64,000 nucleotides of DNA from an uncultured Trueperaceae bacterium (GCA_963799485.1 CAWCXJ010000007.1:1-64000), one strand, 5' to 3'; counted from the stretch's first letter, positions 1 through 64,000 are shown. The notes: generated from the letters alone by a model not told the origin. Numbers and translations: made by a program.

Positions 1-1505
1 AAAAAAACGATTTCGGCGTTTCCGTACGGTGCAGGCGTCAACGTTGAAGCGGTCAGCGCCGCTGCGACGACCAAAAGCCCGCGCCAGAGCCGCAGTTTAC
101 CGAGTGAGACAAGCGCCAGCGCGAACGCCCCGACGCCGTAATAAGCAAACCCGACCGGCGCGATTTCACCCCAGTCCAAGCTCGGCCAGGTCGCGCTCGT
201 ATTCGCCGCCCAGATAAGGGCCGCCGCCAGCGGCGCAGTGAGGTGGTTTAAGAACGTTGCCAGTGAGAGCGACGTCGTGCCTAAAAGCCCCGCAATAAAC
301 CCGAGCGGAACCAGCACGGTCGCCAGCGGCAAAGCCACGATGTTGACGACCGGGCCGAACACCGGCACAGTGCCGAAGGTGTGCGCCAAGAGCGGCAGCA
401 GGGGTGCCTGCGCCCCGAGACTCACGACCAGCGAACCGAGCAAAAGCGCTTTGGGATGCCACCACGGAAGCTTTGAAGCGTGCAGCAGCCGGAGCGTCGG
501 CCCGGCAAAGACCAGTATCCCGGTAACTGCCAGATACGAGAGCTGAAACGACAGGTCGTAGAGTTGGGAGGGGTTTAGTAAAAGTGCCAGCAGCGCCGCT
601 AGTGAGAGAGCGGGCCAGGGCTCGAGCCTTCCCGTACCCAGCCACAGCGACAAGAGCACGGCGACCGCCATCGTCGTCGCGCGCAAGACGCTCGGCGTTG
701 CCCCTACAAGGGCCGCAAACGCCACCACAAACGCAATCATCAGCGGATAACGCAGCACGCCGAGCGGTTTAAGCAAAAGCCCCAACGCCGCAATCAGCAC
801 GCCGATATGAAGCCCGGAAAGCGCCAGCACATGCGCCAGCCCCGCTGCCGCAAACACGTCCCGCAAATCGCGCAAATTGTCACGAATTCCGAGCGTCATC
901 GCCTCCATCAGGGCGGCCTGGTCAGGTGATAAACCCGCAGCGACGCCGCGCCGCAAACGTTCTTTGAAGGTTACAGCAGCAGGTTCAAACGAAAGTACCT
1001 CGTCCACGTAGACCTGCGCCCCGACCCCGCGCCGCGCCAAAAACCCGGCATAATCGAAGCCGCCCGGATTGCGTTTAGCTGCCGCCGCTACCACGTCGCC
1101 GCGTAGCGTAACGCGGCCCGCGCCGACGATATTTTTGGGCGAAAGCACGACCCTGGCCCCGGCGGGGGACTCGAGCTTCAAATACGTCCCGTCACTCGTT
1201 CCGGAAAGCGTCTGCGTCGTGCCGATAAGGGGCTCGAGCGGTTGTGGACGCGCCTCCCACGCTTCAAACCGTACAAACCCGAGCGGGACACACAAGAGCG
1301 TGAGCAAAAGAAGCCGTAAACCCAGCGTCCAGCCGAGAACCAGAAGCGCTCCGGCGCACGCGGCGCTCGTCCAGAGCGGCAGACCGGCACCTGCAAGGGC
1401 AATCCCCAAAACCAGACAAAACGCCGCCGGAACCGACCAGGCGAGTGAGAGCGCCGGGGAGCTTTCAGCGGTAGTCTCAGCTGACGAACCTAAAACGACG
1501 CTCAT
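1..1505 (-). CDS. comEC: ComEC/Rec2 DNA internalization competence protein (3' end runs off the window)
   Basis: Manual translation from ATG 1505 gives RNPGGFDY and the Competence-domain motif GLAHVLALSGLHIGVL plus many TM segments. It lies directly downstream of comEA. Confidence 0.9.
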   Translation of the reverse strand, partial: MSVVLGSSAETTAESSPALSLAWSVPAAFCLVLGIALAGAGLPLWTSAACAGALLVLGWTLGLRLLLLTLLCVPLGFVRFEAWEARPQPLEPLIGTTQTLSGTSDGTYLKLESPAGARVVLSPKNIVGAGRVTLRGDVVAAAAKRNPGGFDYAGFLARRGVGAQVYVDEVLSFEPAAVTFKERLRRGVAAGLSPDQAALMEAMTLGIRDNLRDLRDVFAAAGLAHVLALSGLHIGVLIAALGLLLKPLGVLRYPLMIAFVVAFAALVGATPSVLRATTMAVAVLLSLWLGTGRLEPWPALSLAALLALLLNPSQLYDLSFQLSYLAVTGILVFAGPTLRLLHASKLPWWHPKALLLGSLVVSLGAQAPLLPLLAHTFGTVPVFGPVVNIVALPLATVLVPLGFIAGLLGTTSLSLATFLNHLTAPLAAALIWAANTSATWPSLDWGEIAPVGFAYYGVGAFALALVSLGKLRLWRGLLVVAAALTASTLTPAPYGNAEIVF

Positions 1506-1512
1506 CGTTCGG

Positions 1513-2016
1513 TCATGGTTTGACGTAAGGGCGAATTTTCTCGAGCGTGGCGGGGCCGATGCCGGAGACGTTGAGCAAGTCTTCGATACTTTCAAAGGGG
1601 CGCGCTTCGACGATGCGCGCAGCCGTTACCGGGCCGACACCGGGAACGAGCAGTTCCAACTCGCGCTCGGTTGCCGTGTTGAGGCTGAGCCGGTCTTCGC
1701 CGGTGGCAGTGCGCGCTTCCGGAACGAGGACGGTTTCGCCGGTCGTAAGCGGGTCGGCGAGGTTCAAAAGCGTTTCTTCGGCGGTATCGGTCAAGCCGCC
1801 TGCTTTGGTTACGGCGTCGGTAACAAGGGAACCCCACGGCAGCGCGTAAACACCCGGAAAAGCGACCGCGCCTGCCACCGACACGGTGATGTCGGGTTGC
1901 ACTACGTTTACCGCTGTCTTTTGCACCGTAAAGCGTGGCCACAGATTCCAACCCAGCAGCCCGGCACAAACCGCGAGCAAAAGAAACGTCACCGCTGTTT
2001 CGGCTCTGGCGTTCAT
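1513..2016 (-). CDS. comEA: ComEA DNA-binding protein (TM, SLBB, helix-hairpin-helix)
   Basis: VSVAGAVAFPGVY SLBB motif, LNTATERELE..PGVGPVTAARIV and SGIGPATLEKI HhH motifs. Confidence 0.92.
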   Translation of the reverse strand: MNARAETAVTFLLLAVCAGLLGWNLWPRFTVQKTAVNVVQPDITVSVAGAVAFPGVYALPWGSLVTDAVTKAGGLTDTAEETLLNLADPLTTGETVLVPEARTATGEDRLSLNTATERELELLVPGVGPVTAARIVEARPFESIEDLLNVSGIGPATLEKIRPYVKP

Positions 2017-2087
2017 GGCCCAAGTCTAAAGTGTGGCAGCAAAAACCGACGCGAAAAATCTCGCGCCGGTCCCGAGAAGTCGCTAAG

Positions 2088-4696
2088 CTAGAGCAGGTTG
2101 CGGATAACTTGCGACCTGGTGATAAGCCCAGCGCCCTGTTCGGCGCTGAGCGCGCCCTTACCGATAAGCCGGTCTACCTGCCGCTCGAAACGTTCTAAAG
2201 CCGCTTCTGCTTGACGTTCCCGGTTGCGCCCCAGGTGGCGCTGCGCTGTTTCTAGTTGAGACAGTAACCTCTGCGCGTCCCCACGTTTGAGGACGCCCGC
2301 CCCCTCGAGCCCGTTCACTTCGGCAACCAGCTCCGATAGCAGTGCTTGCGGGTCGGGCGCGCTCAGTTCCAAACCCACTACCACCGGGTCATGATCCGAC
2401 GCGCGGTAAGGGTCGGGGGCAAAGATCGCGTCCTGCGCGTCGCTCTTAAAGCTGGTGTCGTAATCGAGCAAATCGGGTTCGTCGGCGCTAATGTGCCAGG
2501 CGGTCGTCCCGGTAATCTGCGCGGTCAAAGTCGGGCTCGAGAGCGCGTAGTCCAGATAGCCGAACTGCCCGTCAAAGGCGTAAGTGTAGGCGAACTCGCC
2601 ACCGAAACGCTCGTTTAAGTCGGTGTAACCGCCCGCCTCGAGCGTGCGAATCGGGTCTTCTTCGTCATACGAGTTGAGGTCGCCGATAATGAGCACGTCC
2701 GGGTCGCCGCTGCCGGTCGGGTCAGCAGCCAAAAAGTCGACGAGCGCCGCCGCTGCTTGGGTACGCGTGCCGTTGCAGTTGCCTTGCCCGTCGCCCGCGT
2801 CGGGGTCGTCCACGTCGTCACAGCTCGAGCCCTTCGACTTGAAGTGGTTGACCGCCACGCTCACGCGTCCACCGTTTACGTCGTCAAACGTTTGAACGAG
2901 TGCCGGACGGTTTTTGGTATCGATAAAACGCGAGTCAACCAAGCTGTCGAGGACGGCAAAGTCGCCTACGGGCGTCACCGCTGCCGGTTTGTACAAGAGC
3001 GCTACCTTGATGGCGTCGGTGCCGATAGTGCCGGTTGAAATGAAGCTATAGGTACCTGCGCCGACCTTGGCGTTCAGCGCAGCCACAAGGTTTTGTACCG
3101 CCACGTCACCGTTGTTTTCAATTTCGGTAAGGCCGAACACGTCGGCGTCGATGGCAGCGAGCGCCGCAACGATTTTGGCCTGCTGCCGCGCAAACTCTTC
3201 AGGGTTGTCCGCGCCCCGTGCACTGCTGTCTTCGCTGGTCAGGGTCGTAAAGTAGTTGAGCACGTTAAAGCCGGCGATCTTGAGGCTGCCGCCGACCGCT
3301 TCAGGTGCAGCAGTGCGCGGGTTCACCGACCTGTACTTAGCGCCTTGCGTCGGTTGCACCCGGTAGAGCCCAAAACGGTAGTCGAGCACACCGACGGTAT
3401 CCTGTACGGTGTCGCCGCCCCGGAAGCGGTTTGTAAGGCTAAAGGGTTCACCGTTCGGGTGCCGCGTGACGTCGGGATTTTGGGCGCTCAAGCCGTCGTC
3501 TAAGGTAATGCGGCTGCGCGTGTTCAGGTCGGCGACAGCCTGCGCTTCAGCGCCGGGTTCGGCGTAGCTGGTCGGGGTATAAGGGCGGGGCAAACTATCC
3601 GGGGGGCTTGCCAGGACGATTTCGCCGAAGCGGTCGTAGTTGAAGTATTCGGAGATGACCAGACTTTGCGGGAAACGGACGAGCATTCCCTCAAAGGCCT
3701 CGAGCACTCCCAACTCTGCTACCGGTAGCGTGATAAAGGTTTCAGGCACCGTCACCGGGCCGTCGTCAAGCACTTGGACGCTGCCGGCGCTAATCTGCGT
3801 TTGTTCGCCGAACTCGCTGACGCCGCCCGTCACCCGGACGCGCTGCCCAACCGAAACGCTGTCGTTATTGCCGTTAAAGACAAAAATGCCTTCGGAGGTT
3901 GCGGCGTTGTCGTCCCAGTCGCTTTGTTCTTCCTCGACGTAAAATCCACGCAAGGCCGGAGACGGCCCCTCGAAATCGCCGACGACAACGCCTTCGACGC
4001 TCACCGTCTGACCGGCGCACGGCGTCGTGTCGGTTTCACCCTGCACCACCGAAATCAGCGTCACAGCGGGCGCAGCCTGACATGCACCGGCTGCGCCGCC
4101 GTCTCCGCCGTAGCTACCCAGACCGGCAAAGGTATCGGTAGCAAGACCGTCCCACTCCGCCGCCGGGTCAAAAGCGTCGAGCCATCAGCGTCCCCTTGCA
4201 TGACGCTTTCTTTACGCCGCAGCGTGTTGTTCTGCGTGCTCGTCAGACCCGTCCCCCACTCGCTGCCGGGGTCGAAGCCAATCTGCCCGATAACGTCGAG
4301 AACGGTTGTTCCCTTGCGAAGAACAACGGCGTCGTTGCCGTTAAAAAAACTTGCGCCGTCTCGTCTGGTCGGAACCTGGGCCAAAATTGAGCGTCGGCGC
4401 GGCTGCTAGCGAAGACAAAACGTCTTCGACGCAACGTGCCGTCTTAAATTTATGTTTGTACCCGCTGCTGCATTCCCGTTAGCGAAAAAGTTTGACGGCG
4501 TAGCCGCCTGCGCTCAGATACTAGCTTCGCCGGTACCGTTATAGACTTCCAAAGCCTTGTTGTTGCTGCTTCCCTCAACGTACTCGGAAAAAAACAGTTC
4601 GGTAGGGGCCGCCGCTGCACCCAAACTCGGCGCAGCATCTTGTGAACAAGCACTCAGGAGCAAAAGCCCGCCTGCGGCTAATATCGTTCGTTTCAT
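2088..4696 (-). CDS. ExeM/NucH-family extracellular endonuclease lipoprotein (lamin-tail, OB-fold, EEP, C-terminal FIMAH-like helical domain); frameshifted in the 5' part
   Basis: Fragments 4514-4696 (lipobox [21 protein letters not shown]), 4061-4384 ([13 protein letters not shown]) and 2088-4064 (FNVLNYF, NHFKSKG, GDLNSY, ASDHDP) are collinear. Confidence 0.85.
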
Positions 4697-4755
4697 CGTT
4701 TCTCCCTCCGGTTCTCACTTTATTTACCCTACCACCTCACTTTCAGCCTGTGGTC

Positions 4756-4786
4756 AAAAAAACCGCGCCGGGTGTACACCCGGCGC
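4756..4786 (-). terminator. Rho-independent terminator of sodA
   Basis: GCGCCGGGTG/CACCCGGCGC inverted repeat followed by T7 on the minus strand. Confidence 0.7.
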
Positions 4787-4813
4787 AGCGGTAAAAAGCA
4801 AAAGCTTGGCGGA

Positions 4814-5410
4814 CTACTTAGTCTGACTGTAGAGTTCGCTGACCTTGTCCCAGTTGACGACGTTCCAGAACGCTTCGATGTAGTCGGGGCGCTTGTTCTG
4901 GTACTTGAGGTAGTAAGCGTGTTCCCACACGTCGAGACCCAAAACGGCGTGTTTACCTTCCATCGCGGGGCTGTCCTGATTCGGGGTGCTGGTAACCGAA
5001 AGCGTGCCGCCATCAGACACGAGCCACGCCCAACCGGAACCGAAACGGGTCGCAGCGGCGTCGGAAAACTTTTCCTTAAACGAATCGAACGAGCCGAAAT
5101 CGCGGGTGATGGCCTCAGCCAACTCGCCGCTCGGTTCGCCGCCCCCTTGCGGGCTCAGCCACTCCCAAAAGAGCGTGTGGTTGTAGTAGCCGCCGCCGTT
5201 GTTGCGGACAGCTGCAGGCAGCGCGTCGGCACCTTTGGCGAGGATGTCTTCGATAGAGAGGGTCTCGAGTTCAGTCCCTTCAACCGCGCTGTTGAGTTTG
5301 GATGTGTAGGTACCGTAGTGCTTGTCGTGGTGAATTTCCATGGTTTTCGCGTCGATATGGGGCTCGAGCGCATCGTTCGGGTACGGCAGTGGGTTTACTT
5401 CAAAAGCCAT
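4814..5410 (-). CDS. sodA: Superoxide dismutase, probably Mn-type
   Basis: [26 protein letters not shown] and DVWEHAYY motifs; GAGGAGG RBS before ATG 5410. Confidence 0.95.
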
Positions 5411-5556
5411 GATTCCTCCTCTTAGAGACTGGCCCAAAATCTGGGCGGCCCTTAGTGGGTCTAGGGCTACGCTAGCAAAAGGCGAGGCTCTTCACCCTCT
5501 TCAGGGTTACAAAGCCTCTCCACCTTTAGGCTGAGGTTAATACGCTTTGGCTATAT

Positions 5557-7905
5557 TTAAGGGCGCGTATCCCAGAGCTTAAGTAACGCTTCTAACTGCG
5601 CTTTGTCTAAATCTTGCGTATCCAGCCGTGGCGTCATCGTAATATCGATACCGTTAGCAGGCGGCGTAACGTTCGTTTGCTGTCCGTTTTGTAGGTAAGC
5701 GCCGGCGTAATCGACCGCATCGTTGAGATCGCCATCATTGTTGCCGTCTTTGTAGGCAGCGACAAAATAGTCAAGCGCAGCCAAACCTGAAATCATATAG
5801 GGGGCACTGCTCCCGCTCTGACTGATTTCAGCAAATGCCGTACGGTTTGGGTCACAGGTGTTATTGACAAAGTAACAAGCTCCGACAATAGTTCCTGAAA
5901 TGTCCACCGTGGGTTCCGGCGGCGTGTCGCCTGTAACGCTCACACTGAGCGGGATGGTCTTGCTGACGCCGCCGCTGACACCTTGTACCTGAAGCGTGTA
6001 GTCGCCGCTGAGTCCGGCGGCGGCGGTCAGGGTCAGCTGGGTAGTGTCGCCGGTTGCCGACGACGGGGCGAAGCTCGCACTTAAACCGGCCGGTAACCCG
6101 GAGATGCTAAAGGCTACCGGACTCGTCAAACTACCCGAACGTGCGATAAGGACTGTTACGTCGGCGGTAGGTGCGGCTGTGCTGAGAGATACCGCTGCCG
6201 GCGACAGGGAAAGCGAAAAATCGGGTTCGGCGGGGGTTACGAGCGTCGCTAGGGCAGCGGCGGCGTCGATAAGGCCCGCGCCGCAACCGGGCGTACAAGA
6301 AACGTCGGTAAGCGGTACGGCAGTCTCGGCCAGGATGTCGCGCACTTCGGCGGTCGTAAGGGCGGGCCGCACGCTCTTAAGGAGCGCGGCGACGCCGGCG
6401 ACGTGGGGCGAAGCCATCGAGGTGCCTTGAAAGTAAGCGTAGCCACTCTCAGGCGTGATATCAGGAGGTGTAGAGCCAAACCCCACGGTGCTGAGTACCC
6501 CGTCGGGCGCACCGTTACCGTCTAGGTCTCTGCCGCCGCGCAGGTCACCGCCCGGGGCCATGACATCGACCTGCGGCCCATAGTTCGAGTAGTAGGCGCG
6601 TTTGTTTTCAACCGTCGTCGCCCCTACCGAAATCACGTTGCCGCAACTCGCGGGCGTGTAGAAGCTCGAGTCGTCGTTGTCGTTTCCGGCTGCGACGACG
6701 ACCACTGCGCCCGCAGCGTTCGCCGCGTCGAAGGCGTCTTGCAGGGGCGTCACGTCGCTGCACAAAAAGGGGCCACCAAGACTTAGGTTGAGCACGTCGG
6801 CGGGGTTGGGGTTGTCGGGAACACCCGGGACGCTTTCGCCCACGCTCCACAAGATGCCGTCGATGGCGTCGGCCAGGGTACCGGTATCGTTGCCCAAAAC
6901 CCGTACCGGCAAGATGCGCGCGCCCCAGCTCACGCCGGCGACGCCGATACCGTTATTCGTTGCAGCCGCAGCGGTTCCCGCCACGTGCGAACCGTGGAAA
7001 CTGCCCCCCGGGTCGGTCGGGTCGCCGTCGCGCCCGTCGCCGTCGCCGGAATCGGCAGCGCTGCTGACAAAATCGTAACCGGGCACGAGTTTGGGGGCGA
7101 GGTCGGGGTGCGTGGTAGCGACGCCACTGTCGATAATGGCGATCGTGACGTCCGCCGAACCCGTTGTTTGATCCCACGCGGCGGGCAGGTTGATGGCGCG
7201 GTAGTGCCACTGCAAGGTGTACAAGGGATCATTGGGTTCGGCGGTCGCCGTAAGCAGATAGTTCGGCCCGGCGTAGAGCACATCGTCTCTGGCGGAGAGT
7301 TGCGCGACAAGGCTCAGGGTCGCCGCCCTGAGGTCGGCGCTCTGGGCGCGTAAAGACGGCGCGACGCGGTAGAGGCCGACACCTCGCAGGGACAGGTCGC
7401 GGACGTGTTCCAAAGTACCCGTCAGGGCGTCCGTAAACGCTTGTGTGCGCAAACCGGGCTTGAGTTTGACGATAACCTCACCCGGTACAAAAGGTGCGTC
7501 GGTCGTGCCCGCGCCGACGATACTGACCGTACCGGAGATGCTGCCACCCGTACCGCCGCCCACGGCGTAAAGCACCGCTACCTGCGCCGTCTCGCCGGCA
7601 GTAACCGTCGCGGGCGAGCCGCTGACTGTGCCCGTGTAGGTTCCGGTGGTAGCGGAAACCGGGTCGGCAGTGACGGTGTAGCTGCCCGGCGCTAACCCGG
7701 TGAGCGTCTCGGCCTGCGTCAGATTCTGCGTAAAACCGTCCGGCCCGGCGACTGTCAGGGCCGCGGCAGTAGCGCTCGGCAAACCCGCTACCGTGACCTC
7801 GAGCGCCCCTGTCGGGGTCACCACATCACGCCGGCACGCCCCCAACAGGACTGTGAAGAGCGCTGCAAGCAGCGTAAGTGTCAACCAAAGTCGTGTTCGT
7901 TTCAT
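5557..7905 (-). CDS. S8 (subtilisin-like) serine peptidase lipoprotein
   Basis: Lipobox LLGAC and catalytic triad motifs IIDSG, HGSHVAG, GTSMASPHVAG. Confidence 0.93.
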   Translation of the reverse strand: MKRTRLWLTLTLLAALFTVLLGACRRDVVTPTGALEVTVAGLPSATAAALTVAGPDGFTQNLTQAETLTGLAPGSYTVTADPVSATTGTYTGTVSGSPATVTAGETAQVAVLYAVGGGTGGSISGTVSIVGAGTTDAPFVPGEVIVKLKPGLRTQAFTDALTGTLEHVRDLSLRGVGLYRVAPSLRAQSADLRAATLSLVAQLSARDDVLYAGPNYLLTATAEPNDPLYTLQWHYRAINLPAAWDQTTGSADVTIAIIDSGVATTHPDLAPKLVPGYDFVSSAADSGDGDGRDGDPTDPGGSFHGSHVAGTAAAATNNGIGVAGVSWGARILPVRVLGNDTGTLADAIDGILWSVGESVPGVPDNPNPADVLNLSLGGPFLCSDVTPLQDAFDAANAAGAVVVVAAGNDNDDSSFYTPASCGNVISVGATTVENKRAYYSNYGPQVDVMAPGGDLRGGRDLDGNGAPDGVLSTVGFGSTPPDITPESGYAYFQGTSMASPHVAGVAALLKSVRPALTTAEVRDILAETAVPLTDVSCTPGCGAGLIDAAAALATLVTPAEPDFSLSLSPAAVSLSTAAPTADVTVLIARSGSLTSPVAFSISGLPAGLSASFAPSSATGDTTQLTLTAAAGLSGDYTLQVQGVSGGVSKTIPLSVSVTGDTPPEPTVDISGTIVGACYFVNNTCDPNRTAFAEISQSGSSAPYMISGLAALDYFVAAYKDGNNDGDLNDAVDYAGAYLQNGQQTNVTPPANGIDITMTPRLDTQDLDKAQLEALLKLWDTRP

Positions 7906-8459
7906 CTTGCCTCCAGAGTTTCTAGTGCGTCTTTATACTCGCTCAGGTCGGGGTCACTAAAGCAGACGACCGTCACACGCGCCAAGTCGGGGTTTTCGCC
8001 TAAGGCTACCCGAATCTCCCGGAGTGCAAGCTTCGCGGCGCGGGCAATGGGAAAGCCGTAAATCCCGGTGCTGATAGACGGAAACGCCAGCGAACGCAGT
8101 TCGTGTTCGGCGACCAATCTAAAAGCGCTTCGGTAACAGCGCGCCAGCAGCTCGTCTTCATTTGCGTGGCCCCCTTGCCAGACCGGGCCGACGGTGTGGA
8201 TAACGAAGCGGGCGGGCAAGTTGTAACCCTGCGTCAACTTCGCTTCGCCTGTTTTGCACCCGCCCAGGGTTCGGCACGCGGCCTTCAGTTCCGGCCCGGC
8301 GGCGCGGTGGATTGCACCGTCGACGCCGCCGCCCCCCAACAGGCTTGTGTTCGCCGCATTCACGATAGCGTCAGTTTGGCATTTGGTAATGTCGCCGCGG
8401 ATAAGCTCGAGACGCGCCCACGGGTGTTGCCCCCTAGATTGACCCACAGGTTGACCCAT
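7902..8459 (-). CDS. Macro-domain O-acetyl-ADP-ribose deacetylase (YmdB-like)
   Basis: GDIT, AIVNAAN..LLGGGGVDGAIH, VIHTVGP and FPSISTGIYGFP motifs. Confidence 0.93.
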   Translation of the reverse strand: MGQPVGQSRGQHPWARLELIRGDITKCQTDAIVNAANTSLLGGGGVDGAIHRAAGPELKAACRTLGGCKTGEAKLTQGYNLPARFVIHTVGPVWQGGHANEDELLARCYRSAFRLVAEHELRSLAFPSISTGIYGFPIARAAKLALREIRVALGENPDLARVTVVCFSDPDLSEYKDALETLEAR

Positions 8460-8479
8460 AGCGTTATCATAGCCTAGCT

Positions 8480-8962
8480 TTGACGACTTCCCTGCAAACC
8501 CTTTTAGAAACCCTGCCCCGAAGGGGCAGGCTCGCGCTTATCTTGCTGCGCCCCGAACGGCGTGCCCGGCCGGTACGCGTAAACCACGCCCTCGCCTTGC
8601 CGGGACGCGGTTTGGCGGGCGACCACCGCAGTGAGCGTAACTCGAACTCGGCGCGGCAAGTCACGCTCATCCAGGCTGAACATCTGCCGGTCATCGGTGC
8701 GCTTTGTGGCAATGAAGCCGCCCCTGAACAGCTCCGGCGTAACCTCGTGGTATCAGGACTCAACCTGCTCGCGCTTAAAGAGCGGCGCTTTCGCATCGGC
8801 GGCGCGGTGTTTGAAGGTGCGGGTCTGTGCCACCCGTGTTCGCGGATGGAAGAAGCGCTAGGGCCGGGCGGGTACAACGCGGTGCGGGGGCACGGAGGAA
8901 TACTCGCACGCATTTTAGAAGCGGGTGAGATTCGGGTGGGGGCTGAGCTCGAGCCCCTCTAA
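8480..8962 (+). CDS. MOSC domain protein
   Basis: GLAGD, RQVTLI, LRRNLVVSG and CHPCSRM motifs. Confidence 0.88.
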   Translation: MTTSLQTLLETLPRRGRLALILLRPERRARPVRVNHALALPGRGLAGDHRSERNSNSARQVTLIQAEHLPVIGALCGNEAAPEQLRRNLVVSGLNLLALKERRFRIGGAVFEGAGLCHPCSRMEEALGPGGYNAVRGHGGILARILEAGEIRVGAELEPL

Positions 8963-9969
8963 CCCACCTTCACAAGCACCCGACCCTGCGTCTCACCCGC
9001 CAAAATCTCATCAATAACCCTACTCAGCTCGTCCAGTGTCACCTCGCGTGTTACCTTTGTAAGGTCGACTTTCCACTCCCCTGCCAACTTCTGCCAGACC
9101 CGCTGCCGCAGCTCCATCGGACACTGCGCCGAGTCAATCCCGAGCAAACTCACGCCGCGCAAGATAAACGGAAAGACCGTCAGTGACAGCTCCGGCCCCG
9201 CAACGAGCCCGCACGCCGCTGCCGCACCCCGGTAGCTGAGCGATTTTACGACGTTGGTGAGCACCTCACCCCCGACCGTATCGATAGCCCCGGCAAAACG
9301 TGGCTTGAGCAGCGGTTTGGACGACGGTTCGGAAAGCTCCTGACGCGGCACAACCGCCGACGCGCCGAGGTCTTTAAGCCAGCCGTGCGCCGCTTCGGTA
9401 CCGGTACTCGCCACTGCCTCGAAACCGAGGCGGGCTAAAAGCGCGACGGCGACGCTGCCGACCCCGCCCGACGCCCCGGTGACGACGACCGGGCCGCCCG
9501 CTGCCTTTAGGCCGTGGTTTAAGAGCGCGTCTAGCGAGAGCCCCGCCGTAAAACCCGCTGTCCCTAACGCCATCGCCTCACGGAGCGTCAGACCTTCAGG
9601 CAGCGGCACGGCCCAGTCCGCAGGTACGCGGATAAGCTCACCGAAGCCGCCCGGCGTGTTCATCCCGAGGTCGTAAGAGGTAACAATCACCTCGTCGCCG
9701 ACGTTAAAGCGTTCGTCACTGCTCGCCGTAACCGTTCCGGCGGCGTCAATACCGGGCGTGTGCGGATAGCTTTTGGTCACACCGGGGTTGCCGGTTGCTG
9801 AGAGCGCGTCTTTGTAGTTTAGGGACGAATAGCCGATCTGCACGGTCAAAGACCCGTCCGGCAAGGTTTCGGGGGAAAGCCTCTGGACGCTTCGTGAGAA
9901 CGTCTCACCTGATTTCGCTACTCGGAATGCGCGGAAAGTTGCGGCTTGGGTCACCTTGTCACCTCTCAC
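8959..9969 (-). CDS. YhdH/AcuI-family NADPH quinone or acryloyl-CoA oxidoreductase
   Basis: YSSLNYKDAL, PGIDAAG, GTAGFTA, VTGASGGVG and PFILRGVSLLGIDS motifs. Confidence 0.9.
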   Translation of the reverse strand: MRGDKVTQAATFRAFRVAKSGETFSRSVQRLSPETLPDGSLTVQIGYSSLNYKDALSATGNPGVTKSYPHTPGIDAAGTVTASSDERFNVGDEVIVTSYDLGMNTPGGFGELIRVPADWAVPLPEGLTLREAMALGTAGFTAGLSLDALLNHGLKAAGGPVVVTGASGGVGSVAVALLARLGFEAVASTGTEAAHGWLKDLGASAVVPRQELSEPSSKPLLKPRFAGAIDTVGGEVLTNVVKSLSYRGAAAACGLVAGPELSLTVFPFILRGVSLLGIDSAQCPMELRQRVWQKLAGEWKVDLTKVTREVTLDELSRVIDEILAGETQGRVLVKVG

Positions 9970-10120
9970 TCTCGTTCAAGTAAGTAAAGGCTATTTTACG
10001 TAGCGCCGCGGACAGGAAAAGAAAGTTGCGATAAAGTCGCGGTTTGGCTCGAGTCCCCCGGCAAAACCCGGACACGCCGGAGCTAACAGCTTCATTGCTC
10101 GTTACGGGGTAAATTGATGT

Positions 10121-10687
10121 ATGGCAACGAAGGCTTCTAAAAGCAAAAAAGCTAAAACGACCTCCAAAAACGGTAAGCAAGCACAAAAATCGCGCTCCCT
10201 GACGCCGTGGCTTGTAGGTGCCGGTATCGTCCTCGTGATCGCCGTGCCGACCGGCCTCAACTTCTACCGGCAGGCGCAGCTTCCCGGCGAACGCTTTCGC
10301 AGTCTGGGCAACGCGCATATCGGCGAAAATGCGACGCCGCGTTACAACTCGAACCCACCCACCTCGGGGCCACACCTGTCCTACGCAGCAGGTTGGGGCT
10401 CATACACCGAGGTGCAACCCGACCCGCTTTTGGTTCACAACTTGGAGGATGCAGGCGTGATCCTCTGGTATCAGTCCGGTACCCCTGAAGAGAACGCCGC
10501 ACAGGTTGGAAGGTTGGAGAACGCCTACGACGCACGCCGCTACCGCCGCGTGATTATCGCGCCACGAGACAACCTCGAGACGCAGTACGCCATGACCGCG
10601 TGGGGGCGGCTCGAGACCTTTGAAGAGATCGATCCGGCACAGATCAACACCTTTATGAACGCTTTTGAAGGCATCGACCATCACTAG
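10121..10687 (+). CDS. DUF3105-family membrane-anchored protein
   Basis: Single TM, YNSNPPTSGPH, VHNLE, AMTAWG; leaderless TAAATT box. Confidence 0.8.
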   Translation: MATKASKSKKAKTTSKNGKQAQKSRSLTPWLVGAGIVLVIAVPTGLNFYRQAQLPGERFRSLGNAHIGENATPRYNSNPPTSGPHLSYAAGWGSYTEVQPDPLLVHNLEDAGVILWYQSGTPEENAAQVGRLENAYDARRYRRVIIAPRDNLETQYAMTAWGRLETFEEIDPAQINTFMNAFEGIDHH

Positions 10688-10859
10688 GCGGGTGGCCAAG
10701 GGTAAATCAGCCGGCAGCTTTACACGCTAAACCACACAAAACCGCGACACGAAACCGTGATAAAAGGGGCTAGCCACGGCTGCAAACGTCCGCTATGGTG
10801 AGTTTGTCGGGATAGGTAAGTTTGTCGGGACTATCGCCGAGAGCGCGAGGGGGCCGAGG

Positions 10860-11999
10860 GTGCAGGAAAGAGAAAAGGAGCTTTTAGAACAGGCGTCTCG
10901 TTACCGGCTGCTCGTTGAAAACCTCAAGGACTACGCCGTTTTTACGATGAACCCGGCCGGACAGATCGACTCGTGGAACCTGGGGGCGGAAGAAACGCTC
11001 GGCTATAGCAGCGCCGAAATTATCGGACAAGCGGCGGCGCTGATCTTTACGCCGGAGGACAGGGCGAAAAATGCCCCGCAACAAGAACTCGACACGGCGG
11101 CCCGTACCGGACGCGCGGAAGACAACCGCTGGCACGTGCGTAAAGACGGTTCGTACATCTGGGTCAACGGGATTATGGTCGCGCTTTTCGACGAAGAGCA
11201 GCCGGAGCAGCTGCGCGGCTTCGCCAAGATTATCCGCGACGAGACCAAACGGCTGGCGCAAGAAGAAGCGCTTAGAGCGTCGCACGAGACGCTGGAAAAC
11301 CGGGTTAGAGAACGAACCGAAGCGCTTAGGCGCTCCGAAGACCGGTTTCACAAGGCGTTCAGCTCGAGCCCGGCCCCCACCGTAATCGTGCGTTTAGGCG
11401 ACAAGCAGTACCTCAACGTCAACGAAAGTTTTTTGCTGCTGACCGGGTACGAACGTGATGAGGTCATCGGTCACACCTTAAAAGAGGTCGACTTATATGT
11501 CGACCAGCCCGGACGAGAGCGGGTACTCGAGCAGCTTCGGAGCGGTCAGCCCGTCCCCTTGCGTGAGATGGAAATCCGTAAAAAGAGTGGCGAAACGCTT
11601 TGTGTGATGGTCGCCAGCGAAATCATCGACGTCGACGACGACGCCTGCCAGCTCGATATCTTTATCGACATCACGCAGCGTAAACGCAGCGAGGTGCAGC
11701 TGATGCGCGCCATCGAAGAGGTGATGAGCGACACCACCTGGTTTAGCCGTTCGGTCGTCGAAAAACTCGCGCAGCTGCGTTCGGGTACGGTCGATCAGAC
11801 CGGCGTAGACGAGCTGACTGCCCGTGAACGCCAGGTTTTAAGCTACATCGCCAGGGGCTCGAACAACGAAACCATCAGCAGCGAACTCGGGCTCGCCACG
11901 CAAACGGTACGAAACTACATCTCGAGCATCTATGAAAAACTCGGTCTCCACACGCGCGCCGAGGTCGTCGTCTGGGCGAGAGAACGGGGTCTCGGCTAG
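10860..11999 (+). CDS. PAS-PAS-LuxR transcriptional regulator
   Basis: Two PAS/PAC regions (SWNLGAE..RKDGS; NVNESF..TGY) and a C-terminal LTARERQVL..TVRNYISSIYEKLG HTH. Confidence 0.9.
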   Translation: MQEREKELLEQASRYRLLVENLKDYAVFTMNPAGQIDSWNLGAEETLGYSSAEIIGQAAALIFTPEDRAKNAPQQELDTAARTGRAEDNRWHVRKDGSYIWVNGIMVALFDEEQPEQLRGFAKIIRDETKRLAQEEALRASHETLENRVRERTEALRRSEDRFHKAFSSSPAPTVIVRLGDKQYLNVNESFLLLTGYERDEVIGHTLKEVDLYVDQPGRERVLEQLRSGQPVPLREMEIRKKSGETLCVMVASEIIDVDDDACQLDIFIDITQRKRSEVQLMRAIEEVMSDTTWFSRSVVEKLAQLRSGTVDQTGVDELTARERQVLSYIARGSNNETISSELGLATQTVRNYISSIYEKLGLHTRAEVVVWARERGLG

Positions 12000-12001
12000 C
12001 T

Positions 12002-12150
12002 GTGCCGGTGGTAGACGCCGTGAGCCTTTCGCGGCGCACGGGCAAGTACCGCGAAACGCTGCCGTTCAGCGTTGAAGGCGTTGACCTGAACCTGGATTTA
12101 GACGCTGAGGGTTACGTGTTACAGCTGGGGGTACTCTCCGCCACTACAAA
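12002..12150 (+). pseudogene. Possible DUF2283-like remnant
   Basis: LNLDLDAEGYVLQLGVLSA resembles the DUF2283 pattern by eye only. Confidence 0.3.
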
Positions 12151-12235
12151 ACCATTCACAACACCGCAAAAACTAAAACCTGCTTGCACATTAGGCCATT
12201 TGCAGCCATTGTCTCGCCGAGTAAGGCAAGCTGTG

Positions 12236-12274
12236 TTCCGTCCGGGTTTTAGACCAACTAAAACCCGGACGGAA
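12236..12274. repeat. Perfect 17-bp inverted repeat (terminator or RNA hairpin)
   Basis: TTCCGTCCGGGTTTTAG-accaa-CTAAAACCCGGACGGAA. Confidence 0.8.
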
Positions 12275-12389
12275 ATTTATAGCTTCGGATAACCCGAAAC
12301 ATTTGCCCGGTGTCGGCGCGGCGAGCGTTTCACCGCGCTGGACTCGCCGCGCACCAAAACGCGTTGACCTCTGGCTGACTGCTGCGGGC

Positions 12390-12536
12390 CTAAAGCAGGT
12401 CTTTCAAGTCGATGCCGTTTTGGCGGAGCAGCGTAAGGCGCTGCCAGTTGGTCAAGAGCGCGTGGGCGAGGAGCGCCGCAAGCGCAACGAGGTGAACGAC
12501 TATAACGACCACAGGCACATCCGGAATGAGCGTCAT
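12390..12536 (-). CDS. 48-aa small membrane protein (not in the ORF track)
   Basis: MTLIPDVPVVVIVVHLVALAALLAHALLTNWQRLTLLRQNGIDLKDLL*; TAAAGT -10 box 6 nt before the ATG. Confidence 0.6.
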   Translation of the reverse strand: MTLIPDVPVVVIVVHLVALAALLAHALLTNWQRLTLLRQNGIDLKDLL

Positions 12537-12716
12537 GCCGTAACTTTAGAACCGTGCAGACGTGCTGAACGTGAAATTTTCAGCCTCGAGCGCGTGAAAA
12601 AATCACATCTACAAACGGGTTTAGTGCATGTGAGATTGCCAACACTCAAGTACTTGAGTGTGTTCTTTACCGCCGGTCTGAGCCCGGACGCCGCCCCAAA
12701 CCGTTAGAGTAGGCCG

Positions 12717-13022
12717 ATGAAACAAACCAAGCTCGAGTTCGGCCGTGCGTTCAAAGTCTTTTTGTCTACCCCTCACGCCCAGGCAGCGACGATGACCCTT
12801 GCGCCCGGTGAGCAGGTCGGCGGTGGCGACAACGTTCATGCGCGCAGCACCCAGTGGCTTTTCGTCGTTTCCGGCGTGGGTGAGGCGACTGTTGCCGGTC
12901 AGGTGGTTAAGCTCGCAAAGCACACGCTGAGCGTTATCGAGGCGGGCGAAGCGCACGAAATCCGCAATACCGGAGGCGTAGCGCTCGAGACGCTCAACCT
13001 GTACATGCCGCCCGAGTATTGA
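12717..13022 (+). CDS. Cupin domain protein
   Basis: NVH...QWLFVVSG.G, IEAGEAHEIRNTG and PPEY motifs. Confidence 0.88.
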   Translation: MKQTKLEFGRAFKVFLSTPHAQAATMTLAPGEQVGGGDNVHARSTQWLFVVSGVGEATVAGQVVKLAKHTLSVIEAGEAHEIRNTGGVALETLNLYMPPEY

Positions 13023-13225
13023 TGGGGACGGCTCGCAGTCGGTCGGGCTAAAAATGCAGGCGGGTTAAGAACAACAGTTCAAGGAACCACTGCCGTGTCT
13101 CCCAAGCTGCGCGTGCCAAGCTATGAATCTTAAACAGAGTGCGTTGTCGACCCGTTCCGAACGCAGTGAGAACGACTTTTGTACCCATATACCTGCTGAC
13201 GGTAGCCAAATAAACGCCTGTCTGC

Positions 13226-13351
13226 TACACTGAGCAGGCCGATTTCGGCTTTTATGCGCGACTAACCTTTTTCCAGACGACTACGCCTTGCCCACGGGTA
13301 TCTCCAACTGTCCCGGTGCAGGCACCGTTCTCTTTTGGAAAAGGATTTTTT
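13226..13351 (+). promoter_or_regulatory. Promoter and putative translational attenuator leader (uORF MRD* at 13254-13265)
   Basis: TACACT -10 box; ATGCGCGACTAA abuts CCTTTTTCCAGA, which can pair with TTTGGAAAAGG covering the RBS. Confidence 0.6.
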
Positions 13352-14917
13352 ATGTCGCTTGTGCTTCAGGCCCTCGGCCTCGGTTACCGTTATCCCGACC
13401 AACCCGACCCGCTCTTTGAAGGGCTCGAGCTGACCCTTTACTGCGGCGACCACGTAGCGCTGTTAGGTGTCAACGGTTCCGGTAAAACCACGCTCCTAGA
13501 ACTCTTGTCCGGCCTCCTGCCGCTCCGGACCGGACAGCTGACGACGCACGCGGAGCCGTTCTATTTACGGCAAGAAGACCGCTTGACGGGGGATAAAACC
13601 GTGCTGGACGCGGTGCTCGAGACCTACCCCGACCTCGGGCCGCTACGCGCGGAACTTTTACGGCACGAGGCCGCAAACGTTCCCGAACCGCTTCGTTACG
13701 CCGAACTGCTCGCCGAGTTTGCCGAAGCCGGCGGGTACACCCTGGCGGCAAGCCTGCAAACCGAACTCGGCGCGCTCGGTTACGCGCCTGAGCTGCTGGA
13801 GCGCCCCGTAACCGCCCTTTCCGGCGGCGAACGGCGGCTGCTACAGCTCGCTGCGGCGTTCGCCCGGCCTCAAACGCTCTACCTGCTCGACGAACCGACC
13901 AATCACTTAGACGCGCGCGCCACGCGCTTCTTGACGCGCAAAATCCAGGAAACGGCGGCGGCCTGCCTGATCGTCTCGCACGACCGGGGGTTTTTAGACG
14001 AGACCGTAAACGGGGTGTTTGAACTTGGGCGCGGCGGCCTCAGGCACTACCGCGGCAACTACTCGAGCTTCTGGTCACAAAAAGAAACCGAGCACGCCGA
14101 GCGGGTTCGCCAAAGCGGCAAACTAAAGCGCGACATTGCGGGGCTTAAAGCGCAGGAGCGCACCTACAAAGTCTGGGGAGCGCGCAAGGAGAAAGAGAAA
14201 TCCGGGGCGGCGGACAAGGGCTTTGTCGGGGCGCGGGCGGCGCGGCTGATGCGGCGCGGGCTTCAGGCCAAAGAGCGGCTCCGGGAGCGTATCGGCGACC
14301 TCGAGGACACCAAACCGTGGATTGATAAACGTTACGCCGTTGCTTTCGAAACACCTGAACTGCCGGCGGGTGTGTGTTTGAGCGCGCGCGACGTCCCGGT
14401 TTTGAGCCGGAAGGTTTCGCTCAACCTGGAGTACGGTGAAAGGTGGGCCGTCGCAGGTGCCAACGGTGCGGGCAAAACGACCCTGCTCCGCACCCTGCTC
14501 GGCTCTGGCGCAAGCACGGGTGTTATCTGGGACACGCGCGCGGTTATCGGCTACTTGCCGCAACGCTGCGACGATGTACATAACGACATAAACAGCGGCG
14601 AAACCATAGCAACTCGCTTTGCCGAGGCTGATGGGCCTCGAGCCCGCACCCTGCTGGGGGCGTTCGGTGTTCCGGGCGAGGCGTTTACGCAGCCCCTGAT
14701 CTCTTTGAGCGAGGGTCAAAAACGCAAGGTTCGGCTTATTGAACTTATCCTAGCGCGCCCTAACGTCCTCGTTTTAGACGAACCGACGACGCATCTAGGT
14801 TATGTCAGCGTCGAAATGCTCGAGGCTGCCCTGCTGGGCTTTCCCGGAACCCTGCTGCTGGTCAGTCACGACGTGTACCTGCTCGAGCGGACCACACGGC
14901 GGCGGCTCGAGCTTTAG
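13352..14917 (+). CDS. ABC-F family ATPase (possible ribosomal protection protein)
   Basis: Two ABC cassettes (GVNGSGKT..LSGGE..LLDEPTNHLD; GANGAGKT..LSEGQ..LDEPTTHL), a linker and no TM segments. Confidence 0.9.
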   Translation: MSLVLQALGLGYRYPDQPDPLFEGLELTLYCGDHVALLGVNGSGKTTLLELLSGLLPLRTGQLTTHAEPFYLRQEDRLTGDKTVLDAVLETYPDLGPLRAELLRHEAANVPEPLRYAELLAEFAEAGGYTLAASLQTELGALGYAPELLERPVTALSGGERRLLQLAAAFARPQTLYLLDEPTNHLDARATRFLTRKIQETAAACLIVSHDRGFLDETVNGVFELGRGGLRHYRGNYSSFWSQKETEHAERVRQSGKLKRDIAGLKAQERTYKVWGARKEKEKSGAADKGFVGARAARLMRRGLQAKERLRERIGDLEDTKPWIDKRYAVAFETPELPAGVCLSARDVPVLSRKVSLNLEYGERWAVAGANGAGKTTLLRTLLGSGASTGVIWDTRAVIGYLPQRCDDVHNDINSGETIATRFAEADGPRARTLLGAFGVPGEAFTQPLISLSEGQKRKVRLIELILARPNVLVLDEPTTHLGYVSVEMLEAALLGFPGTLLLVSHDVYLLERTTRRRLEL

Positions 14918-14959
14918 GCCGACGCAAGCTCTCACGGTATCCGGCCCTGAACCGTAGCA

Positions 14960-15000
14960 ATACGGATTCCGGTTACTTGTCCAAGCCCCGGAATCCGTAT
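14960..15000. terminator. Hairpin between the convergent ABC-F gene and tRNA
   Basis: 13-bp inverted repeat ATACGGATTCCGG/CCGGAATCCGTAT. Confidence 0.55.
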
Positions 15001-15095
15001 GCTTGCAGCGCGCTGAGGCGAGCCTTTCACGCAGTCTAATGAACGTGCGTGTTACACTCACTCTTGCGATTTTGGAGGGCTGATTCGCGGAGGGG

Positions 15096-15172
15096 TGGTG
15101 CGCCCGACAGGATTCGAACCTGTGACCTTTCGCTCCGGAGGCGAACGCTCTATCCGGCTGAGCTACGGGCGC
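15096..15172 (-). tRNA. tRNA-Arg(CCG)
   Basis: Reverse complement GCGCCCGTAGCTCAGCCGGATAGAGCGTTCGCCTCCGGAGCGAAAGGTCACAGGTTCGAATCCTGTCGGGCGCACCA folds into a cloverleaf with anticodon CCG and an encoded CCA. Confidence 0.97.
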
Positions 15173-15298
15173 ACGTCAGGGATATCATCCCTAAAGGCAC
15201 TCAAGATGATACCCCTACGGGTCGCTGAGATGCTACCCCCAAATCTACAGAGCTACGAGACAGAGCTACGAGGTAGCAGGAGGGCATTACACACAATC

Positions 15299-17314
15299 AT
15301 GAGTCAACGCAACCGAAATATTATCCTGTGGGTGGTCGCTATCGGCCTGCTCGTCAGTATGGTTATCAGTTTTACGCCGGGGAATTTGTTCGGCAATAGT
15401 CAGCAGCAAGCGGCTGCCGACGGGCCGGTCGCGCTCACGGTCAACGGCGAGCCGATCCGTGAACTCGAGGTAGCGCGGCTTCAGCAAACCCCGCCTTTTA
15501 ACACCGTCCAGGAAGGCCCGGCGGCGCAGGATTTACGGCTGTTACTGCTAGACCAGCTCGTGTCGCAGACCGTGTTGCAACAAGCAGCGGCAGATGTAGC
15601 GGTCTCGAGCGGTGAAGTGCGGACGCGCGTCAACGAGTTCCGGCAGCAGCAGGGCGTCGCCGGGAGCCGCAACGACCGTGCCTACCAAAACCTGCTCGCC
15701 GGGGCCGGCTACACCGACGGAACCTTCCGCGAACTCGTTCGTCAGCAGCTCAAGCAAGAAAAGTATCTCGCCAACCTCACCCCCGACGCGGCTCCGACGG
15801 ATGAAGAAATTCAGACCTACTACGCCGCCAATCAGAGCAGCTACCAGAGTGAACCGCGTATTACGGCAAGGGAAATCGTCGTCGCGGATAAAGACAAAGC
15901 CGACGCACTTTACGCGCAGGCCCTCGCCGGGGCGGACTTTGCTACGCTCGCCCGTGAAAACTCTACGGAGCGCGCCGAGCAGGGCGGCGCACTCGGCGCG
16001 GCGGCGGGTGAAAGCACCCCGCAACCCGTTGCCGGCGTCGCGCTCCCGACCGCTGTGTCGCAGGCCGCGTTTGCGCTGCAAGGTCCGGGTTTGACCGCAC
16101 CGGTCGAAGCAGGCGGCGTCTATTACATCGTCAAAGTCGAAGCGTACACACCTCCCGGGACGCGTCCGCTGGGGGAGGTTCGCAGCGAAGTCGAAACCGA
16201 CCTCACCGACCTCAAAAAAGCGGCTGCCGAAGAGCAGGCGTTACGAACGCTCAAGGCCACAGCTGAGATCACCTCACCGGCAGGGAGCAGCTACAGCTAT
16301 CAAAACCCGGTGGTCGCCCGCGTCGGCGACGCTGAAATCACCGCGGTCGAACTCGACCGCAACACCTACTTGAATCCGCAGATTCAGCAACTCCTCAGTC
16401 CGAGCTTCGCCGGGATTATCGCCAATTCGGTCAAGCCCAATGTGCTTACGCAAATGATCGACGCCGCACTCGCGGTGCAGGGTGCCAAATCGCTTGACGG
16501 TAGCTTCGTCGGGCCGGACGCGGCGGTCGCGCAGAGTGCGCTGGGGTATGTGAGCCGCAACGTAACAGTCGATAACGCGCAGGTACGCAGTTTTTACGAG
16601 GAGAACCGCGCGACCTACACCGAGCCGCCCTCGGCTTTAACGACCCGCGTAAACTTCGCTAACGCGGCGTCGGCCAGAGACTTTCGCCAGGCCCTAACGA
16701 CTGCCGACGCCATCAGCGCCGAAAGCATCAACATCGCCGCCGAAGCCGCAGGCGGCACCGCCGAAGACCTCGGCACCGTCGCGCCGGGAAGCCAACCCGA
16801 AGCCGTCGACACCGTACTTTTCAACTTTCAAGCCGGGATGACCGCGCTGGGGCAGAGCGGCTTCGACATCTCGCGTGTGCTGACGCTTACGGTTCCCGTG
16901 GCCACGGAGAGTGGCGGTGCGGTGTCCGGCGGCGCTGCGGTGTCCGGCGGTGCGGCCTCAGGTGGCGCTGCGCCTGCAACAGAGGAGCAGTTCGTCGTGC
17001 TCGTCGCGGTCCGCACGCCCGCACGCATCCGACCTTTAAGCGAGGTGCGCACTCAGGTCAGGCAGGCGGCTTTGCAGCAGCAACGGAATGAAAGACAGCA
17101 AGAATGGCTAAACGGTCTCCGTGAACAGTTCCCGGTTGAAAACCTCTTGGCTTCTGCGGCAGCGGCGGCTGGTGCACAGAGCGGCGGAGCCGTGAGTGGC
17201 GGGACGGAGAGTGGCGGCGCAGCCAACGACACGACGCCGGGTGGCGGCCCGATTCTTACCCCGACGCCTATACCTGCGCCCCAACAGGCACCCCAGAGTG
17301 GCGGCGCGAACTAG
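15299..17314 (+). CDS. SurA/PrsA/PpiD-like peptidyl-prolyl isomerase
   Basis: N-terminal TM, SurA_N-like region, rotamase motif DFATLARENS..GGALG; AGGAGG upstream of ATG 15299. Confidence 0.85.
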   Translation: MSQRNRNIILWVVAIGLLVSMVISFTPGNLFGNSQQQAAADGPVALTVNGEPIRELEVARLQQTPPFNTVQEGPAAQDLRLLLLDQLVSQTVLQQAAADVAVSSGEVRTRVNEFRQQQGVAGSRNDRAYQNLLAGAGYTDGTFRELVRQQLKQEKYLANLTPDAAPTDEEIQTYYAANQSSYQSEPRITAREIVVADKDKADALYAQALAGADFATLARENSTERAEQGGALGAAAGESTPQPVAGVALPTAVSQAAFALQGPGLTAPVEAGGVYYIVKVEAYTPPGTRPLGEVRSEVETDLTDLKKAAAEEQALRTLKATAEITSPAGSSYSYQNPVVARVGDAEITAVELDRNTYLNPQIQQLLSPSFAGIIANSVKPNVLTQMIDAALAVQGAKSLDGSFVGPDAAVAQSALGYVSRNVTVDNAQVRSFYEENRATYTEPPSALTTRVNFANAASARDFRQALTTADAISAESINIAAEAAGGTAEDLGTVAPGSQPEAVDTVLFNFQAGMTALGQSGFDISRVLTLTVPVATESGGAVSGGAAVSGGAASGGAAPATEEQFVVLVAVRTPARIRPLSEVRTQVRQAALQQQRNERQQEWLNGLREQFPVENLLASAAAAAGAQSGGAVSGGTESGGAANDTTPGGGPILTPTPIPAPQQAPQSGGAN

Positions 17315-17413
17315 CCCGTTTGTAAAAGTCAGCCCCGGCCCTGCACCTGCAGGGCTTTTTCCTTGCGCCGAATCGTCCCGCCGGGCTTTTTGGAAAATAG
17401 GTTAGATTGGCGT

Positions 17414-18931
17414 ATGCCCCGCGCCCTGTTGAGTGTTTCCGATAAAACGGGCCTCGAGCCCTTTGCCCGCGCCCTCCTCGAGCTGGGTTTCGAGCTGCTC
17501 TCGACCGGCGGCACCCACGCGGCGTTAAAAGACGCTGGTCTGGAGGTGCGCCGCGTCGCTGATGAGACGGGGTTTCCGGAAATCCTGGACGGACGCGTCA
17601 AAACGCTGCACCCCAAGATTCACGGTGGTCTGCTCGCCACGACGTTGCCCGACCATCAGGTGCAGTTAAAAGCGCATGACATCACCCCGATAGACCTCGC
17701 CGTTATCAACCTCTACCCGTTTCGGGAGACGGTCGCGCGCGGCGCACCGTTCGCGGAAACCGTGGAAAATATCGACGTCGGCGGCCCGGCGATGCTGCGT
17801 TCGGCGGCGAAGAACCACGAGAACGTGCTGGTCGTGTGTGACCCGGCAGATTACGAACGGGTTTTAGGGGCGCTCCAAACAGATGAGGCTGACGCGCTGA
17901 GGTTGCCACTCGCCCGCAAAGCCTTCGCGCATACGAGCGCCTACGACGCGGCTATCGTCACATGGTTGGATACGCTGGAACCCGAGCCGCTTCCCAAAAC
18001 ACTGCACCTGAGTTTAGAGCACGCGCAAAGCCTCCGCTACGGCGAAAACCCCCATCAGACCGGCGCACGTTACCGTGAAACCGGGGCTAAAAGCTGGTGG
18101 GACGAAGCCGTGCAGCACAGTGGCGCAGCGCTCTCTTACCTCAACTTGTTCGACGCGGAGGCGGCGTGGCGTCTGGTTCACGAGTTCGACGCGCCCGCCG
18201 CTGTCATCGTCAAACACGCCAACCCGTGCGGCGTGGCGCTCGCCGAGGACATTGAAACCGCTTACGAACACGCCTTTGAAGCCGACCCCAAATCGGCGTT
18301 CGGCGGCGTGGTGGCGCTCAACCGACCCGTTAGCGAAACGCTCGCCGCCGAACTGCTCGCCAACCCCAAAGCCGACGTGCTGATTGCGCCCGAGTTCACC
18401 CCGGGAGCCGCCGAAAAGCTTGCCGTAAAACGTAAAAATATGCGGGTGCTGAGCGCGCCGCCGCCAAATAAAGCAGGGCTCGAGCTGCGCCGCGTCGACG
18501 GCGGCTTCTTAGTACAGGAGCCCGATACCGTGAAACGTGAGCGCAGCGCCTGGCAGGTCGTCACCAAGCGCCAACCTACAGAAACTGAGTGGCGAGATCT
18601 GGAACTTGCGTGGCTTGTCTGCGCCTATACCAAATCGAACGCGATTGTTTTCGTTAAAGACGCGCAGGCTGTCGGTATCGGCGCGGGGCAGCAGAGCCGC
18701 GTGGACGCCTCTGAGATTGCGGCGCAAAAGGCGGCAGGGCGCGCTCAGGGCGGGGCGTGTGCGAGCGACGCGTTTTATCCTTTTAGGGACGGGCTCGAGG
18801 TTGCCGCCAGAGCCGGAGTCGCCGCCGTTGTCCAACCGGGCGGGTCGATTAGAGACGGTGAGCTAACCCAAGCCGCCGATGAGCTGGGTTTGGCGATGGT
18901 CATGACCGGAGAGCGGCACTTCAGGCACTAG
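17414..18931 (+). CDS. purH: Bifunctional AICAR formyltransferase / IMP cyclohydrolase
   Basis: RALLSVSDKTG, GRVKTLHP, LRYGENPHQ, KHANPCG, ASDAF, QPGGS and RHFRH motifs. Confidence 0.97.
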   Translation: MPRALLSVSDKTGLEPFARALLELGFELLSTGGTHAALKDAGLEVRRVADETGFPEILDGRVKTLHPKIHGGLLATTLPDHQVQLKAHDITPIDLAVINLYPFRETVARGAPFAETVENIDVGGPAMLRSAAKNHENVLVVCDPADYERVLGALQTDEADALRLPLARKAFAHTSAYDAAIVTWLDTLEPEPLPKTLHLSLEHAQSLRYGENPHQTGARYRETGAKSWWDEAVQHSGAALSYLNLFDAEAAWRLVHEFDAPAAVIVKHANPCGVALAEDIETAYEHAFEADPKSAFGGVVALNRPVSETLAAELLANPKADVLIAPEFTPGAAEKLAVKRKNMRVLSAPPPNKAGLELRRVDGGFLVQEPDTVKRERSAWQVVTKRQPTETEWRDLELAWLVCAYTKSNAIVFVKDAQAVGIGAGQQSRVDASEIAAQKAAGRAQGGACASDAFYPFRDGLEVAARAGVAAVVQPGGSIRDGELTQAADELGLAMVMTGERHFRH

Positions 18932-19074
18932 TCAGGCTTTTTCAGCTTGATGGTAGACGTTGACAAGAAGCGGGAATCAAGGTGTACCAAGTAGTTATTC
19001 GGTCGCGGCTGCAAAAAAACAGTCGCCTGTACGCTTACAAGACCCCTGGCAAACAGGCTCAAACCGGCTTCGAG

Positions 19075-19136
19075 TAGCACTTCCAACATTCACCGCCACA
19101 GCATAAGCTAAGGGATGGCAAGCTATTCACTAGATT
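19075..19136 (+). mobile_element. Orphan diverged left end of an IS630 element
   Basis: TAGCACTTCCA TIR plus the first transposase codons (MASYSLD), an imperfect direct repeat of 19137 onward. Confidence 0.75.
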
Positions 19137-20152
19137 TAGCACTTCCAGCATTCACAGCCACAAAGTAAGCTAGAGCATGGCGAGCTATTCACTGGATTTA
19201 CGGGAACGGATTGTCAAGGCCCATATCGAGGAAGGGCAGAGTAAAAGTGCGGTAGCCAGACGCTTTGGCGTCAGTCGCTGGAGCGTTGAGCGCTACGTCA
19301 AACGCTCTCAAACCGGGAGCTTAGCGGCAACACCCCATCCAGGTAGAAGGCGGCAGCTTGACGCCAAAGGTTGTGAGGTGTTGCGGCGGCAGGTTGAGGC
19401 GCAGCATGACTGGAGTCTCGAGCAGCACGCCGCCGCACTTGCTAAAGAGACGGGTATAGAGCTTAAGAAATCTTCGGTAGGTAACTACCTCAGGCGGTTG
19501 GGTATTACACATAAAAAAGAGCTTTAGTGCTACCGAAAGAGACGAAGGACAACGACAGCACTACTTAGACGAAGTAAGTCGCAAAGAAACAAAAACGCTT
19601 GTCTTCATCGACGAAACGAGCGCCTACGTCGGGCAAAGCCGAGAATACGGCTGGGCTGCAAGTTGTGAGCGCGTTGATGATAGCCGACCTAAAGGCAAGA
19701 AAGAGCGCGTCAGCCTGATTGCTGCAATAACCCTCGGGGGAATAATGGCTGAGCAAGCTTTAGTTGTTCCAGACACGGTAAACAAAAACGCCTTCCTAGC
19801 TTTTCTTGAATCTACCTTGCTCCCGACCCTTGCTAGTGGGAGCGTCTTAGTTTTGGATAACTGGCACGCAAAGCACCCCGAAGGGACAGTCCATCATGGT
19901 GAAGAAGTCAGGAGTCTTGTCGAGGCGTATGACTGTGAACTCTTGTACCTACCGACATACTCACCCGACTTTAATCCCATTGAACATCTCTTCGCCAAGC
20001 TCAAAGCGTTGATCAAAAGCCTTCGGCCTGAAACGATGGACAACCTTATCCAAGCTTTTTGTGAGGCGGTCAAGGCTGTTACCCCTAAGCAGGTTCTCAG
20101 TACCTTCAAGCATTGTGGCTATGGATTAGAGCAGTAAATCATGGAAGTGCTA
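19137..20152 (+). mobile_element. IS630-family insertion sequence
   Basis: TIRs TAGCACTTCCA / TGGAAGTGCTA with TA at both ends, enclosing a transposase. Confidence 0.92.
19177..20137 (+). CDS. IS630 transposase in two frames joined at the A6G run (19513-19519)
   Basis: HTH ORF MASYSLDLRERIV..THKK; the second frame from 19520 has VFIDETS, VLDN and YLPTYSPDFNPIEH (DDE). Confidence 0.88.
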
Positions 20153-20244
20153 GAATAGACGCTCCGGACAAAAACCTTTCGCAATTCCTACAGCTTGGGG
20201 TATAGTCAGACGCTACTCCAGAAAACTTCTGCCGGCGCTTGCAA

Positions 20245-20419
20245 CGTCTATATCTTGCTGCTTCTTGTCAGTGCCGTACAGCATATGGTACGCTGTTTTG
20301 GTTCTCGTAGATACTTCGACCCTATAAGGACTTGACGAATACCCCGGTTAGCGCCTAAAGTAGTATGTGCAAATACAGTAAAGTGTGTAAAACGCTAAAC
20401 AGAGTACAATATCTGGTAC
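20245..20419 (+). promoter_or_regulatory. NrdR boxes (20245-20260, 20276-20291, 20404-20419)
   Basis: cgtCTATATCTTGctg, gtaCAGCATATGGtac and gtaCAATATCTGGtac resemble acaCwAtATaTwGtgt; the first two are 31 bp apart, upstream of nrdJ. Confidence 0.65.
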
Positions 20420-20434
20420 GACTGAGGAGGCTCC

Positions 20435-23100
20435 ATGAGTACGCAGCCCAACCGAGCAGAACCCCGAATACTTCGCGACTTCGACGAACATGCTGTCGCT
20501 ATTGCCAGACGGCAGTATTTTCAGCCGGATGACGGTGATTTGGCAGGGCTGTTCGGACGGGTCGCCGCGTGGGTGGCGTCACCGGAGGCCGAGAGTGAGC
20601 GGGAGGAGTTGAGGGAAACCTTCTTCAATCTCATGGCCTCGAAGCGTTTCTGCCCCGGTGGGCGGGTGCTGGCGGGCGCGGCAACCAGCCACGGCAACGT
20701 GCTGAACTGCTTTGTGCAGGACGGCTCACCCGAAACCGTCGGCACCGACGCCTGGGTCATGCATTTAGCCACCAAACTCGCGCTCGTTACCAAGGTCGGC
20801 GGCGGCAACGGGCTTTGCCTCGATCCTTTAGAACCCAAACGCCCGTACAGCGCGCGTACCGGCGGGCTCTACCTCACGATTTCGGCCTCGCACCCCGACT
20901 ACGCCAAGGTCAAAAGCGGCACCTATATGGACTTGGTTCACGGCAAATACGTGAGCAAGGGCTACCGCTACGCGTCGTTTCTCGAACAAGACGAAGTGCC
21001 CGACGCCATGCCGACGGTCAATGTGGGCGATTCGGTCGAAGGCATCTGGCAGAGCGCCGACGAAGCAGTTGGCGCAGTGCTCAGCGGCGACGACCTGCTC
21101 CTCGACCTGTCCGGGCTCCGTGCGGAAGGAACGCCGGTCAAGGGTTCGGGGGGCTCGAGCAGCGGCCCTTCATCGTTTGCCGTCGAAGTGTTCGACAACT
21201 TCGCGCTCTGGGCGTCTTTAGGCGGAGCAGCTCATGCAGGCCCGGTAGCAACGCTACGTTACATCTTCGCGCCAACGCTAAGGGTCATTCGGCAGGGCGG
21301 CACGCGGCGCGGCGCAGGCATGGCCACCATGTCGGTCACGCACCCCGATATTCAGGACTTTATCACCTGTAAGGATTTGGCACGCGAAGAACAAGAGGGG
21401 GACATCAGCACCTTCAACATCTCGGTACTGGTAACAGACGCGTTTATGAAACGGGCTAAAGAGACGCACGCCACAGGCGTACAGCAAAATGTGCTGCAAG
21501 ACGTTGCCGAACACGCGTGGCAGACCGGCGAACCGGGACTGATCTTTATCGACCGGATCAACGCCTTTAACCCGATGCGGGGTTCACTTGGGGACATTAA
21601 AGCCACTAATCCGTGCGGAGAGATACCCTTATTTCCCGGCGAACCGTGCGACTTAGGTGCTATCAACCTCGCGCAGTACGTCGAGACCTCCGATCAGGGC
21701 TTGAACGGTTTCGACTGGGCGAGTTTCAAGGACGACACCAAGACCTGTATCAGATTCCTGGATAACGTCTTAGAGGTCAACCGCTTTGCCTTGGAGGACA
21801 ACCGCAGCATGAGCATGAAGCTCCGGCGTTTGGGCTTAGGTATCATGGGCCTCGCCGACACGCTTATCAAGATGGGCTTTCGTTACGACGCCCCCGAAGG
21901 CCGCGCCGCCGTAAAAGTCATGATTAACGAACTCCGCGAGAGTGCCACCCAAGCGAGCCAAGAACTCGCCCATGAGCGCGGCGCATTTCCAATGTTTGAC
22001 GAAAGTAGTCTCGCGACCCCCCGCCGCAACGTCGCGCTGCTTGACCGTCGCCCCGACCGGCACGACGAGTATGTTGATGGGCGTCTCTTCAGGCGTCGAA
22101 CCGATTTTCGCCCCCTTTATCTACCGTAAAATCGGTGACTCGTATGCCGCGCTGGTGTCTCCCCTCTTTCCGGGAGATGCTGGAACAGCACCCCGCGCAC
22201 CCCGACTGCACGAAAAACGGGGCGTGGGACTGGGACAAGGTAGTCGAGGCCGTGCAAAACAACCACGGCAGTGTGCAGGGGATTGCGTTTATCCCCGACG
22301 CGGTGCAGCGCGTACTGGTCTGCGCCCACGACATCGCGCCCGAGGCGCACGTGCTGATGCAGGGCACCGTGCAGAGCACGTTTGATGCGGGCGGTGAACA
22401 GGTCGCCAACAGCATCTCCAAAACCATCAATATGCCCAACCATGCAACCGTCAAAGACGTGTACGACGCTTACGCTCAAGCGTTCGATACGGGTTGCAAG
22501 GGCATTACGGTCTACCGGGACGGCTCGAGACAGTTCCAAGTTTTATCGACCAAAAAGAGCGACGATAAAAAACAGCAAAAAGCCGTTCAACCTCAGCGCC
22601 CCCAGAAGGCCACTGTACAAGAAACCGAAGCTCAGCGCCTCCCCGGTGAACCGTTGTTCGACCGCCCCGGACGTTTGGTCGGCTTTACCGACAGCGTAAA
22701 ACTGACGACCTCGAGCGGTGAGCGGCGCAGCTTTTACCTGACCGTAAACAAACAAGACGACCTGCCGACCGAAGTCTTCATCCAGTCGGGCAAGGGCGGC
22801 GAAGAGATCATGGCCGACTCCGAGGCGCTCGGGCGACTTGTGTCAATTGCGCTCCAGTACGGCGTCCCGGCAGAAGCCATCGTCAAAACACTGCGCGGCA
22901 TCAACGGCGGCATGTACGGCTCGTATCAGGGCCGGATGGTCGCGTCGAAGGCCGATTTGATCGCAGTCGCGCTCGAGACCGCCGGTGTCCAGAGCCCGCC
23001 ACTCGCCAGCGCGAACTGCCCGGAAAATTGTGGCGGTCAGCTTGTCCGCGAAGAGGGCTGCGTCAAGTGCTATACCTGCGGCTACAGCAAATGCGGCTAG
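20435..23100 (+). CDS. nrdJ: Class II (AdoCbl-dependent) ribonucleotide reductase with TSCPD/Zn-ribbon C-terminus; two frameshifts (~22040, ~22168)
   Basis: NCFV, RRGAGMA, GEPG, TNPCGEIPL, RRLGLGIMG, TVAPTGT, SISKTIN, CKGITVYRDGSR and C-terminal CYTCGYSKC across three frames. Confidence 0.92.
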
Positions 23101-23288
23101 TTTAGGGCCAGCTGTAGAATAGTCTGGTGACGTTGTCCCGGTGAGCCGCGAGCCCCGCCGGGATTTTTCAATGTCCGGTCTGCTCACATAAATTCGGCGG
23201 ACGTTGCCCCAAACAAAGCCCGTTCAGCTTAAGACAACGATGACTTCTCGGCATAAACAGCTATAGAAGCGTCTTAGGTTTTAGGGTA

Positions 23289-23332
23289 TTGACAAAGATT
23301 TTTTCTTAAACTACAATTGGAAACGATTCCAA
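23289..23332 (+). promoter_or_regulatory. Sigma70 promoter with overlapping LacI-type operator
   Basis: TTGACA-17 bp-TACAAT, followed by the palindrome TTGGAAACGATTCCAA. Confidence 0.85.
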
Positions 23333-23338
23333 AACTAG

Positions 23339-24376
23339 ATGGGGCCGAATTTCGTGAAGGCTGCAGCTAAGAAGTACACAATCAAAGACGTGGCGCGGGA
23401 AGCCGAAGTGGGCGTCGGTACGGTCTCGAGAGTCTTAAACGGCGACCCCAACGTCAAAGGGGCAACGCGGCAACGTGTTTTGGAGGTCATCGGGCGCGTC
23501 GGCTATCAACCGAGTTTTTCTGCGCGTTCGCTCCGTACTCACAAATCGAGCACCATCGGCCTTATCGCCGACGCCGTAGCCACGACTCCCTACGCGGTCA
23601 ACGTAATCAAGGGTGCTCAGGCGGCGGCGTGGCGGCGCGGCAAGCTCTTGTTGGTGGTAGACGCCGACAACGACCCGGACTTGCGTGAACGGGCGTTTGA
23701 AATGATGCTCGAGCGCGAGGTCGAGGGCGTCGTCTACGCCGCGATGTTTCATCAGGAGGTCAGCCTTTCGGAGCAATTCGGGCAACTACCGACGGTGCTT
23801 GTCGATTGTTTCGACAAAGACGCAGCGTTTTCGTCGTGCGTTCCTGATGAAGTGCAAGGCGGCAGAGACGCAACCCGCGAACTCGTCAAGAAAAAGCATC
23901 GGCGTATTGCCATCATCCTCAATTCACCCCTGGCTTCCCCCTATCCGGCCCCTCGCGGGCGATTTGAAGGCTACCGACAGGCGCTGGCAGAAGCAGGTAT
24001 TGAACTTGACGTTGCTCTAGTGCGTGAGGGTGACGGCGACGCGGCCTCCGGTTTCGACCACACGCTGGCACTGATGCGCTCAGCCGAACCGCCGACTGCG
24101 CTCTTTTGCGCCACCGACCGCATGGCGATGGGCGCGTATGACGCACTTAAAAGTCTAGGCTTGCAAATTCCTCGTGACGTCTCGGTTATCGGGTTCGACA
24201 ACCAAGACGTGATTGCCCAACAGCTCTATCCGCCCTTATCGACTATGGCGCTGCCACACGCGGCGATGGGCCGGTGGGCGGTAGATTTTTTGCTCCGTGA
24301 GCGTCCCGACACGCTTCAGGAAATGCTGCCTTGCCCGCTTGTCGCGCGGGCCTCGGTCGCCTACCCGAAGGCGTGA
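23339..24376 (+). CDS. LacI-family transcriptional regulator
   Basis: TIKDVAREAEVGVGTVSRVLN HTH; DVSVIGFDN and PPLST. Confidence 0.95.
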   Translation: MGPNFVKAAAKKYTIKDVAREAEVGVGTVSRVLNGDPNVKGATRQRVLEVIGRVGYQPSFSARSLRTHKSSTIGLIADAVATTPYAVNVIKGAQAAAWRRGKLLLVVDADNDPDLRERAFEMMLEREVEGVVYAAMFHQEVSLSEQFGQLPTVLVDCFDKDAAFSSCVPDEVQGGRDATRELVKKKHRRIAIILNSPLASPYPAPRGRFEGYRQALAEAGIELDVALVREGDGDAASGFDHTLALMRSAEPPTALFCATDRMAMGAYDALKSLGLQIPRDVSVIGFDNQDVIAQQLYPPLSTMALPHAAMGRWAVDFLLRERPDTLQEMLPCPLVARASVAYPKA

Positions 24377-24507
24377 AGCCAGGGAGACGTAACCCCCGCA
24401 GATGTACCGACGGGGCGACTTTTGAAAGGAGGCAAACTGGAAACCACACCGACCGCTTGTAACTCGACTATACAAAACTGCTCGACTTGACACTTTCAGG
24501 AGGAACG

Positions 24508-25764
24508 ATGAAATACACAGCGACACTCGCAGCTGCGGCTCTCTCTACTTTAGGCGTCGCCGCCGCCCAAACCGAAGTAAGCCTGTGGACACACTCCGCC
24601 GGGAATCCCGCCGAGATGACAGCGATTCGGGGTTGGATTGAGGAGTTCAACGCCGAAAACAGCGATTACAAAGTTGTCCTCGAGGCGTTCCCCCAAGGCG
24701 CGTACAACGAGACGGTCGTCGCGGCGGCACTTTCCGACAGTATGCCGTGCATTTTAGATGTAGACGGCCCGATTACACCGAACTGGGCCTACGCGGGGTA
24801 CTTGCAGCCGCTCGACATCCCCGCCGAGACCCTCGACGCGATGCTTGACTCGACCACGGGCGAATGGGACGGTCAGGTCTACTCGCAAGGTCAGTTCGAC
24901 GCGGCAGTTGCGGTTCTCGCCAAGCGTTCCGACTTGGAAGCGCTGGGTATTCGTATTCCGACGCTCGCGGAGCCGTGGACGTATGACGAGTTTCAGGCGG
25001 CGCTGGACGCGTATAAAAACAGCGGCGAGTTCGACTACGCTTTTGATCCGGGGATGGCCCTGGTAGGCGAATGGTACCCTTACGCCTTTTCACCCTTTTT
25101 GCAGAGCTTCGGCGGCGACTTAATCGACCGCGACACCTACCTGAGCGCCGAGGGCGTCCTGAACGGCGAAGAGGCCGTTGCGTGGGGTGACTGGTGGCAG
25201 AGCCTATTTGAAGAGGACTACGCGCCGGGGACGTCGCAAGACAGCGCCGACCGCGATACCGGCTTTATCGACGGCAACTACGGGATGCAGTGGAACGGTA
25301 TCTGGGCGGCAAACGCTGCTATCGAAGCGCTCGGCGACGACGTGCTCTTTTTGCCCGCGCCGGACTTCGGCAACGGCCCGATTATCGGTGCCGGCTCGTG
25401 GCAGTGGGCGGTCAGCGCCTCGTGCCCGACGCCTGAAGCCGGAAGCGCCTGGATCAACTTCCTCCTGGAGCCCGAACGCGTCGCCCAGATTGCCGACGCG
25501 CAAAACGTCATTCCAGGGCGTGCGGACGCCATTCCGCTGACTGAGAAGTTCGTACCGGGTGGCCCTTTGGAACCGTTTTTCGCACTCTCCGAGGCGCAAG
25601 CGCTTATTCGCCCCCCGACGCCCGCCTACCTCAACATCGCCCAGGTTTTTGAAAAAGCTGCAGCCGACATCGCTAATGGCGCAGATGTGCAGGACGCGCT
25701 GGACGGTGCGGTAGACGAAATCGACGCCGACATCGAGGCGAACGGTGGGTACGGGTTCGAGTAA
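24508..25764 (+). CDS. Sugar ABC transporter substrate-binding protein
   Basis: Signal peptide, SBP_bac_1-like sequence, AGGAGG RBS, adjacent permeases. Confidence 0.88.
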   Translation: MKYTATLAAAALSTLGVAAAQTEVSLWTHSAGNPAEMTAIRGWIEEFNAENSDYKVVLEAFPQGAYNETVVAAALSDSMPCILDVDGPITPNWAYAGYLQPLDIPAETLDAMLDSTTGEWDGQVYSQGQFDAAVAVLAKRSDLEALGIRIPTLAEPWTYDEFQAALDAYKNSGEFDYAFDPGMALVGEWYPYAFSPFLQSFGGDLIDRDTYLSAEGVLNGEEAVAWGDWWQSLFEEDYAPGTSQDSADRDTGFIDGNYGMQWNGIWAANAAIEALGDDVLFLPAPDFGNGPIIGAGSWQWAVSASCPTPEAGSAWINFLLEPERVAQIADAQNVIPGRADAIPLTEKFVPGGPLEPFFALSEAQALIRPPTPAYLNIAQVFEKAAADIANGADVQDALDGAVDEIDADIEANGGYGFE

Positions 25765-25969
25765 CTTCGCTCAGTTGCCGGTGGCAGACCTTCACTCGAG
25801 ACCGCTCACACACTCAACAAGGGGTTTCAAACCCCTTTGAAGCAACTACCGCAAGCTGGTGGCATCCGCTACCAAGTCCCTATAAGTTCAGCCTGGTCGT
25901 TCAGGATGTCGGTGACGTAGTTGCTTGACCGACACCCTGAACCTTTTACACCCCCAAAGGAAGGTTGCT

Positions 25970-27088
25970 ATGTCACAAGTCCGCACTGCGGCAGCCGTAA
26001 GTCCTCCTGACGTGCCGACGACCTCGAGACGCCAAGAAGCCCTGACAGGCTGGTTGATGGCCACCCCGGTCATCGTGCTTTTAGGGCTCTTTCTCATCGT
26101 GCCGTTTTTACTGGCCTTTGGTCTTTCGTTTACCAATCAGCGGCTGATCTCGCCGAATCCGACCGAGTTTGTCGGCACGCAAAACTTTAGGAACCTCATG
26201 ACCGTGCGGCTGTTTACGCTCGAGCCCGAACAAGACGCGGCGGGTAACGCCCTCCGTGACGAAGACGGCGCGCTGAGTTACCCGGGCTTACGCAACTTTA
26301 CCCGGAACAACCCGAACTACCCGCAGCTCGACGGACTACGCGAGTTCTCCTCGTGGCAGGTCGGCGCAAACCGGCTGGTGCTGCTCGCCAGCGATACGGT
26401 TTTCCTAAAAGCAGTCTTAAATACCCTGCTGTTCGTCATTATCGTCGCACCGTTTCAGGCCGGGTTAGCGCTTATTTTGGCGCTTTTGGTCAATCAACCC
26501 CTGCGCGGCGTCAACGTTTTTCGGATGATTTACTTTATGCCGGTCGTCATCTCGATGGTCGTCGTCTCGCTCTTGTGGCGTTTTATCTACGACGGTCAGG
26601 ACGGACTGCTAAATTCTGTTTTGAGCTTCCTGAGTTTCGGGACGTTCGGGCCGGTCGACTGGCTCGGTAATCCGTCAACAGCGCTGGGCTCACTGATTGC
26701 CATGTCCATCTGGCAAGCCGTCGGCTTTCACATGGTGATCTGGCTTTCGGGGTTGCAGACAATTCCCTTCGTTCTTTACGAAGCCGCCTCGATTTCCGGG
26801 GCGAACGGCTGGCAAAAGTTCAGGTTCGTGACCTGGCCCGGCTTACGCAGCACCGCCGTGCTTATCCTGATTGTGATTACCATTCAGGCGTTCGGGCTCT
26901 TTACCCAAGTTGACGTGATGACTCGGGGCGGCCCCCGCGACGCTACCCAGTCCATCGTCTATCAGGCGGTGCAGCGCGGTTTCGACAAGCAAGACATCGC
27001 CAGCGGCTCGGCTATCTCGGTCGTGCTGTTCGTCGTGGTTTTGGCTATCTCGCTGATTCAGCGCTACTTGACCAGAGAGGACAACTGA
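25970..27088 (+). CDS. Sugar ABC transporter permease
   Basis: TM helices and EAA motif LYEAASISGAN. Confidence 0.92.
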   Translation: MSQVRTAAAVSPPDVPTTSRRQEALTGWLMATPVIVLLGLFLIVPFLLAFGLSFTNQRLISPNPTEFVGTQNFRNLMTVRLFTLEPEQDAAGNALRDEDGALSYPGLRNFTRNNPNYPQLDGLREFSSWQVGANRLVLLASDTVFLKAVLNTLLFVIIVAPFQAGLALILALLVNQPLRGVNVFRMIYFMPVVISMVVVSLLWRFIYDGQDGLLNSVLSFLSFGTFGPVDWLGNPSTALGSLIAMSIWQAVGFHMVIWLSGLQTIPFVLYEAASISGANGWQKFRFVTWPGLRSTAVLILIVITIQAFGLFTQVDVMTRGGPRDATQSIVYQAVQRGFDKQDIASGSAISVVLFVVVLAISLIQRYLTREDN

Positions 27089-27981
27089 TGTCAGCCGACA
27101 GCGGAAGATTCGTAGGAAAACGCAACCGGGGTCTCGGCACCGCCGCACGTTACGCCGTTTTAGTGGTGTTCGGCCTGATTTTCGTGCTGCCTATCTTGTT
27201 TATGGTTGTGTCGTCGTTTAAGCCCGACTTTCAGCTCCTTAGCGATACTTCTTCGTTGCGCGCATTTTTACCTGTCGGGGATTTATCGCTGAACAACTAC
27301 GCCGACGCGTTCGAGCGCGCACCCCTGGGCCGCTTCATTTTCAACTCGGTGTTTATCACAGTTACGACCGTCGCTTTCGGATTGTTTTTCAACTCGCTCG
27401 CCGGGTTTTCCTTTGCTGTGCTGAACTGGCCCGGTAAGACGGTTATGCTTACCGTGGTTATCGCCACGCTCATCGTCCCCTTTGAAACGATTGCGATTCC
27501 GCTCTTGTTCGTCGTCGATAACCTGCCGTGGGTCGGGTCGGGCGGTTTCAAGCTGGGTTGGCTGAACTCGTATCAGGTGCAAATCATCCCCTTCATCGCC
27601 GACGCCTTGTCTATCTTTTTATTTACCCAGTTCTTTCGAGACCTGCCCCGTGAACTCGCCGAGGCCGCGCGCATCGACGGTGCCAACTGGTTTCAGGTTT
27701 ACCTGCGGGTATTCGTCCCGATTTCCGGCCCGGTTTTTGCAACCGCCGCCATTCTCAAATTCCTGGTGATGTATAACCAGTACCTCTGGCCTTTAATGGT
27801 CGCACAATCCGAACAGTACCGCCCGGTGATGGTGGGCTTGCAGTACTTCTTTCAGCTCAACGTCGCGTGGGGCGAAATCATGGCCTACCTGACGATTATC
27901 ACTGTACCCGTGCTGATTTTTTACCTGAGCTTGCAGCGGGCGTTTATCGAGAGCATCGCGTCGTCGGGGGTTAAGGGTTAG
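27088..27981 (+). CDS. Sugar ABC transporter permease
   Basis: EAA motif [19 protein letters not shown]. Confidence 0.92.
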   Translation: MSADSGRFVGKRNRGLGTAARYAVLVVFGLIFVLPILFMVVSSFKPDFQLLSDTSSLRAFLPVGDLSLNNYADAFERAPLGRFIFNSVFITVTTVAFGLFFNSLAGFSFAVLNWPGKTVMLTVVIATLIVPFETIAIPLLFVVDNLPWVGSGGFKLGWLNSYQVQIIPFIADALSIFLFTQFFRDLPRELAEAARIDGANWFQVYLRVFVPISGPVFATAAILKFLVMYNQYLWPLMVAQSEQYRPVMVGLQYFFQLNVAWGEIMAYLTIITVPVLIFYLSLQRAFIESIASSGVKG

Positions 27982-28139
27982 GGCGTGAGGAATTTGGTAA
28001 AGCAGCCGAGTGGCGTGTAAGGCAGAGTGCAAAACAGAAATGTCCTCGTTCTCCCTTCGGCTCCTGTACTCACTTTGACATACCGGCTGTTTCAAGCATC
28101 TTAGCGTTCCAAGTGTATTCAAGCAGTTTTAGGAGCATT

Positions 28140-29549
28140 GTGACAGACATCAAGCGTGAACCGTGGCAGGAGGACGCCCTCACCAAACGCCGCGCTTTTG
28201 CCTCCGACCCGCACCGCCCGGTGTGCCACCTCGCGGCGCCTGCCGGGTGGCTCAACGACCCCAACGGCGTCATCGAGTGGCTGGGCGAATATCATCTGTT
28301 TTATCAGCACAACCCGAAGGGGGCCCGCTGGGGGCCGCCGCACTGGGGCCACGCCGTAAGCCGTGACCTGGTTCACTGGCACGACCGACCCGTCGCCCTG
28401 ACGCCAGCGCAGCCGCCTGTAGACGCGGGTGGCTGCTGGTCGGGTTGCGCCGTAAACGACAACGGCACCCCGACCCTCGTCTATACAGGCGTTCAGAACG
28501 ACCACTTGGGCGAGCAGACGACCTGTCTGGCCTTCGGCGACGACACGCTGACGCGCTGGCGCAAGTTTGAGGGCAACCCGGTGGTGAGGACGCCGAAAAA
28601 CCTGGGCATCACCCACAAGTCTTACCGCGACCCCTATGTTTGGAAAGAAAACGGCGTATGGTATCAGGTTATCGGCACGTCTATCGGCGGACGCGGGCAG
28701 GCGCTCTTTTACCGCTCCCCCGACCTGCGGCAGTGGGAATATCTGGACGTCCTTATCCCTCAAGCGCTCCGTGAAGAGTTTGACGACGTATGCCACACCT
28801 GGGAATGCGTAAACTTCTTTGCGCTGGGCGAGCAGCACGTTCTCATCGTATCGCTGGCAGCGGACGAGGCGCTACGCTATCCGGTCGCTTTTGTCGGTGC
28901 GTTCGACGGCAAGCAGTTTTATCCCGAAACGGTGCAGCGCGTGGACTGGGGTTACGCCTGCTTTTACGCGCCCCTGAGCTTTGAAGACAGTCGGGGCCGA
29001 AGGCTGATGTGGGGCTGGTTGCAAGAGCAGCGCCCGGTAGCAGCGCAGCTCGCGGCGGGCTGGTCGGGCGTGATGTCGCTGCCCCGCGTGCTGAGCCTCG
29101 AGCATAACCGCCTCATCCAAAACCCTGTGGCGGAACTCGCGCAACTCCGCACCTCTCACACGCAGGTAAAAGCGCAGCAAACGTTCGCCACAGCCGACCG
29201 CGCCTGTGAAGTCGAGCTGAATACGAGCTCAGCCGGAGATTTGTATATTGCCGACGGCGAAGGTACACCTCTGGCCGTTCTCAGCTACGACGCAGCGAAA
29301 CTGTTAAGTTTACAGCCCGTAAAACCGACGCTCGAGCCCGCTCACCCCTGGGAGTGTCCGCTCGAGGCTTCAACTGAAATGCTGGAACTGCACCTCTTTT
29401 TAGACGGTTCGACCATAGAGGTGTTTGCGAACACTCAGGCGCTTTCGGCGCGGCTTTACGGGGCGGCGAGCGGGTTTAGGCTCGAGTGGCGCGGCGACCC
29501 CAAAGCGCTGAGGTCGTTTGAGGTGTGGGGGTTGGGGAGTATCTACTGA
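28140..29549 (+). CDS. GH32 beta-fructofuranosidase
   Basis: WLNDPNG, WGHAVSRDL, YRDP and WEC motifs; AGGAG before GTG 28140. Confidence 0.93.
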   Translation: MTDIKREPWQEDALTKRRAFASDPHRPVCHLAAPAGWLNDPNGVIEWLGEYHLFYQHNPKGARWGPPHWGHAVSRDLVHWHDRPVALTPAQPPVDAGGCWSGCAVNDNGTPTLVYTGVQNDHLGEQTTCLAFGDDTLTRWRKFEGNPVVRTPKNLGITHKSYRDPYVWKENGVWYQVIGTSIGGRGQALFYRSPDLRQWEYLDVLIPQALREEFDDVCHTWECVNFFALGEQHVLIVSLAADEALRYPVAFVGAFDGKQFYPETVQRVDWGYACFYAPLSFEDSRGRRLMWGWLQEQRPVAAQLAAGWSGVMSLPRVLSLEHNRLIQNPVAELAQLRTSHTQVKAQQTFATADRACEVELNTSSAGDLYIADGEGTPLAVLSYDAAKLLSLQPVKPTLEPAHPWECPLEASTEMLELHLFLDGSTIEVFANTQALSARLYGAASGFRLEWRGDPKALRSFEVWGLGSIY

Positions 29550-29762
29550 GCGGGGCAAAACAGTATTGCCACACGAGCTTGATATAGCTGTCATCTCAGC
29601 GTGTGTGCCATCAGATGAATCTCAAACAGAGCGCGTCACCGACTAAATCGTACCTGCTGTGGGCAGTAACTGTTCTCTTTTTCACCAGCGCGCGCAAGGT
29701 GGGCTTGCCGTACCAGAGCGCCTGTAAGAATTTTGTGAGAGTAGCCCCGGTAGAGTAAGCAC

Positions 29763-29850
29763 CAGAAAGCTTCCACTTCCGCTCTCAACCTCCCGGGAAG
29801 CTTTCGCCAAGCTCTAACCCCGTGCTCCTGACCCCGGCGCGGGGTTTTTG
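29763..29850 (+). ncRNA. Candidate two-hairpin sRNA with C-rich loops
   Basis: TAGAGT -10 box at 29751, stem GAAAGCTTCC/GGAAGCTTTC, then a terminator AACCCCG..CGGGGTTTTT. Confidence 0.55.
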
Positions 29851-29915
29851 CTGAACGCCCCGGTAACTGCCCTGCCCGTACTCACTGGATCAAGCCCAAC
29901 ATTTACCATATGCCC

Positions 29916-30204
29916 GTAATGACAAGACCTGCCGAGTCGTACCCAGCAGGTCTTTGTCACTACCGCACCCGGATCTGCCCCATAGCGGTAAGATACACTT
30001 TACTAGTCCTCGGTAGTATAAAACAGACGCCAAAGTACCGTAAACCAGTTATATGTCCCAAAAAACAGGTTTAGGTTATCGCCGCCGGGGGCAGACCGTT
30101 GGTACGGCAATAACCTAAACCCATAAACCCCGGATACCTGGAAGGACTGGTTGAAGGTAGCGCCGGAGCCTATAGGTTACCTTATGGAAACCGGCTACGT
30201 TCAA
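29916..30204 (-). ncRNA. Candidate structured ncRNA(s): three long hairpins
   Basis: Stems at 29916-29963, 30068-30121 and 30151-30204; plus-strand A.C mismatches become G.U pairs on the minus strand. Confidence 0.45.
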
Positions 30205-30457
30205 TATGGGTAGTGCTTACGTTTTGCTCTGGAGTTGGTTTCGAACGTGACCCTGGGCTTCAGGTCGGCGTAGTGTTGACGCTTTGTTTACGCCTGTTTT
30301 GCTAATCTGCACCACAACGCCGCAACCGGCTACCGGTACGCAAAGAGGGGAGTTGGCGCAAAATGTGTACTTTGTAACCCGGCGGTGGCCCGTAAATACA
30401 CGCACCAATGCCGGGTGATGAGTTTAAGATGAAGAAAAGCTGCTGTTTGCCAAGGCG

Positions 30458-32251
30458 ATGTGGAGGACTTTACGCACAGAACTTTTGCTGACCTCGTTCA
30501 GTTCGGTTACCGACGTGCAAGCCTTTAAGACAGGCCAAAAGGGTGTTGTCGCGCCCTTTGTGCTGGCTGCACTCCTGATCGTTCTCGGCGCGGTGCCGAA
30601 CTGGGGCGTTCACCTCGCGTTACCGCTTTCGGCGCTGACGGTAGCGGCGGCTATCTGGAGCGGTCGTCCGCGCACCCAAACAACGCTGCAGTGGCGCGCG
30701 TGGCGCTGGGCACTTTTAGGCAGCCTCTTCTGGGCCGGTGAAGAACTCGTCTGGGCGGCGGCGCGCCTCGTCTTCAAGACTGAACTGATCTTTTTGACCG
30801 ACCCGCTTTATCATCTGGGGGCCGCGTGCTGGTTTATCGCGCTCTTCCGGATGCCGCAGCGGGCGACGCCCCGCCTGAGTTTACTGGTCTCGCTGCCGGT
30901 ACTCGTCTTTGCGGTCTGGCTGCTTTTACAAAATGCGGGCCTGGCAGCTGTTTTACGGTTTCCAATGATAGACCTTGCGCTCCTGCTTTTTGCGCTCCCG
31001 GCTCTAGAGCAGGCCTTTTACGGCGACGTTCCCGAGGGTCGGCTACTCTGGTGGGCGGGATTGTTCGTCCGGGTGCTGGCCGGGGCGCTGTTCGTGTGGC
31101 TGGGCGATTATCCGTATATGCCGCAGCTTTTTTTCTTTCTCTGGGTTTTCGCCTACACCTTTATTGCGCTGGGCGCGTTCCTCGAGCTCAGCGGCGCAAG
31201 TGGCGGCTTGTGGTCGGTCGCCTACGGACTGCTGGGGCTCGAGGCAGTCGTCGGTGTTGTTCTGGGAATTAGTTTCGGGGCGCGCGCCGACGCCCCGACT
31301 ACGCTCGTGGCGCTTACCCTCCTGCTCGGCTACCTGCTTTTTACCGGCATCATGCTGCTCGTCGTCGCCGACCGGAACCGGCGGCTGCGCGCCGAAAGGG
31401 AGCTCAAACGGTGGTCGGCGCTGCTCGAGCAGCTCGTCGGGACTTCGTACAAACAGGCAGACTCACCCGAGGCCGCGCTGACAACCCTGTATGCGACGCT
31501 CAAGGCTTCGTTTCCCGACCTGTGCGGCATCTCGGCGCACAAAGGGCGCATTTTTCAGGTCGGTGAGGCCACCCCGTACACGCGCCCGCTTGTCACCGAG
31601 GGGACTGAAGTCGGTTGCCTGCACTTTTGCGCCTTGCCCAGCCACGCTGCCCCCACTCCCGGCGGCTCGCCCGCTGCCAAAGGTTTGGACGCGCTGCTGC
31701 CCCTTGTAGCCGTCCAAGTCGAACGCTCGCTTGCCCACGCGCAGCTGCACCTTCAGGCGTTGACCGACCCGCTGACGAATCTCGCCAACCGGCGCAGCTT
31801 TGCGCTGCATGGTGCGAGCTTCGCCGCCCTCGCCTATCGGCACGACAAACCGGTCGGCCTCGCCGTTTTGGACATCGATTTTTTCAAGCGGGTCAACGAC
31901 GCCTACGGGCATCCGGTCGGCGACGAGGTACTTAAAAACGTTGCCGAAATTTTGCGGCGCAATACCCGGAGCGAAGACCATGTGATGCGCTGGGGCGGTG
32001 AGGAGTTCGTTTTGCTGCTTTACGACGCGACGCTCATACAGCTGACCGAGGTCGTCGAGCGTATTCGGCTCGAGCTGAGTGAGACGCCCCTTGTCCCCAT
32101 CGCCTGGCCCCTGACGCTCTCCGCCGGGCTCGCAGGGGGCAGCGTGCCGGTCGGCGAAGAGAACCTGCATCACTGGCTTGAGGCCGCCGACCAGGCGCTC
32201 CTTAAAGCCAAACAAACGGGCCGCGACCGCGTCGAGGTTGCCGCGTCCTGA
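30458..32251 (+). CDS. Membrane-bound diguanylate cyclase (start may be GTG 30515)
   Basis: Multi-TM N-terminus, DPLTNLANRR, DIDFFKRVND, RSED I-site and RWGGEEF. Confidence 0.92.
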   Translation: MWRTLRTELLLTSFSSVTDVQAFKTGQKGVVAPFVLAALLIVLGAVPNWGVHLALPLSALTVAAAIWSGRPRTQTTLQWRAWRWALLGSLFWAGEELVWAAARLVFKTELIFLTDPLYHLGAACWFIALFRMPQRATPRLSLLVSLPVLVFAVWLLLQNAGLAAVLRFPMIDLALLLFALPALEQAFYGDVPEGRLLWWAGLFVRVLAGALFVWLGDYPYMPQLFFFLWVFAYTFIALGAFLELSGASGGLWSVAYGLLGLEAVVGVVLGISFGARADAPTTLVALTLLLGYLLFTGIMLLVVADRNRRLRAERELKRWSALLEQLVGTSYKQADSPEAALTTLYATLKASFPDLCGISAHKGRIFQVGEATPYTRPLVTEGTEVGCLHFCALPSHAAPTPGGSPAAKGLDALLPLVAVQVERSLAHAQLHLQALTDPLTNLANRRSFALHGASFAALAYRHDKPVGLAVLDIDFFKRVNDAYGHPVGDEVLKNVAEILRRNTRSEDHVMRWGGEEFVLLLYDATLIQLTEVVERIRLELSETPLVPIAWPLTLSAGLAGGSVPVGEENLHHWLEAADQALLKAKQTGRDRVEVAAS

Positions 32252-32296
32252 CACTTTTTTCTGCGTGGGTTTACTGCATGAAGTTACCGCGTGGGT

Positions 32297-32500
32297 TTAC
32301 TGCATGGGACGAAAAACACCGAGCAGAAAAACCATAATCCCCATCGCTAAAAGTGCGAATCCTACCAGGATGTAAACACCCGCATGGTTTTTGCCGGTGA
32401 TGAGGTCTTTGTTTCGCGCGCCGCTGCGAATCCCGTAGCCCAGAAAAATCAGGCTTAAAACCAGCATCGCCCCACCCACGAACATATCGAGTCCTGCCAT
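32297..32500 (-). CDS. Small two-TM membrane protein
   Basis: 67 aa with two hydrophobic helices; AGGGGG RBS. Confidence 0.7.
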   Translation of the reverse strand: MAGLDMFVGGAMLVLSLIFLGYGIRSGARNKDLITGKNHAGVYILVGFALLAMGIMVFLLGVFRPMQ

Positions 32501-32578
32501 CTTCCCCCCTTTGCCTACATAATAGACGTCAAAATTACCGAAACATGAGATGAGCTTCCGGGCTCCGGGGTTTCAGTG

Positions 32579-33991
32579 TCAGCCGCGCAGCGCGAGGCGG
32601 GCAAGCTCGAGGAGCACTTTGGGCGGCGTGCGGACAAGCTGCGTTTTTTGTGGCCTCTGCGCCGCCACCTCCAACCGCCGGAAAAGCTCGTCGAACACAG
32701 CGTCGGGCAGGTTGAGCGCCGGCGTCAGGCGCACGGTGCGGCTGGCGTTAAGCGTATAGCACGCATGAACTCCCGAGTAGTGCAGGGTTCTTAGGGCGAG
32801 CGCGCTGCCGAGCTGGGCGGTGAGTTCAGCGCCGAGCCCCAACCGGGTCAAAGGCGGCAACACTGCGCGGAGTTGAACGGCAAAGAGCATTCCCGCACCG
32901 CGCACCGCACCGAAAAAGTCCGGATAGGTGTTAGCGAGAGCCTCGAGCCTCATCAGTCCCCGTTGGCCCAGCACACGCGCGCGTTCAGTCAAGCCCTCGT
33001 CTTCGATCAGCTCAAGCGATTTAAGTCCGACTGCCATCGCCAGCGAACCGCCGCCGAAAGTGCTCGAGTGCCGTTTGCTGGCGAGCCCGCCGAGCATCTT
33101 TTGCATCACTTCTCGCCGGGCGATGGTTGCGCCGACGGGGACGAGGCCGCCGCCGAGCGGTTTGGCGAGGGTGAGAATATCGGGCTCCAAACCAAGCGCA
33201 ACACTGGCGAAGTCGTAACCACACCGTCCCAGACCACTTTGAATCTCGTCGGCAACGACTAAAAACCCGTATTTTTGAGCGAGTTCGATAATTTTGGGCA
33301 AAAACTCGGGCGGCGGGGTGATGACGCCGCCTTCGCCTTGAATGGGTTCGACGACAACCGCGCCCACTGCCTTACCATGTCGGGCAAGCGCGTCGGTGAG
33401 CGCCTGCGCGTCGCCGTAAGGGAGCGTCAGCACATCATCCAGCAGAGGCCGAAAGAGCTCCTGATACTCTTCATTAGGCGTTAAGGACAGTGCGCCGAAC
33501 GTCTTACCGTGATAGCCGCGCGTAAAGTTGATGATTTTGGGCGCTTTGGGCCGGGCAGCCCGGACGAGTTTGAGCGCCGTCTCGATGGCCTCTGCGCCAC
33601 TGTTCGAGAAAAACACCTGCGAGTCGTAGTGGCTCGGCGCGTGCCTGGCGAGCAGCGCGACGAGGTTGGTTGCGAGCGCCGCCCGCCACGCCGAGGCCGA
33701 CTGTTGCGGCAGGCCCATCCCCCGGTTTTCACGAAAGTAGCGCTGCACAAACGTTACGAGCGGCGGGTACAACTCGCCAAAGGGCAGCGCCGCGTAACCA
33801 CCTGCGTTAATCAGGTGGCGACCGTCCGGAGCGCGCAACTCCCACGGGCTCAGCACTTCAAACGGCCCGGCAATCCCTAACGCGCCCAAAACGCGGATCA
33901 GGTCGGCGTTGCCGTGCCGGGTCTCGAGCCCCCGCACCCCACCCGCCGGGAGCGACCCGAATAGTTCGTCGGTACGAATCGGTAAGCTCAT
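32579..33991 (-). CDS. Class III PLP-dependent aminotransferase
   Basis: NSGAEA, YHGKT, EPIQGEGG, DEIQSGLGR and AKPLGGG motifs. Confidence 0.92.
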   Translation of the reverse strand: MSLPIRTDELFGSLPAGGVRGLETRHGNADLIRVLGALGIAGPFEVLSPWELRAPDGRHLINAGGYAALPFGELYPPLVTFVQRYFRENRGMGLPQQSASAWRAALATNLVALLARHAPSHYDSQVFFSNSGAEAIETALKLVRAARPKAPKIINFTRGYHGKTFGALSLTPNEEYQELFRPLLDDVLTLPYGDAQALTDALARHGKAVGAVVVEPIQGEGGVITPPPEFLPKIIELAQKYGFLVVADEIQSGLGRCGYDFASVALGLEPDILTLAKPLGGGLVPVGATIARREVMQKMLGGLASKRHSSTFGGGSLAMAVGLKSLELIEDEGLTERARVLGQRGLMRLEALANTYPDFFGAVRGAGMLFAVQLRAVLPPLTRLGLGAELTAQLGSALALRTLHYSGVHACYTLNASRTVRLTPALNLPDAVFDELFRRLEVAAQRPQKTQLVRTPPKVLLELARLALRG

Positions 33992-34015
33992 CGGTAGGTC
34001 AAGGGGCGCAGCACC

Positions 34016-34627
34016 TTAAGGGCGAAACACCGTAACGTTACCCGCCTGGTCGGTCACGGTGATTTCGACGTCGCCTGTGACCTCGAAGGTAAAAGGCACC
34101 TGCGCTGCCGGAGCAAACGAGTAGACCGTCTCCCCCGCCGCAATCTTGCTTACCAGGTCGTTATCCTGGGCCGTTCCCGAAACGCGGGTACGCCCAGCGC
34201 CCAAACTCTCGACGCCGCTCAGCGTGACCGTCGGCGGAGTCCCGTCGATCTCCAGAGGGAAAGTCAGCGCCGTCGCCCGTCCGTCTACGTCGGTGACTAG
34301 AATTTCCGAACGCCACAGACCTTCACGCACCTGACGCGGGCGAAAGCCGAAATTGATGAGTTTTTTGCCGCGCTCTCCCGAGTATCCGGGCGCGTCTAGA
34401 ATTTCGGTATCATCGACCCGGATACTCGCTACGCCCACATCGTCCATCGCGTAACCGACGATTTGCAGGTCGCTTTCAGCCCGAACGGAGGTGCCCTGCG
34501 GTTCGGTAATCGTTACGACCGGGGCGAGTGCGTCGCCGCGTCCGGCGCAACCTGCGAGCGCCGCCAGCAGCGGCACAACCACTGTCAGCGGTAAGCGTTT
34601 CAATTGCCGTAAACATGTGCGTTTCAC
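34016..34627 (-). CDS. Lipoprotein with Ig-like (Big) folds
   Basis: Lipobox LAGC; G.A.D..GV and VTDQAGN beta-sandwich motifs. Confidence 0.7.
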   Translation of the reverse strand: MKRTCLRQLKRLPLTVVVPLLAALAGCAGRGDALAPVVTITEPQGTSVRAESDLQIVGYAMDDVGVASIRVDDTEILDAPGYSGERGKKLINFGFRPRQVREGLWRSEILVTDVDGRATALTFPLEIDGTPPTVTLSGVESLGAGRTRVSGTAQDNDLVSKIAAGETVYSFAPAAQVPFTFEVTGDVEITVTDQAGNVTVFRP

Positions 34628-34947
34628 TCTGCCAGTCTACGCTACTACCGGACTTTGCTTATAGGGCTTTGTTGAACAAAGTAGCTGCGCCCCCGGACTT
34701 TCACATCGAAACCGCCCTGCCGGATTCTCGAGCGTTAGCAAAGATTTGCCAGACACTCACTTTAGAGCCGACAATTTTGTTAAACTACACGCAACAGTTT
34801 TCAGGTGCATTTAAGCACCGACTTCAGGAGGGAGAGCCGTTGTCATAGGCGTAGCAGCGACAGCTGTAAAGCCAAGCTGGGCTTGGTGCAACCATTTTCT
34901 CGTAACGCCGACCAAAAAACTCGAGACGAAAAGATCAAGGAGTTTAG

Positions 34948-36712
34948 ATGAAAAAAATGTTACTACTCCTAGCCCCCCTCGGGCTAAGTGCAGCGCTCGC
35001 CCAAAGCGCCCAAGACACCTACATCGAACAGGGCATCGGTGAGGTCGATACGCTCGACCCGGTGCAGGCCTATGACACTTCTTCAGGCCAGATTATCGAG
35101 AACGTTTACGAAAAGCTTTACGGTTACCAAGGTGAAAGCGTCACCGAGTATGAGCCGGTGCTCGCCACCGGCTACCAGGTTTCAGACGACAACCTTACCT
35201 ACACCTTTGACCTGCGCGAAGGTGTGACCTTTCATAGCGGCAACGCTTTTTCATGTAAAGACGTCGAGTATTCATACGAACGCGCGCTAGTCGTCAACCC
35301 CCCCGACTCCGGCGCGTGGATTCTGATGGAGCCCTTGACGGGCTACTACTCGGACGCCAACACCGAACTCGGCGAAGGTGCCACCGATCAGCAGTACGCC
35401 GACTTTTTTGCCACGATAGACAACAGCGTCGAATGTCCCGACGGCCCCGACGGGCTTACCGTACAGTTCAACTTGGCACAGGCCGACCCGACCTTCTTCC
35501 CGAAAACGCTCTTTTCTGCTGCGTCTATCGTAGACAAAGCGTGGGCGGTAGAGAACGGTATGTGGGACGGCACCGAAGCCACCTGGCGCGACTGGATCGG
35601 CGTCGATTTACGCGAATCGTACCTGCAGAGCAATATGAGCGGCACCGGCCCCTACCAACTCGTAAACTGGAATGTGGGCACCAGCGTGATCGCCGAAGCG
35701 TATCCGGACTACTGGGGTGAAGCGCCTGCTATTAAAAACGTTCAGATTCAGCTTGTCGAGGACGCCGCGCCGCGCATTTTAGCGTTGCAACAGGGCGACG
35801 CCGACAGCGTTTACCTCGAGCGCTCCGCTTTGGGACAAGTTGAGGGGCAATCAGGTATCACCGTCGAAGATGCCGCTACCGATCCGAGCCTTGATTGGAG
35901 TTCAGTCAACGTAGGCGCGATCTTTCTAAACGAAGCTGTTGAGCCCAATAATAACCCCAACATCGGTTCGGGTCAGCTCGACGGTCAGGGCATCCCCTCC
36001 GGACTTCTTTACCGACGTAAACGTGCGTAAGTGCTTTAACTACTCGTTCGACCCGCAAGCGTATATCGATCAGCTGCTTCAGGGCCAAGGTCAGCAGATT
36101 ACCATGGCGTTGCCGCCCTCGTACCTCGGTTACGACCCTGAAATCCCGACCTACAACTACGACCCCGGTGCTGCCGAGGAAGCTTGCCGCGCGGCCTGGG
36201 ACGGTCAGGTTTGGGAAAACGGTTTTGAAATGACGCTCGCTTACAATACCGGTAACGACGTGCGTCAAGCAGCTTTGCAAATCCTCAAAGCAAACCTCGA
36301 GTTCTTGAACCCGAAGTTCCGTATCAACGTGCGCGGTATCGCGTGGCCCGACTTTTTAGACCAGCGCGGTCAGAACCTCTTACCCGTCTCGGCCATTTCT
36401 TGGGTTCCTGATTACGCCGACCCCGACAACTACATCCACACGTTCTACGCCGAGGGTGGTTACTACGCCGATCAGTCGAGCTTCTCCGACCCGCAGATCA
36501 ACGAGTGGGATCAGCAAGCGCGGACTTCTTTCGATGAAGAAGAGCGCGCCAGACTCTACGGTCAGATCGGTCAACGCGCCTATGAGCTTGCACCTTATGT
36601 GCTTACCCCTATGGGCGTTCCTTTCATTGTTCGCCGCAGCAACTTGCAAGGCACCTACTACAATCCCATGCTAAGTGGTACTTACCTCTGGAAAAACCTC
36701 TCCAAGAACTAA
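34948..36712 (+). CDS. Peptide ABC transporter substrate-binding protein (family 5); frameshift ~35995
   Basis: TLDP..AYD, LREGVTFHSG, GTGPY, and WVPDYADPDNY in the second frame. Confidence 0.9.
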
Positions 36713-36721
36713 AAGTGCTGT

Positions 36722-36751
36722 AGGGGAAGGGTCTAGCCCTTCCCCTTTTTT
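36722..36751 (+). terminator. Intercistronic hairpin or terminator after the SBP gene
   Basis: AGGGGAAGGG/CCCTTCCCCT followed by a T-run. Confidence 0.7.
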
Positions 36752-36766
36752 GTAAGGAGGGGTCAC

Positions 36767-37789
36767 GTGTTTGCTTTTGTCGTTCGGCGCATTCTGTTTT
36801 TGCCGGTCATCTTTATCGGTGTCACACTCTTTATCGTTTTACTTATGCAACTTCTCAGCCCCTACGAGCGCGCTGTTACCTTCGTTACCTCAGAGGTGCA
36901 GCTCCGCAATATCGACGCCATCATCGAGCAGTACGGCCTTAACGATCCCTGGTACGTGCAGTACTGGAACTGGCTGTCTCAGGCTTTGCAGGGTAACTTG
37001 GGTTTTTCTCGAGTCACCAATCAGCCCGTTTTGACAACTATCGCGCAGCGGCTACCCAACACTATCGAGCTGGCTGTCTTGACACTGATTCCGACCATCG
37101 GCTTTGGAATTTGGCTCGGCACCGCCGCCGCCCTAAACCGTGACCGTTTTATCGATCAGGTGTCGCGTGTCACGTCCATCTTTTTCTGGTCGTTGCCGAC
37201 GTTCGTATTAGCCATCTGGTTACTTATCATCTTTTACGGCGGCTTTAACCTGTTTGGTTTGGGTCAGTTGTCTTCAAATTTTGCGCGGGCGGTGATCAGG
37301 CCCGAGTTCGAGCGCTACACCGGTTTTATGACGCTGGACGCACTCCTCAACGGTCGTTTTGACATTTTCTGGAACGCGCTGATGCACCTCGTGTTGCCGG
37401 TATCTACGCTCGTTTTGGTGATCAGCGCGCAGATTGTGCGGGTGATGCGCTCGTCGCTTTTGGATACGCTATCACAAGACTATGTGCGGACGGCGCGGGC
37501 CAAGGGGCTGTCGAACTCGGTGGTCAACCACAAGCACGCGCGGCGAAACGCGCTCATTCCGGTTCTTACCCTTTCCGGTTTTACTTTGGTCGGACTCCTT
37601 AACGGTTCGGTGATTGTCGAGACGATTTTCGCGCTGCCCGGCGTCGGTAAATGGCTTGCAGACGCCGCTGTGCAGCTCGACTACGCAGCCGTACTGGGGG
37701 GCGCGGTTTTTGTAGGCCTTCTGGTTGTCATCGGCAACCTTATCGTCGACATTCTCTACGCGGTCGTAGACCCAAGGATACGGTACTGA
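36767..37789 (+). CDS. Peptide ABC permease (DppB/OppB-like)
   Basis: GNLGFS, DYVRTARAKGL and ETIFALPGVG motifs. Confidence 0.93.
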   Translation: MFAFVVRRILFLPVIFIGVTLFIVLLMQLLSPYERAVTFVTSEVQLRNIDAIIEQYGLNDPWYVQYWNWLSQALQGNLGFSRVTNQPVLTTIAQRLPNTIELAVLTLIPTIGFGIWLGTAAALNRDRFIDQVSRVTSIFFWSLPTFVLAIWLLIIFYGGFNLFGLGQLSSNFARAVIRPEFERYTGFMTLDALLNGRFDIFWNALMHLVLPVSTLVLVISAQIVRVMRSSLLDTLSQDYVRTARAKGLSNSVVNHKHARRNALIPVLTLSGFTLVGLLNGSVIVETIFALPGVGKWLADAAVQLDYAAVLGGAVFVGLLVVIGNLIVDILYAVVDPRIRY

Positions 37790-38847
37790 TGGACAGCACC
37801 CAACCCGGCGCAGGCGGAATGAACGCCGAAGACGAGGTGATGCTCCAAAAGGCGGCCTCGAGCAACTGGTGGAAGTCAAAAACGATGAAACGTTTTCGGC
37901 GCAACCCGCTTGCGGTCGTCGGTGCGCTGCTTTTGATTTCTTTTGTAGTTATTGCCCTTTTTGCTGCGCCACTTACCTCATATCAGCTTATCAACACCCG
38001 CAACACCTGTGTGCGCGACCTCGGTTTGTCGGCCTCTACGGTTACAGACGTTCGTAACCCACTCAAGGCAGTTTTTTGGCGCGCCGTCGTGCTGCCACCT
38101 AGCGCCTGCTTCGATATTCCCCGCGTGTCTTACTCCCCTATTCCGACGCCTGCCTCGGAAGGAACTTTTCTAGGCACCACAGGCGGCGGTTACGATATCT
38201 ACTACGGCCTTATCTGGGGTGCGCGCTCGGCCTTTTATGCGGGCGTTATCGTCACCGGGTTCAGCGTTCTCGTAGGCATCATCGTCGGCAGCATCTCCGG
38301 GTTTTTCGGAGGTTGGATAGACAATATATTGATGCGGCTTGTTGACATTATCTTTGCCATTCCGGGCCTCGTCCTCGCTATCGTTATCGTCGCCATTTTA
38401 GGTCAAGGCCTGACCAATGTCATCCTCGCCCTCTCCATCTTCGGCTGGGCAACCTATGCCCGCTTGCTGCGTGGCGACGTAATGCAACTTAAAGAACGTG
38501 AGTTTATAGATGGTGCGCGCGCGCTCGGTGCGGGAAACAGCCGACTGATCTTTCGTCATATCCTGCCCAACTCTATAGGCCCGCTGCTGATTATTGCAAG
38601 TTTGGATATCGGCTCGGTCGTTCTTTCGGTTGCCGCACTGAGTTTTTTAGGGCTCGGCGCGCCCGTTGGGTACGCCGACTGGGGCCAGATGATCAACTTC
38701 GCGCGTGGTTGGCTCCAGGGGCCGCCCGGACAACCCTTTGCCTACTGGTATGTGTCGTTCTGGCCGGGGCTGATTATCGTCTTGTTCGTTCTCGGTTGGA
38801 ACCTTTTGGGTGACGCTGTGCGGGACGTTCTCGACGTTCGCAGCTAG
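37789..38847 (+). CDS. Peptide ABC permease (DppC/OppC-like)
   Basis: EFIDGARALGA, HILPN, LSFLGLG and NLLGDAVRD motifs; TGATG overlap with the upstream gene. Confidence 0.93.
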   Translation: MDSTQPGAGGMNAEDEVMLQKAASSNWWKSKTMKRFRRNPLAVVGALLLISFVVIALFAAPLTSYQLINTRNTCVRDLGLSASTVTDVRNPLKAVFWRAVVLPPSACFDIPRVSYSPIPTPASEGTFLGTTGGGYDIYYGLIWGARSAFYAGVIVTGFSVLVGIIVGSISGFFGGWIDNILMRLVDIIFAIPGLVLAIVIVAILGQGLTNVILALSIFGWATYARLLRGDVMQLKEREFIDGARALGAGNSRLIFRHILPNSIGPLLIIASLDIGSVVLSVAALSFLGLGAPVGYADWGQMINFARGWLQGPPGQPFAYWYVSFWPGLIIVLFVLGWNLLGDAVRDVLDVRS

Positions 38848-38850
38848 GCT

Positions 38851-39438
38851 CTAACGTAGTTCAAACGTTGCCGCGTTCTTCCGGTTGAGTGACTCTTCCG
38901 GGGGAGCGCGGTTTAATTTGAGAATAAACGCGGTCAGCGCGTAGCTCTGCTCATCGTTCAGCGTCCCCGGTGCGTGCCGCGGCATCGCTGCACGGATGAA
39001 AGCCTGTAGCGCTGCTGCATTCTGGAACGCCTCGCGTGCATTCTTGCCCTGTAGCGGCGGCGCAACCCCGATAGAAAACGCGTTTCCTCTGACCGACCGA
39101 CCCCCGACCGACTCGAAGCTACGGTTACCCATCTGTGCTTGCAGTTTGGGATTACCTGGTTTATGACAGCTCTCACAGCGGCGGTGATCTTCGGGAAACG
39201 CAAGGCGGGCCTCGTCCAAACCCCCGCCAGTGTCACCATGGCAGACCGCACAGCGCAGCGCAAAAATCTGCTCGCCCCTGAAGACCTGATGTGTGGCCTG
39301 GGCTGACGCGTCGTCTACTCGAGGTTTTGCAGAGGTGTCCGAAACAGACGTCCCGATAAAAAGACCTGTCGAGCTAAAGGCTAGCAGCGTAAAAACCAAA
39401 CTCCGCATCCAGACGAGTTTACCAGCTCGAGACTTCAA
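38851..39438 (-). CDS. c-type cytochrome with two CxxCH motifs
   Basis: Signal/TM segment, CAVCH, CESCH and a distal AMP motif. Confidence 0.82.
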   Translation of the reverse strand: MKSRAGKLVWMRSLVFTLLAFSSTGLFIGTSVSDTSAKPRVDDASAQATHQVFRGEQIFALRCAVCHGDTGGGLDEARLAFPEDHRRCESCHKPGNPKLQAQMGNRSFESVGGRSVRGNAFSIGVAPPLQGKNAREAFQNAAALQAFIRAAMPRHAPGTLNDEQSYALTAFILKLNRAPPEESLNRKNAATFELR

Positions 39439-39602
39439 CCCGCCCTGTACCGTCTCCAGCGAGCGCTACCCACGCGCAGCTCGGCAGGTTCACCGCTCTC
39501 AATCTGTAAGGTCGCGTAGGCGATTTCAAAGCGGTTGTAAAGCCCCGACGTGCGGAAGAGTTCGGCAGGTGAGGCGGTAATTTCTTCGCTGAGGCCGGTT
39601 GT

Positions 39603-39646
39603 CGTTGTCATACCGTTGTCATACCGTTGTCATACCGTTGTCATAT
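39603..39646. repeat. 11-bp tandem repeat (CGTTGTCATAC)x4
   Basis: Copies at 39603, 39614, 39625 and 39636 (the last ends in T). Confidence 0.95.
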
Positions 39647-39717
39647 CTGAACATATGCAGATACAAGACTATGGAGGGTCGGATGGCCTAGCCGTCAAAC
39701 GGTGTTGAGTTACGAGA

Positions 39718-39750
39718 AAGCCGCACCCGGCTCGAGTCCGGGTGCGGCTT
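39718..39750 (-). terminator. Terminator hairpin after acnA
   Basis: AAGCCGCACCCGG/CCGGGTGCGGCTT. Confidence 0.75.
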
Positions 39751-39789
39751 CTTACTAAACCTTTTGTTAGACTTTTACTTGTTGGACTT

Positions 39790-42518
<2,729 letters not shown>

Positions 42519-42594
42519 GTGTCCTCCTTGATAGGTAGTCTATCGTAGCCGATGTTGTCGCCGAAAACCTTTGTGTACGGAACGTTTGGGCGCG

Positions 42595-43278
42595 TTACAA
42601 AGGTGTAGCCCCACCGTAAATGAAAAAGGTTTCAGTTTGAGTTACGTTACTCTGCCACCCCAACGCTGCTAGAGCCGCCATCAACCGCTCCGGTTCGTAA
42701 AACACTTTGACAATTTCAAACGTTCTGCCGTCGTCCAAACGCCGCCTTACGGTTGTAGCGTCCGGGCCGCTCGGCACCTGGTCTCTGGCGGTTCCTTCAG
42801 GGGCAGGGCGCGAGTCGATAAAAAACACCCGTCCGCCGGGGTTGAGGCACACTTTTACGCCTTCCCAAAACCCGCCAAACCGCTCCGGCGGCACGTGCGA
42901 AAGCCAGAACGAAAAGAACACCGTGTCGAAGCGTCGTTCCGGTTGCCAGTCGAACAGGTCGGCCTGGACATAGTTTATTCCTGCCGACGGGAGCCGCGCC
43001 CGGTTCAACTCGAGCACTTCCGGCGACGCATCTACGGCGGTCAAAGAGTCGCCATAACGCGCCAACTGCTCCGTCCACCACCCCGTCCCGCACGCGAGTT
43101 CCAACACGTCGCCGCGTGGGGCAAAGGTCTCGAGCGCACCCGCCAGCACCTCAACCTCGGCAAACCACTTTTTACGGTGCGCCTCTCCCCGGTCATACCG
43201 CCCCTGCCGTAAAAACCAGGCGTCGTATTCGGACGCCCTCGCCCGGTAATACGCCCTCTGCGACGCCAACAAATCCAT
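42595..43278 (-). CDS. Class I SAM-dependent methyltransferase
   Basis: VLELACGTG, AVDAS, FWLSHVP and LNPGG motifs. Confidence 0.9.
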   Translation of the reverse strand: MDLLASQRAYYRARASEYDAWFLRQGRYDRGEAHRKKWFAEVEVLAGALETFAPRGDVLELACGTGWWTEQLARYGDSLTAVDASPEVLELNRARLPSAGINYVQADLFDWQPERRFDTVFFSFWLSHVPPERFGGFWEGVKVCLNPGGRVFFIDSRPAPEGTARDQVPSGPDATTVRRRLDDGRTFEIVKVFYEPERLMAALAALGWQSNVTQTETFFIYGGATPL

Positions 43279-43319
43279 GTGCGCCTCCTAAACTTCAGTG
43301 TGACGGTAAGCTGCGTGAT

Positions 43320-43964
43320 ATGGAAAACCAAAAATCACCCAGCCTGACCGTAACCGACCCGGACGCAGCAGCGGCCCTCACGAATCCGAAGACTTTACGG
43401 CAGCTCAAGCCTTTCTTAAACCGGGAACGCACCGTGTTGGAGGCCGCGCAAGAAACCGGGGTTAAACCTAATACGATGCTGGCCCGGGTCCGCAAGTTTA
43501 CGGCGTTGGGGCTTTTGATGGTGACCCGCGAGGTGCCGCGTGCCGGACGCGCCGTCAAAGTCTACCGGAGCCGCGCCGAAAGTTTTTTTGTGCCGTATGA
43601 GGTGACGCCATCCGAGACGTTGGGAGCCGCGATGCAGGAGCGCGAACGCTACTGGGAAGAGCTTTTACGGCAGAACGTCGTGCGGGTGCGGGGTGAAGAT
43701 GTCGGCTCATGGGGCACGCGCATCTACCGCGATGTGCGCGGTCGGTTGCAGGTGCAGGCCGCCGTTACACCCGAGCAAAATTACACACTTTTAGCGCCCG
43801 AACGCCCCGCCGCCCTGTCCGCTTGGCGCGACGCGGTGTATCTGGACTTCGACGACGCGAAGACCTTGCAGCGAGAGATGTTTGCGCTTTTGAAAAAGTA
43901 TCAGCAGAAGGCGGGGGCGCAGCGTTATATCTTGCATTTGGGCTTAGCCCCTATTCGGACGTAG
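43320..43964 (+). CDS. Winged-helix (ArsR-like) DNA-binding protein
   Basis: TVLEAAQETGVKPNTMLARVRKFTALGLL..GRAVKVY. Confidence 0.7.
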   Translation: MENQKSPSLTVTDPDAAAALTNPKTLRQLKPFLNRERTVLEAAQETGVKPNTMLARVRKFTALGLLMVTREVPRAGRAVKVYRSRAESFFVPYEVTPSETLGAAMQERERYWEELLRQNVVRVRGEDVGSWGTRIYRDVRGRLQVQAAVTPEQNYTLLAPERPAALSAWRDAVYLDFDDAKTLQREMFALLKKYQQKAGAQRYILHLGLAPIRT

Positions 43965-43992
43965 TATGAGATTTAAGAACTAAAGTAAATAT

Positions 43993-44653
43993 ATGGACGA
44001 ATTCAGAGCCAAAAGGATTTACGCAACGCTCAACGCGATGGTTTTTATACTTAGTCAGCTAGACCGTCGCTATACTGAACTCGTAGCAATGCTTCACGAT
44101 TATCGGAAAAGTAAGGAACAGGATGGAAAAATTGAAGAGCCACGTCAAGTTACTATGGATATCGGTTATCCGCGTGGCAACTATATGGTTAGTCTCGCGT
44201 GGGACATCGTTGACTGGTGTGACCGCTTAAGAAAAATTGCAGGAGTAAAGGCAGGAATCAAGCGTAGGGATGAATGGTTTCAACAGCTTGAGGCTACTCT
44301 AGAAACCACAAAAGACATCAGGAACTTTTTGCAACATTACGATAGCGAAGTAAACACATTTGTTCTAGGGTCTTATCCACTGATGGGCAGTATCAGCGCA
44401 CACTTCCCCATAGAAGATGGATGGTGTGCTGTGCATACATTATCATGAGCACTCCTATTGCGTCGGTGTATCACAAAGAGTTTAAGATAGCGAGCTTCAC
44501 TAACCCATCCGTCGTAAATGGAGACGTTGACTTAGTAACTTTCTCTGTAGCAGAGAAAGCACTAAATTTGACCGATATAACGGTAAAACTTAGAGAAGCA
44601 AAACTCGGAGTTATATGGAAAAGGAATACGATTTCACATGGCCAGAGTTCTGA
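43993..44653 (+). CDS. Low-GC hypothetical protein with a HEPN-like RNxxxH motif; apparently frameshifted twice
   Basis: ORF 43993-44448 (IRNFLQH) continues in other frames, possibly to TGA 44651-44653; TAAAGT leaderless box. Confidence 0.5.
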
Positions 44654-44706
44654 AAAACTGAGATGCCTTTCACGCAGTCTTAGCCGCGAGCCGCTATCAT
44701 AAGCGC

Positions 44707-45129
44707 ATGACCCAACATAGACGCACGTTTACGGCGCTCGCGCTGGCCCTCGCACTAGCCGCCTGCGCCCCCCGCACACAAACCCCCGAAACTCCCGCAA
44801 GGCCGCCGCAAACGACGCCTGAAACGAACAGGACACCCGGAACTCCCGGTGGCGTGGTCCTGACCGACCCGGCAGCGCTCGAGGTTGACCGCGCCGCCCG
44901 GCAAGCGTTTCACCTGATGGGTTTGGAGTATACCCGCACCGGCGCGTACAGCGTCAACGTGCTGGTGTCCGACCTCGAGCTGCCGAGCGGCGCACGTTGG
45001 GAGCTGGAGAACCTCACACCCGAAACCTACGCCCTGCGTTTTACGTCGGACAGCGTGCCGGACGTCGCGTGGCGCGTTACGCCCGAAGGCGTTACGGCGC
45101 AAGAGGTTGAAGCCAATCAGATTCTCTAG
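44707..45129 (+). CDS. Hypothetical lipoprotein
   Basis: Lipobox LAAC, Pro/Thr linker, TATCAT leaderless box. Confidence 0.75.
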   Translation: MTQHRRTFTALALALALAACAPRTQTPETPARPPQTTPETNRTPGTPGGVVLTDPAALEVDRAARQAFHLMGLEYTRTGAYSVNVLVSDLELPSGARWELENLTPETYALRFTSDSVPDVAWRVTPEGVTAQEVEANQIL

Positions 45130-45168
45130 CTTGCTGCACGGACTTGCGGCACGGACTTGCTGCACAGA
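45130..45168. repeat. 13-bp tandem repeat x3
   Basis: CTTGCTGCACGGA CTTGCGGCACGGA CTTGCTGCACAGA. Confidence 0.85.
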
Positions 45169-45198
45169 CCCGTCGAAACAGTCCTTTAAGGAGACCTC

Positions 45199-47098
45199 GT
45201 GTCCAAACGCCCGCTTACCCGTGCTTTTTTGCTCTTTGCCTTTTTATCAGCCGCCTGGACGACAGCGCAGGGTGCGCTGCCCCTGGCACAGCTTGCCCCC
45301 GCTGAAAGTTTTCTGCTCCTCGGCTACAGTCCGTCTGAAGCGCCCGAAACCCGGTTACAAAGGGATTTAGAAACCCTCGACTTTCCCCGCGCCGGAAGGA
45401 CACTGGAAAAACTTGCCGAACTGAGCGGCGACCCCACGCTGCGCGACCTGTTAGAGGGGTACGGCGACCTTTTTCGGGGGGTTGAAGGACAGCTCGAGCG
45501 CCAGCAAAAACGGATGCGAAACCAGACCGGCGAGGGTGCAGGGTTTGCCCGGTGTTTGGAGGCCAACACCCCGGAAAACCCTGAAATGTTGGCGACACCG
45601 GAAGGCGAATACAGCGCCCTCTTGAGCGTCGGGGCGAGCAGTTACAGCCCGGTTCCGGCGGCGACGGCGCTGCTGCAAGTCACACCTGAAGCGGCAACGG
45701 AAGTTGCCGAGTTTCAAGACCTGCTGGTGCGTTGTAGCGAACAGGTCGGCCTCGAGGTCGTGCGGCTTAAAGAGGGCGAGACAACGCTGTTTGTCGTCGG
45801 CAACGGCGGCGATTTTCCGGTCGTCATCAGCCGGGTCGGGACGCTCTTTGTGGCCGGAACGAACCCCGAAGCGGTGCGCGGCGTCGTGCGGCGGGCGCAC
45901 GGCTCGGACGAACCCAACCTCGCGGGAACCGACTTTTACGGGCAAAACAGTGAGCTACTCGGCGGCCCCGGGATGAGTTTGGCGTTCAACGCTGCGGCGC
46001 TCGGGGGGACGTTGGAAAGTCTGGGCGGAAGCTTTACCGACGCGCAGACCGGGCCGCTTTTAGACAAGGCGGTCGGAGCTTTACGAACCCTCGGCTCTTA
46101 CGCCGGGACGCTCTATTTTGAAGGTCAAACGCTGACGCTCAGCTCGAGACTGGGCGTCAACCCCGAAGCCGGTGACGGCGAACTCGCCGCACTTTTACTC
46201 AACGACACACCCGCCCCGGCCCCAACGCTGGTACCGGAAGGAAGCACTGCGTTTAGCACCGCACATATCGAGCCGCAAGCCGTTTTGGATTATCTTGGAG
46301 GGTTGGGCCGAGCTTGCCGGACGCGCAACCGGCGAAAGCATTTCGCTTCAAGACCTCGCCCAGCAAGAACTCGGCCTCGACCTTGATACGGCTTTGGCTT
46401 GGCTCGGCGATGAAGTGACGAACGTGGTTTTAGAACCCGTCGGTACGGACGTGAACACGCTGCTTTACGGTCAGGCGCAGGTGACGGCGCTCCGGACGAC
46501 GGGTGAAGCGGCGACGCAGGCCGGACTTGCCGAAATCGGTGGGGCAGTTTTACGGGGGCTCGAGGCTCAAGGCTTCTCAAGCACCGAGTTTCTCGATTTT
46601 TCTGCGCAGGTCGCCAGGAGCAGCTACCGTTACGGCGACACTGACATCACCCGCTTCCGCGTCGGCCCGACCTTCGACCTCGGCACCGCATTTTTAGGCG
46701 ACACACTGCTCGTCGGAACGCCGGCGGCTGCTTTAGAAGATGTCATCGCCACCGCGCAGGGCTACCGCCGACCCATTACCGAAAATGAAAGCTTCACCGA
46801 GACCCGGACAGGTGCCCCGCAAAACGTCATCGGCCTGAGCTATCAGAACGTTGCGGATGAGCTTTACGGCCTCGCCGACCTAACGCGCGCCCTCGCCCAA
46901 CCGCTCGCGTTTGCGGCGTCGGCGTTGGTCAGTGAAACTGGCGAGACCGAAATGCCGGACTTCGCCGACCTGCTGCACGCCACCGAACTCATACCCAACT
47001 CGTTAGAGGTAGTGGGCAACCATACCGACACCCTTACGGGCTATACCTGGATAGAGGACGGCGCACGCTACTCGGAAACGCGTTTGCGGCTAAAATAA
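45199..47098 (+). CDS. Secreted hypothetical protein (DUF3352-like); frameshift ~46300
   Basis: AAGGAG RBS, signal peptide, two collinear ORFs; the family was guessed by eye. Confidence 0.6.
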
Positions 47099-47115
47099 GG
47101 TTCTAAAACCACGAA

Positions 47116-47142
47116 AAAGCCGGAGCATCACACTCCGGCTTT
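47116..47142. terminator. Bidirectional terminator
   Basis: AAAGCCGGAG/CTCCGGCTTT between convergent genes. Confidence 0.7.
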
Positions 47143-47263
47143 ACTTTTGCGTAAGACCTTGGCATTTCTAGAACAGATTGTCGCAGCTAACATCCCAGAA
47201 CGTGTGTGCTGGTCTGCAACGCTTATGCTGAGAGCGTTTATGACCAGATGATACCGGCTACGC

Positions 47264-47596
47264 TTAGTTTACAGCGGCGGCGACGTGCTTCTCGAGCCGT
47301 GCCTGGTACGCGCCCTTGGGCTGCGCCCCGACCATCGTTTCGACGGGTTCACCGTCTTTGAACAAGATGACGGTGGGAATGCTCATCACGCGGTAGCCCA
47401 TCGCGGTCTGCTGGTTGTCGTCTACGTTCAGTTTGCCGACCTTGATTTTGCCCTCGTAATCGTCTGCGAGTTGTTCAATGACCGGGCCGACCATCCGGCA
47501 AGGGCCGCACCACGGTGCCCAGAAATCCACTAGAACGAGTCCTTTGTCGGTTTCACTTTTGAAGTTGTCATCGGTAAACTCAATGGTATTTGCCAT
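47264..47596 (-). CDS. trxA: Thioredoxin
   Basis: DFWAPWCGPC and SIPT motifs. Confidence 0.96.
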   Translation of the reverse strand: MANTIEFTDDNFKSETDKGLVLVDFWAPWCGPCRMVGPVIEQLADDYEGKIKVGKLNVDDNQQTAMGYRVMSIPTVILFKDGEPVETMVGAQPKGAYQARLEKHVAAAVN

Positions 47597-47654
47597 ATGT
47601 TTGGCCTCCTATAGTCAATCTAGTTGAGTCTAGCGCGCGTGTATGTCTCTTGGT

Positions 47655-48798
47655 CTACACGTTTTGAGGCTGCGCCCAAATGTGAAGCTCACTCACAGTA
47701 TCACCTCTAGCAAACCGGGGCGTCGCCAAACCCAGGGCGCGGTTGCCCCCTTTTACGGCGGCCCGCACGAGCGCCAGCGGACTCACCTTGTCGCCGTGCA
47801 GCGCCCTCGCCGCCTGCACTTCGCGTTCGACGCTTAGGTCGGGGGCAGAACCCCTCGAGTCCGTCCCCAACGCAATTTCAACCCCGTGTTTGGCGTACAG
47901 TTCCCACGGAAACCGCCCGCATTCCAAAGCCTCGTTCGAGCGCGGGCAGTGCACCACCGCGCAGCCTGCTTTGGCCACAGTCTTTATATCGTCCTCAGAA
48001 ACGTTGACCATATGAACGAGGGTTGGGCGGGCGTCTAATATGCCCAACTCGGCTAGATACTGCACCGGCGTCAGACCACTCGGCCTCCACGACCCCAAAA
48101 AGGGTTTCATCAAGTCAAAAAGTGGCCCGGTGCCGCCCTGTTGCATGAGGATTTCGGCAGGACTTTCGGCAACGTGGATTTGTAGCGGCAGGTTTTCCGC
48201 CACCGCCAACCGTGCAAGTTTTTGCAGCAGCGGGCCGCTGACGGTGTGCGGCGTGTGCGGGGAGAGTCCGAGCTTGAGACCGCCTGGGCGCTCGAGCCTC
48301 CGGAACTCACGCAACAGTTCAACGGTTTCGGCGAACGCTTTGTCAGCATCGTCGGGATTCGGCGCGAAAACTTCCCAGTAAGCGACGCCTTTCGATCCGG
48401 GTGTCTGCAAAAGCCAGCGCATCGCCTCGGCTTCGGCTACGATGTCGCCGAACGCCCCGACGCCGGTAGCGGTGATTTCAGCTAGTCCCAGCTTCGCCGC
48501 CACTACCCCACGACTTACGTTATTTTTGACGACGTGCCGGATGAAGTTCTCGTAAGAACCGCTAAAGTACGGCAACTGTGACAAATCGAGGTGCATGTGC
48601 GCGTTGACCGGCGGCGGCGAAATCGCAAAGCCCTACATCTTTTACGGGCGCGTCCGGATAACTTTGGCGAGCGTCGAAGAGGCTTCCGACCATTACGATA
48701 CGCTCATCTTGTACAACGACTGCGCCGCCTTCACGGGGCGTACCAATGCCGTTATAAACGACTTCAGCAGTTAAAATCTCATGCGCCAGCGAACTCAC
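47655..48798 (-). CDS. Amidohydrolase-family metal-dependent deaminase; frameshift ~48630
   Basis: NAHMHLD, SPHTPHTV, IHVAES, VHCPRSN and ALGTDS motifs. Confidence 0.85.
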
Positions 48799-48853
48799 CC
48801 TCCAACGCTACCGGGTTCTACGCGCCGGCACAAGGTGAACATAGACGCTCAAC

Positions 48854-49504
48854 CTAACGCGCGGCCCAGAGCATTCCCCGCAGCATGATTTCTCTCGCTT
48901 CGGGTACGTCGAAATCTTTACGGATATGTCCCAATGACGAGTAAAACACCCGGCCCTTACCGTAGTAACGCTTCCACACGACCGGCATTACCGTGCCGGC
49001 AGTCCAGTGGGCGTCCCCGTATTCGCCTGAGAACGTCGTCGTCGCTAGAACTTCATTACCGGGGTCAACGTGCAGATAGTACTGCTCCGAGTTCATCTCG
49101 AAGTCGGCGAGGCCTTCGGTAATCGGGTCGGCCCAGGTGATTTCAACTTTGTAGGGGATGACGTTGCCGGGGTGCGCGACCCACTGCCCGCCGACCATAA
49201 ACTGATACTCGGTACGGTTGCGAAACGAATCCGCCATCCCGCCGTGCCACCCCGCCAGCCCGACGCCACTTTTAACCGCCTTTAAGAGTCCGGCTTCTTG
49301 TTCGTCGCTGATGTCACTCATTGTCCAAACCGGAACGATCAGGTTGAGGCTCTGCATATACGCTTCGTCGGTGTAGACGTCCAAGTCGGAGACGACTTTG
49401 ACCGCGAGGTCTTTTTGCCGTAAAAGGTCGGCAAACAGTTCGGCGCACGCTTCGGGTTCGTGTCCGTCCCAGCCACCCCAGTTGATCAGCGCAGTTTTTG
49501 TCAT
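48854..49504 (-). CDS. ThuA domain protein
   Basis: [23 protein letters not shown] and [10 protein letters not shown] motifs. Confidence 0.88.
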
Positions 49505-50625
49505 CTTTGCAGCGCTCCTAGCGTGTCGCCCAGATCGCCCGCCGCCACCCCTAGTGGCAACGGGGTCGGACGTTCGCAGCGGCTTTTTACGGTGAGGTGT
49601 TGGCCCTTTTCAGCAGCTTCGTGTAGCGACTGCATCACGTCCAGGACGTGCAGTGCAAGGTCGCTGTGACAACGGTGCGGCCTTTCGGCAAGCAGCGAAC
49701 ATGCAAGGTCGGCCGCGCCGATACCCCGCATGTTGTCGGTATAGCCGTTGACCAGCGGCAGCTCTTCCCACGTTTCTGCGCCCGCAAGACGTACCCGGAC
49801 GGGGCCACCAAAGGTATTCGGGTCGGGAACCTGCAAGCTGCCGTGTTCGCCGTAAAGTTCGGTGGGGTGAGCCGTATGATGCTTTACGTCGAAACTCATG
49901 ACTAGGGTGATGAGCGCGCCGCTGTGAAACTCAAGCGTTCCCGAAACGTGCGTCGGTACCTCGACCGGAATGCGTTCACCGTAACGGGGTTGGCTGGTAA
50001 TCGTGCGCTCACCACTCATCGCGGCGGCGGCGCTGACGCGGCGCACCGGCCCCAGCAGCTGTACGAGCGCGGTGAGGTAGTACGGCCCCATATCGAACAA
50101 AGGGCCGCCGCCCTTGAGATAGTAAAAGTCCGGGTTGGGGTGCCAGCGTTCGTGTCCCGGCACCATCATAAAGGCGGTTCCGGCAACGACCCGGCCCAGC
50201 TTGCCACTGTTTACGAGTTGTAAACACGTCTGGATACCGGCCCCTAAAAACGTGTCGGGGGCGCAGCTTACCCGTAAACCCAAATCTTTGGCAGCCGCGA
50301 CGACCCGTTTTCCCTCGGTTCTGTCCAGGGCCAGCGGCTTTTCCAGATGCACGTGTTTACCCGCCGCCAAAACCTGTAGCGTCACCTCGGCGTGCGCTTG
50401 CGGCACGGTCAGGTTCAAAACGATGTCGATGTCGGGTCGGGCGAGTAGGTCTTCAACGCTCAGCGCTTCAACCCCCCACGTTTTTGCGGCGCGCTCAGAC
50501 GCTTCCCTATTCACGTCGGCGCAGGCGACGAGCCCCAGCACCGGAAACAATCTCGCCGCCTTGAAATACGCCCCGCTGATGGTGCCGCAGCCGATGATGC
50601 CAATTTTTTTAGTCATGCCAGTCAT
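49501..50625 (-). CDS. Gfo/Idh/MocA oxidoreductase
   Basis: [26 protein letters not shown] and [12 protein letters not shown] motifs. Confidence 0.93.
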
Positions 50626-50786
50626 ACCGTTCTCCGCTTTGGGTCGTTTTTAGCTGCCTTGAGAACATCTCGAGCGCGTATAAACCCTCTTCCACGTTCC
50701 AATCTATTCTCAATTCTGCCTTCTAAATCCTTACTTCTCGCTTCCAGCATATTGCCAACAGTTATCAGCACCTCAAAATACCCAAC

Positions 50787-51608
50787 CTACCCCTTTAGCA
50801 CCCCCGCCATCATCCCCGACACGATACGCTCTTGCCCGAAAATATAGACCAGAATCAGCGGCAACGCCGACAGGGTCAGCACCGCCATAATCGCCGGAAT
50901 ATTCATCGCGTACTGCCCCTGATACTCCCAGATGGCGAGCGGTAACGGGCGGTTTTGCGGTGAGGTAATCAGCACGAAGGCGAAAACGAACTCGTTCCAG
51001 AGGATGACGGAGTTGTAAATCGCGAGTGTGGCGAGCCCCGGCGTCGAGAGCGGCAAGATGATACGGAAAAAGCGGCCCACCGTGGTGCAACCGTCGAGGT
51101 GGGCGGCCTCCTCGAGTTCAACCGGAATCTCACGCATAAATTCGCTGAGGATAAAAATCGATACCGGCAAATTAAATGCGACGTAGGGGCCGAGCAAGGC
51201 CCAGAGCGAATCGTAAAGCCCGATCTGACGCGTAAAAAGGTAAACGGGGATGAGCGTGACGTGCAGCGGAATCACCAACCCCGCCAGCACAAAGCCGAAG
51301 AGCGGCCCGCTCAGGCGAAAGGTAAGGCGGGAAAAGACAAACGCCGCCATCGCGCTCAGGAGCAAAATCACGGCGACCGACACTGCAACGATGACGAGGC
51401 TGTTTTTGAGGTAGATAAAAAAGCCGCCGGTCGTGAGGATGTCCACGTAAGACTGAAGCGTCGGGTTTTTGGGCCACGCGAACACGCCGCCAAAAAGCTC
51501 GAACTGGCTTTTGAAACCGGTTAGCGCCATAAAGTAAAACGGCGTCGCGGCGATGACCAGCCAGATAAGCGCCAGCAGGCCGAGCGGCACCCGTTTAAGG
51601 ACGTTCAT
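50787..51608 (-). CDS. Carbohydrate ABC permease
   Basis: [11 protein letters not shown] and WNEFVFA motifs. Confidence 0.92.
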
Positions 51609-52546
51609 GTGTTCCTCCGGTAGTCGAGCCGCCGACTAAGGCCGAGCGCCAAGAGCGACACGAGCATCACGAAAATAAACATCGCAAACGCAACAGTGCT
51701 GCCGTAACCCACTTCAAACGACGGGAACGCTTTTTTGTACATGTAGGTTGCCATCAGCTCCGAGGCGTTGTTGGGGCCGCCTTCGGTCATCACCCACACC
51801 AGATCGAAGTATTTGAGCGACCCGATGAGCGACAAGATAATCGCCGTTCGCACCGTCCCCATCACCAGCGGCAGGGCGATGAAGCGGTAGTAGCGGGCGT
51901 CGTTGGCCCCGTCGATGCGGGCGGCATCTTTGAGTTCGCCGGGAACGGTGTTTAAGGCCGCGTAAAAGAGAATCATGTAAAAGGGGATAAATTGCCAGCA
52001 AATCACCAGAATGACAGATAGCAGCGCCCAGCGAGGCTCGCCCAACCAGCTTTGCGTCAGGTTGCCCAGACCGATATTGGTCAAGCCCTCGTTGATAAGG
52101 CCGAACGAGGGGTCGTAGATGTACTTGAATAAAATGCCCACTGCGACCGACGACATCAGCATCGGAAAAAAATAGACGGTTTTGAAAAACTTGCTGATAA
52201 AGCTGCGGCTGCGCTCGAGCATCACTGCAAGTAGCATCGCAATCGGCAGCTGAATGGCGATAGAAAGAACGACGATGGTCAGGTTGTTGCCGAGCGCCTT
52301 CCAGAACACCGCGTCCTGCACGAGCCGCGCCCAGTTCGTCAACCCGACAAAATCGCGGGTGGGGTCGATGCCGTTCCATTCATAAAGGCTGAGCTGGAGC
52401 GAATTAAAGATGGGCCAGACGACAAAAACGCCCATAAAGGCCAAGGTCGGCAGCAAAAACAACACGATGGTCAGCGTTCTCTCACTCCAGAAACGGTGTT
52501 GGCTGAGCTTCCGGGTCGGGGTCGCGGTGCTTGGGAGGGTCGTCAT
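51605..52546 (-). CDS. Carbohydrate ABC permease
   Basis: [12 protein letters not shown] and MTEGGP motifs. Confidence 0.92.
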
Positions 52547-52600
52547 ACGCGGCCTTTCTCGAGTTGGGGAGGACTTGCGCGCTCCCCAACTTCGCTACGT

Positions 52601-53872
52601 CTACTCGTTGTAAAAGGCGACGGCGGCGGCTTCCTGACGGCTGGCGACCTCTTCGGGGGTAAGCTCGAGGCCGAACAGCGCCTGCATCAGGTCTTTATGC
52701 GTTTCACCGAGTTCCGGCGGCAGATACTGGTCGTACCAAAGCTGCACGCTCTCCGCATTTTCGACCATCCCGACAACCTCTTGCAAAAGCGGTTCCTCGA
52801 TTTTGTCCGCGACCCCGACGACCGGCGGAATCAGCCCGTCGGCGATGCGAATATCGACGCTCTCGTCGTCGATGAGGTAGGTCAAGAGTTCAAAGGCTTC
52901 GTCGGGTGCTTCGCAGCTCGAAGAGATGTGATAGAAGTTGTCGCCGACCGTCCCCACCACGTCGCTGGGGTCGCCCGTGCCTTCCTCGAGGCTGGGAAAA
53001 GGAAAGAAACCCATGTTCTCGTAAAAGTCGGGGTTTTCGCTCTTCACCGTCGAAATCTGCCAGCTCCCCATCAGCTCCATCGCCGCGCGACCACTGTAGA
53101 GAAGCAGCCGTGACTGGCCCGTATCGTAGTCGAGGCCATTAAAGCCTTCGTTAAACGCCCCGGCTTTGACGAGTTGCTGAACGATTTCACCCGCACGGAC
53201 AAAAGGCTCGTCTTCAAAGCTGCCACCCGTCCGGTTGGCGGCGTTGGCAAACGTTTCGGGGCCACCGAGCCGGTCGACGAGGTACATGTAGTACATCGAA
53301 CTCGTCCACTTGGTTTTGTTGGCTAAAGCAAACGGCGCGATGCCGTTCTCTTTAAGCGTATCGATAACGCTGAGCAGTTCGTCGAAGGTTTCGGGCGGCG
53401 TCAGGCCCAGCTCGTCGAAGATGGCCTTGTTGTACCAGACAACCGCGACCGCCGTATTTTCTACAGGGACGCCGTAAATTTTGCCGTCGAAACTCGTATT
53501 GGTCAAAGCGGCGGGAACGAACCGGCTGACGTAATCGTCTTGTTGCATGTACTCGGTCAAGTCCAAGACCTGTCCGGCCTGAACGTACTGATAGAGCGGC
53601 CCGCCACCCCACGACATGAAGATGCAGGGTGCGTCGCCTGCACCGATAGACGTGCGAATCCGGGTTTTGTAGGGGTCGTTTTGCATCGGCAGAACGTTGA
53701 CCGTCACACCTGGGTTAGCCGCCGTAAACCGGTCTACCGCCTGCTGGATAATCTGCGGGCCGTTGCCGGTGCTCTGGATATGCCAAAAGTCGATGGTTTG
53801 CGCCGCTGCGACACCTGGCAAGACGCCCAAAACGCTTGCGACGAGAAACTTATCTAGCATTCGCTTGTTCAC
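52601..53872 (-). CDS. Sugar ABC transporter substrate-binding protein
   Basis: Signal peptide, YGVP..WYNK.IF and GRAAMELMGSW motifs. Confidence 0.9.
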   Translation of the reverse strand: MNKRMLDKFLVASVLGVLPGVAAAQTIDFWHIQSTGNGPQIIQQAVDRFTAANPGVTVNVLPMQNDPYKTRIRTSIGAGDAPCIFMSWGGGPLYQYVQAGQVLDLTEYMQQDDYVSRFVPAALTNTSFDGKIYGVPVENTAVAVVWYNKAIFDELGLTPPETFDELLSVIDTLKENGIAPFALANKTKWTSSMYYMYLVDRLGGPETFANAANRTGGSFEDEPFVRAGEIVQQLVKAGAFNEGFNGLDYDTGQSRLLLYSGRAAMELMGSWQISTVKSENPDFYENMGFFPFPSLEEGTGDPSDVVGTVGDNFYHISSSCEAPDEAFELLTYLIDDESVDIRIADGLIPPVVGVADKIEEPLLQEVVGMVENAESVQLWYDQYLPPELGETHKDLMQALFGLELTPEEVASRQEAAAVAFYNE

Positions 53873-54024
53873 AATTTACTCCCTAAGCTTGTGACAGGTT
53901 TTTTGGACGGCGATAGACGTTCTACCTCCTCTAAGCTAAATTCGTCACGAACAGCTGTAAAGCCGTAAAACGGCTGTCAAGCTGCGCTGTAACCGTACCC
54001 TCTTCTCTTGCGCGAGTTGGAGCT

Positions 54025-54040
54025 ACTTTAGCGCTTAAGT
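54025..54040. promoter_or_regulatory. LacI-type operator
   Basis: Near-palindrome ACTTTAGCGCTTAAGT between the divergent SBP and LacI genes. Confidence 0.6.
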
Positions 54041-54180
54041 TACAATTTTGTCAAGCTTTGTGGCCTAATTTGGACGTTGTTGCCGCAAGGAAACCCTTTT
54101 GGCTTTGTGTACACGTTCAGCACGCTAAAATGCTGAAGTTGTGTTCCTAATGACCACGGCGACCAAATGAGGGAAAAAGC

Positions 54181-55203
54181 ATGACCGTCAAACCCAACAG
54201 CATTACCCTTGCAGATGTCGGCAAACGGGTCGGCGTCTCCGGCGTGACGGTCTCGAACGTCATCAACAACCGGGGCGGCACCTCGGCGGCGACGCAGGCG
54301 AAGGTCTGGGCGGCGATTCGTGAAACCGGCTATGTGGCAAATCTGGCAGCCCGTAGTCTCGCAGGCGGTCGAACCCGCACCGTCGGGGTACTCGTTCCCG
54401 ATTTATCGACGCAGTACGCCAGCGAAATCGTGCGGGGCGTAAGTGAGGCAGTGGCAACGTCGGGCCTCGAGATGCTCGTCTCGACGACGCATGACGGGGC
54501 GCTCGAGCGCAGACAGGTCGACCTTCTCAAAGGGATCACCGACGGACTTATCTTTTTACTTCCTTATGAAAGCCAGAATGCTGGTCAAGATGACGTCCGC
54601 TCGTTCGATTTTCAGGGTCAGCCGGTCGTCGCGATTGAATACCGCCCCGGCGCACACCCGTTCCCGACGGTCAACATCGACGACTACGGGGGAACGGAGC
54701 AGGCGATACGTTATCTCATCTCACTCGGGCATCGGCGTATCGGGTTTATCGGTGGCCCTGCCGGACGCCTCGCCTCGGAAACCCGCTTAAACGCGTACCG
54801 GGACGCTTTGGCAGAAGGCGGTTTAGCCGTAGACCCGAACCTGCTCAAACGTGGCGATTTTACCCAACCGACGGGGTTTGCTGCGGCGCGGGAGCTTTTG
54901 GAGCTTACCGACCCATCCACCGCTATCTTTGCCACAAATGATTTGTCGGCGTTCGGCGTTATCGAGGCCGTCAAACATCACGGGTTGCGTATCCCTGAAG
55001 CTATTTCGGTCGTGGGTTTCGACGACGTTCCGATGGCGAGTCAGGTATTCCCGCCCCTGACAACCGTAAAAAGACCGCTCGAGCAGCTTGGCAAAACCGC
55101 CGTAAACTTGCTGTTGGCGAAATTACGGGGTGAAACCACCGAAGCTAACGTGACGCTGCCCACACATCTGGTGGTGCGCGCCACGACCCGGCAACGAAGG
55201 TGA
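54181..55203 (+). CDS. LacI-family transcriptional regulator
   Basis: TLADVGKRVGVSGVTVSNVIN HTH; ISVVGFDD and PPLTTV. Confidence 0.95.
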   Translation: MTVKPNSITLADVGKRVGVSGVTVSNVINNRGGTSAATQAKVWAAIRETGYVANLAARSLAGGRTRTVGVLVPDLSTQYASEIVRGVSEAVATSGLEMLVSTTHDGALERRQVDLLKGITDGLIFLLPYESQNAGQDDVRSFDFQGQPVVAIEYRPGAHPFPTVNIDDYGGTEQAIRYLISLGHRRIGFIGGPAGRLASETRLNAYRDALAEGGLAVDPNLLKRGDFTQPTGFAAARELLELTDPSTAIFATNDLSAFGVIEAVKHHGLRIPEAISVVGFDDVPMASQVFPPLTTVKRPLEQLGKTAVNLLLAKLRGETTEANVTLPTHLVVRATTRQRR

Positions 55204-55210
55204 TTCAGGT

Positions 55211-56113
55211 TTAGCGGTGCTGCGTGTAGGTTGTCGTTGTGTTCAAGGTGCGGAGGGACTCGAGTTCACCTTTGCTCAGCTCTACTTGGGCCGCACCGAC
55301 GTTTTCCTCGAGTTGACCTAAACTACTCGCTCCTGGGATGACCGTCGCTACCGCCGGATGCGACAGGGCGTAACGCAGCGCGAGCTGCGCCGTGCTGCGT
55401 TCAGGCGTGACTAAATCCTGCAAGGCTTCACGCGCATTTTCCAGCACTTCGGGCGTATGGTCTAAAAATCCTTTTGACACTTTGGCTTCACCCGACGCGC
55501 TCAAAATACCCTTCGCCACCGGCCCTCGCACAATCACGCCGACACCGTTTTGCTCGAGTAAATCCAGTGCCGACTCTTCCGGGCGGCGGTCTAAGAGGCC
55601 GTACTGCATCATCACACTCGCCATGTTCGACTTTTTGACCCACTCCCGGATGACGTTGGGCCGAATCGACGAAATCCCGTAAGCGCGAATCAGCCCCTGC
55701 GCCTTCAGACCTTCAAACGTTTCAATCACACTGTCAATGTCGTCCAAAGTGCCGCCGTGAAGCTGGTACAAATCAAGATAATCGGTTTGCAACCGTTTCA
55801 AGCTCGCTTCGATAGCCTGCCGGATATACGCCGGCGACGCGTCCCAATCCCAGCTTGTACCGTCTTCTCGCCAGCGGTTGCCCACCTTGCTGGCGATGAC
55901 GACCTGCTCACGCATTCCCGTAAACGCTCTTCCGACGCTCTCCTCGTTAAAACCCCTGTCGTAAAGGTCGGCGGTGTCGAAAAAGGTGACGCCCAGCTCG
56001 AGTGCTCGGTGCAAAAGCTTGATGTTTCCGGTATGGTCTTGACCCAGAGACATGCAGCCGTAGCCGATTTCGCTGACCTGCACGTTACTTTGACCCAGCT
56101 GCTTGTATTTCAC
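55211..56113 (-). CDS. Aldo/keto reductase
   Basis: GYGCMSL, FDTADLY, SLKRLQTDYLDLYQLH and IPGA motifs. Confidence 0.94.
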   Translation of the reverse strand: MKYKQLGQSNVQVSEIGYGCMSLGQDHTGNIKLLHRALELGVTFFDTADLYDRGFNEESVGRAFTGMREQVVIASKVGNRWREDGTSWDWDASPAYIRQAIEASLKRLQTDYLDLYQLHGGTLDDIDSVIETFEGLKAQGLIRAYGISSIRPNVIREWVKKSNMASVMMQYGLLDRRPEESALDLLEQNGVGVIVRGPVAKGILSASGEAKVSKGFLDHTPEVLENAREALQDLVTPERSTAQLALRYALSHPAVATVIPGASSLGQLEENVGAAQVELSKGELESLRTLNTTTTYTQHR

Positions 56114-56428
56114 GGTTTCCTCTTTTCGCGCTCGAGTAGCCGGTCTATAAGCTCGAGCATCACCTGCGCCCTTCCCGAAGGCGCACCTTCAAAAAGCTCT
56201 CGGAGAGACACTTCTAAACCTTCAGGCACAGCTCGCAAATCCGGCAAATGTGCCCAAACCGCGCCCGCAGGCGGCACCGGTTTATCACTGAGCGCCCACA
56301 GCCCTGCTAACACCTTCCAGCTGTTGAGGCTTGTATAGTACCCGAGTTTTGGCATGTCGCCTACAGCCATCGCCGCGCTTAGTTTGAGCGAAGTGCTTTT
56401 GAGCCAGTAGGCTGACTTCTTACGAGTA
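56110..56428 (-). pseudogene. 3' remnant of a gene truncated by IS982
   Basis: The open frame runs from the IS boundary to a TGA overlapping the AKR start (GTGA). Confidence 0.55.
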
Positions 56429-57317
56429 ACCTCGGATGCTAGTTGACAGCTAGGAAGAGAAAGAGAGAAGCTCAGGTTTATGCGAACCAAAGAACTCCTA
56501 TCACAACAGACTGTAACAGACATTTTCACCGCCGTATAGGTTTTGGTAGACGACTATTTACAAGCAGCACAGCGATTAGGGCGCTTCAAGCTACCGCAAA
56601 AGTGTAATCAACGAGCAAGCTACGCTGAACTCTTAACTATTGTGCCGGTAGGCGAAGTACTGCAGCAGAAAAATCAAGGGTTGTGGTACTTGCTGGTCAA
56701 GTCAGACTACGGTGGGCTTTTTCCGGTGCTGCCTGAGCTGAGTCGCTTTTACCGGATTAGCCGTGATTTTGAACGCATCTATGCGGACTTAGCCTTGCTC
56801 AGCGCCGAACATGACGGCGTATATCCGATCGACTCGCAACCGTTGTCCATATAGGAATTCGCTATACCCGTGACCGCTTGTCAAGCGAAGCGACTTCAGG
56901 GCGCGGTGGCGCAACCAAGCGCTTTTATGGCTTTAGGTTACACGCCATTTGCAGTGGCACAGGCGCAGTTTGCCGCTTTGCGTTAGTTCCGGCAAACGAA
57001 CACGATGTCACTTTGCTAAATGTCTGCTCAACGAGCGCTATGACGATTTGCATAGCCTTATCGGAGACAAAGCTTACTTGGGGCTGGGCATTTATACGCC
57101 ACCAAAACAAAACGCTAAAAATCCCGGCTTCCGGTGTGACTTCTTTGCCCGTGCCAGAAAGTCTATCGAAGCTGTTTTCTCTTCACTCACACGCTGCCGC
57201 AATCTTGCTCTACAACAGCTCAACTCCTTCTGGAGTATTCGTGCCAGTGTCTGCCGTAAACTCGCGGCCCATAACCTTATCCTCTTCCTCTTCGCCCAAG
57301 CGTCTGGCATCCGAGGT
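56429..57317 (+). mobile_element. IS982-family element with a degraded transposase
   Basis: TIR ACCTCGGATGCTAG / CTGGCATCCGAGGT; fragments IDSQP, FYGFRLH, GDKAY and RKSIEAVFS with stops and frameshifts from ATG 56480. Confidence 0.88.
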
Positions 57318-57362
57318 TGAAAAAAATAAAAAGGTTTTAGAGATGAGACAGGACTCGAGGCT

Positions 57363-58511
57363 TTAACGGCCTGGTGACGTAATCTGATAAAGCACAATTT
57401 CGGGTCGGGCGTAGACGAGCAAAAAATCACCACCTGCCCAGAGCGGTTGACCGACGACCGCGCGCCACTGCCGGGAGCTTACCGAAAGCACGGTGTAGCG
57501 CCCATCACGAACGGCCTGCCAACGCCCGCCTGTCAGCGCGCCCGCAGGCAGAACGACCCGGGCATTTTGGACAACAGACGTAAGCGAAAAAAGGGGGTCG
57601 GGTAGCGCTTGCGGGAAGGTTTCGGGGGGTGCTTGACCGAACCAGGTCAGCTCGGGGCCGGCTGCGTTCGCCGTGCCGGGATTACCGAGCGCGGGGTAGC
57701 GCCCGCCCGTGCGGCTTACCGGGTCGAAGCGTTCGGCGACGACCAGAAACGGCGCGCCGCGGCCCGGTTCGTAAAAGATGTACGGACGAATCTGCGCTTC
57801 ACCCAAGCCGAGCGCTTCTGCCGCCTCTGCGAGCCGCGCTTGCCCGGTAGCGCTCAGCGCGCCGTCCGGTAAAGCGTCCGTTTCTGCTGCGAAAAGTGGT
57901 AAGTTGGTCACACGTTCTATAACATTTGCGTCAGCCGGTGTCGCGTCCGGGAGCGGCGCGGCCCGCCACGCCGCAAACGGTGATGCGGCGAGTTCGGGGG
58001 TCAGCACGCGGTAGCTGGCAATCAGCGGTTCGTTTTCAAAACGGCCCTGCGTTCTGAGAGCCGCCGCGTCACCCCAGGGGACGACCTCGAGCCGCTCAAA
58101 AGGCGTAAAACGGTAGCGTGCGACAAAACGGGGCTCGAGCGGAATCAAATCGGGCGGGATGCCCTCGGCAAGCGCCGGCACCGGCACGGTGCCGCCGACC
58201 CCGCGCATCGCCGCCGCATACGCCTGCGCCCCCTCCCGGTCGGCAAACGCGCCCACCCGCAGCCGGTAGACGGTCGTCTCCCCCGGTACGCTGACCAGAT
58301 AAGCCGGGTAGCCTTCGTCGCGGAGGGTGCGCCTGAGCGACTCCGCTGACGTCTGGTCCGACAAGGCCGCAACCTGTACGGTGTAAGAAATTGCCTGCGC
58401 TCCCGCTGCCGAGCCGACAAGATAAAACCCGAACAGCGCAAGCCCCAAAAACCAACCGACCAAGGAGCCAAAGTGGTGCGTTGAGATAGACATCGGCGCG
58501 TAGCGCTGCAC
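57363..58511 (-). CDS. SPOR domain protein
   Basis: YTVQVAAL..YRLRVGAF after a signal/TM segment. Confidence 0.82.
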   Translation of the reverse strand: MQRYAPMSISTHHFGSLVGWFLGLALFGFYLVGSAAGAQAISYTVQVAALSDQTSAESLRRTLRDEGYPAYLVSVPGETTVYRLRVGAFADREGAQAYAAAMRGVGGTVPVPALAEGIPPDLIPLEPRFVARYRFTPFERLEVVPWGDAAALRTQGRFENEPLIASYRVLTPELAASPFAAWRAAPLPDATPADANVIERVTNLPLFAAETDALPDGALSATGQARLAEAAEALGLGEAQIRPYIFYEPGRGAPFLVVAERFDPVSRTGGRYPALGNPGTANAAGPELTWFGQAPPETFPQALPDPLFSLTSVVQNARVVLPAGALTGGRWQAVRDGRYTVLSVSSRQWRAVVGQPLWAGGDFLLVYARPEIVLYQITSPGR

Positions 58512-58591
58512 CTTTTTAGCCTAGCATCCGAACGGGCCGCGTTCCAAGAGTGGTGAGCATATAGCCGAACGCGGTATTGGGTCAAGCCGGA

Positions 58592-60052
58592 CTACGACGT
58601 TTGGGCAAGTTCGCGGGTGAGGGTCTCGAGTTCACTCTCTAAGGGTGTCTGCTCGACCAACGCAGCGCTCAAGATGACCTCGATGGCCTGGTCGACCATC
58701 TCGTCGAAGTCCCCGGCCTCGACGACCGGCACGCCCTCGGTTTTGGCCTGCGCCACGCAAAAGTCCTGAATCATCCGAATCTCTTCAAAGTGCGAGAGGT
58801 AGTGTTCGCGGCGGCGGCGGCTCTGCGTTTGCACCTCACGCGTACCGAAGTAACTGCGGTGCAGTTCGGGGTCGGAGACGTGCAAGATAAGCTCGACGAC
58901 GGTCGCACCCTCTTGTTCCAGAGATATAAATCCCGGTACCAGATGAACGCCTTCCAGCACCACCGAACTCGCCTCGGCGACGCTGCGGTCGACGATGGCT
59001 TGCAAGGGCGCAGTCAGCTGCTGCACCTGCCGCTGAAAGCCGCGCACGACCCGTTTGCGTTTGGGTTTGGGTTGCTCAGACGGCAGCAGTTCGGCGCGCC
59101 ACGCCGTAAAACTCGAGGTGTGCAGCTCGGGGCTCAGCTCGGGGCTGATGAGAGAACGCAGCGCCTGCCGGATGGCGTCGGTCGAAACGCTGCGCGGCAA
59201 GCCCAAACGGTAGGCGAGCGCCGACGCGAGGTTCGATTTGCCGACCCCCGGCGCGCCGCCGATAAGAATCACCAGCGGCCTTTCAGGGCGGCGCAGGGCG
59301 TGCAAAAGCTCGTAGCGCCGTAAAAACTCTTCCCCTGCTTCTTGCAGCAAGAGGCGTTTGACGCTGCCGCGCAGCGTCGCCACCGGCAGGTCGCGCTGAC
59401 CCAGCCGCCAGAGCGCAACCTCGGTGCGTTTGGCAAGCTGGTGCGACAGTTCCGGGCCGAGCCCCAGCGCCATCAGGGATTGCGCCAGGATACCCCGCGA
59501 GTACGGTACCCGCACCCCGTCCTCGCCGATCACCCACAGTTCCGAAGGCCGCCCCTGCGCCGCCTCGAAACGTTCACGCGCCTCACGTCCGTAGCGCGCG
59601 CCAACCGCCAGCGCCGTCTGGTGTGCCAGCTCAGGCGGCGTAATCAGGCCCGAACCGCTCCGCCTGAGTTCTCCCTCGATTTGCCGCGCCAGCGTGTTCG
59701 CTTCCTTAAACGAGTAGCCCTGTTTCTCGAGCGTCCCGGCGAGGTTACGGCGCGAAAACGTCGTCTCTTCCGTACCTTCGTCGCGGACTCTTAAAGGCGC
59801 AAAAGGCGGCGGTTGTTCGGCAAAACGGGTCGCCGCTCCTGCGCCGTGCGCCTCTTTGACCAGCTCGGTCAGCGTTGCCATAAGCGCAGGCAGCTTGACT
59901 TCTTTTTTCCCCCGGTAGTGCTTTTCCAGCGCCCGCGCCAACCGAATCGAGTCGTCGGTAAGGAGACCTGCGCCCTGCAACGACTCGACGACCGTCCCGA
60001 GTTGAAACGGCACCTTGTCACCCTCACGCACAACCTTGAACCCCTGCTTCAT
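58592..60052 (-). CDS. 2-phosphoglycerate kinase-like P-loop kinase with N-terminal ATP-cone-like repeats
   Basis: GGAPGVGKS, STDAIRQALR and VLEGVHL; repeated (P)F/YSRG.L..SL units. Confidence 0.8.
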   Translation of the reverse strand: MKQGFKVVREGDKVPFQLGTVVESLQGAGLLTDDSIRLARALEKHYRGKKEVKLPALMATLTELVKEAHGAGAATRFAEQPPPFAPLRVRDEGTEETTFSRRNLAGTLEKQGYSFKEANTLARQIEGELRRSGSGLITPPELAHQTALAVGARYGREARERFEAAQGRPSELWVIGEDGVRVPYSRGILAQSLMALGLGPELSHQLAKRTEVALWRLGQRDLPVATLRGSVKRLLLQEAGEEFLRRYELLHALRRPERPLVILIGGAPGVGKSNLASALAYRLGLPRSVSTDAIRQALRSLISPELSPELHTSSFTAWRAELLPSEQPKPKRKRVVRGFQRQVQQLTAPLQAIVDRSVAEASSVVLEGVHLVPGFISLEQEGATVVELILHVSDPELHRSYFGTREVQTQSRRRREHYLSHFEEIRMIQDFCVAQAKTEGVPVVEAGDFDEMVDQAIEVILSAALVEQTPLESELETLTRELAQTS

Positions 60053-60111
60053 ACGTTTAGTTTAAGCCCGGCACAAAAGGCCAAAGGCGCAGACGCCGAC
60101 AAAAAACAGGT

Positions 60112-60702
60112 TTATCCATCCAGCGCACGCACCACGCTTAAAAAATCCGCAACGATGTTGCCGGTAAGTCCCCAAATCAGCCGCTCTCCTGTAGAACTCT
60201 GATGGGCGTAAAAATAGATCGTGCGGCGTTGTCCCTCCAAAAGGCGCGTTTCTTGCCGGGGCGTAAGCTCGAGGAGTTCAGCCAGCGGCACCGTAAAAAC
60301 CTCGGCGACCTCGGCAGCTTGGAGTATGAGCGGTTGAGGCCACCTTACGACACCGACGACCGGCGTAACGGTGTAGCGAGCGGGTGAGGGCAAGTCATGC
60401 AGCGTTCCCAAAAGCGAGGTTTCAGGAACGTCCAGGCCGATTTCCTCAGCGGTTTCGCGCCGCGCCGCTTGCACAACGTTTTCGCTCGCCTCGAGCCGCC
60501 CCCCCGGAAACGAAATCTGACCCGCATGGTTTGAAAGCGAAGTGCTGCGAACGGTGAAAAGCAGCTCGAGCCCCGCCGGTGTCCGCAACAGCGGCACCAG
60601 CACGGCGGCGCGGCGAAAGTCGGGGAAGTCCAGGGTTTTACGGGGGCGGTGTGGCAGTGCGTGTTTAAGTTTTGCCAGAAGGTCGTCGGGTTGAAGCGTC
60701 AC
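60112..60702 (-). CDS. NUDIX CoA pyrophosphatase (NudL-like)
   Basis: AAVLVP, HAGQISFPGG, ARRETAEEIGL and IWGLTG motifs. Confidence 0.93.
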   Translation of the reverse strand: MTLQPDDLLAKLKHALPHRPRKTLDFPDFRRAAVLVPLLRTPAGLELLFTVRSTSLSNHAGQISFPGGRLEASENVVQAARRETAEEIGLDVPETSLLGTLHDLPSPARYTVTPVVGVVRWPQPLILQAAEVAEVFTVPLAELLELTPRQETRLLEGQRRTIYFYAHQSSTGERLIWGLTGNIVADFLSVVRALDG

Positions 60703-61322
60703 GTAGCAGATTCGGTCGTTTCAGCCCGGGCGTCCGCCGCACGCCGTAAAGCGAGTTCGGGGTTGACCCCGGCGGCGCGGGCATAATCGGTTACGGCGAG
60801 TAAGAGCTTACCGAGCGCCGCTTCAGTCGGCAGCTCATCTAGTGCGGCTTTGATGTGTTCAGGATTGCCGGGCGACCACCCCAACTTACGACCCAATTCC
60901 GCCGCCCGCATCAGCGCCGGAAGACTACGCGGCACCCGTTCTGCCGGGGAAAACTCGACCCCGCCCCGCTCTTCAGTTTTGATTCGCTCCCAGTTGCGTT
61001 TGACCTCGGCTGAGTCGGCAACCTGGATGTCTCCGAAGATATGCGGATGGCGACGCTCGAGCTTCGCCACAATGCTCGCTTCGATAGCTTCGTAAGAAAA
61101 CGTCCCGGCCTCTTCTGCTATGGCCGCGTGAAAGGCGACTTGCAGCAAGACGTCGCCGAGTTCGTCCGCCATGAGTTTAGGGTCGCCCGTTGAAAGTGCG
61201 TCAACGGCTTCGGCGGCCTCCTCGAGCAAATAAGGCCGTAAACTTTCGTGCGTCTGTTCCTGATCCCACGGGCAGCCTTCAGGGGCACGCAGACGTCTCA
61301 TCGTCTTGAGGAGTTTGTCCAT
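60699..61322 (-). CDS. mazG: MazG nucleotide pyrophosphohydrolase
   Basis: GCPWD.EQT, EEAAE, ELGDVLLQ and RRHPHIFG motifs. Confidence 0.92.
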   Translation of the reverse strand: MDKLLKTMRRLRAPEGCPWDQEQTHESLRPYLLEEAAEAVDALSTGDPKLMADELGDVLLQVAFHAAIAEEAGTFSYEAIEASIVAKLERRHPHIFGDIQVADSAEVKRNWERIKTEERGGVEFSPAERVPRSLPALMRAAELGRKLGWSPGNPEHIKAALDELPTEAALGKLLLAVTDYARAAGVNPELALRRAADARAETTESAT

Positions 61323-61501
61323 AGGCTACTATAGCGGGCGTCGGCTTATTGCCAACGGAACCGTTATTTGCCTAAACGTCAGTGTCACTCTTACAGATAT
61401 ATGCCTTATGACTTCAGCGTAAGTCTACGCCCGTTTTGACCGCCGACGTCAGTTGACTTACCGCTGCTCGAGTGGTCTTTTCTCCCGGCTTTTAGCGCTA
61501 T

Positions 61502-62521
61502 TTACAGGTACTTCATATTTATCATCTTGCTCGTGATGAGTAGAGCCGTCCGGGTAGGTGTACTCCGGATGAGCCCGATGATCATCATGAGCGCAAGCTT
61601 GAAAGTGAGCTTCTTCGTCGTTTTCGCCTTGAAGGGGGAAAAGAGATGTTCGGTAAGCGCCGGTGCTGGTGAAGCGGCGTCGAGCCTACTCATAAGAAAA
61701 TACAGGGTAAGCACCCGCCAGTTACATTTTTGCCACTTGGAAACAGCGACTTCTACCCCCATAGCTGCCGCCGTCTGCTGTAAAAACGCACTCCGCGACT
61801 CGTAGCGCGCGAGGTTCTTACGAATATTTTTGAGGGTTAGCGCACCACGAGCTTGCGACACACCCGCCCCATGTTCGCGGTAAGCGCCCACGGCTTGATC
61901 GATCGTTGCGACAGTCCCAAACAGCGGGGCTGTATCCATCAAGTAGGCGTCTAACGCCCCTCTAATCGTACTGGACTCTGGAAGCGGCGCGACGGCATCG
62001 AGAAAAGATTTCCGCCAGGCGTTACCCGAGGTCGGAGGCGCGACGTAACTGCCTGGACCGTACTCGAGCACCTGCGACCGCAGGTTGCCCTCACCGGGTT
62101 TACGTCCGGGAATCTGTTTTCCGCTCCCTACTCCCCGCCCGTCTACGACCTGGAGAAATCCCTGCAACTTGACGATCTCGGCGTTTCGCATCTTTGCTGC
62201 ATAAAGAGATAAGGTGCCGGGCAAAAGATAATCGTCGGCATCGACACACACGACAATTTCACCGGTGCAGACTCGGATACCTGCGTTGAATGCTGAAGTT
62301 TGACCCCCATTTTCCTTAAAGATAGCGACCACAGGCTCTGCGTAACCCTCGATAACTTGTTTTGAAGCGTCTGCCGAGCCGTCGTCGACCACGACGACTT
62401 CTTTATGCGGGTAGTCTTGCTTGAAGATGCTGTCTAGACATTGACCAAGATACTGGGCATAGTTGTAGTTCGTAATCAAGACACTGATTTTCACCGGCTT
62501 TGTCTGGTGTTCTGCCAACAC
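61502..62521 (-). CDS. GT2 glycosyltransferase
   Basis: SVLITNYNY, VVDDGS, NGGQTSAFNAG and DADD motifs. Confidence 0.9.
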   Translation of the reverse strand: MLAEHQTKPVKISVLITNYNYAQYLGQCLDSIFKQDYPHKEVVVVDDGSADASKQVIEGYAEPVVAIFKENGGQTSAFNAGIRVCTGEIVVCVDADDYLLPGTLSLYAAKMRNAEIVKLQGFLQVVDGRGVGSGKQIPGRKPGEGNLRSQVLEYGPGSYVAPPTSGNAWRKSFLDAVAPLPESSTIRGALDAYLMDTAPLFGTVATIDQAVGAYREHGAGVSQARGALTLKNIRKNLARYESRSAFLQQTAAAMGVEVAVSKWQKCNWRVLTLYFLMSRLDAASPAPALTEHLFSPFKAKTTKKLTFKLALMMIIGLIRSTPTRTALLITSKMINMKYL

Positions 62522-62950
62522 GCCTAAAGTCTCCTTAGTAGTTAGAGTCTTAGTATCAGCCGGCGTTAGCGCTGCGGTTGCGTTTCAGCCCAACGCTTCA
62601 TAACCAATACCGGCAAAGCATGACGCTTAGTTTATCACTCTCATGATTTTTAGCTCAGCGTGTCGCAGCACTCCCTTTGGTGCTTTGTGTCGATGCCAAA
62701 AAACGAGTTTTTCCTTGTAAAACGCAGCAGCTACGCAAATGTACTCGCAAACTCATACAAACAGACAGCTAATTCGTCACACCTTAAGCAAACAGCTAGA
62801 ACCCAGCTCGAGCCCCACCCTCAGCAGCACCTTGACACACGAAACCGTCAGCGTCGAAATCGTGCCCTCACCCAAGCCGGTCAACCTCCCGACTAAAAAG
62901 CCGCGCACCGGATTCCCGGTAAGTCTCTGCCGCCTGACCGGGCACTCCGG

Positions 62951-63610
62951 CTAAAAGACCGCGCCGGCGTCACGAGCTTGCAACAATCTTTGCAACGCCG
63001 CCTCTTTCTCCGCCCGGTCACGTTCTGAAATAGGCGCAGCCAGATAACGGCGCAAGGTCGCCTCGTCAAGTTGCGGTTTGTAAAAGTCCCGAAACATCTC
63101 TACTGCCGAGAGCGTCTCGCCCTTGTAAGGGTAAAGCGTTACCGCATCACCGACCTGTACATATCCTTCTTGCAAAACGCGGCAGTACACCCCCGGACGC
63201 TCCGCCTGCCGAAACCGCCTGACGAACGCCGGGTCGCCCATACGCGCGGAGAGCGTGACGCAGGGAACGCGCGGGGACGTAACCGCGAGCCCCACCGTCC
63301 CTACCTCTAAACGGTCGCCGAGTCTTAAGGACGTACTCCCCAAACCACTTACCGTAAGGTTTTCGCCGAAAGTACCGGGTTGCAGCTCCTTGCCCAAAGC
63401 CTTAGACCACCACGCATAATCAGGCACGCCGTAAACGTACACTGCCTGGTCGATACCGCCGTGGTTTTCGGTGTCGCAGACGGTGTCACCCCTCAAACCC
63501 AAGACGCCGACCGCAACGGGATTCTGAGTCGCTTGCTTGTAAATACCCGTCTGCCCCGATTTGGCTTTTATTGCCTGAGCTTTACCGATATTGACGCTGA
63601 CCAGCTTCAT
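62951..63610 (-). CDS. MOSC / 3-alpha domain protein (YiiM-like)
   Basis: TGIYK, HGG.DQAV, FGENLT, PRVPC and GVYCRVL motifs. Confidence 0.9.
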   Translation of the reverse strand: MKLVSVNIGKAQAIKAKSGQTGIYKQATQNPVAVGVLGLRGDTVCDTENHGGIDQAVYVYGVPDYAWWSKALGKELQPGTFGENLTVSGLGSTSLRLGDRLEVGTVGLAVTSPRVPCVTLSARMGDPAFVRRFRQAERPGVYCRVLQEGYVQVGDAVTLYPYKGETLSAVEMFRDFYKPQLDEATLRRYLAAPISERDRAEKEAALQRLLQARDAGAVF

Positions 63611-63744
63611 AAGACTCCCTTGTAACCTCGAGCCCCCGTCAGCTACGCCGCGAGCCCAACCACACTCTAGCAGCGCTCAGGGCAGCACCATAAGCCCCTA
63701 ATAAGCCCCTAGCAGCTTGGCGATCTCACGGAGCCGGGTGTCCG

Positions 63745-64000
63745 TTGCTACCACCGGGGTCGCGCGCGGTTCCTCTCGGTGTCGACCTGATTGATTTACC
63801 CCCTTGCTCGCCCGAACTTCAACCCGCTGAAAAGTTATGGCGGCTCACCGACGAACCCCTTGCCAATACACTCTTTGACGACCTCGGCTCGCTGCAAGCA
63901 ACGCTTGATCAGCGTTGCAAGCTCTATCGACCCAACCCGATCTCATCTCACAAGAAACCCTCTTCCACTGGTGGCCGCTGACATGATAGAGGTTTATCCG
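63745..64000 (+). mobile_element. IS630-family transposase 3' remnant
   Basis: LPPCSPELQPAEKLW motif and a frameshifted FHWW tail; no N-terminal part is present. Confidence 0.75.

Follow-up and report, generated by a model that had tools for sequence, protein, structure and literature searches.

The stretch of DNA analysed here (the window, 64,000 nucleotides) contains 115 copies of the palindrome CTCGAG, or 1.8 per kb, an exact recount that agrees with the tally of about 115 per 64 kb made in an earlier sequence-only reading; that reading's chance estimate of about 20 and GC content of about 60% likewise lie close to the base-composition expectation of 20.2 and the window GC of 0.587. Under an order-4 Markov model the expectation is 72.7, and the next palindromic hexamer in the window, GCGCGC, is present in 67 copies, 1.6 times expectation. 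On crude gene calls of our own, 75 of the sites fall in frame as CTC-GAG, two as xCT-CGA-Gxx and 16 as xxC-TCG-AGx, with 22 unassigned. The principal features are as follows.

10048..10053, no strand: intergenic CTCGAG, outside called genes
11921..11926, plus strand: xxC-TCG-AGx site, in ORF 10860-11999
14637..14642, plus strand: xCT-CGA-Gxx site with the rare Arg codon CGA, in ORF 13316-14917
19137..20152, plus strand: IS630-like element, split ORFs with an HTH_Tnp_IS630 part and a DDE_3 part (Pfam)
37008-37013: second xCT-CGA-Gxx site, in ORF 36767-37789
39720..39748, no strand: hairpin with a CTCGAG loop, arms of 11 bp at 39720-39730 and 39738-39748, read from sequence
43993..44653, plus strand: low-GC stretch without CTCGAG, GC 0.43

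Both xCT-CGA-Gxx sites had been picked out in the sequence-only reading and are, on these gene calls, the only two assigned to frame 1 in the window, and its xxC-TCG-AGx examples (11921, 22524 and 23425) were recovered among the 16 of that kind. The sites that it placed between genes fared less uniformly: those at 10048 and 25795 do lie there, one given as 61447 is in fact at 61467 (outside called genes), and that at 12585 falls within a weakly scoring 134-aa ORF, so that its intergenic status may or may not hold. A further copy (39731-39736) forms the loop of the hairpin, which is followed by a T-rich run and has convergent ORFs on either side. It may be a terminator, as had been proposed; the hairpin is visible in the sequence, but a simple scan for consensus terminators made no call for 39720-39748. 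An IS982 element free of CTCGAG had also been described, but none was found among 13 window ORFs compared with Pfam, and the only transposase-like element found is IS630-like, with a GC of 0.51, a single CTCGAG at 19417 and many matches in a related genome (G005). The low-GC gene at 43993-44653 does have zero sites, but this absence carries no weight because the stretch is too short (about one site expected at genome density).

Genome-wide excess of a DNA word

The 115 window sites are a local sample of the 7252 present in the window's own genome (G000; 3.66 Mb, 15 contigs), where CTCGAG occurs 2.0 times per kb, 6.2 times expectation, and is the commonest hexamer word (6975 for the runner-up). 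Density is 1.5–2.07 per kb in 15/15 contigs, and the observed/expected ratio (O/E) is 5.5–6.8 in each GC class of genome-wide 5-kb windows. Markov models of orders 0 to 4 give genome-wide O/E values of 6.23, 5.9, 4.68, 3.26 and 1.48; at order 4 none of the other 4096 hexamers reaches its z-score of 47, although by order-4 ratio the word ranks just 21st. The excess does not dissolve into that of the TCGA tetramer, since the order-3 model, which conditions on TCGA, still leaves a ratio of 3.26, and the remaining NTCGAN words have O/E values of 0.56–2.18. Nor do other palindromes behave alike: across the 64 palindromic hexamers the median O/E is 0.43, most of the others being avoided, with AAGCTT (2.08) in second place. 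GAGCTC, which has equal composition and consists of the same two codons, stands at 0.47 of expectation.

Synonymous codons were also shuffled within each gene, preserving proteins, dipeptides and per-gene codon usage. The excess persisted in all three frames, with 4864, 298 and 878 sites observed in frames 0, 1 and 2 against 1461, 39 and 220 after shuffling (3.3-, 7.6- and 4.0-fold). Frames 1 and 2 bear out the earlier remark that Leu-Glu codons do not explain all of the excess. Short intergenic spacers (170.7 kb) hold 342 sites, compared with 43.6 ± 6.5 when shuffled (7.8-fold), and the terms ‘HIP1-like’ and ‘frame-independent’, by which the word had been introduced, stand up to Markov models, codon shuffling and spacers alike. 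In-frame CTC-GAG makes up 4864/7252 sites (67%), and 53% of the 9140 Leu-Glu pairs are spelled CTCGAG, against 15% expected; CGA accounts for 3382 of some 67,000 Arg codons. Near-cognate spellings of Leu-Glu are depleted (CTCGAA to 0.15, CTTGAG to 0.28 and CTGGAG to 0.34 of expectation), and most one-letter neighbours of CTCGAG lie genome-wide at 0.6–0.8 of order-2 expectation (range 0.60–1.14). A search for an extended consensus, also suggested by the sequence-only reading, showed flanks that are only weakly informative, with 0.15 bit at positions −1 and +1, which leaves the hexamer itself as the unit. What is over-represented is a DNA word, and not a codon pair, peptide or repeat element.

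Even spread and positional conservation

CTCGAG is spread evenly. Its dispersion index in 5-kb windows is 0.93, against a median of 1.22 for the 150 commonest hexamer classes, of which it is the lowest; the largest gap in the genome is at most 4.7 kb, and the densest cluster comprises 5 sites within 300 bp. Positional conservation, which had been put forward as a check, was assessed against G005 over 237.6 kb of aligned DNA at 81% identity. CTCGAG is the best-conserved hexamer, 66% of sites being intact (first among 484 hexamer classes, for which the mean is 37.5% and the SD 6.8%), and in non-coding or unassigned columns 24/40 sites are intact compared with 34% for all hexamers. The aligned DNA contains 419 copies in G000 and 429 in G005.

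Distribution across the Deinococcales

The window's genome belongs to a Truepera relative in the order Deinococcales, and the excess is common to most Trueperaceae and to Meiothermus-like genera; much of the order shares it. Across the order, sampled values extend from 0.03-fold, a deficit, to 33-fold, an excess, with density-based and sample estimates taken together. The most extreme seen are in an uncultured family (f5), with 12–33-fold excess in samples, O/E about 25, one CTCGAG per 150–190 bp (one per 500 bp in G000) and Leu-Glu at 2.4 times expectation in its proteins. The pattern of G000 recurs in 400 kb sampled from a Meiothermus genome (G040), with an O/E of 6.8, excesses by frame of 3.0-, 11.7- and 3.3-fold, and 53% of Leu-Glu pairs spelled CTCGAG. 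A single 8.5-kb sample from a genus of four genomes (g41) gave an O/E of 10. The genera taken as Thermus and Deinococcus display no specific excess, or a deficit, and in the probable Deinococcus family the excess is reversed. Among Trueperaceae with GC ≥ 0.62, CTCGAG and its reverse word GAGCTC increase together, which indicates that a codon effect contributes there. No paper describing a CTCGAG excess was found.

Methylation in relatives and candidate enzymes

The S3 table of Blow et al. 2016 (PMC4752239) lists m6A methylation of CTCGAG by orphan type II methyltransferases in three Deinococcales, the methylated fraction being 99.5% in Meiothermus ruber, 94.1% in M. chliarophilus and 94.6% in Marinithermus hydrothermalis. 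The enzymes there, M.Mru1279II, M.Mch9957IV and M.Mhy14884I, are SMRT-assigned, with no cognate restriction enzyme listed (PMC4752239). No mention of CTCGAG over-representation was found in the sections of Blow et al. 2016 (PMC4752239) drawn on here. For G000, a search for a methyltransferase, as the sequence-only reading had advised, produced one candidate:

C6:25999-27650 of G000: type 1 candidate orphan gamma-class adenine methyltransferase gene

The type 1 enzyme has DPSFGGG and NPPF motifs and matches Pfam N6_Mtase, Eco57I and M_Eco57I_C; no conserved neighbour gene was present within 1.5 kb in the 12 genomes compared. Of the solved structures it matches M.TaqI and M.BseCI best, though weakly (E about 2e-3), and its predicted specificity is for CTCGAG. 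The family is common to G000 and Meiothermus, occurring in 28/53 sampled Trueperaceae and 13/17 Meiothermus genomes. The remaining 4/17 carry a type 3 enzyme that aligns over its full length with M.BseCI (ATCGAT), so that types 1 and 3 replace each other among these 17 genomes. The type 3 gene of G040 is separated by 68 kb from the type I hsdM gene, a spacing that fits the locus-tag distance between M.Mru1279II and M.Mru1279I and, by this indirect argument, suggests that type 3 is the CTCGAG enzyme. Together with a full-length M.TaqI homologue, types 1 and 3 bring the unrelated enzyme lineages in the order to at least three. The candidate found in G000 is broken by one in-frame TGA, itself created by a change of CTCGAG to CTTGAG.

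Enzyme and excess coincide in part. All 19 Trueperaceae with GC < 0.62 that have type 1 or type 3 are in excess (O/E 3.0–12.6), compared with neither of the two that lack both (1.34 and 0.87), these genomes being kin and not independent. In high-GC Trueperaceae the CTCGAG/GAGCTC ratio is much alike with an enzyme (1.4–4.2, n = 14) and without (1.2–3.1, n = 19). Among 50 type 1-encoding metagenome loci with lengths of 5 kb or more, the median O/E is 1.28 and just four loci exceed 4; the type 1 family alone is not sufficient for the excess. Candidate enzymes tried in family f5 were not conserved (2/19 genomes for one and 1/19 for the other), and genus g41 gave no match to any of three enzyme queries. 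The earlier suggestion of a link to methylation is indirectly supported by m6A at CTCGAG in relatives, by the orphan gene and by the 19/19 against 0/2 association, and is weakened by the stop codon in G000 and by f5, where no conserved candidate was found.

Restriction, Vsr and Dam-type systems

CTCGAG is a recognition site of the XhoI/PaeR7I type. A search for Pfam XhoI (PF04555) gave no match in G000, nor in any of 14 control genomes, and the word is enriched 6-fold, not avoided as expected of a host restriction-modification target. Vsr (PF03852) was found neither in G000, by a search that matched the controls E. coli, B. subtilis and Caulobacter, nor in f5 (0/19 genomes); the deamination neighbour CTTGAG/CTCAAG, at 0.79 of order-2 expectation, lies within the range of the other neighbours (0.60–1.14). 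With no Vsr in G000 and no specific depletion of the T/G deamination neighbour, Vsr-driven over-representation is not supported. MutH (PF02976) was not found in G000 by a search that matched E. coli, and spacers flanking dnaA (C7:179120-180451) contain zero CTCGAG; the lack of both MutH and a cluster at dnaA does not support a straight copy of the Dam system. CTCGAG, a 6-bp palindrome with weak flanks, does not fit the DNA uptake sequence class either, that class having an asymmetric 9–12-bp core that biases uptake. The second half of the earlier inference, a DNA uptake or recombination signal, gained no support from this analysis. Separately, G000 contains a second hyper-abundant word, CGCCGTAAA, which resembles the DNA uptake sequence class more than CTCGAG does.

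Discussion

The interpretation that we favour, at somewhat better than an even chance, is that CTCGAG in G000 is a lineage-wide, HIP1-like and methylation-linked highly iterated palindrome, under pressure for many methylatable sites. The word would matter because orphan gamma-class N6-adenine methyltransferases modify it (CTCG-m6A-G); these would include several non-orthologous forms that replace one another across the order, while pressure for many, evenly spread methylatable sites would keep density high. Behind that pressure might stand either selection that favours a methyl mark throughout the genome (post-replicative or a mark of self, comparable to Dam/GATC) or some selection-like bias, and it would act despite its cost in rare codons and extra Leu-Glu pairs. 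Given the nonsense mutation in the candidate gene, sites in G000 may now be unmethylated and simply not yet have decayed.

A compositional origin, in which favoured CTC and GAG codons, frequent Leu-Glu pairs or a general TCGA excess would suffice, could appeal to the 67% of sites that are in-frame CTC-GAG, to both codons being common, and to the joint rise of CTCGAG and GAGCTC in Trueperaceae with GC ≥ 0.62. For G000 it is refuted, and we give it almost no credence: site numbers drop by factors of 3.3 to 7.6, depending on frame, once synonymous codons are shuffled, spacers are 7.8-fold in excess, order-3 O/E is still 3.3, GAGCTC stands at 0.47 of expectation and the other NTCGAN words at 0.56–2.18. 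We consider it unlikely, though far less so, that CTCGAG is a binding or recognition site independent of methylation (for an abundant nucleoid protein, or as an uptake or recombination self-signal), selected to be dense and even, with methyltransferases merely targeting a common word. Two evenly spread copies per kb in genes and spacers, at conserved positions, are what a genome-wide signal would be expected to show; moreover, the excess is present in f5 and g41, where no candidate methyltransferase was found, and sites are retained in G000 despite its broken candidate gene. However, a palindrome of only 6 bp is poorly specific, and the uptake sequences known so far exceed that length and are asymmetric. 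Natural transformation in the order is presumably a property of the genera taken as Thermus and Deinococcus, and in these the specific excess is absent or gives way to a deficit; no reader protein was identified; and methylation of exactly CTCGAG in cultured relatives would be a coincidence.

Slightly less probable again, in our judgement, is that the excess arose neutrally from a bias of mutation or repair peculiar to the lineage, whereby near-cognate words are converted or methylated sites protected from mutation, and the word itself has no function. A repair model of this kind has been proposed for HIP1 (Elhai 2015, PMC4390886), and it would account for the similar excess wherever the word is free to vary (7.6-fold in frame 1, 7.8-fold in spacers), for the depletion of near-cognate Leu-Glu spellings (CTCGAA 0.15, CTTGAG 0.28, CTGGAG 0.34) and for the mild depletion of most one-letter neighbours (0.6–0.8 of order-2 expectation). 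It sits poorly with the lack of Vsr in G000 and 19 f5 genomes, with CTTGAG/CTCAAG (0.79) being no more depleted than other neighbours (0.60–1.14), and with sites more regularly spaced than a Poisson distribution would give, despite the varying gene content of the genome. Positional conservation, the highest of all hexamers, also speaks against it, and conservation of HIP1 has been read as evidence of selection (Xu et al. 2018, PMC5861425), but a persistent bias could mimic conservation.

An extension of the methylation-linked reading, which we advance tentatively and think rather improbable as a whole, is that the Deinococcales independently evolved a HIP-like system, in which selection drives a 6-bp adenine-methylation site to the density of a 4-bp site, serving as a genome-wide methyl mark, post-replicative or of self, while non-orthologous enzymes replace one another. 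If so, site density in f5 is already reshaping proteins (Leu-Glu 2.4-fold). For three decades HIPs have been an unsolved problem of cyanobacterial genomes, and CTCGAG would be a second, independent case in another phylum, with contrasts from 0.03-fold deficit to 33-fold excess within one order, at least three enzyme lineages, two of which replace each other among the 17 Meiothermus genomes, and a natural knock-out in G000, whose candidate gene has a stop codon. With these it becomes possible to ask, by comparison and by experiment, whether such words are methyl marks under selection or arise from repair as by-products, and, because cultured, methylome-characterised Meiothermus and Marinithermus share the trait, the purpose of HIPs becomes testable outside cyanobacteria. 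As CTCGAG dominates hexamer statistics, codon-pair usage and, in f5, dipeptides, it should be accounted for in composition-based binning, detection of horizontal transfer and codon models.

Cyanobacterial HIP1 (GCGATCGC) and the alternate HIPs, as described in PMC4390886 and PMC5861425, resemble CTCGAG in being short GC-rich palindromes far above expectation; in the accounts used here, HIP1 too occurs in all reading frames and between genes and is conserved in position between genomes. HIP1 is associated with orphan methyltransferases that target the word and differ in type by lineage, and orphan enzymes of cultured relatives likewise target CTCGAG. A periodic distribution at 10–90 kb is reported for HIP1 (Xu et al. 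2018, PMC5861425). HIP1, however, is an octamer of cyanobacteria, and CTCGAG a hexamer of a different phylum; HIP1 excess is given as 15–300-fold (Xu et al. 2018, PMC5861425), compared with 6-fold in G000 and 12–33-fold in f5 samples, and CTCGAG methylation in the relatives is reported as m6A only, by gamma-class enzymes. The closest enzymes, M.Mru1279II, M.Mch9957IV and M.Mhy14884I, come from the same order and target the same word, and Meiothermus shares the type 1 family with G000; those three are listed as SMRT-assigned, whereas the G000 candidate has a predicted specificity and a stop codon. In Nocardia, too, an orphan methyltransferase conserved within its lineage targets CTCGAG (Blow et al. 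2016, PMC4752239), but for the Nocardia enzymes the table gives either m5C or no determined type of modification, and a Vsr-type partner for each; the motif there clusters at the replication origin, between dnaA and the polymerase III gene (PMC4752239), where G000 has no cluster.

The Neisseria DUS and Haemophilus USS share with CTCGAG a frequency of about 1–2 copies per kb, presence in genes and spacers, and lineage specificity. They are 9–12-bp asymmetric words recognised by the uptake machinery, whereas CTCGAG is a 6-bp palindrome. With Dam/GATC there is the likeness of an orphan adenine methyltransferase and sites across the whole chromosome, and the difference that no MutH and no site cluster around dnaA and dnaN were found in G000. 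The density in f5, one site per 150–190 bp, approximates the chance density of a 4-base word such as GATC (one per 256 bp), but GATC needs no enrichment to attain such a density, whereas a 6-bp site needs to be enriched many-fold.

Abundance of CTCGAG in the window and the genome

The window (64,000 bp, GC 0.587) contains exactly 115 copies of CTCGAG, against 20.2 expected from base composition and 72.7 under an order-4 Markov model; the sequence-only reading had put these at about 115 copies and roughly 20 expected from composition, and both figures proved accurate. The whole assembly (3,655,195 bp in 15 contigs, the window being C7:1–64000) holds 7252 copies, with each contig at 1.5–2.07 per kb, making CTCGAG, when a single strand is counted, the commonest of the 4096 hexamers, ahead of GCGGCG (6975). 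Observed/expected ratios (O/E) for Markov orders 0 to 4 were 6.23, 5.9, 4.68, 3.26 and 1.48; the word took first place for count, order-2 ratio and order-4 z-score (47) and 21st place for order-4 ratio, for which the expectation rests on pentamers themselves inflated by CTCGAG. The 64 palindromic hexamers had a median O/E of 0.43, the next after CTCGAG being AAGCTT (2.08), and the fifteen other NTCGAN words lay between 0.56 and 2.18. On these Markov-order, palindrome and NTCGAN figures the excess outlasts correction for the TCGA tetramer and no other palindromic hexamer is equally enriched, two points on which the sequence-only reading had staked its claim.

GAGCTC, the reverse of CTCGAG, stood at 0.47 of expectation. 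Many palindromic hexamers are avoided in this genome (observed versus expected: GGATCC, 53 vs 1163; GCATGC, 83 vs 1163; TTTAAA, 22 vs 271; CCTAGG, 98 vs 1163; GGCGCC, 210 vs 2410; GGGCCC, 244 vs 2410), a pattern suggestive of restriction acting over a long period. Against such widespread avoidance the excess of CTCGAG stands out more.

The excess in all reading frames and in spacers

With genes called by our own crude ORF and codon-score method (3027 genes, 82% of the genome), the errors of which blur the frame and spacer classes and do not create them, 4864 copies read as CTC-GAG (frame 0), 298 as xCT-CGA-Gxx (frame 1) and 878 as xxC-TCG-AGx (frame 2), and 1222 fell outside the frame classes. 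Thirty within-gene shuffles of synonymous codons, preserving protein, dipeptides and per-gene codon counts, gave 1461 ± 36, 39 ± 5 and 220 ± 14 copies in frames 0, 1 and 2, so that the observed counts were 3.3, 7.6 and 4.0 times the shuffled ones; the excess remains in all three frames under a control that had been proposed when the word was first noticed. CTCGAG spelled 53% of the 9140 Leu-Glu pairs (expected 15%), and near-cognate spellings were scarce (CTCGAA at 0.15, CTTGAG at 0.28 and CTGGAG at 0.34 of expectation). The Leu-Glu dipeptide itself occurred at 1.23 times expectation, and Glu-Leu at 1.04. Short spacers (1399, each of 20–300 bp, 170.7 kb in total, GC 0.533) held 342 copies versus 43.6 ± 6.5 after shuffling, and CTCGAG was the top hexamer there as well.

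The unit of iteration is the hexamer itself, since its flanks are barely informative (0.15 bit, with G at −1 and C at +1 in 50% of sites) and palindromic extension by one more pair is near chance. A longer consensus or hairpin context was dropped, as such extension occurred at 32.5% of sites, barely above the 25.8% expected by chance.

Distribution along the genome and conservation

Gaps between sites were near exponential and slightly regular (CV 0.935; largest 4.7 kb). In 5-kb windows the dispersion index of 0.93 was the lowest of the 150 most frequent hexamer classes (median 1.22), and every window held at least 2 sites. O/E was 5.5–6.8 throughout the GC classes of these windows, with low-GC windows still at about 5.5–6. 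CTCGAG-poor islands were rejected as markers of foreign DNA, as each 5-kb stretch has at least 2 sites and those of low GC remain enriched; the low-GC gene at 43993–44653, reported earlier to lack the word, is indeed site-free, but is too short for this to mean anything. No dense cluster turned up, either across the genome (at most 5 sites within 300 bp) or near dnaA and dnaN.

The closest relative, G005, was compared over 400 kb sampled (111 of 160 alignments kept, 237.6 kb, 80.8% identity). CTCGAG was intact in G005 at 281 of 419 sites of the window's genome, and at 281 of 429 in reverse. At 66.3% conserved, versus a mean of 37.5% (SD 6.8%), it ranked first of the 484 hexamer classes that occur 150 times or more, which bears out the positional conservation that the sequence-only reading had proposed to check; its one-letter neighbours were conserved at 22–45%. 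In non-coding or unassigned aligned columns 24 of 40 copies were kept, versus 34% across all hexamers.

Where G005 has a CTCGAG without counterpart, the window's genome most often reads CGCGAG or CTCGCG (24/148), a change that hits the would-be methylated adenine or its partner. In the opposite direction, the 12 most frequent G005 variants include neither word, an asymmetry between the two genomes that may reflect either losses in the window's genome or gains in G005.

A second abundant word and an insertion element

A second, asymmetric word, CGCCGTAAA(A), is hyper-abundant genome-wide rather than specific to the window: the 9-mer occurs 1113 times (O/E 39) and the 10-mer 540 times (O/E 91), while their core, CCGTAAA, has 3274 sites. 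It is found in both orientations, at 1.2 per kb in spacers and in all frames that do not make a stop, and its conservation in G005 is good. It outnumbers its reversed word about 8 times in the window's genome and G005 and about 6 times in G002, another member of the order. It is strong only in the genus of the window's genome, most other genera of the order showing it weakly or not at all. Of the two words, it is the one that more resembles an uptake-sequence signal.

The window also carries an insertion element:
19137–20152, IS630-like element with split transposase

G005 has about eight near-full-length matches to it (about 0.7–1.0 kb, 73–81% identity) and many short fragments.

Spread across Deinococcales

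The window's genome is placed in Trueperaceae, order Deinococcales. CTCGAG was counted in 201 genomes of the order (21 genomes in a separate count), with genome sizes rounded. GC of relatives was estimated from samples of 1–20 kb; eight of these samples were under 6 kb, which makes their O/E values rough.

CTCGAG in groups of Deinococcales (f, family; g, genus)
Trueperaceae (f1): 54 genomes; O/E 0.87–12.6
f2 (probably Deinococcus): 53 genomes; 0.01–0.27 per kb; GAGCTC as low
g11 (probably Thermus): 28 genomes; about 0.6–1.6 per kb, mostly near 0.9; GAGCTC in the same range
g35 (Meiothermus): 17 genomes; 1.4–3.1 per kb
g41 and g42: 6 genomes; 2.5–3.4 per kb
f3: 23 genomes; 0.7–2.9 per kb
f5 (uncultured, MAG-type): 19 genomes; 4.3–6.8 per kb; GAGCTC 0–25 copies in 16/19

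The signature seen in the window's genome recurs in Meiothermus and in f5, where it takes an extreme form. In Meiothermus G040 (400 kb sampled) O/E was 6.8, with frames 0, 1 and 2 at 3.0, 11.7 and 3.3 times expectation, 53% of Leu-Glu pairs spelled CTCGAG, and 26 sites in spacers versus 4.6. Members of f5 (among them G016, G020, G027, G036, G041, G055, G060 and G064; loci L091–L096 and L167) showed O/E of 12–33 in 20-kb samples at GC 0.44–0.64, GC being about 0.44–0.52 in all but one of the five sampled genomes. Pooled over 118 kb from five genomes, f5 had an O/E of 24.5, with the three frames at 5.4, 11.1 and 13.9 times; 71% of Leu-Glu pairs were CTCGAG, Leu-Glu stood at 2.36 times expectation and Glu-Leu at 1.06, and short gaps between genes held 31 copies versus 0.8 expected.

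GAGCTC (the SacI site) is all but missing from f5 and from Trueperaceae g14 and g27; in f5 the 0–25 copies of 16 genomes are per 4–5 Mb, and G021 and G154 have 62 and 73. The opposite extreme within the order is f2, with as few as 26 CTCGAG in 2.9 Mb, where CTCGAG and GAGCTC are equally rare, as under restriction avoidance.

Candidate methyltransferases

CTCGAG is listed in the S3 table of Blow et al. 2016 (PMC4752239) as an m6A target of type II enzymes without a cognate restriction enzyme.

CTCGAG methyltransferases in that table
Meiothermus ruber DSM 1279: M.Mru1279II, Mrub_2385; 99.5% of sites detected
M. chliarophilus DSM 9957: M.Mch9957IV, MeichDRAFT_0814; 94.1% of sites detected
Marinithermus hydrothermalis DSM 14884: M.Mhy14884I, Marky_0034; 94.6% of sites detected

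According to the available portion of a 2026 preprint on hot-spring epigenomes (10.64898/2026.06.24.734251), one host-phage group shares CTCGAG and TCGA methylation, and Deinococcota retain a fixed motif set. The available portions of these two sources make no mention of CTCGAG over-representation, and a literature search returned no report of such an excess in bacteria, the one paper on over-represented CTCGAG concerning the honey bee.

Three C5 methyltransferases lie on low-GC contigs of the window's genome, which also encodes a type I HsdM, an MmeI-like enzyme, one gene of the N4/N6 family and a single orphan enzyme of the gamma class; no Vsr or MutH was found in it. An XhoI-family endonuclease search gave no match, the control search being likewise silent in every genome. 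The methyltransferase that the sequence-only reading had proposed to look for has a candidate, which is interrupted by a TGA:
Contig C6, 25999 to about 27650, minus strand, type 1 gene, sole orphan gamma-class adenine methyltransferase gene of the genome

Its product matches the intact 557-aa G002 protein at 62% identity across 537 residues, and carries the motifs DPSFGGG and NPPF as well as three Pfam domains, N6_Mtase, Eco57I and M_Eco57I_C. In the assembly one in-frame TGA (at about 2941–2943 of locus L068) breaks the gene; at this position G005 reads GCT-CGA-GTC and the window's genome GCT-TGA-GTC, which makes the stop the outcome of a CTCGAG-to-CTTGAG change within the gene. The xCT-CGA-Gxx reading of the word leaves the gene one transition from a stop. 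Contigs from public runs are short, and the nearest ends one base short of the TGA codon.

Type 1 was present in 28 of 53 sampled Trueperaceae, 13 of 17 Meiothermus and 1 of 53 f2 genomes (28% identity), and in none of 23 f3 or 19 f5 genomes; across 12 genomes it had no conserved neighbour gene within 1.5 kb. All four Meiothermus genomes without it have type 3, an unrelated 568-aa enzyme matching M.BseCI (ATCGAT) along its full length (E 3e-23), and none of the 17 has both or neither. Type 3 also occurs in g42 (2/2), in Trueperaceae g22 (3/3) and g20 (1/1), and in G002 and G176. In G040 its gene lies 68 kb from a type I hsdM gene, a spacing that fits the locus-tag distance between the CTCGAG enzyme and the type I enzyme in M. 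ruber and so offers an indirect argument. The two types adjoin in Trueperaceae G176 (C4:631405–634854). A full-length M.TaqI homologue (E 2e-126) makes up a third lineage, present in all 28 g11 genomes, the sole g44 genome and a single f3 genome.

In f5, two candidates for a conserved enzyme were rejected: a 499-aa Eco57I-type gene of G016 is present in only 2 of 19 genomes, and a TaqI_C-type gene is full-length in G036 alone among the 19. C5 methyltransferases occur in 18 of the 19 and Vsr in none. At L294:1706–4391 (G036:C34) a 307-aa ORF lacking any Pfam match lies 37 bp downstream of an Eco57I/TaqI_C-type methyltransferase; the two, found in G036 only, may form a restriction-modification pair.

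Enzyme presence and the origin of the excess

CTCGAG is a DNA-level, evenly spread and conserved word common to a large part of Deinococcales. Among Trueperaceae of GC below 0.62, the 19 genomes with type 1 or type 3 had O/E of 3.0–12.6 and those without had 1.34 and 0.87, an enzyme-free contrast of two genomes among kin that are not independent. At GC of at least 0.62, O/E was 1.9–6.7 with or without an enzyme and GAGCTC rose alongside; this parallel climb, enzyme or not, points to a codon effect in the high-GC members. As an account of the excess at large, a compositional artefact is already refuted for the window's genome and is highly improbable. Possession of the type 1 family is ruled out as a sufficient cause: over 50 of 80 metagenome loci encoding it (30 shorter than 5 kb were dropped) median O/E was 1.28, versus 0.38 for 50 of 59 unrelated control loci, with only 4 of the 50 above 4.

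Two further observations count against a link to methylation: f5 and g41 have the excess, with no enzyme query conserved in either group, and CTCGAG shows no decay in the window's genome despite the broken type 1 gene. A recognition signal independent of methylation would accommodate both, and we judge it unlikely. Neutral repair or mutation bias would likewise act on DNA in every frame and in spacers, and we hold it to be slightly less likely still for a word that heads the conservation ranking. We favour, with moderate confidence, a tie between the iterated word and orphan adenine methylation.

Comparison with known systems

The analogy with Dam fails, without MutH and without origin clusters in the window's genome, and so does the Vsr model, without Vsr there and without a specific deamination footprint. 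HIP1, the highly iterated palindrome of cyanobacteria (Elhai 2015, PMC4390886; Xu et al. 2018, PMC5861425), is also the subject of a 2024 preprint dealing with transformation and of a 2026 paper dealing with type IV secretion. The likeness that we consider somewhat probable is with HIP1, CTCGAG being its proposed methylation-linked counterpart in Deinococcales.
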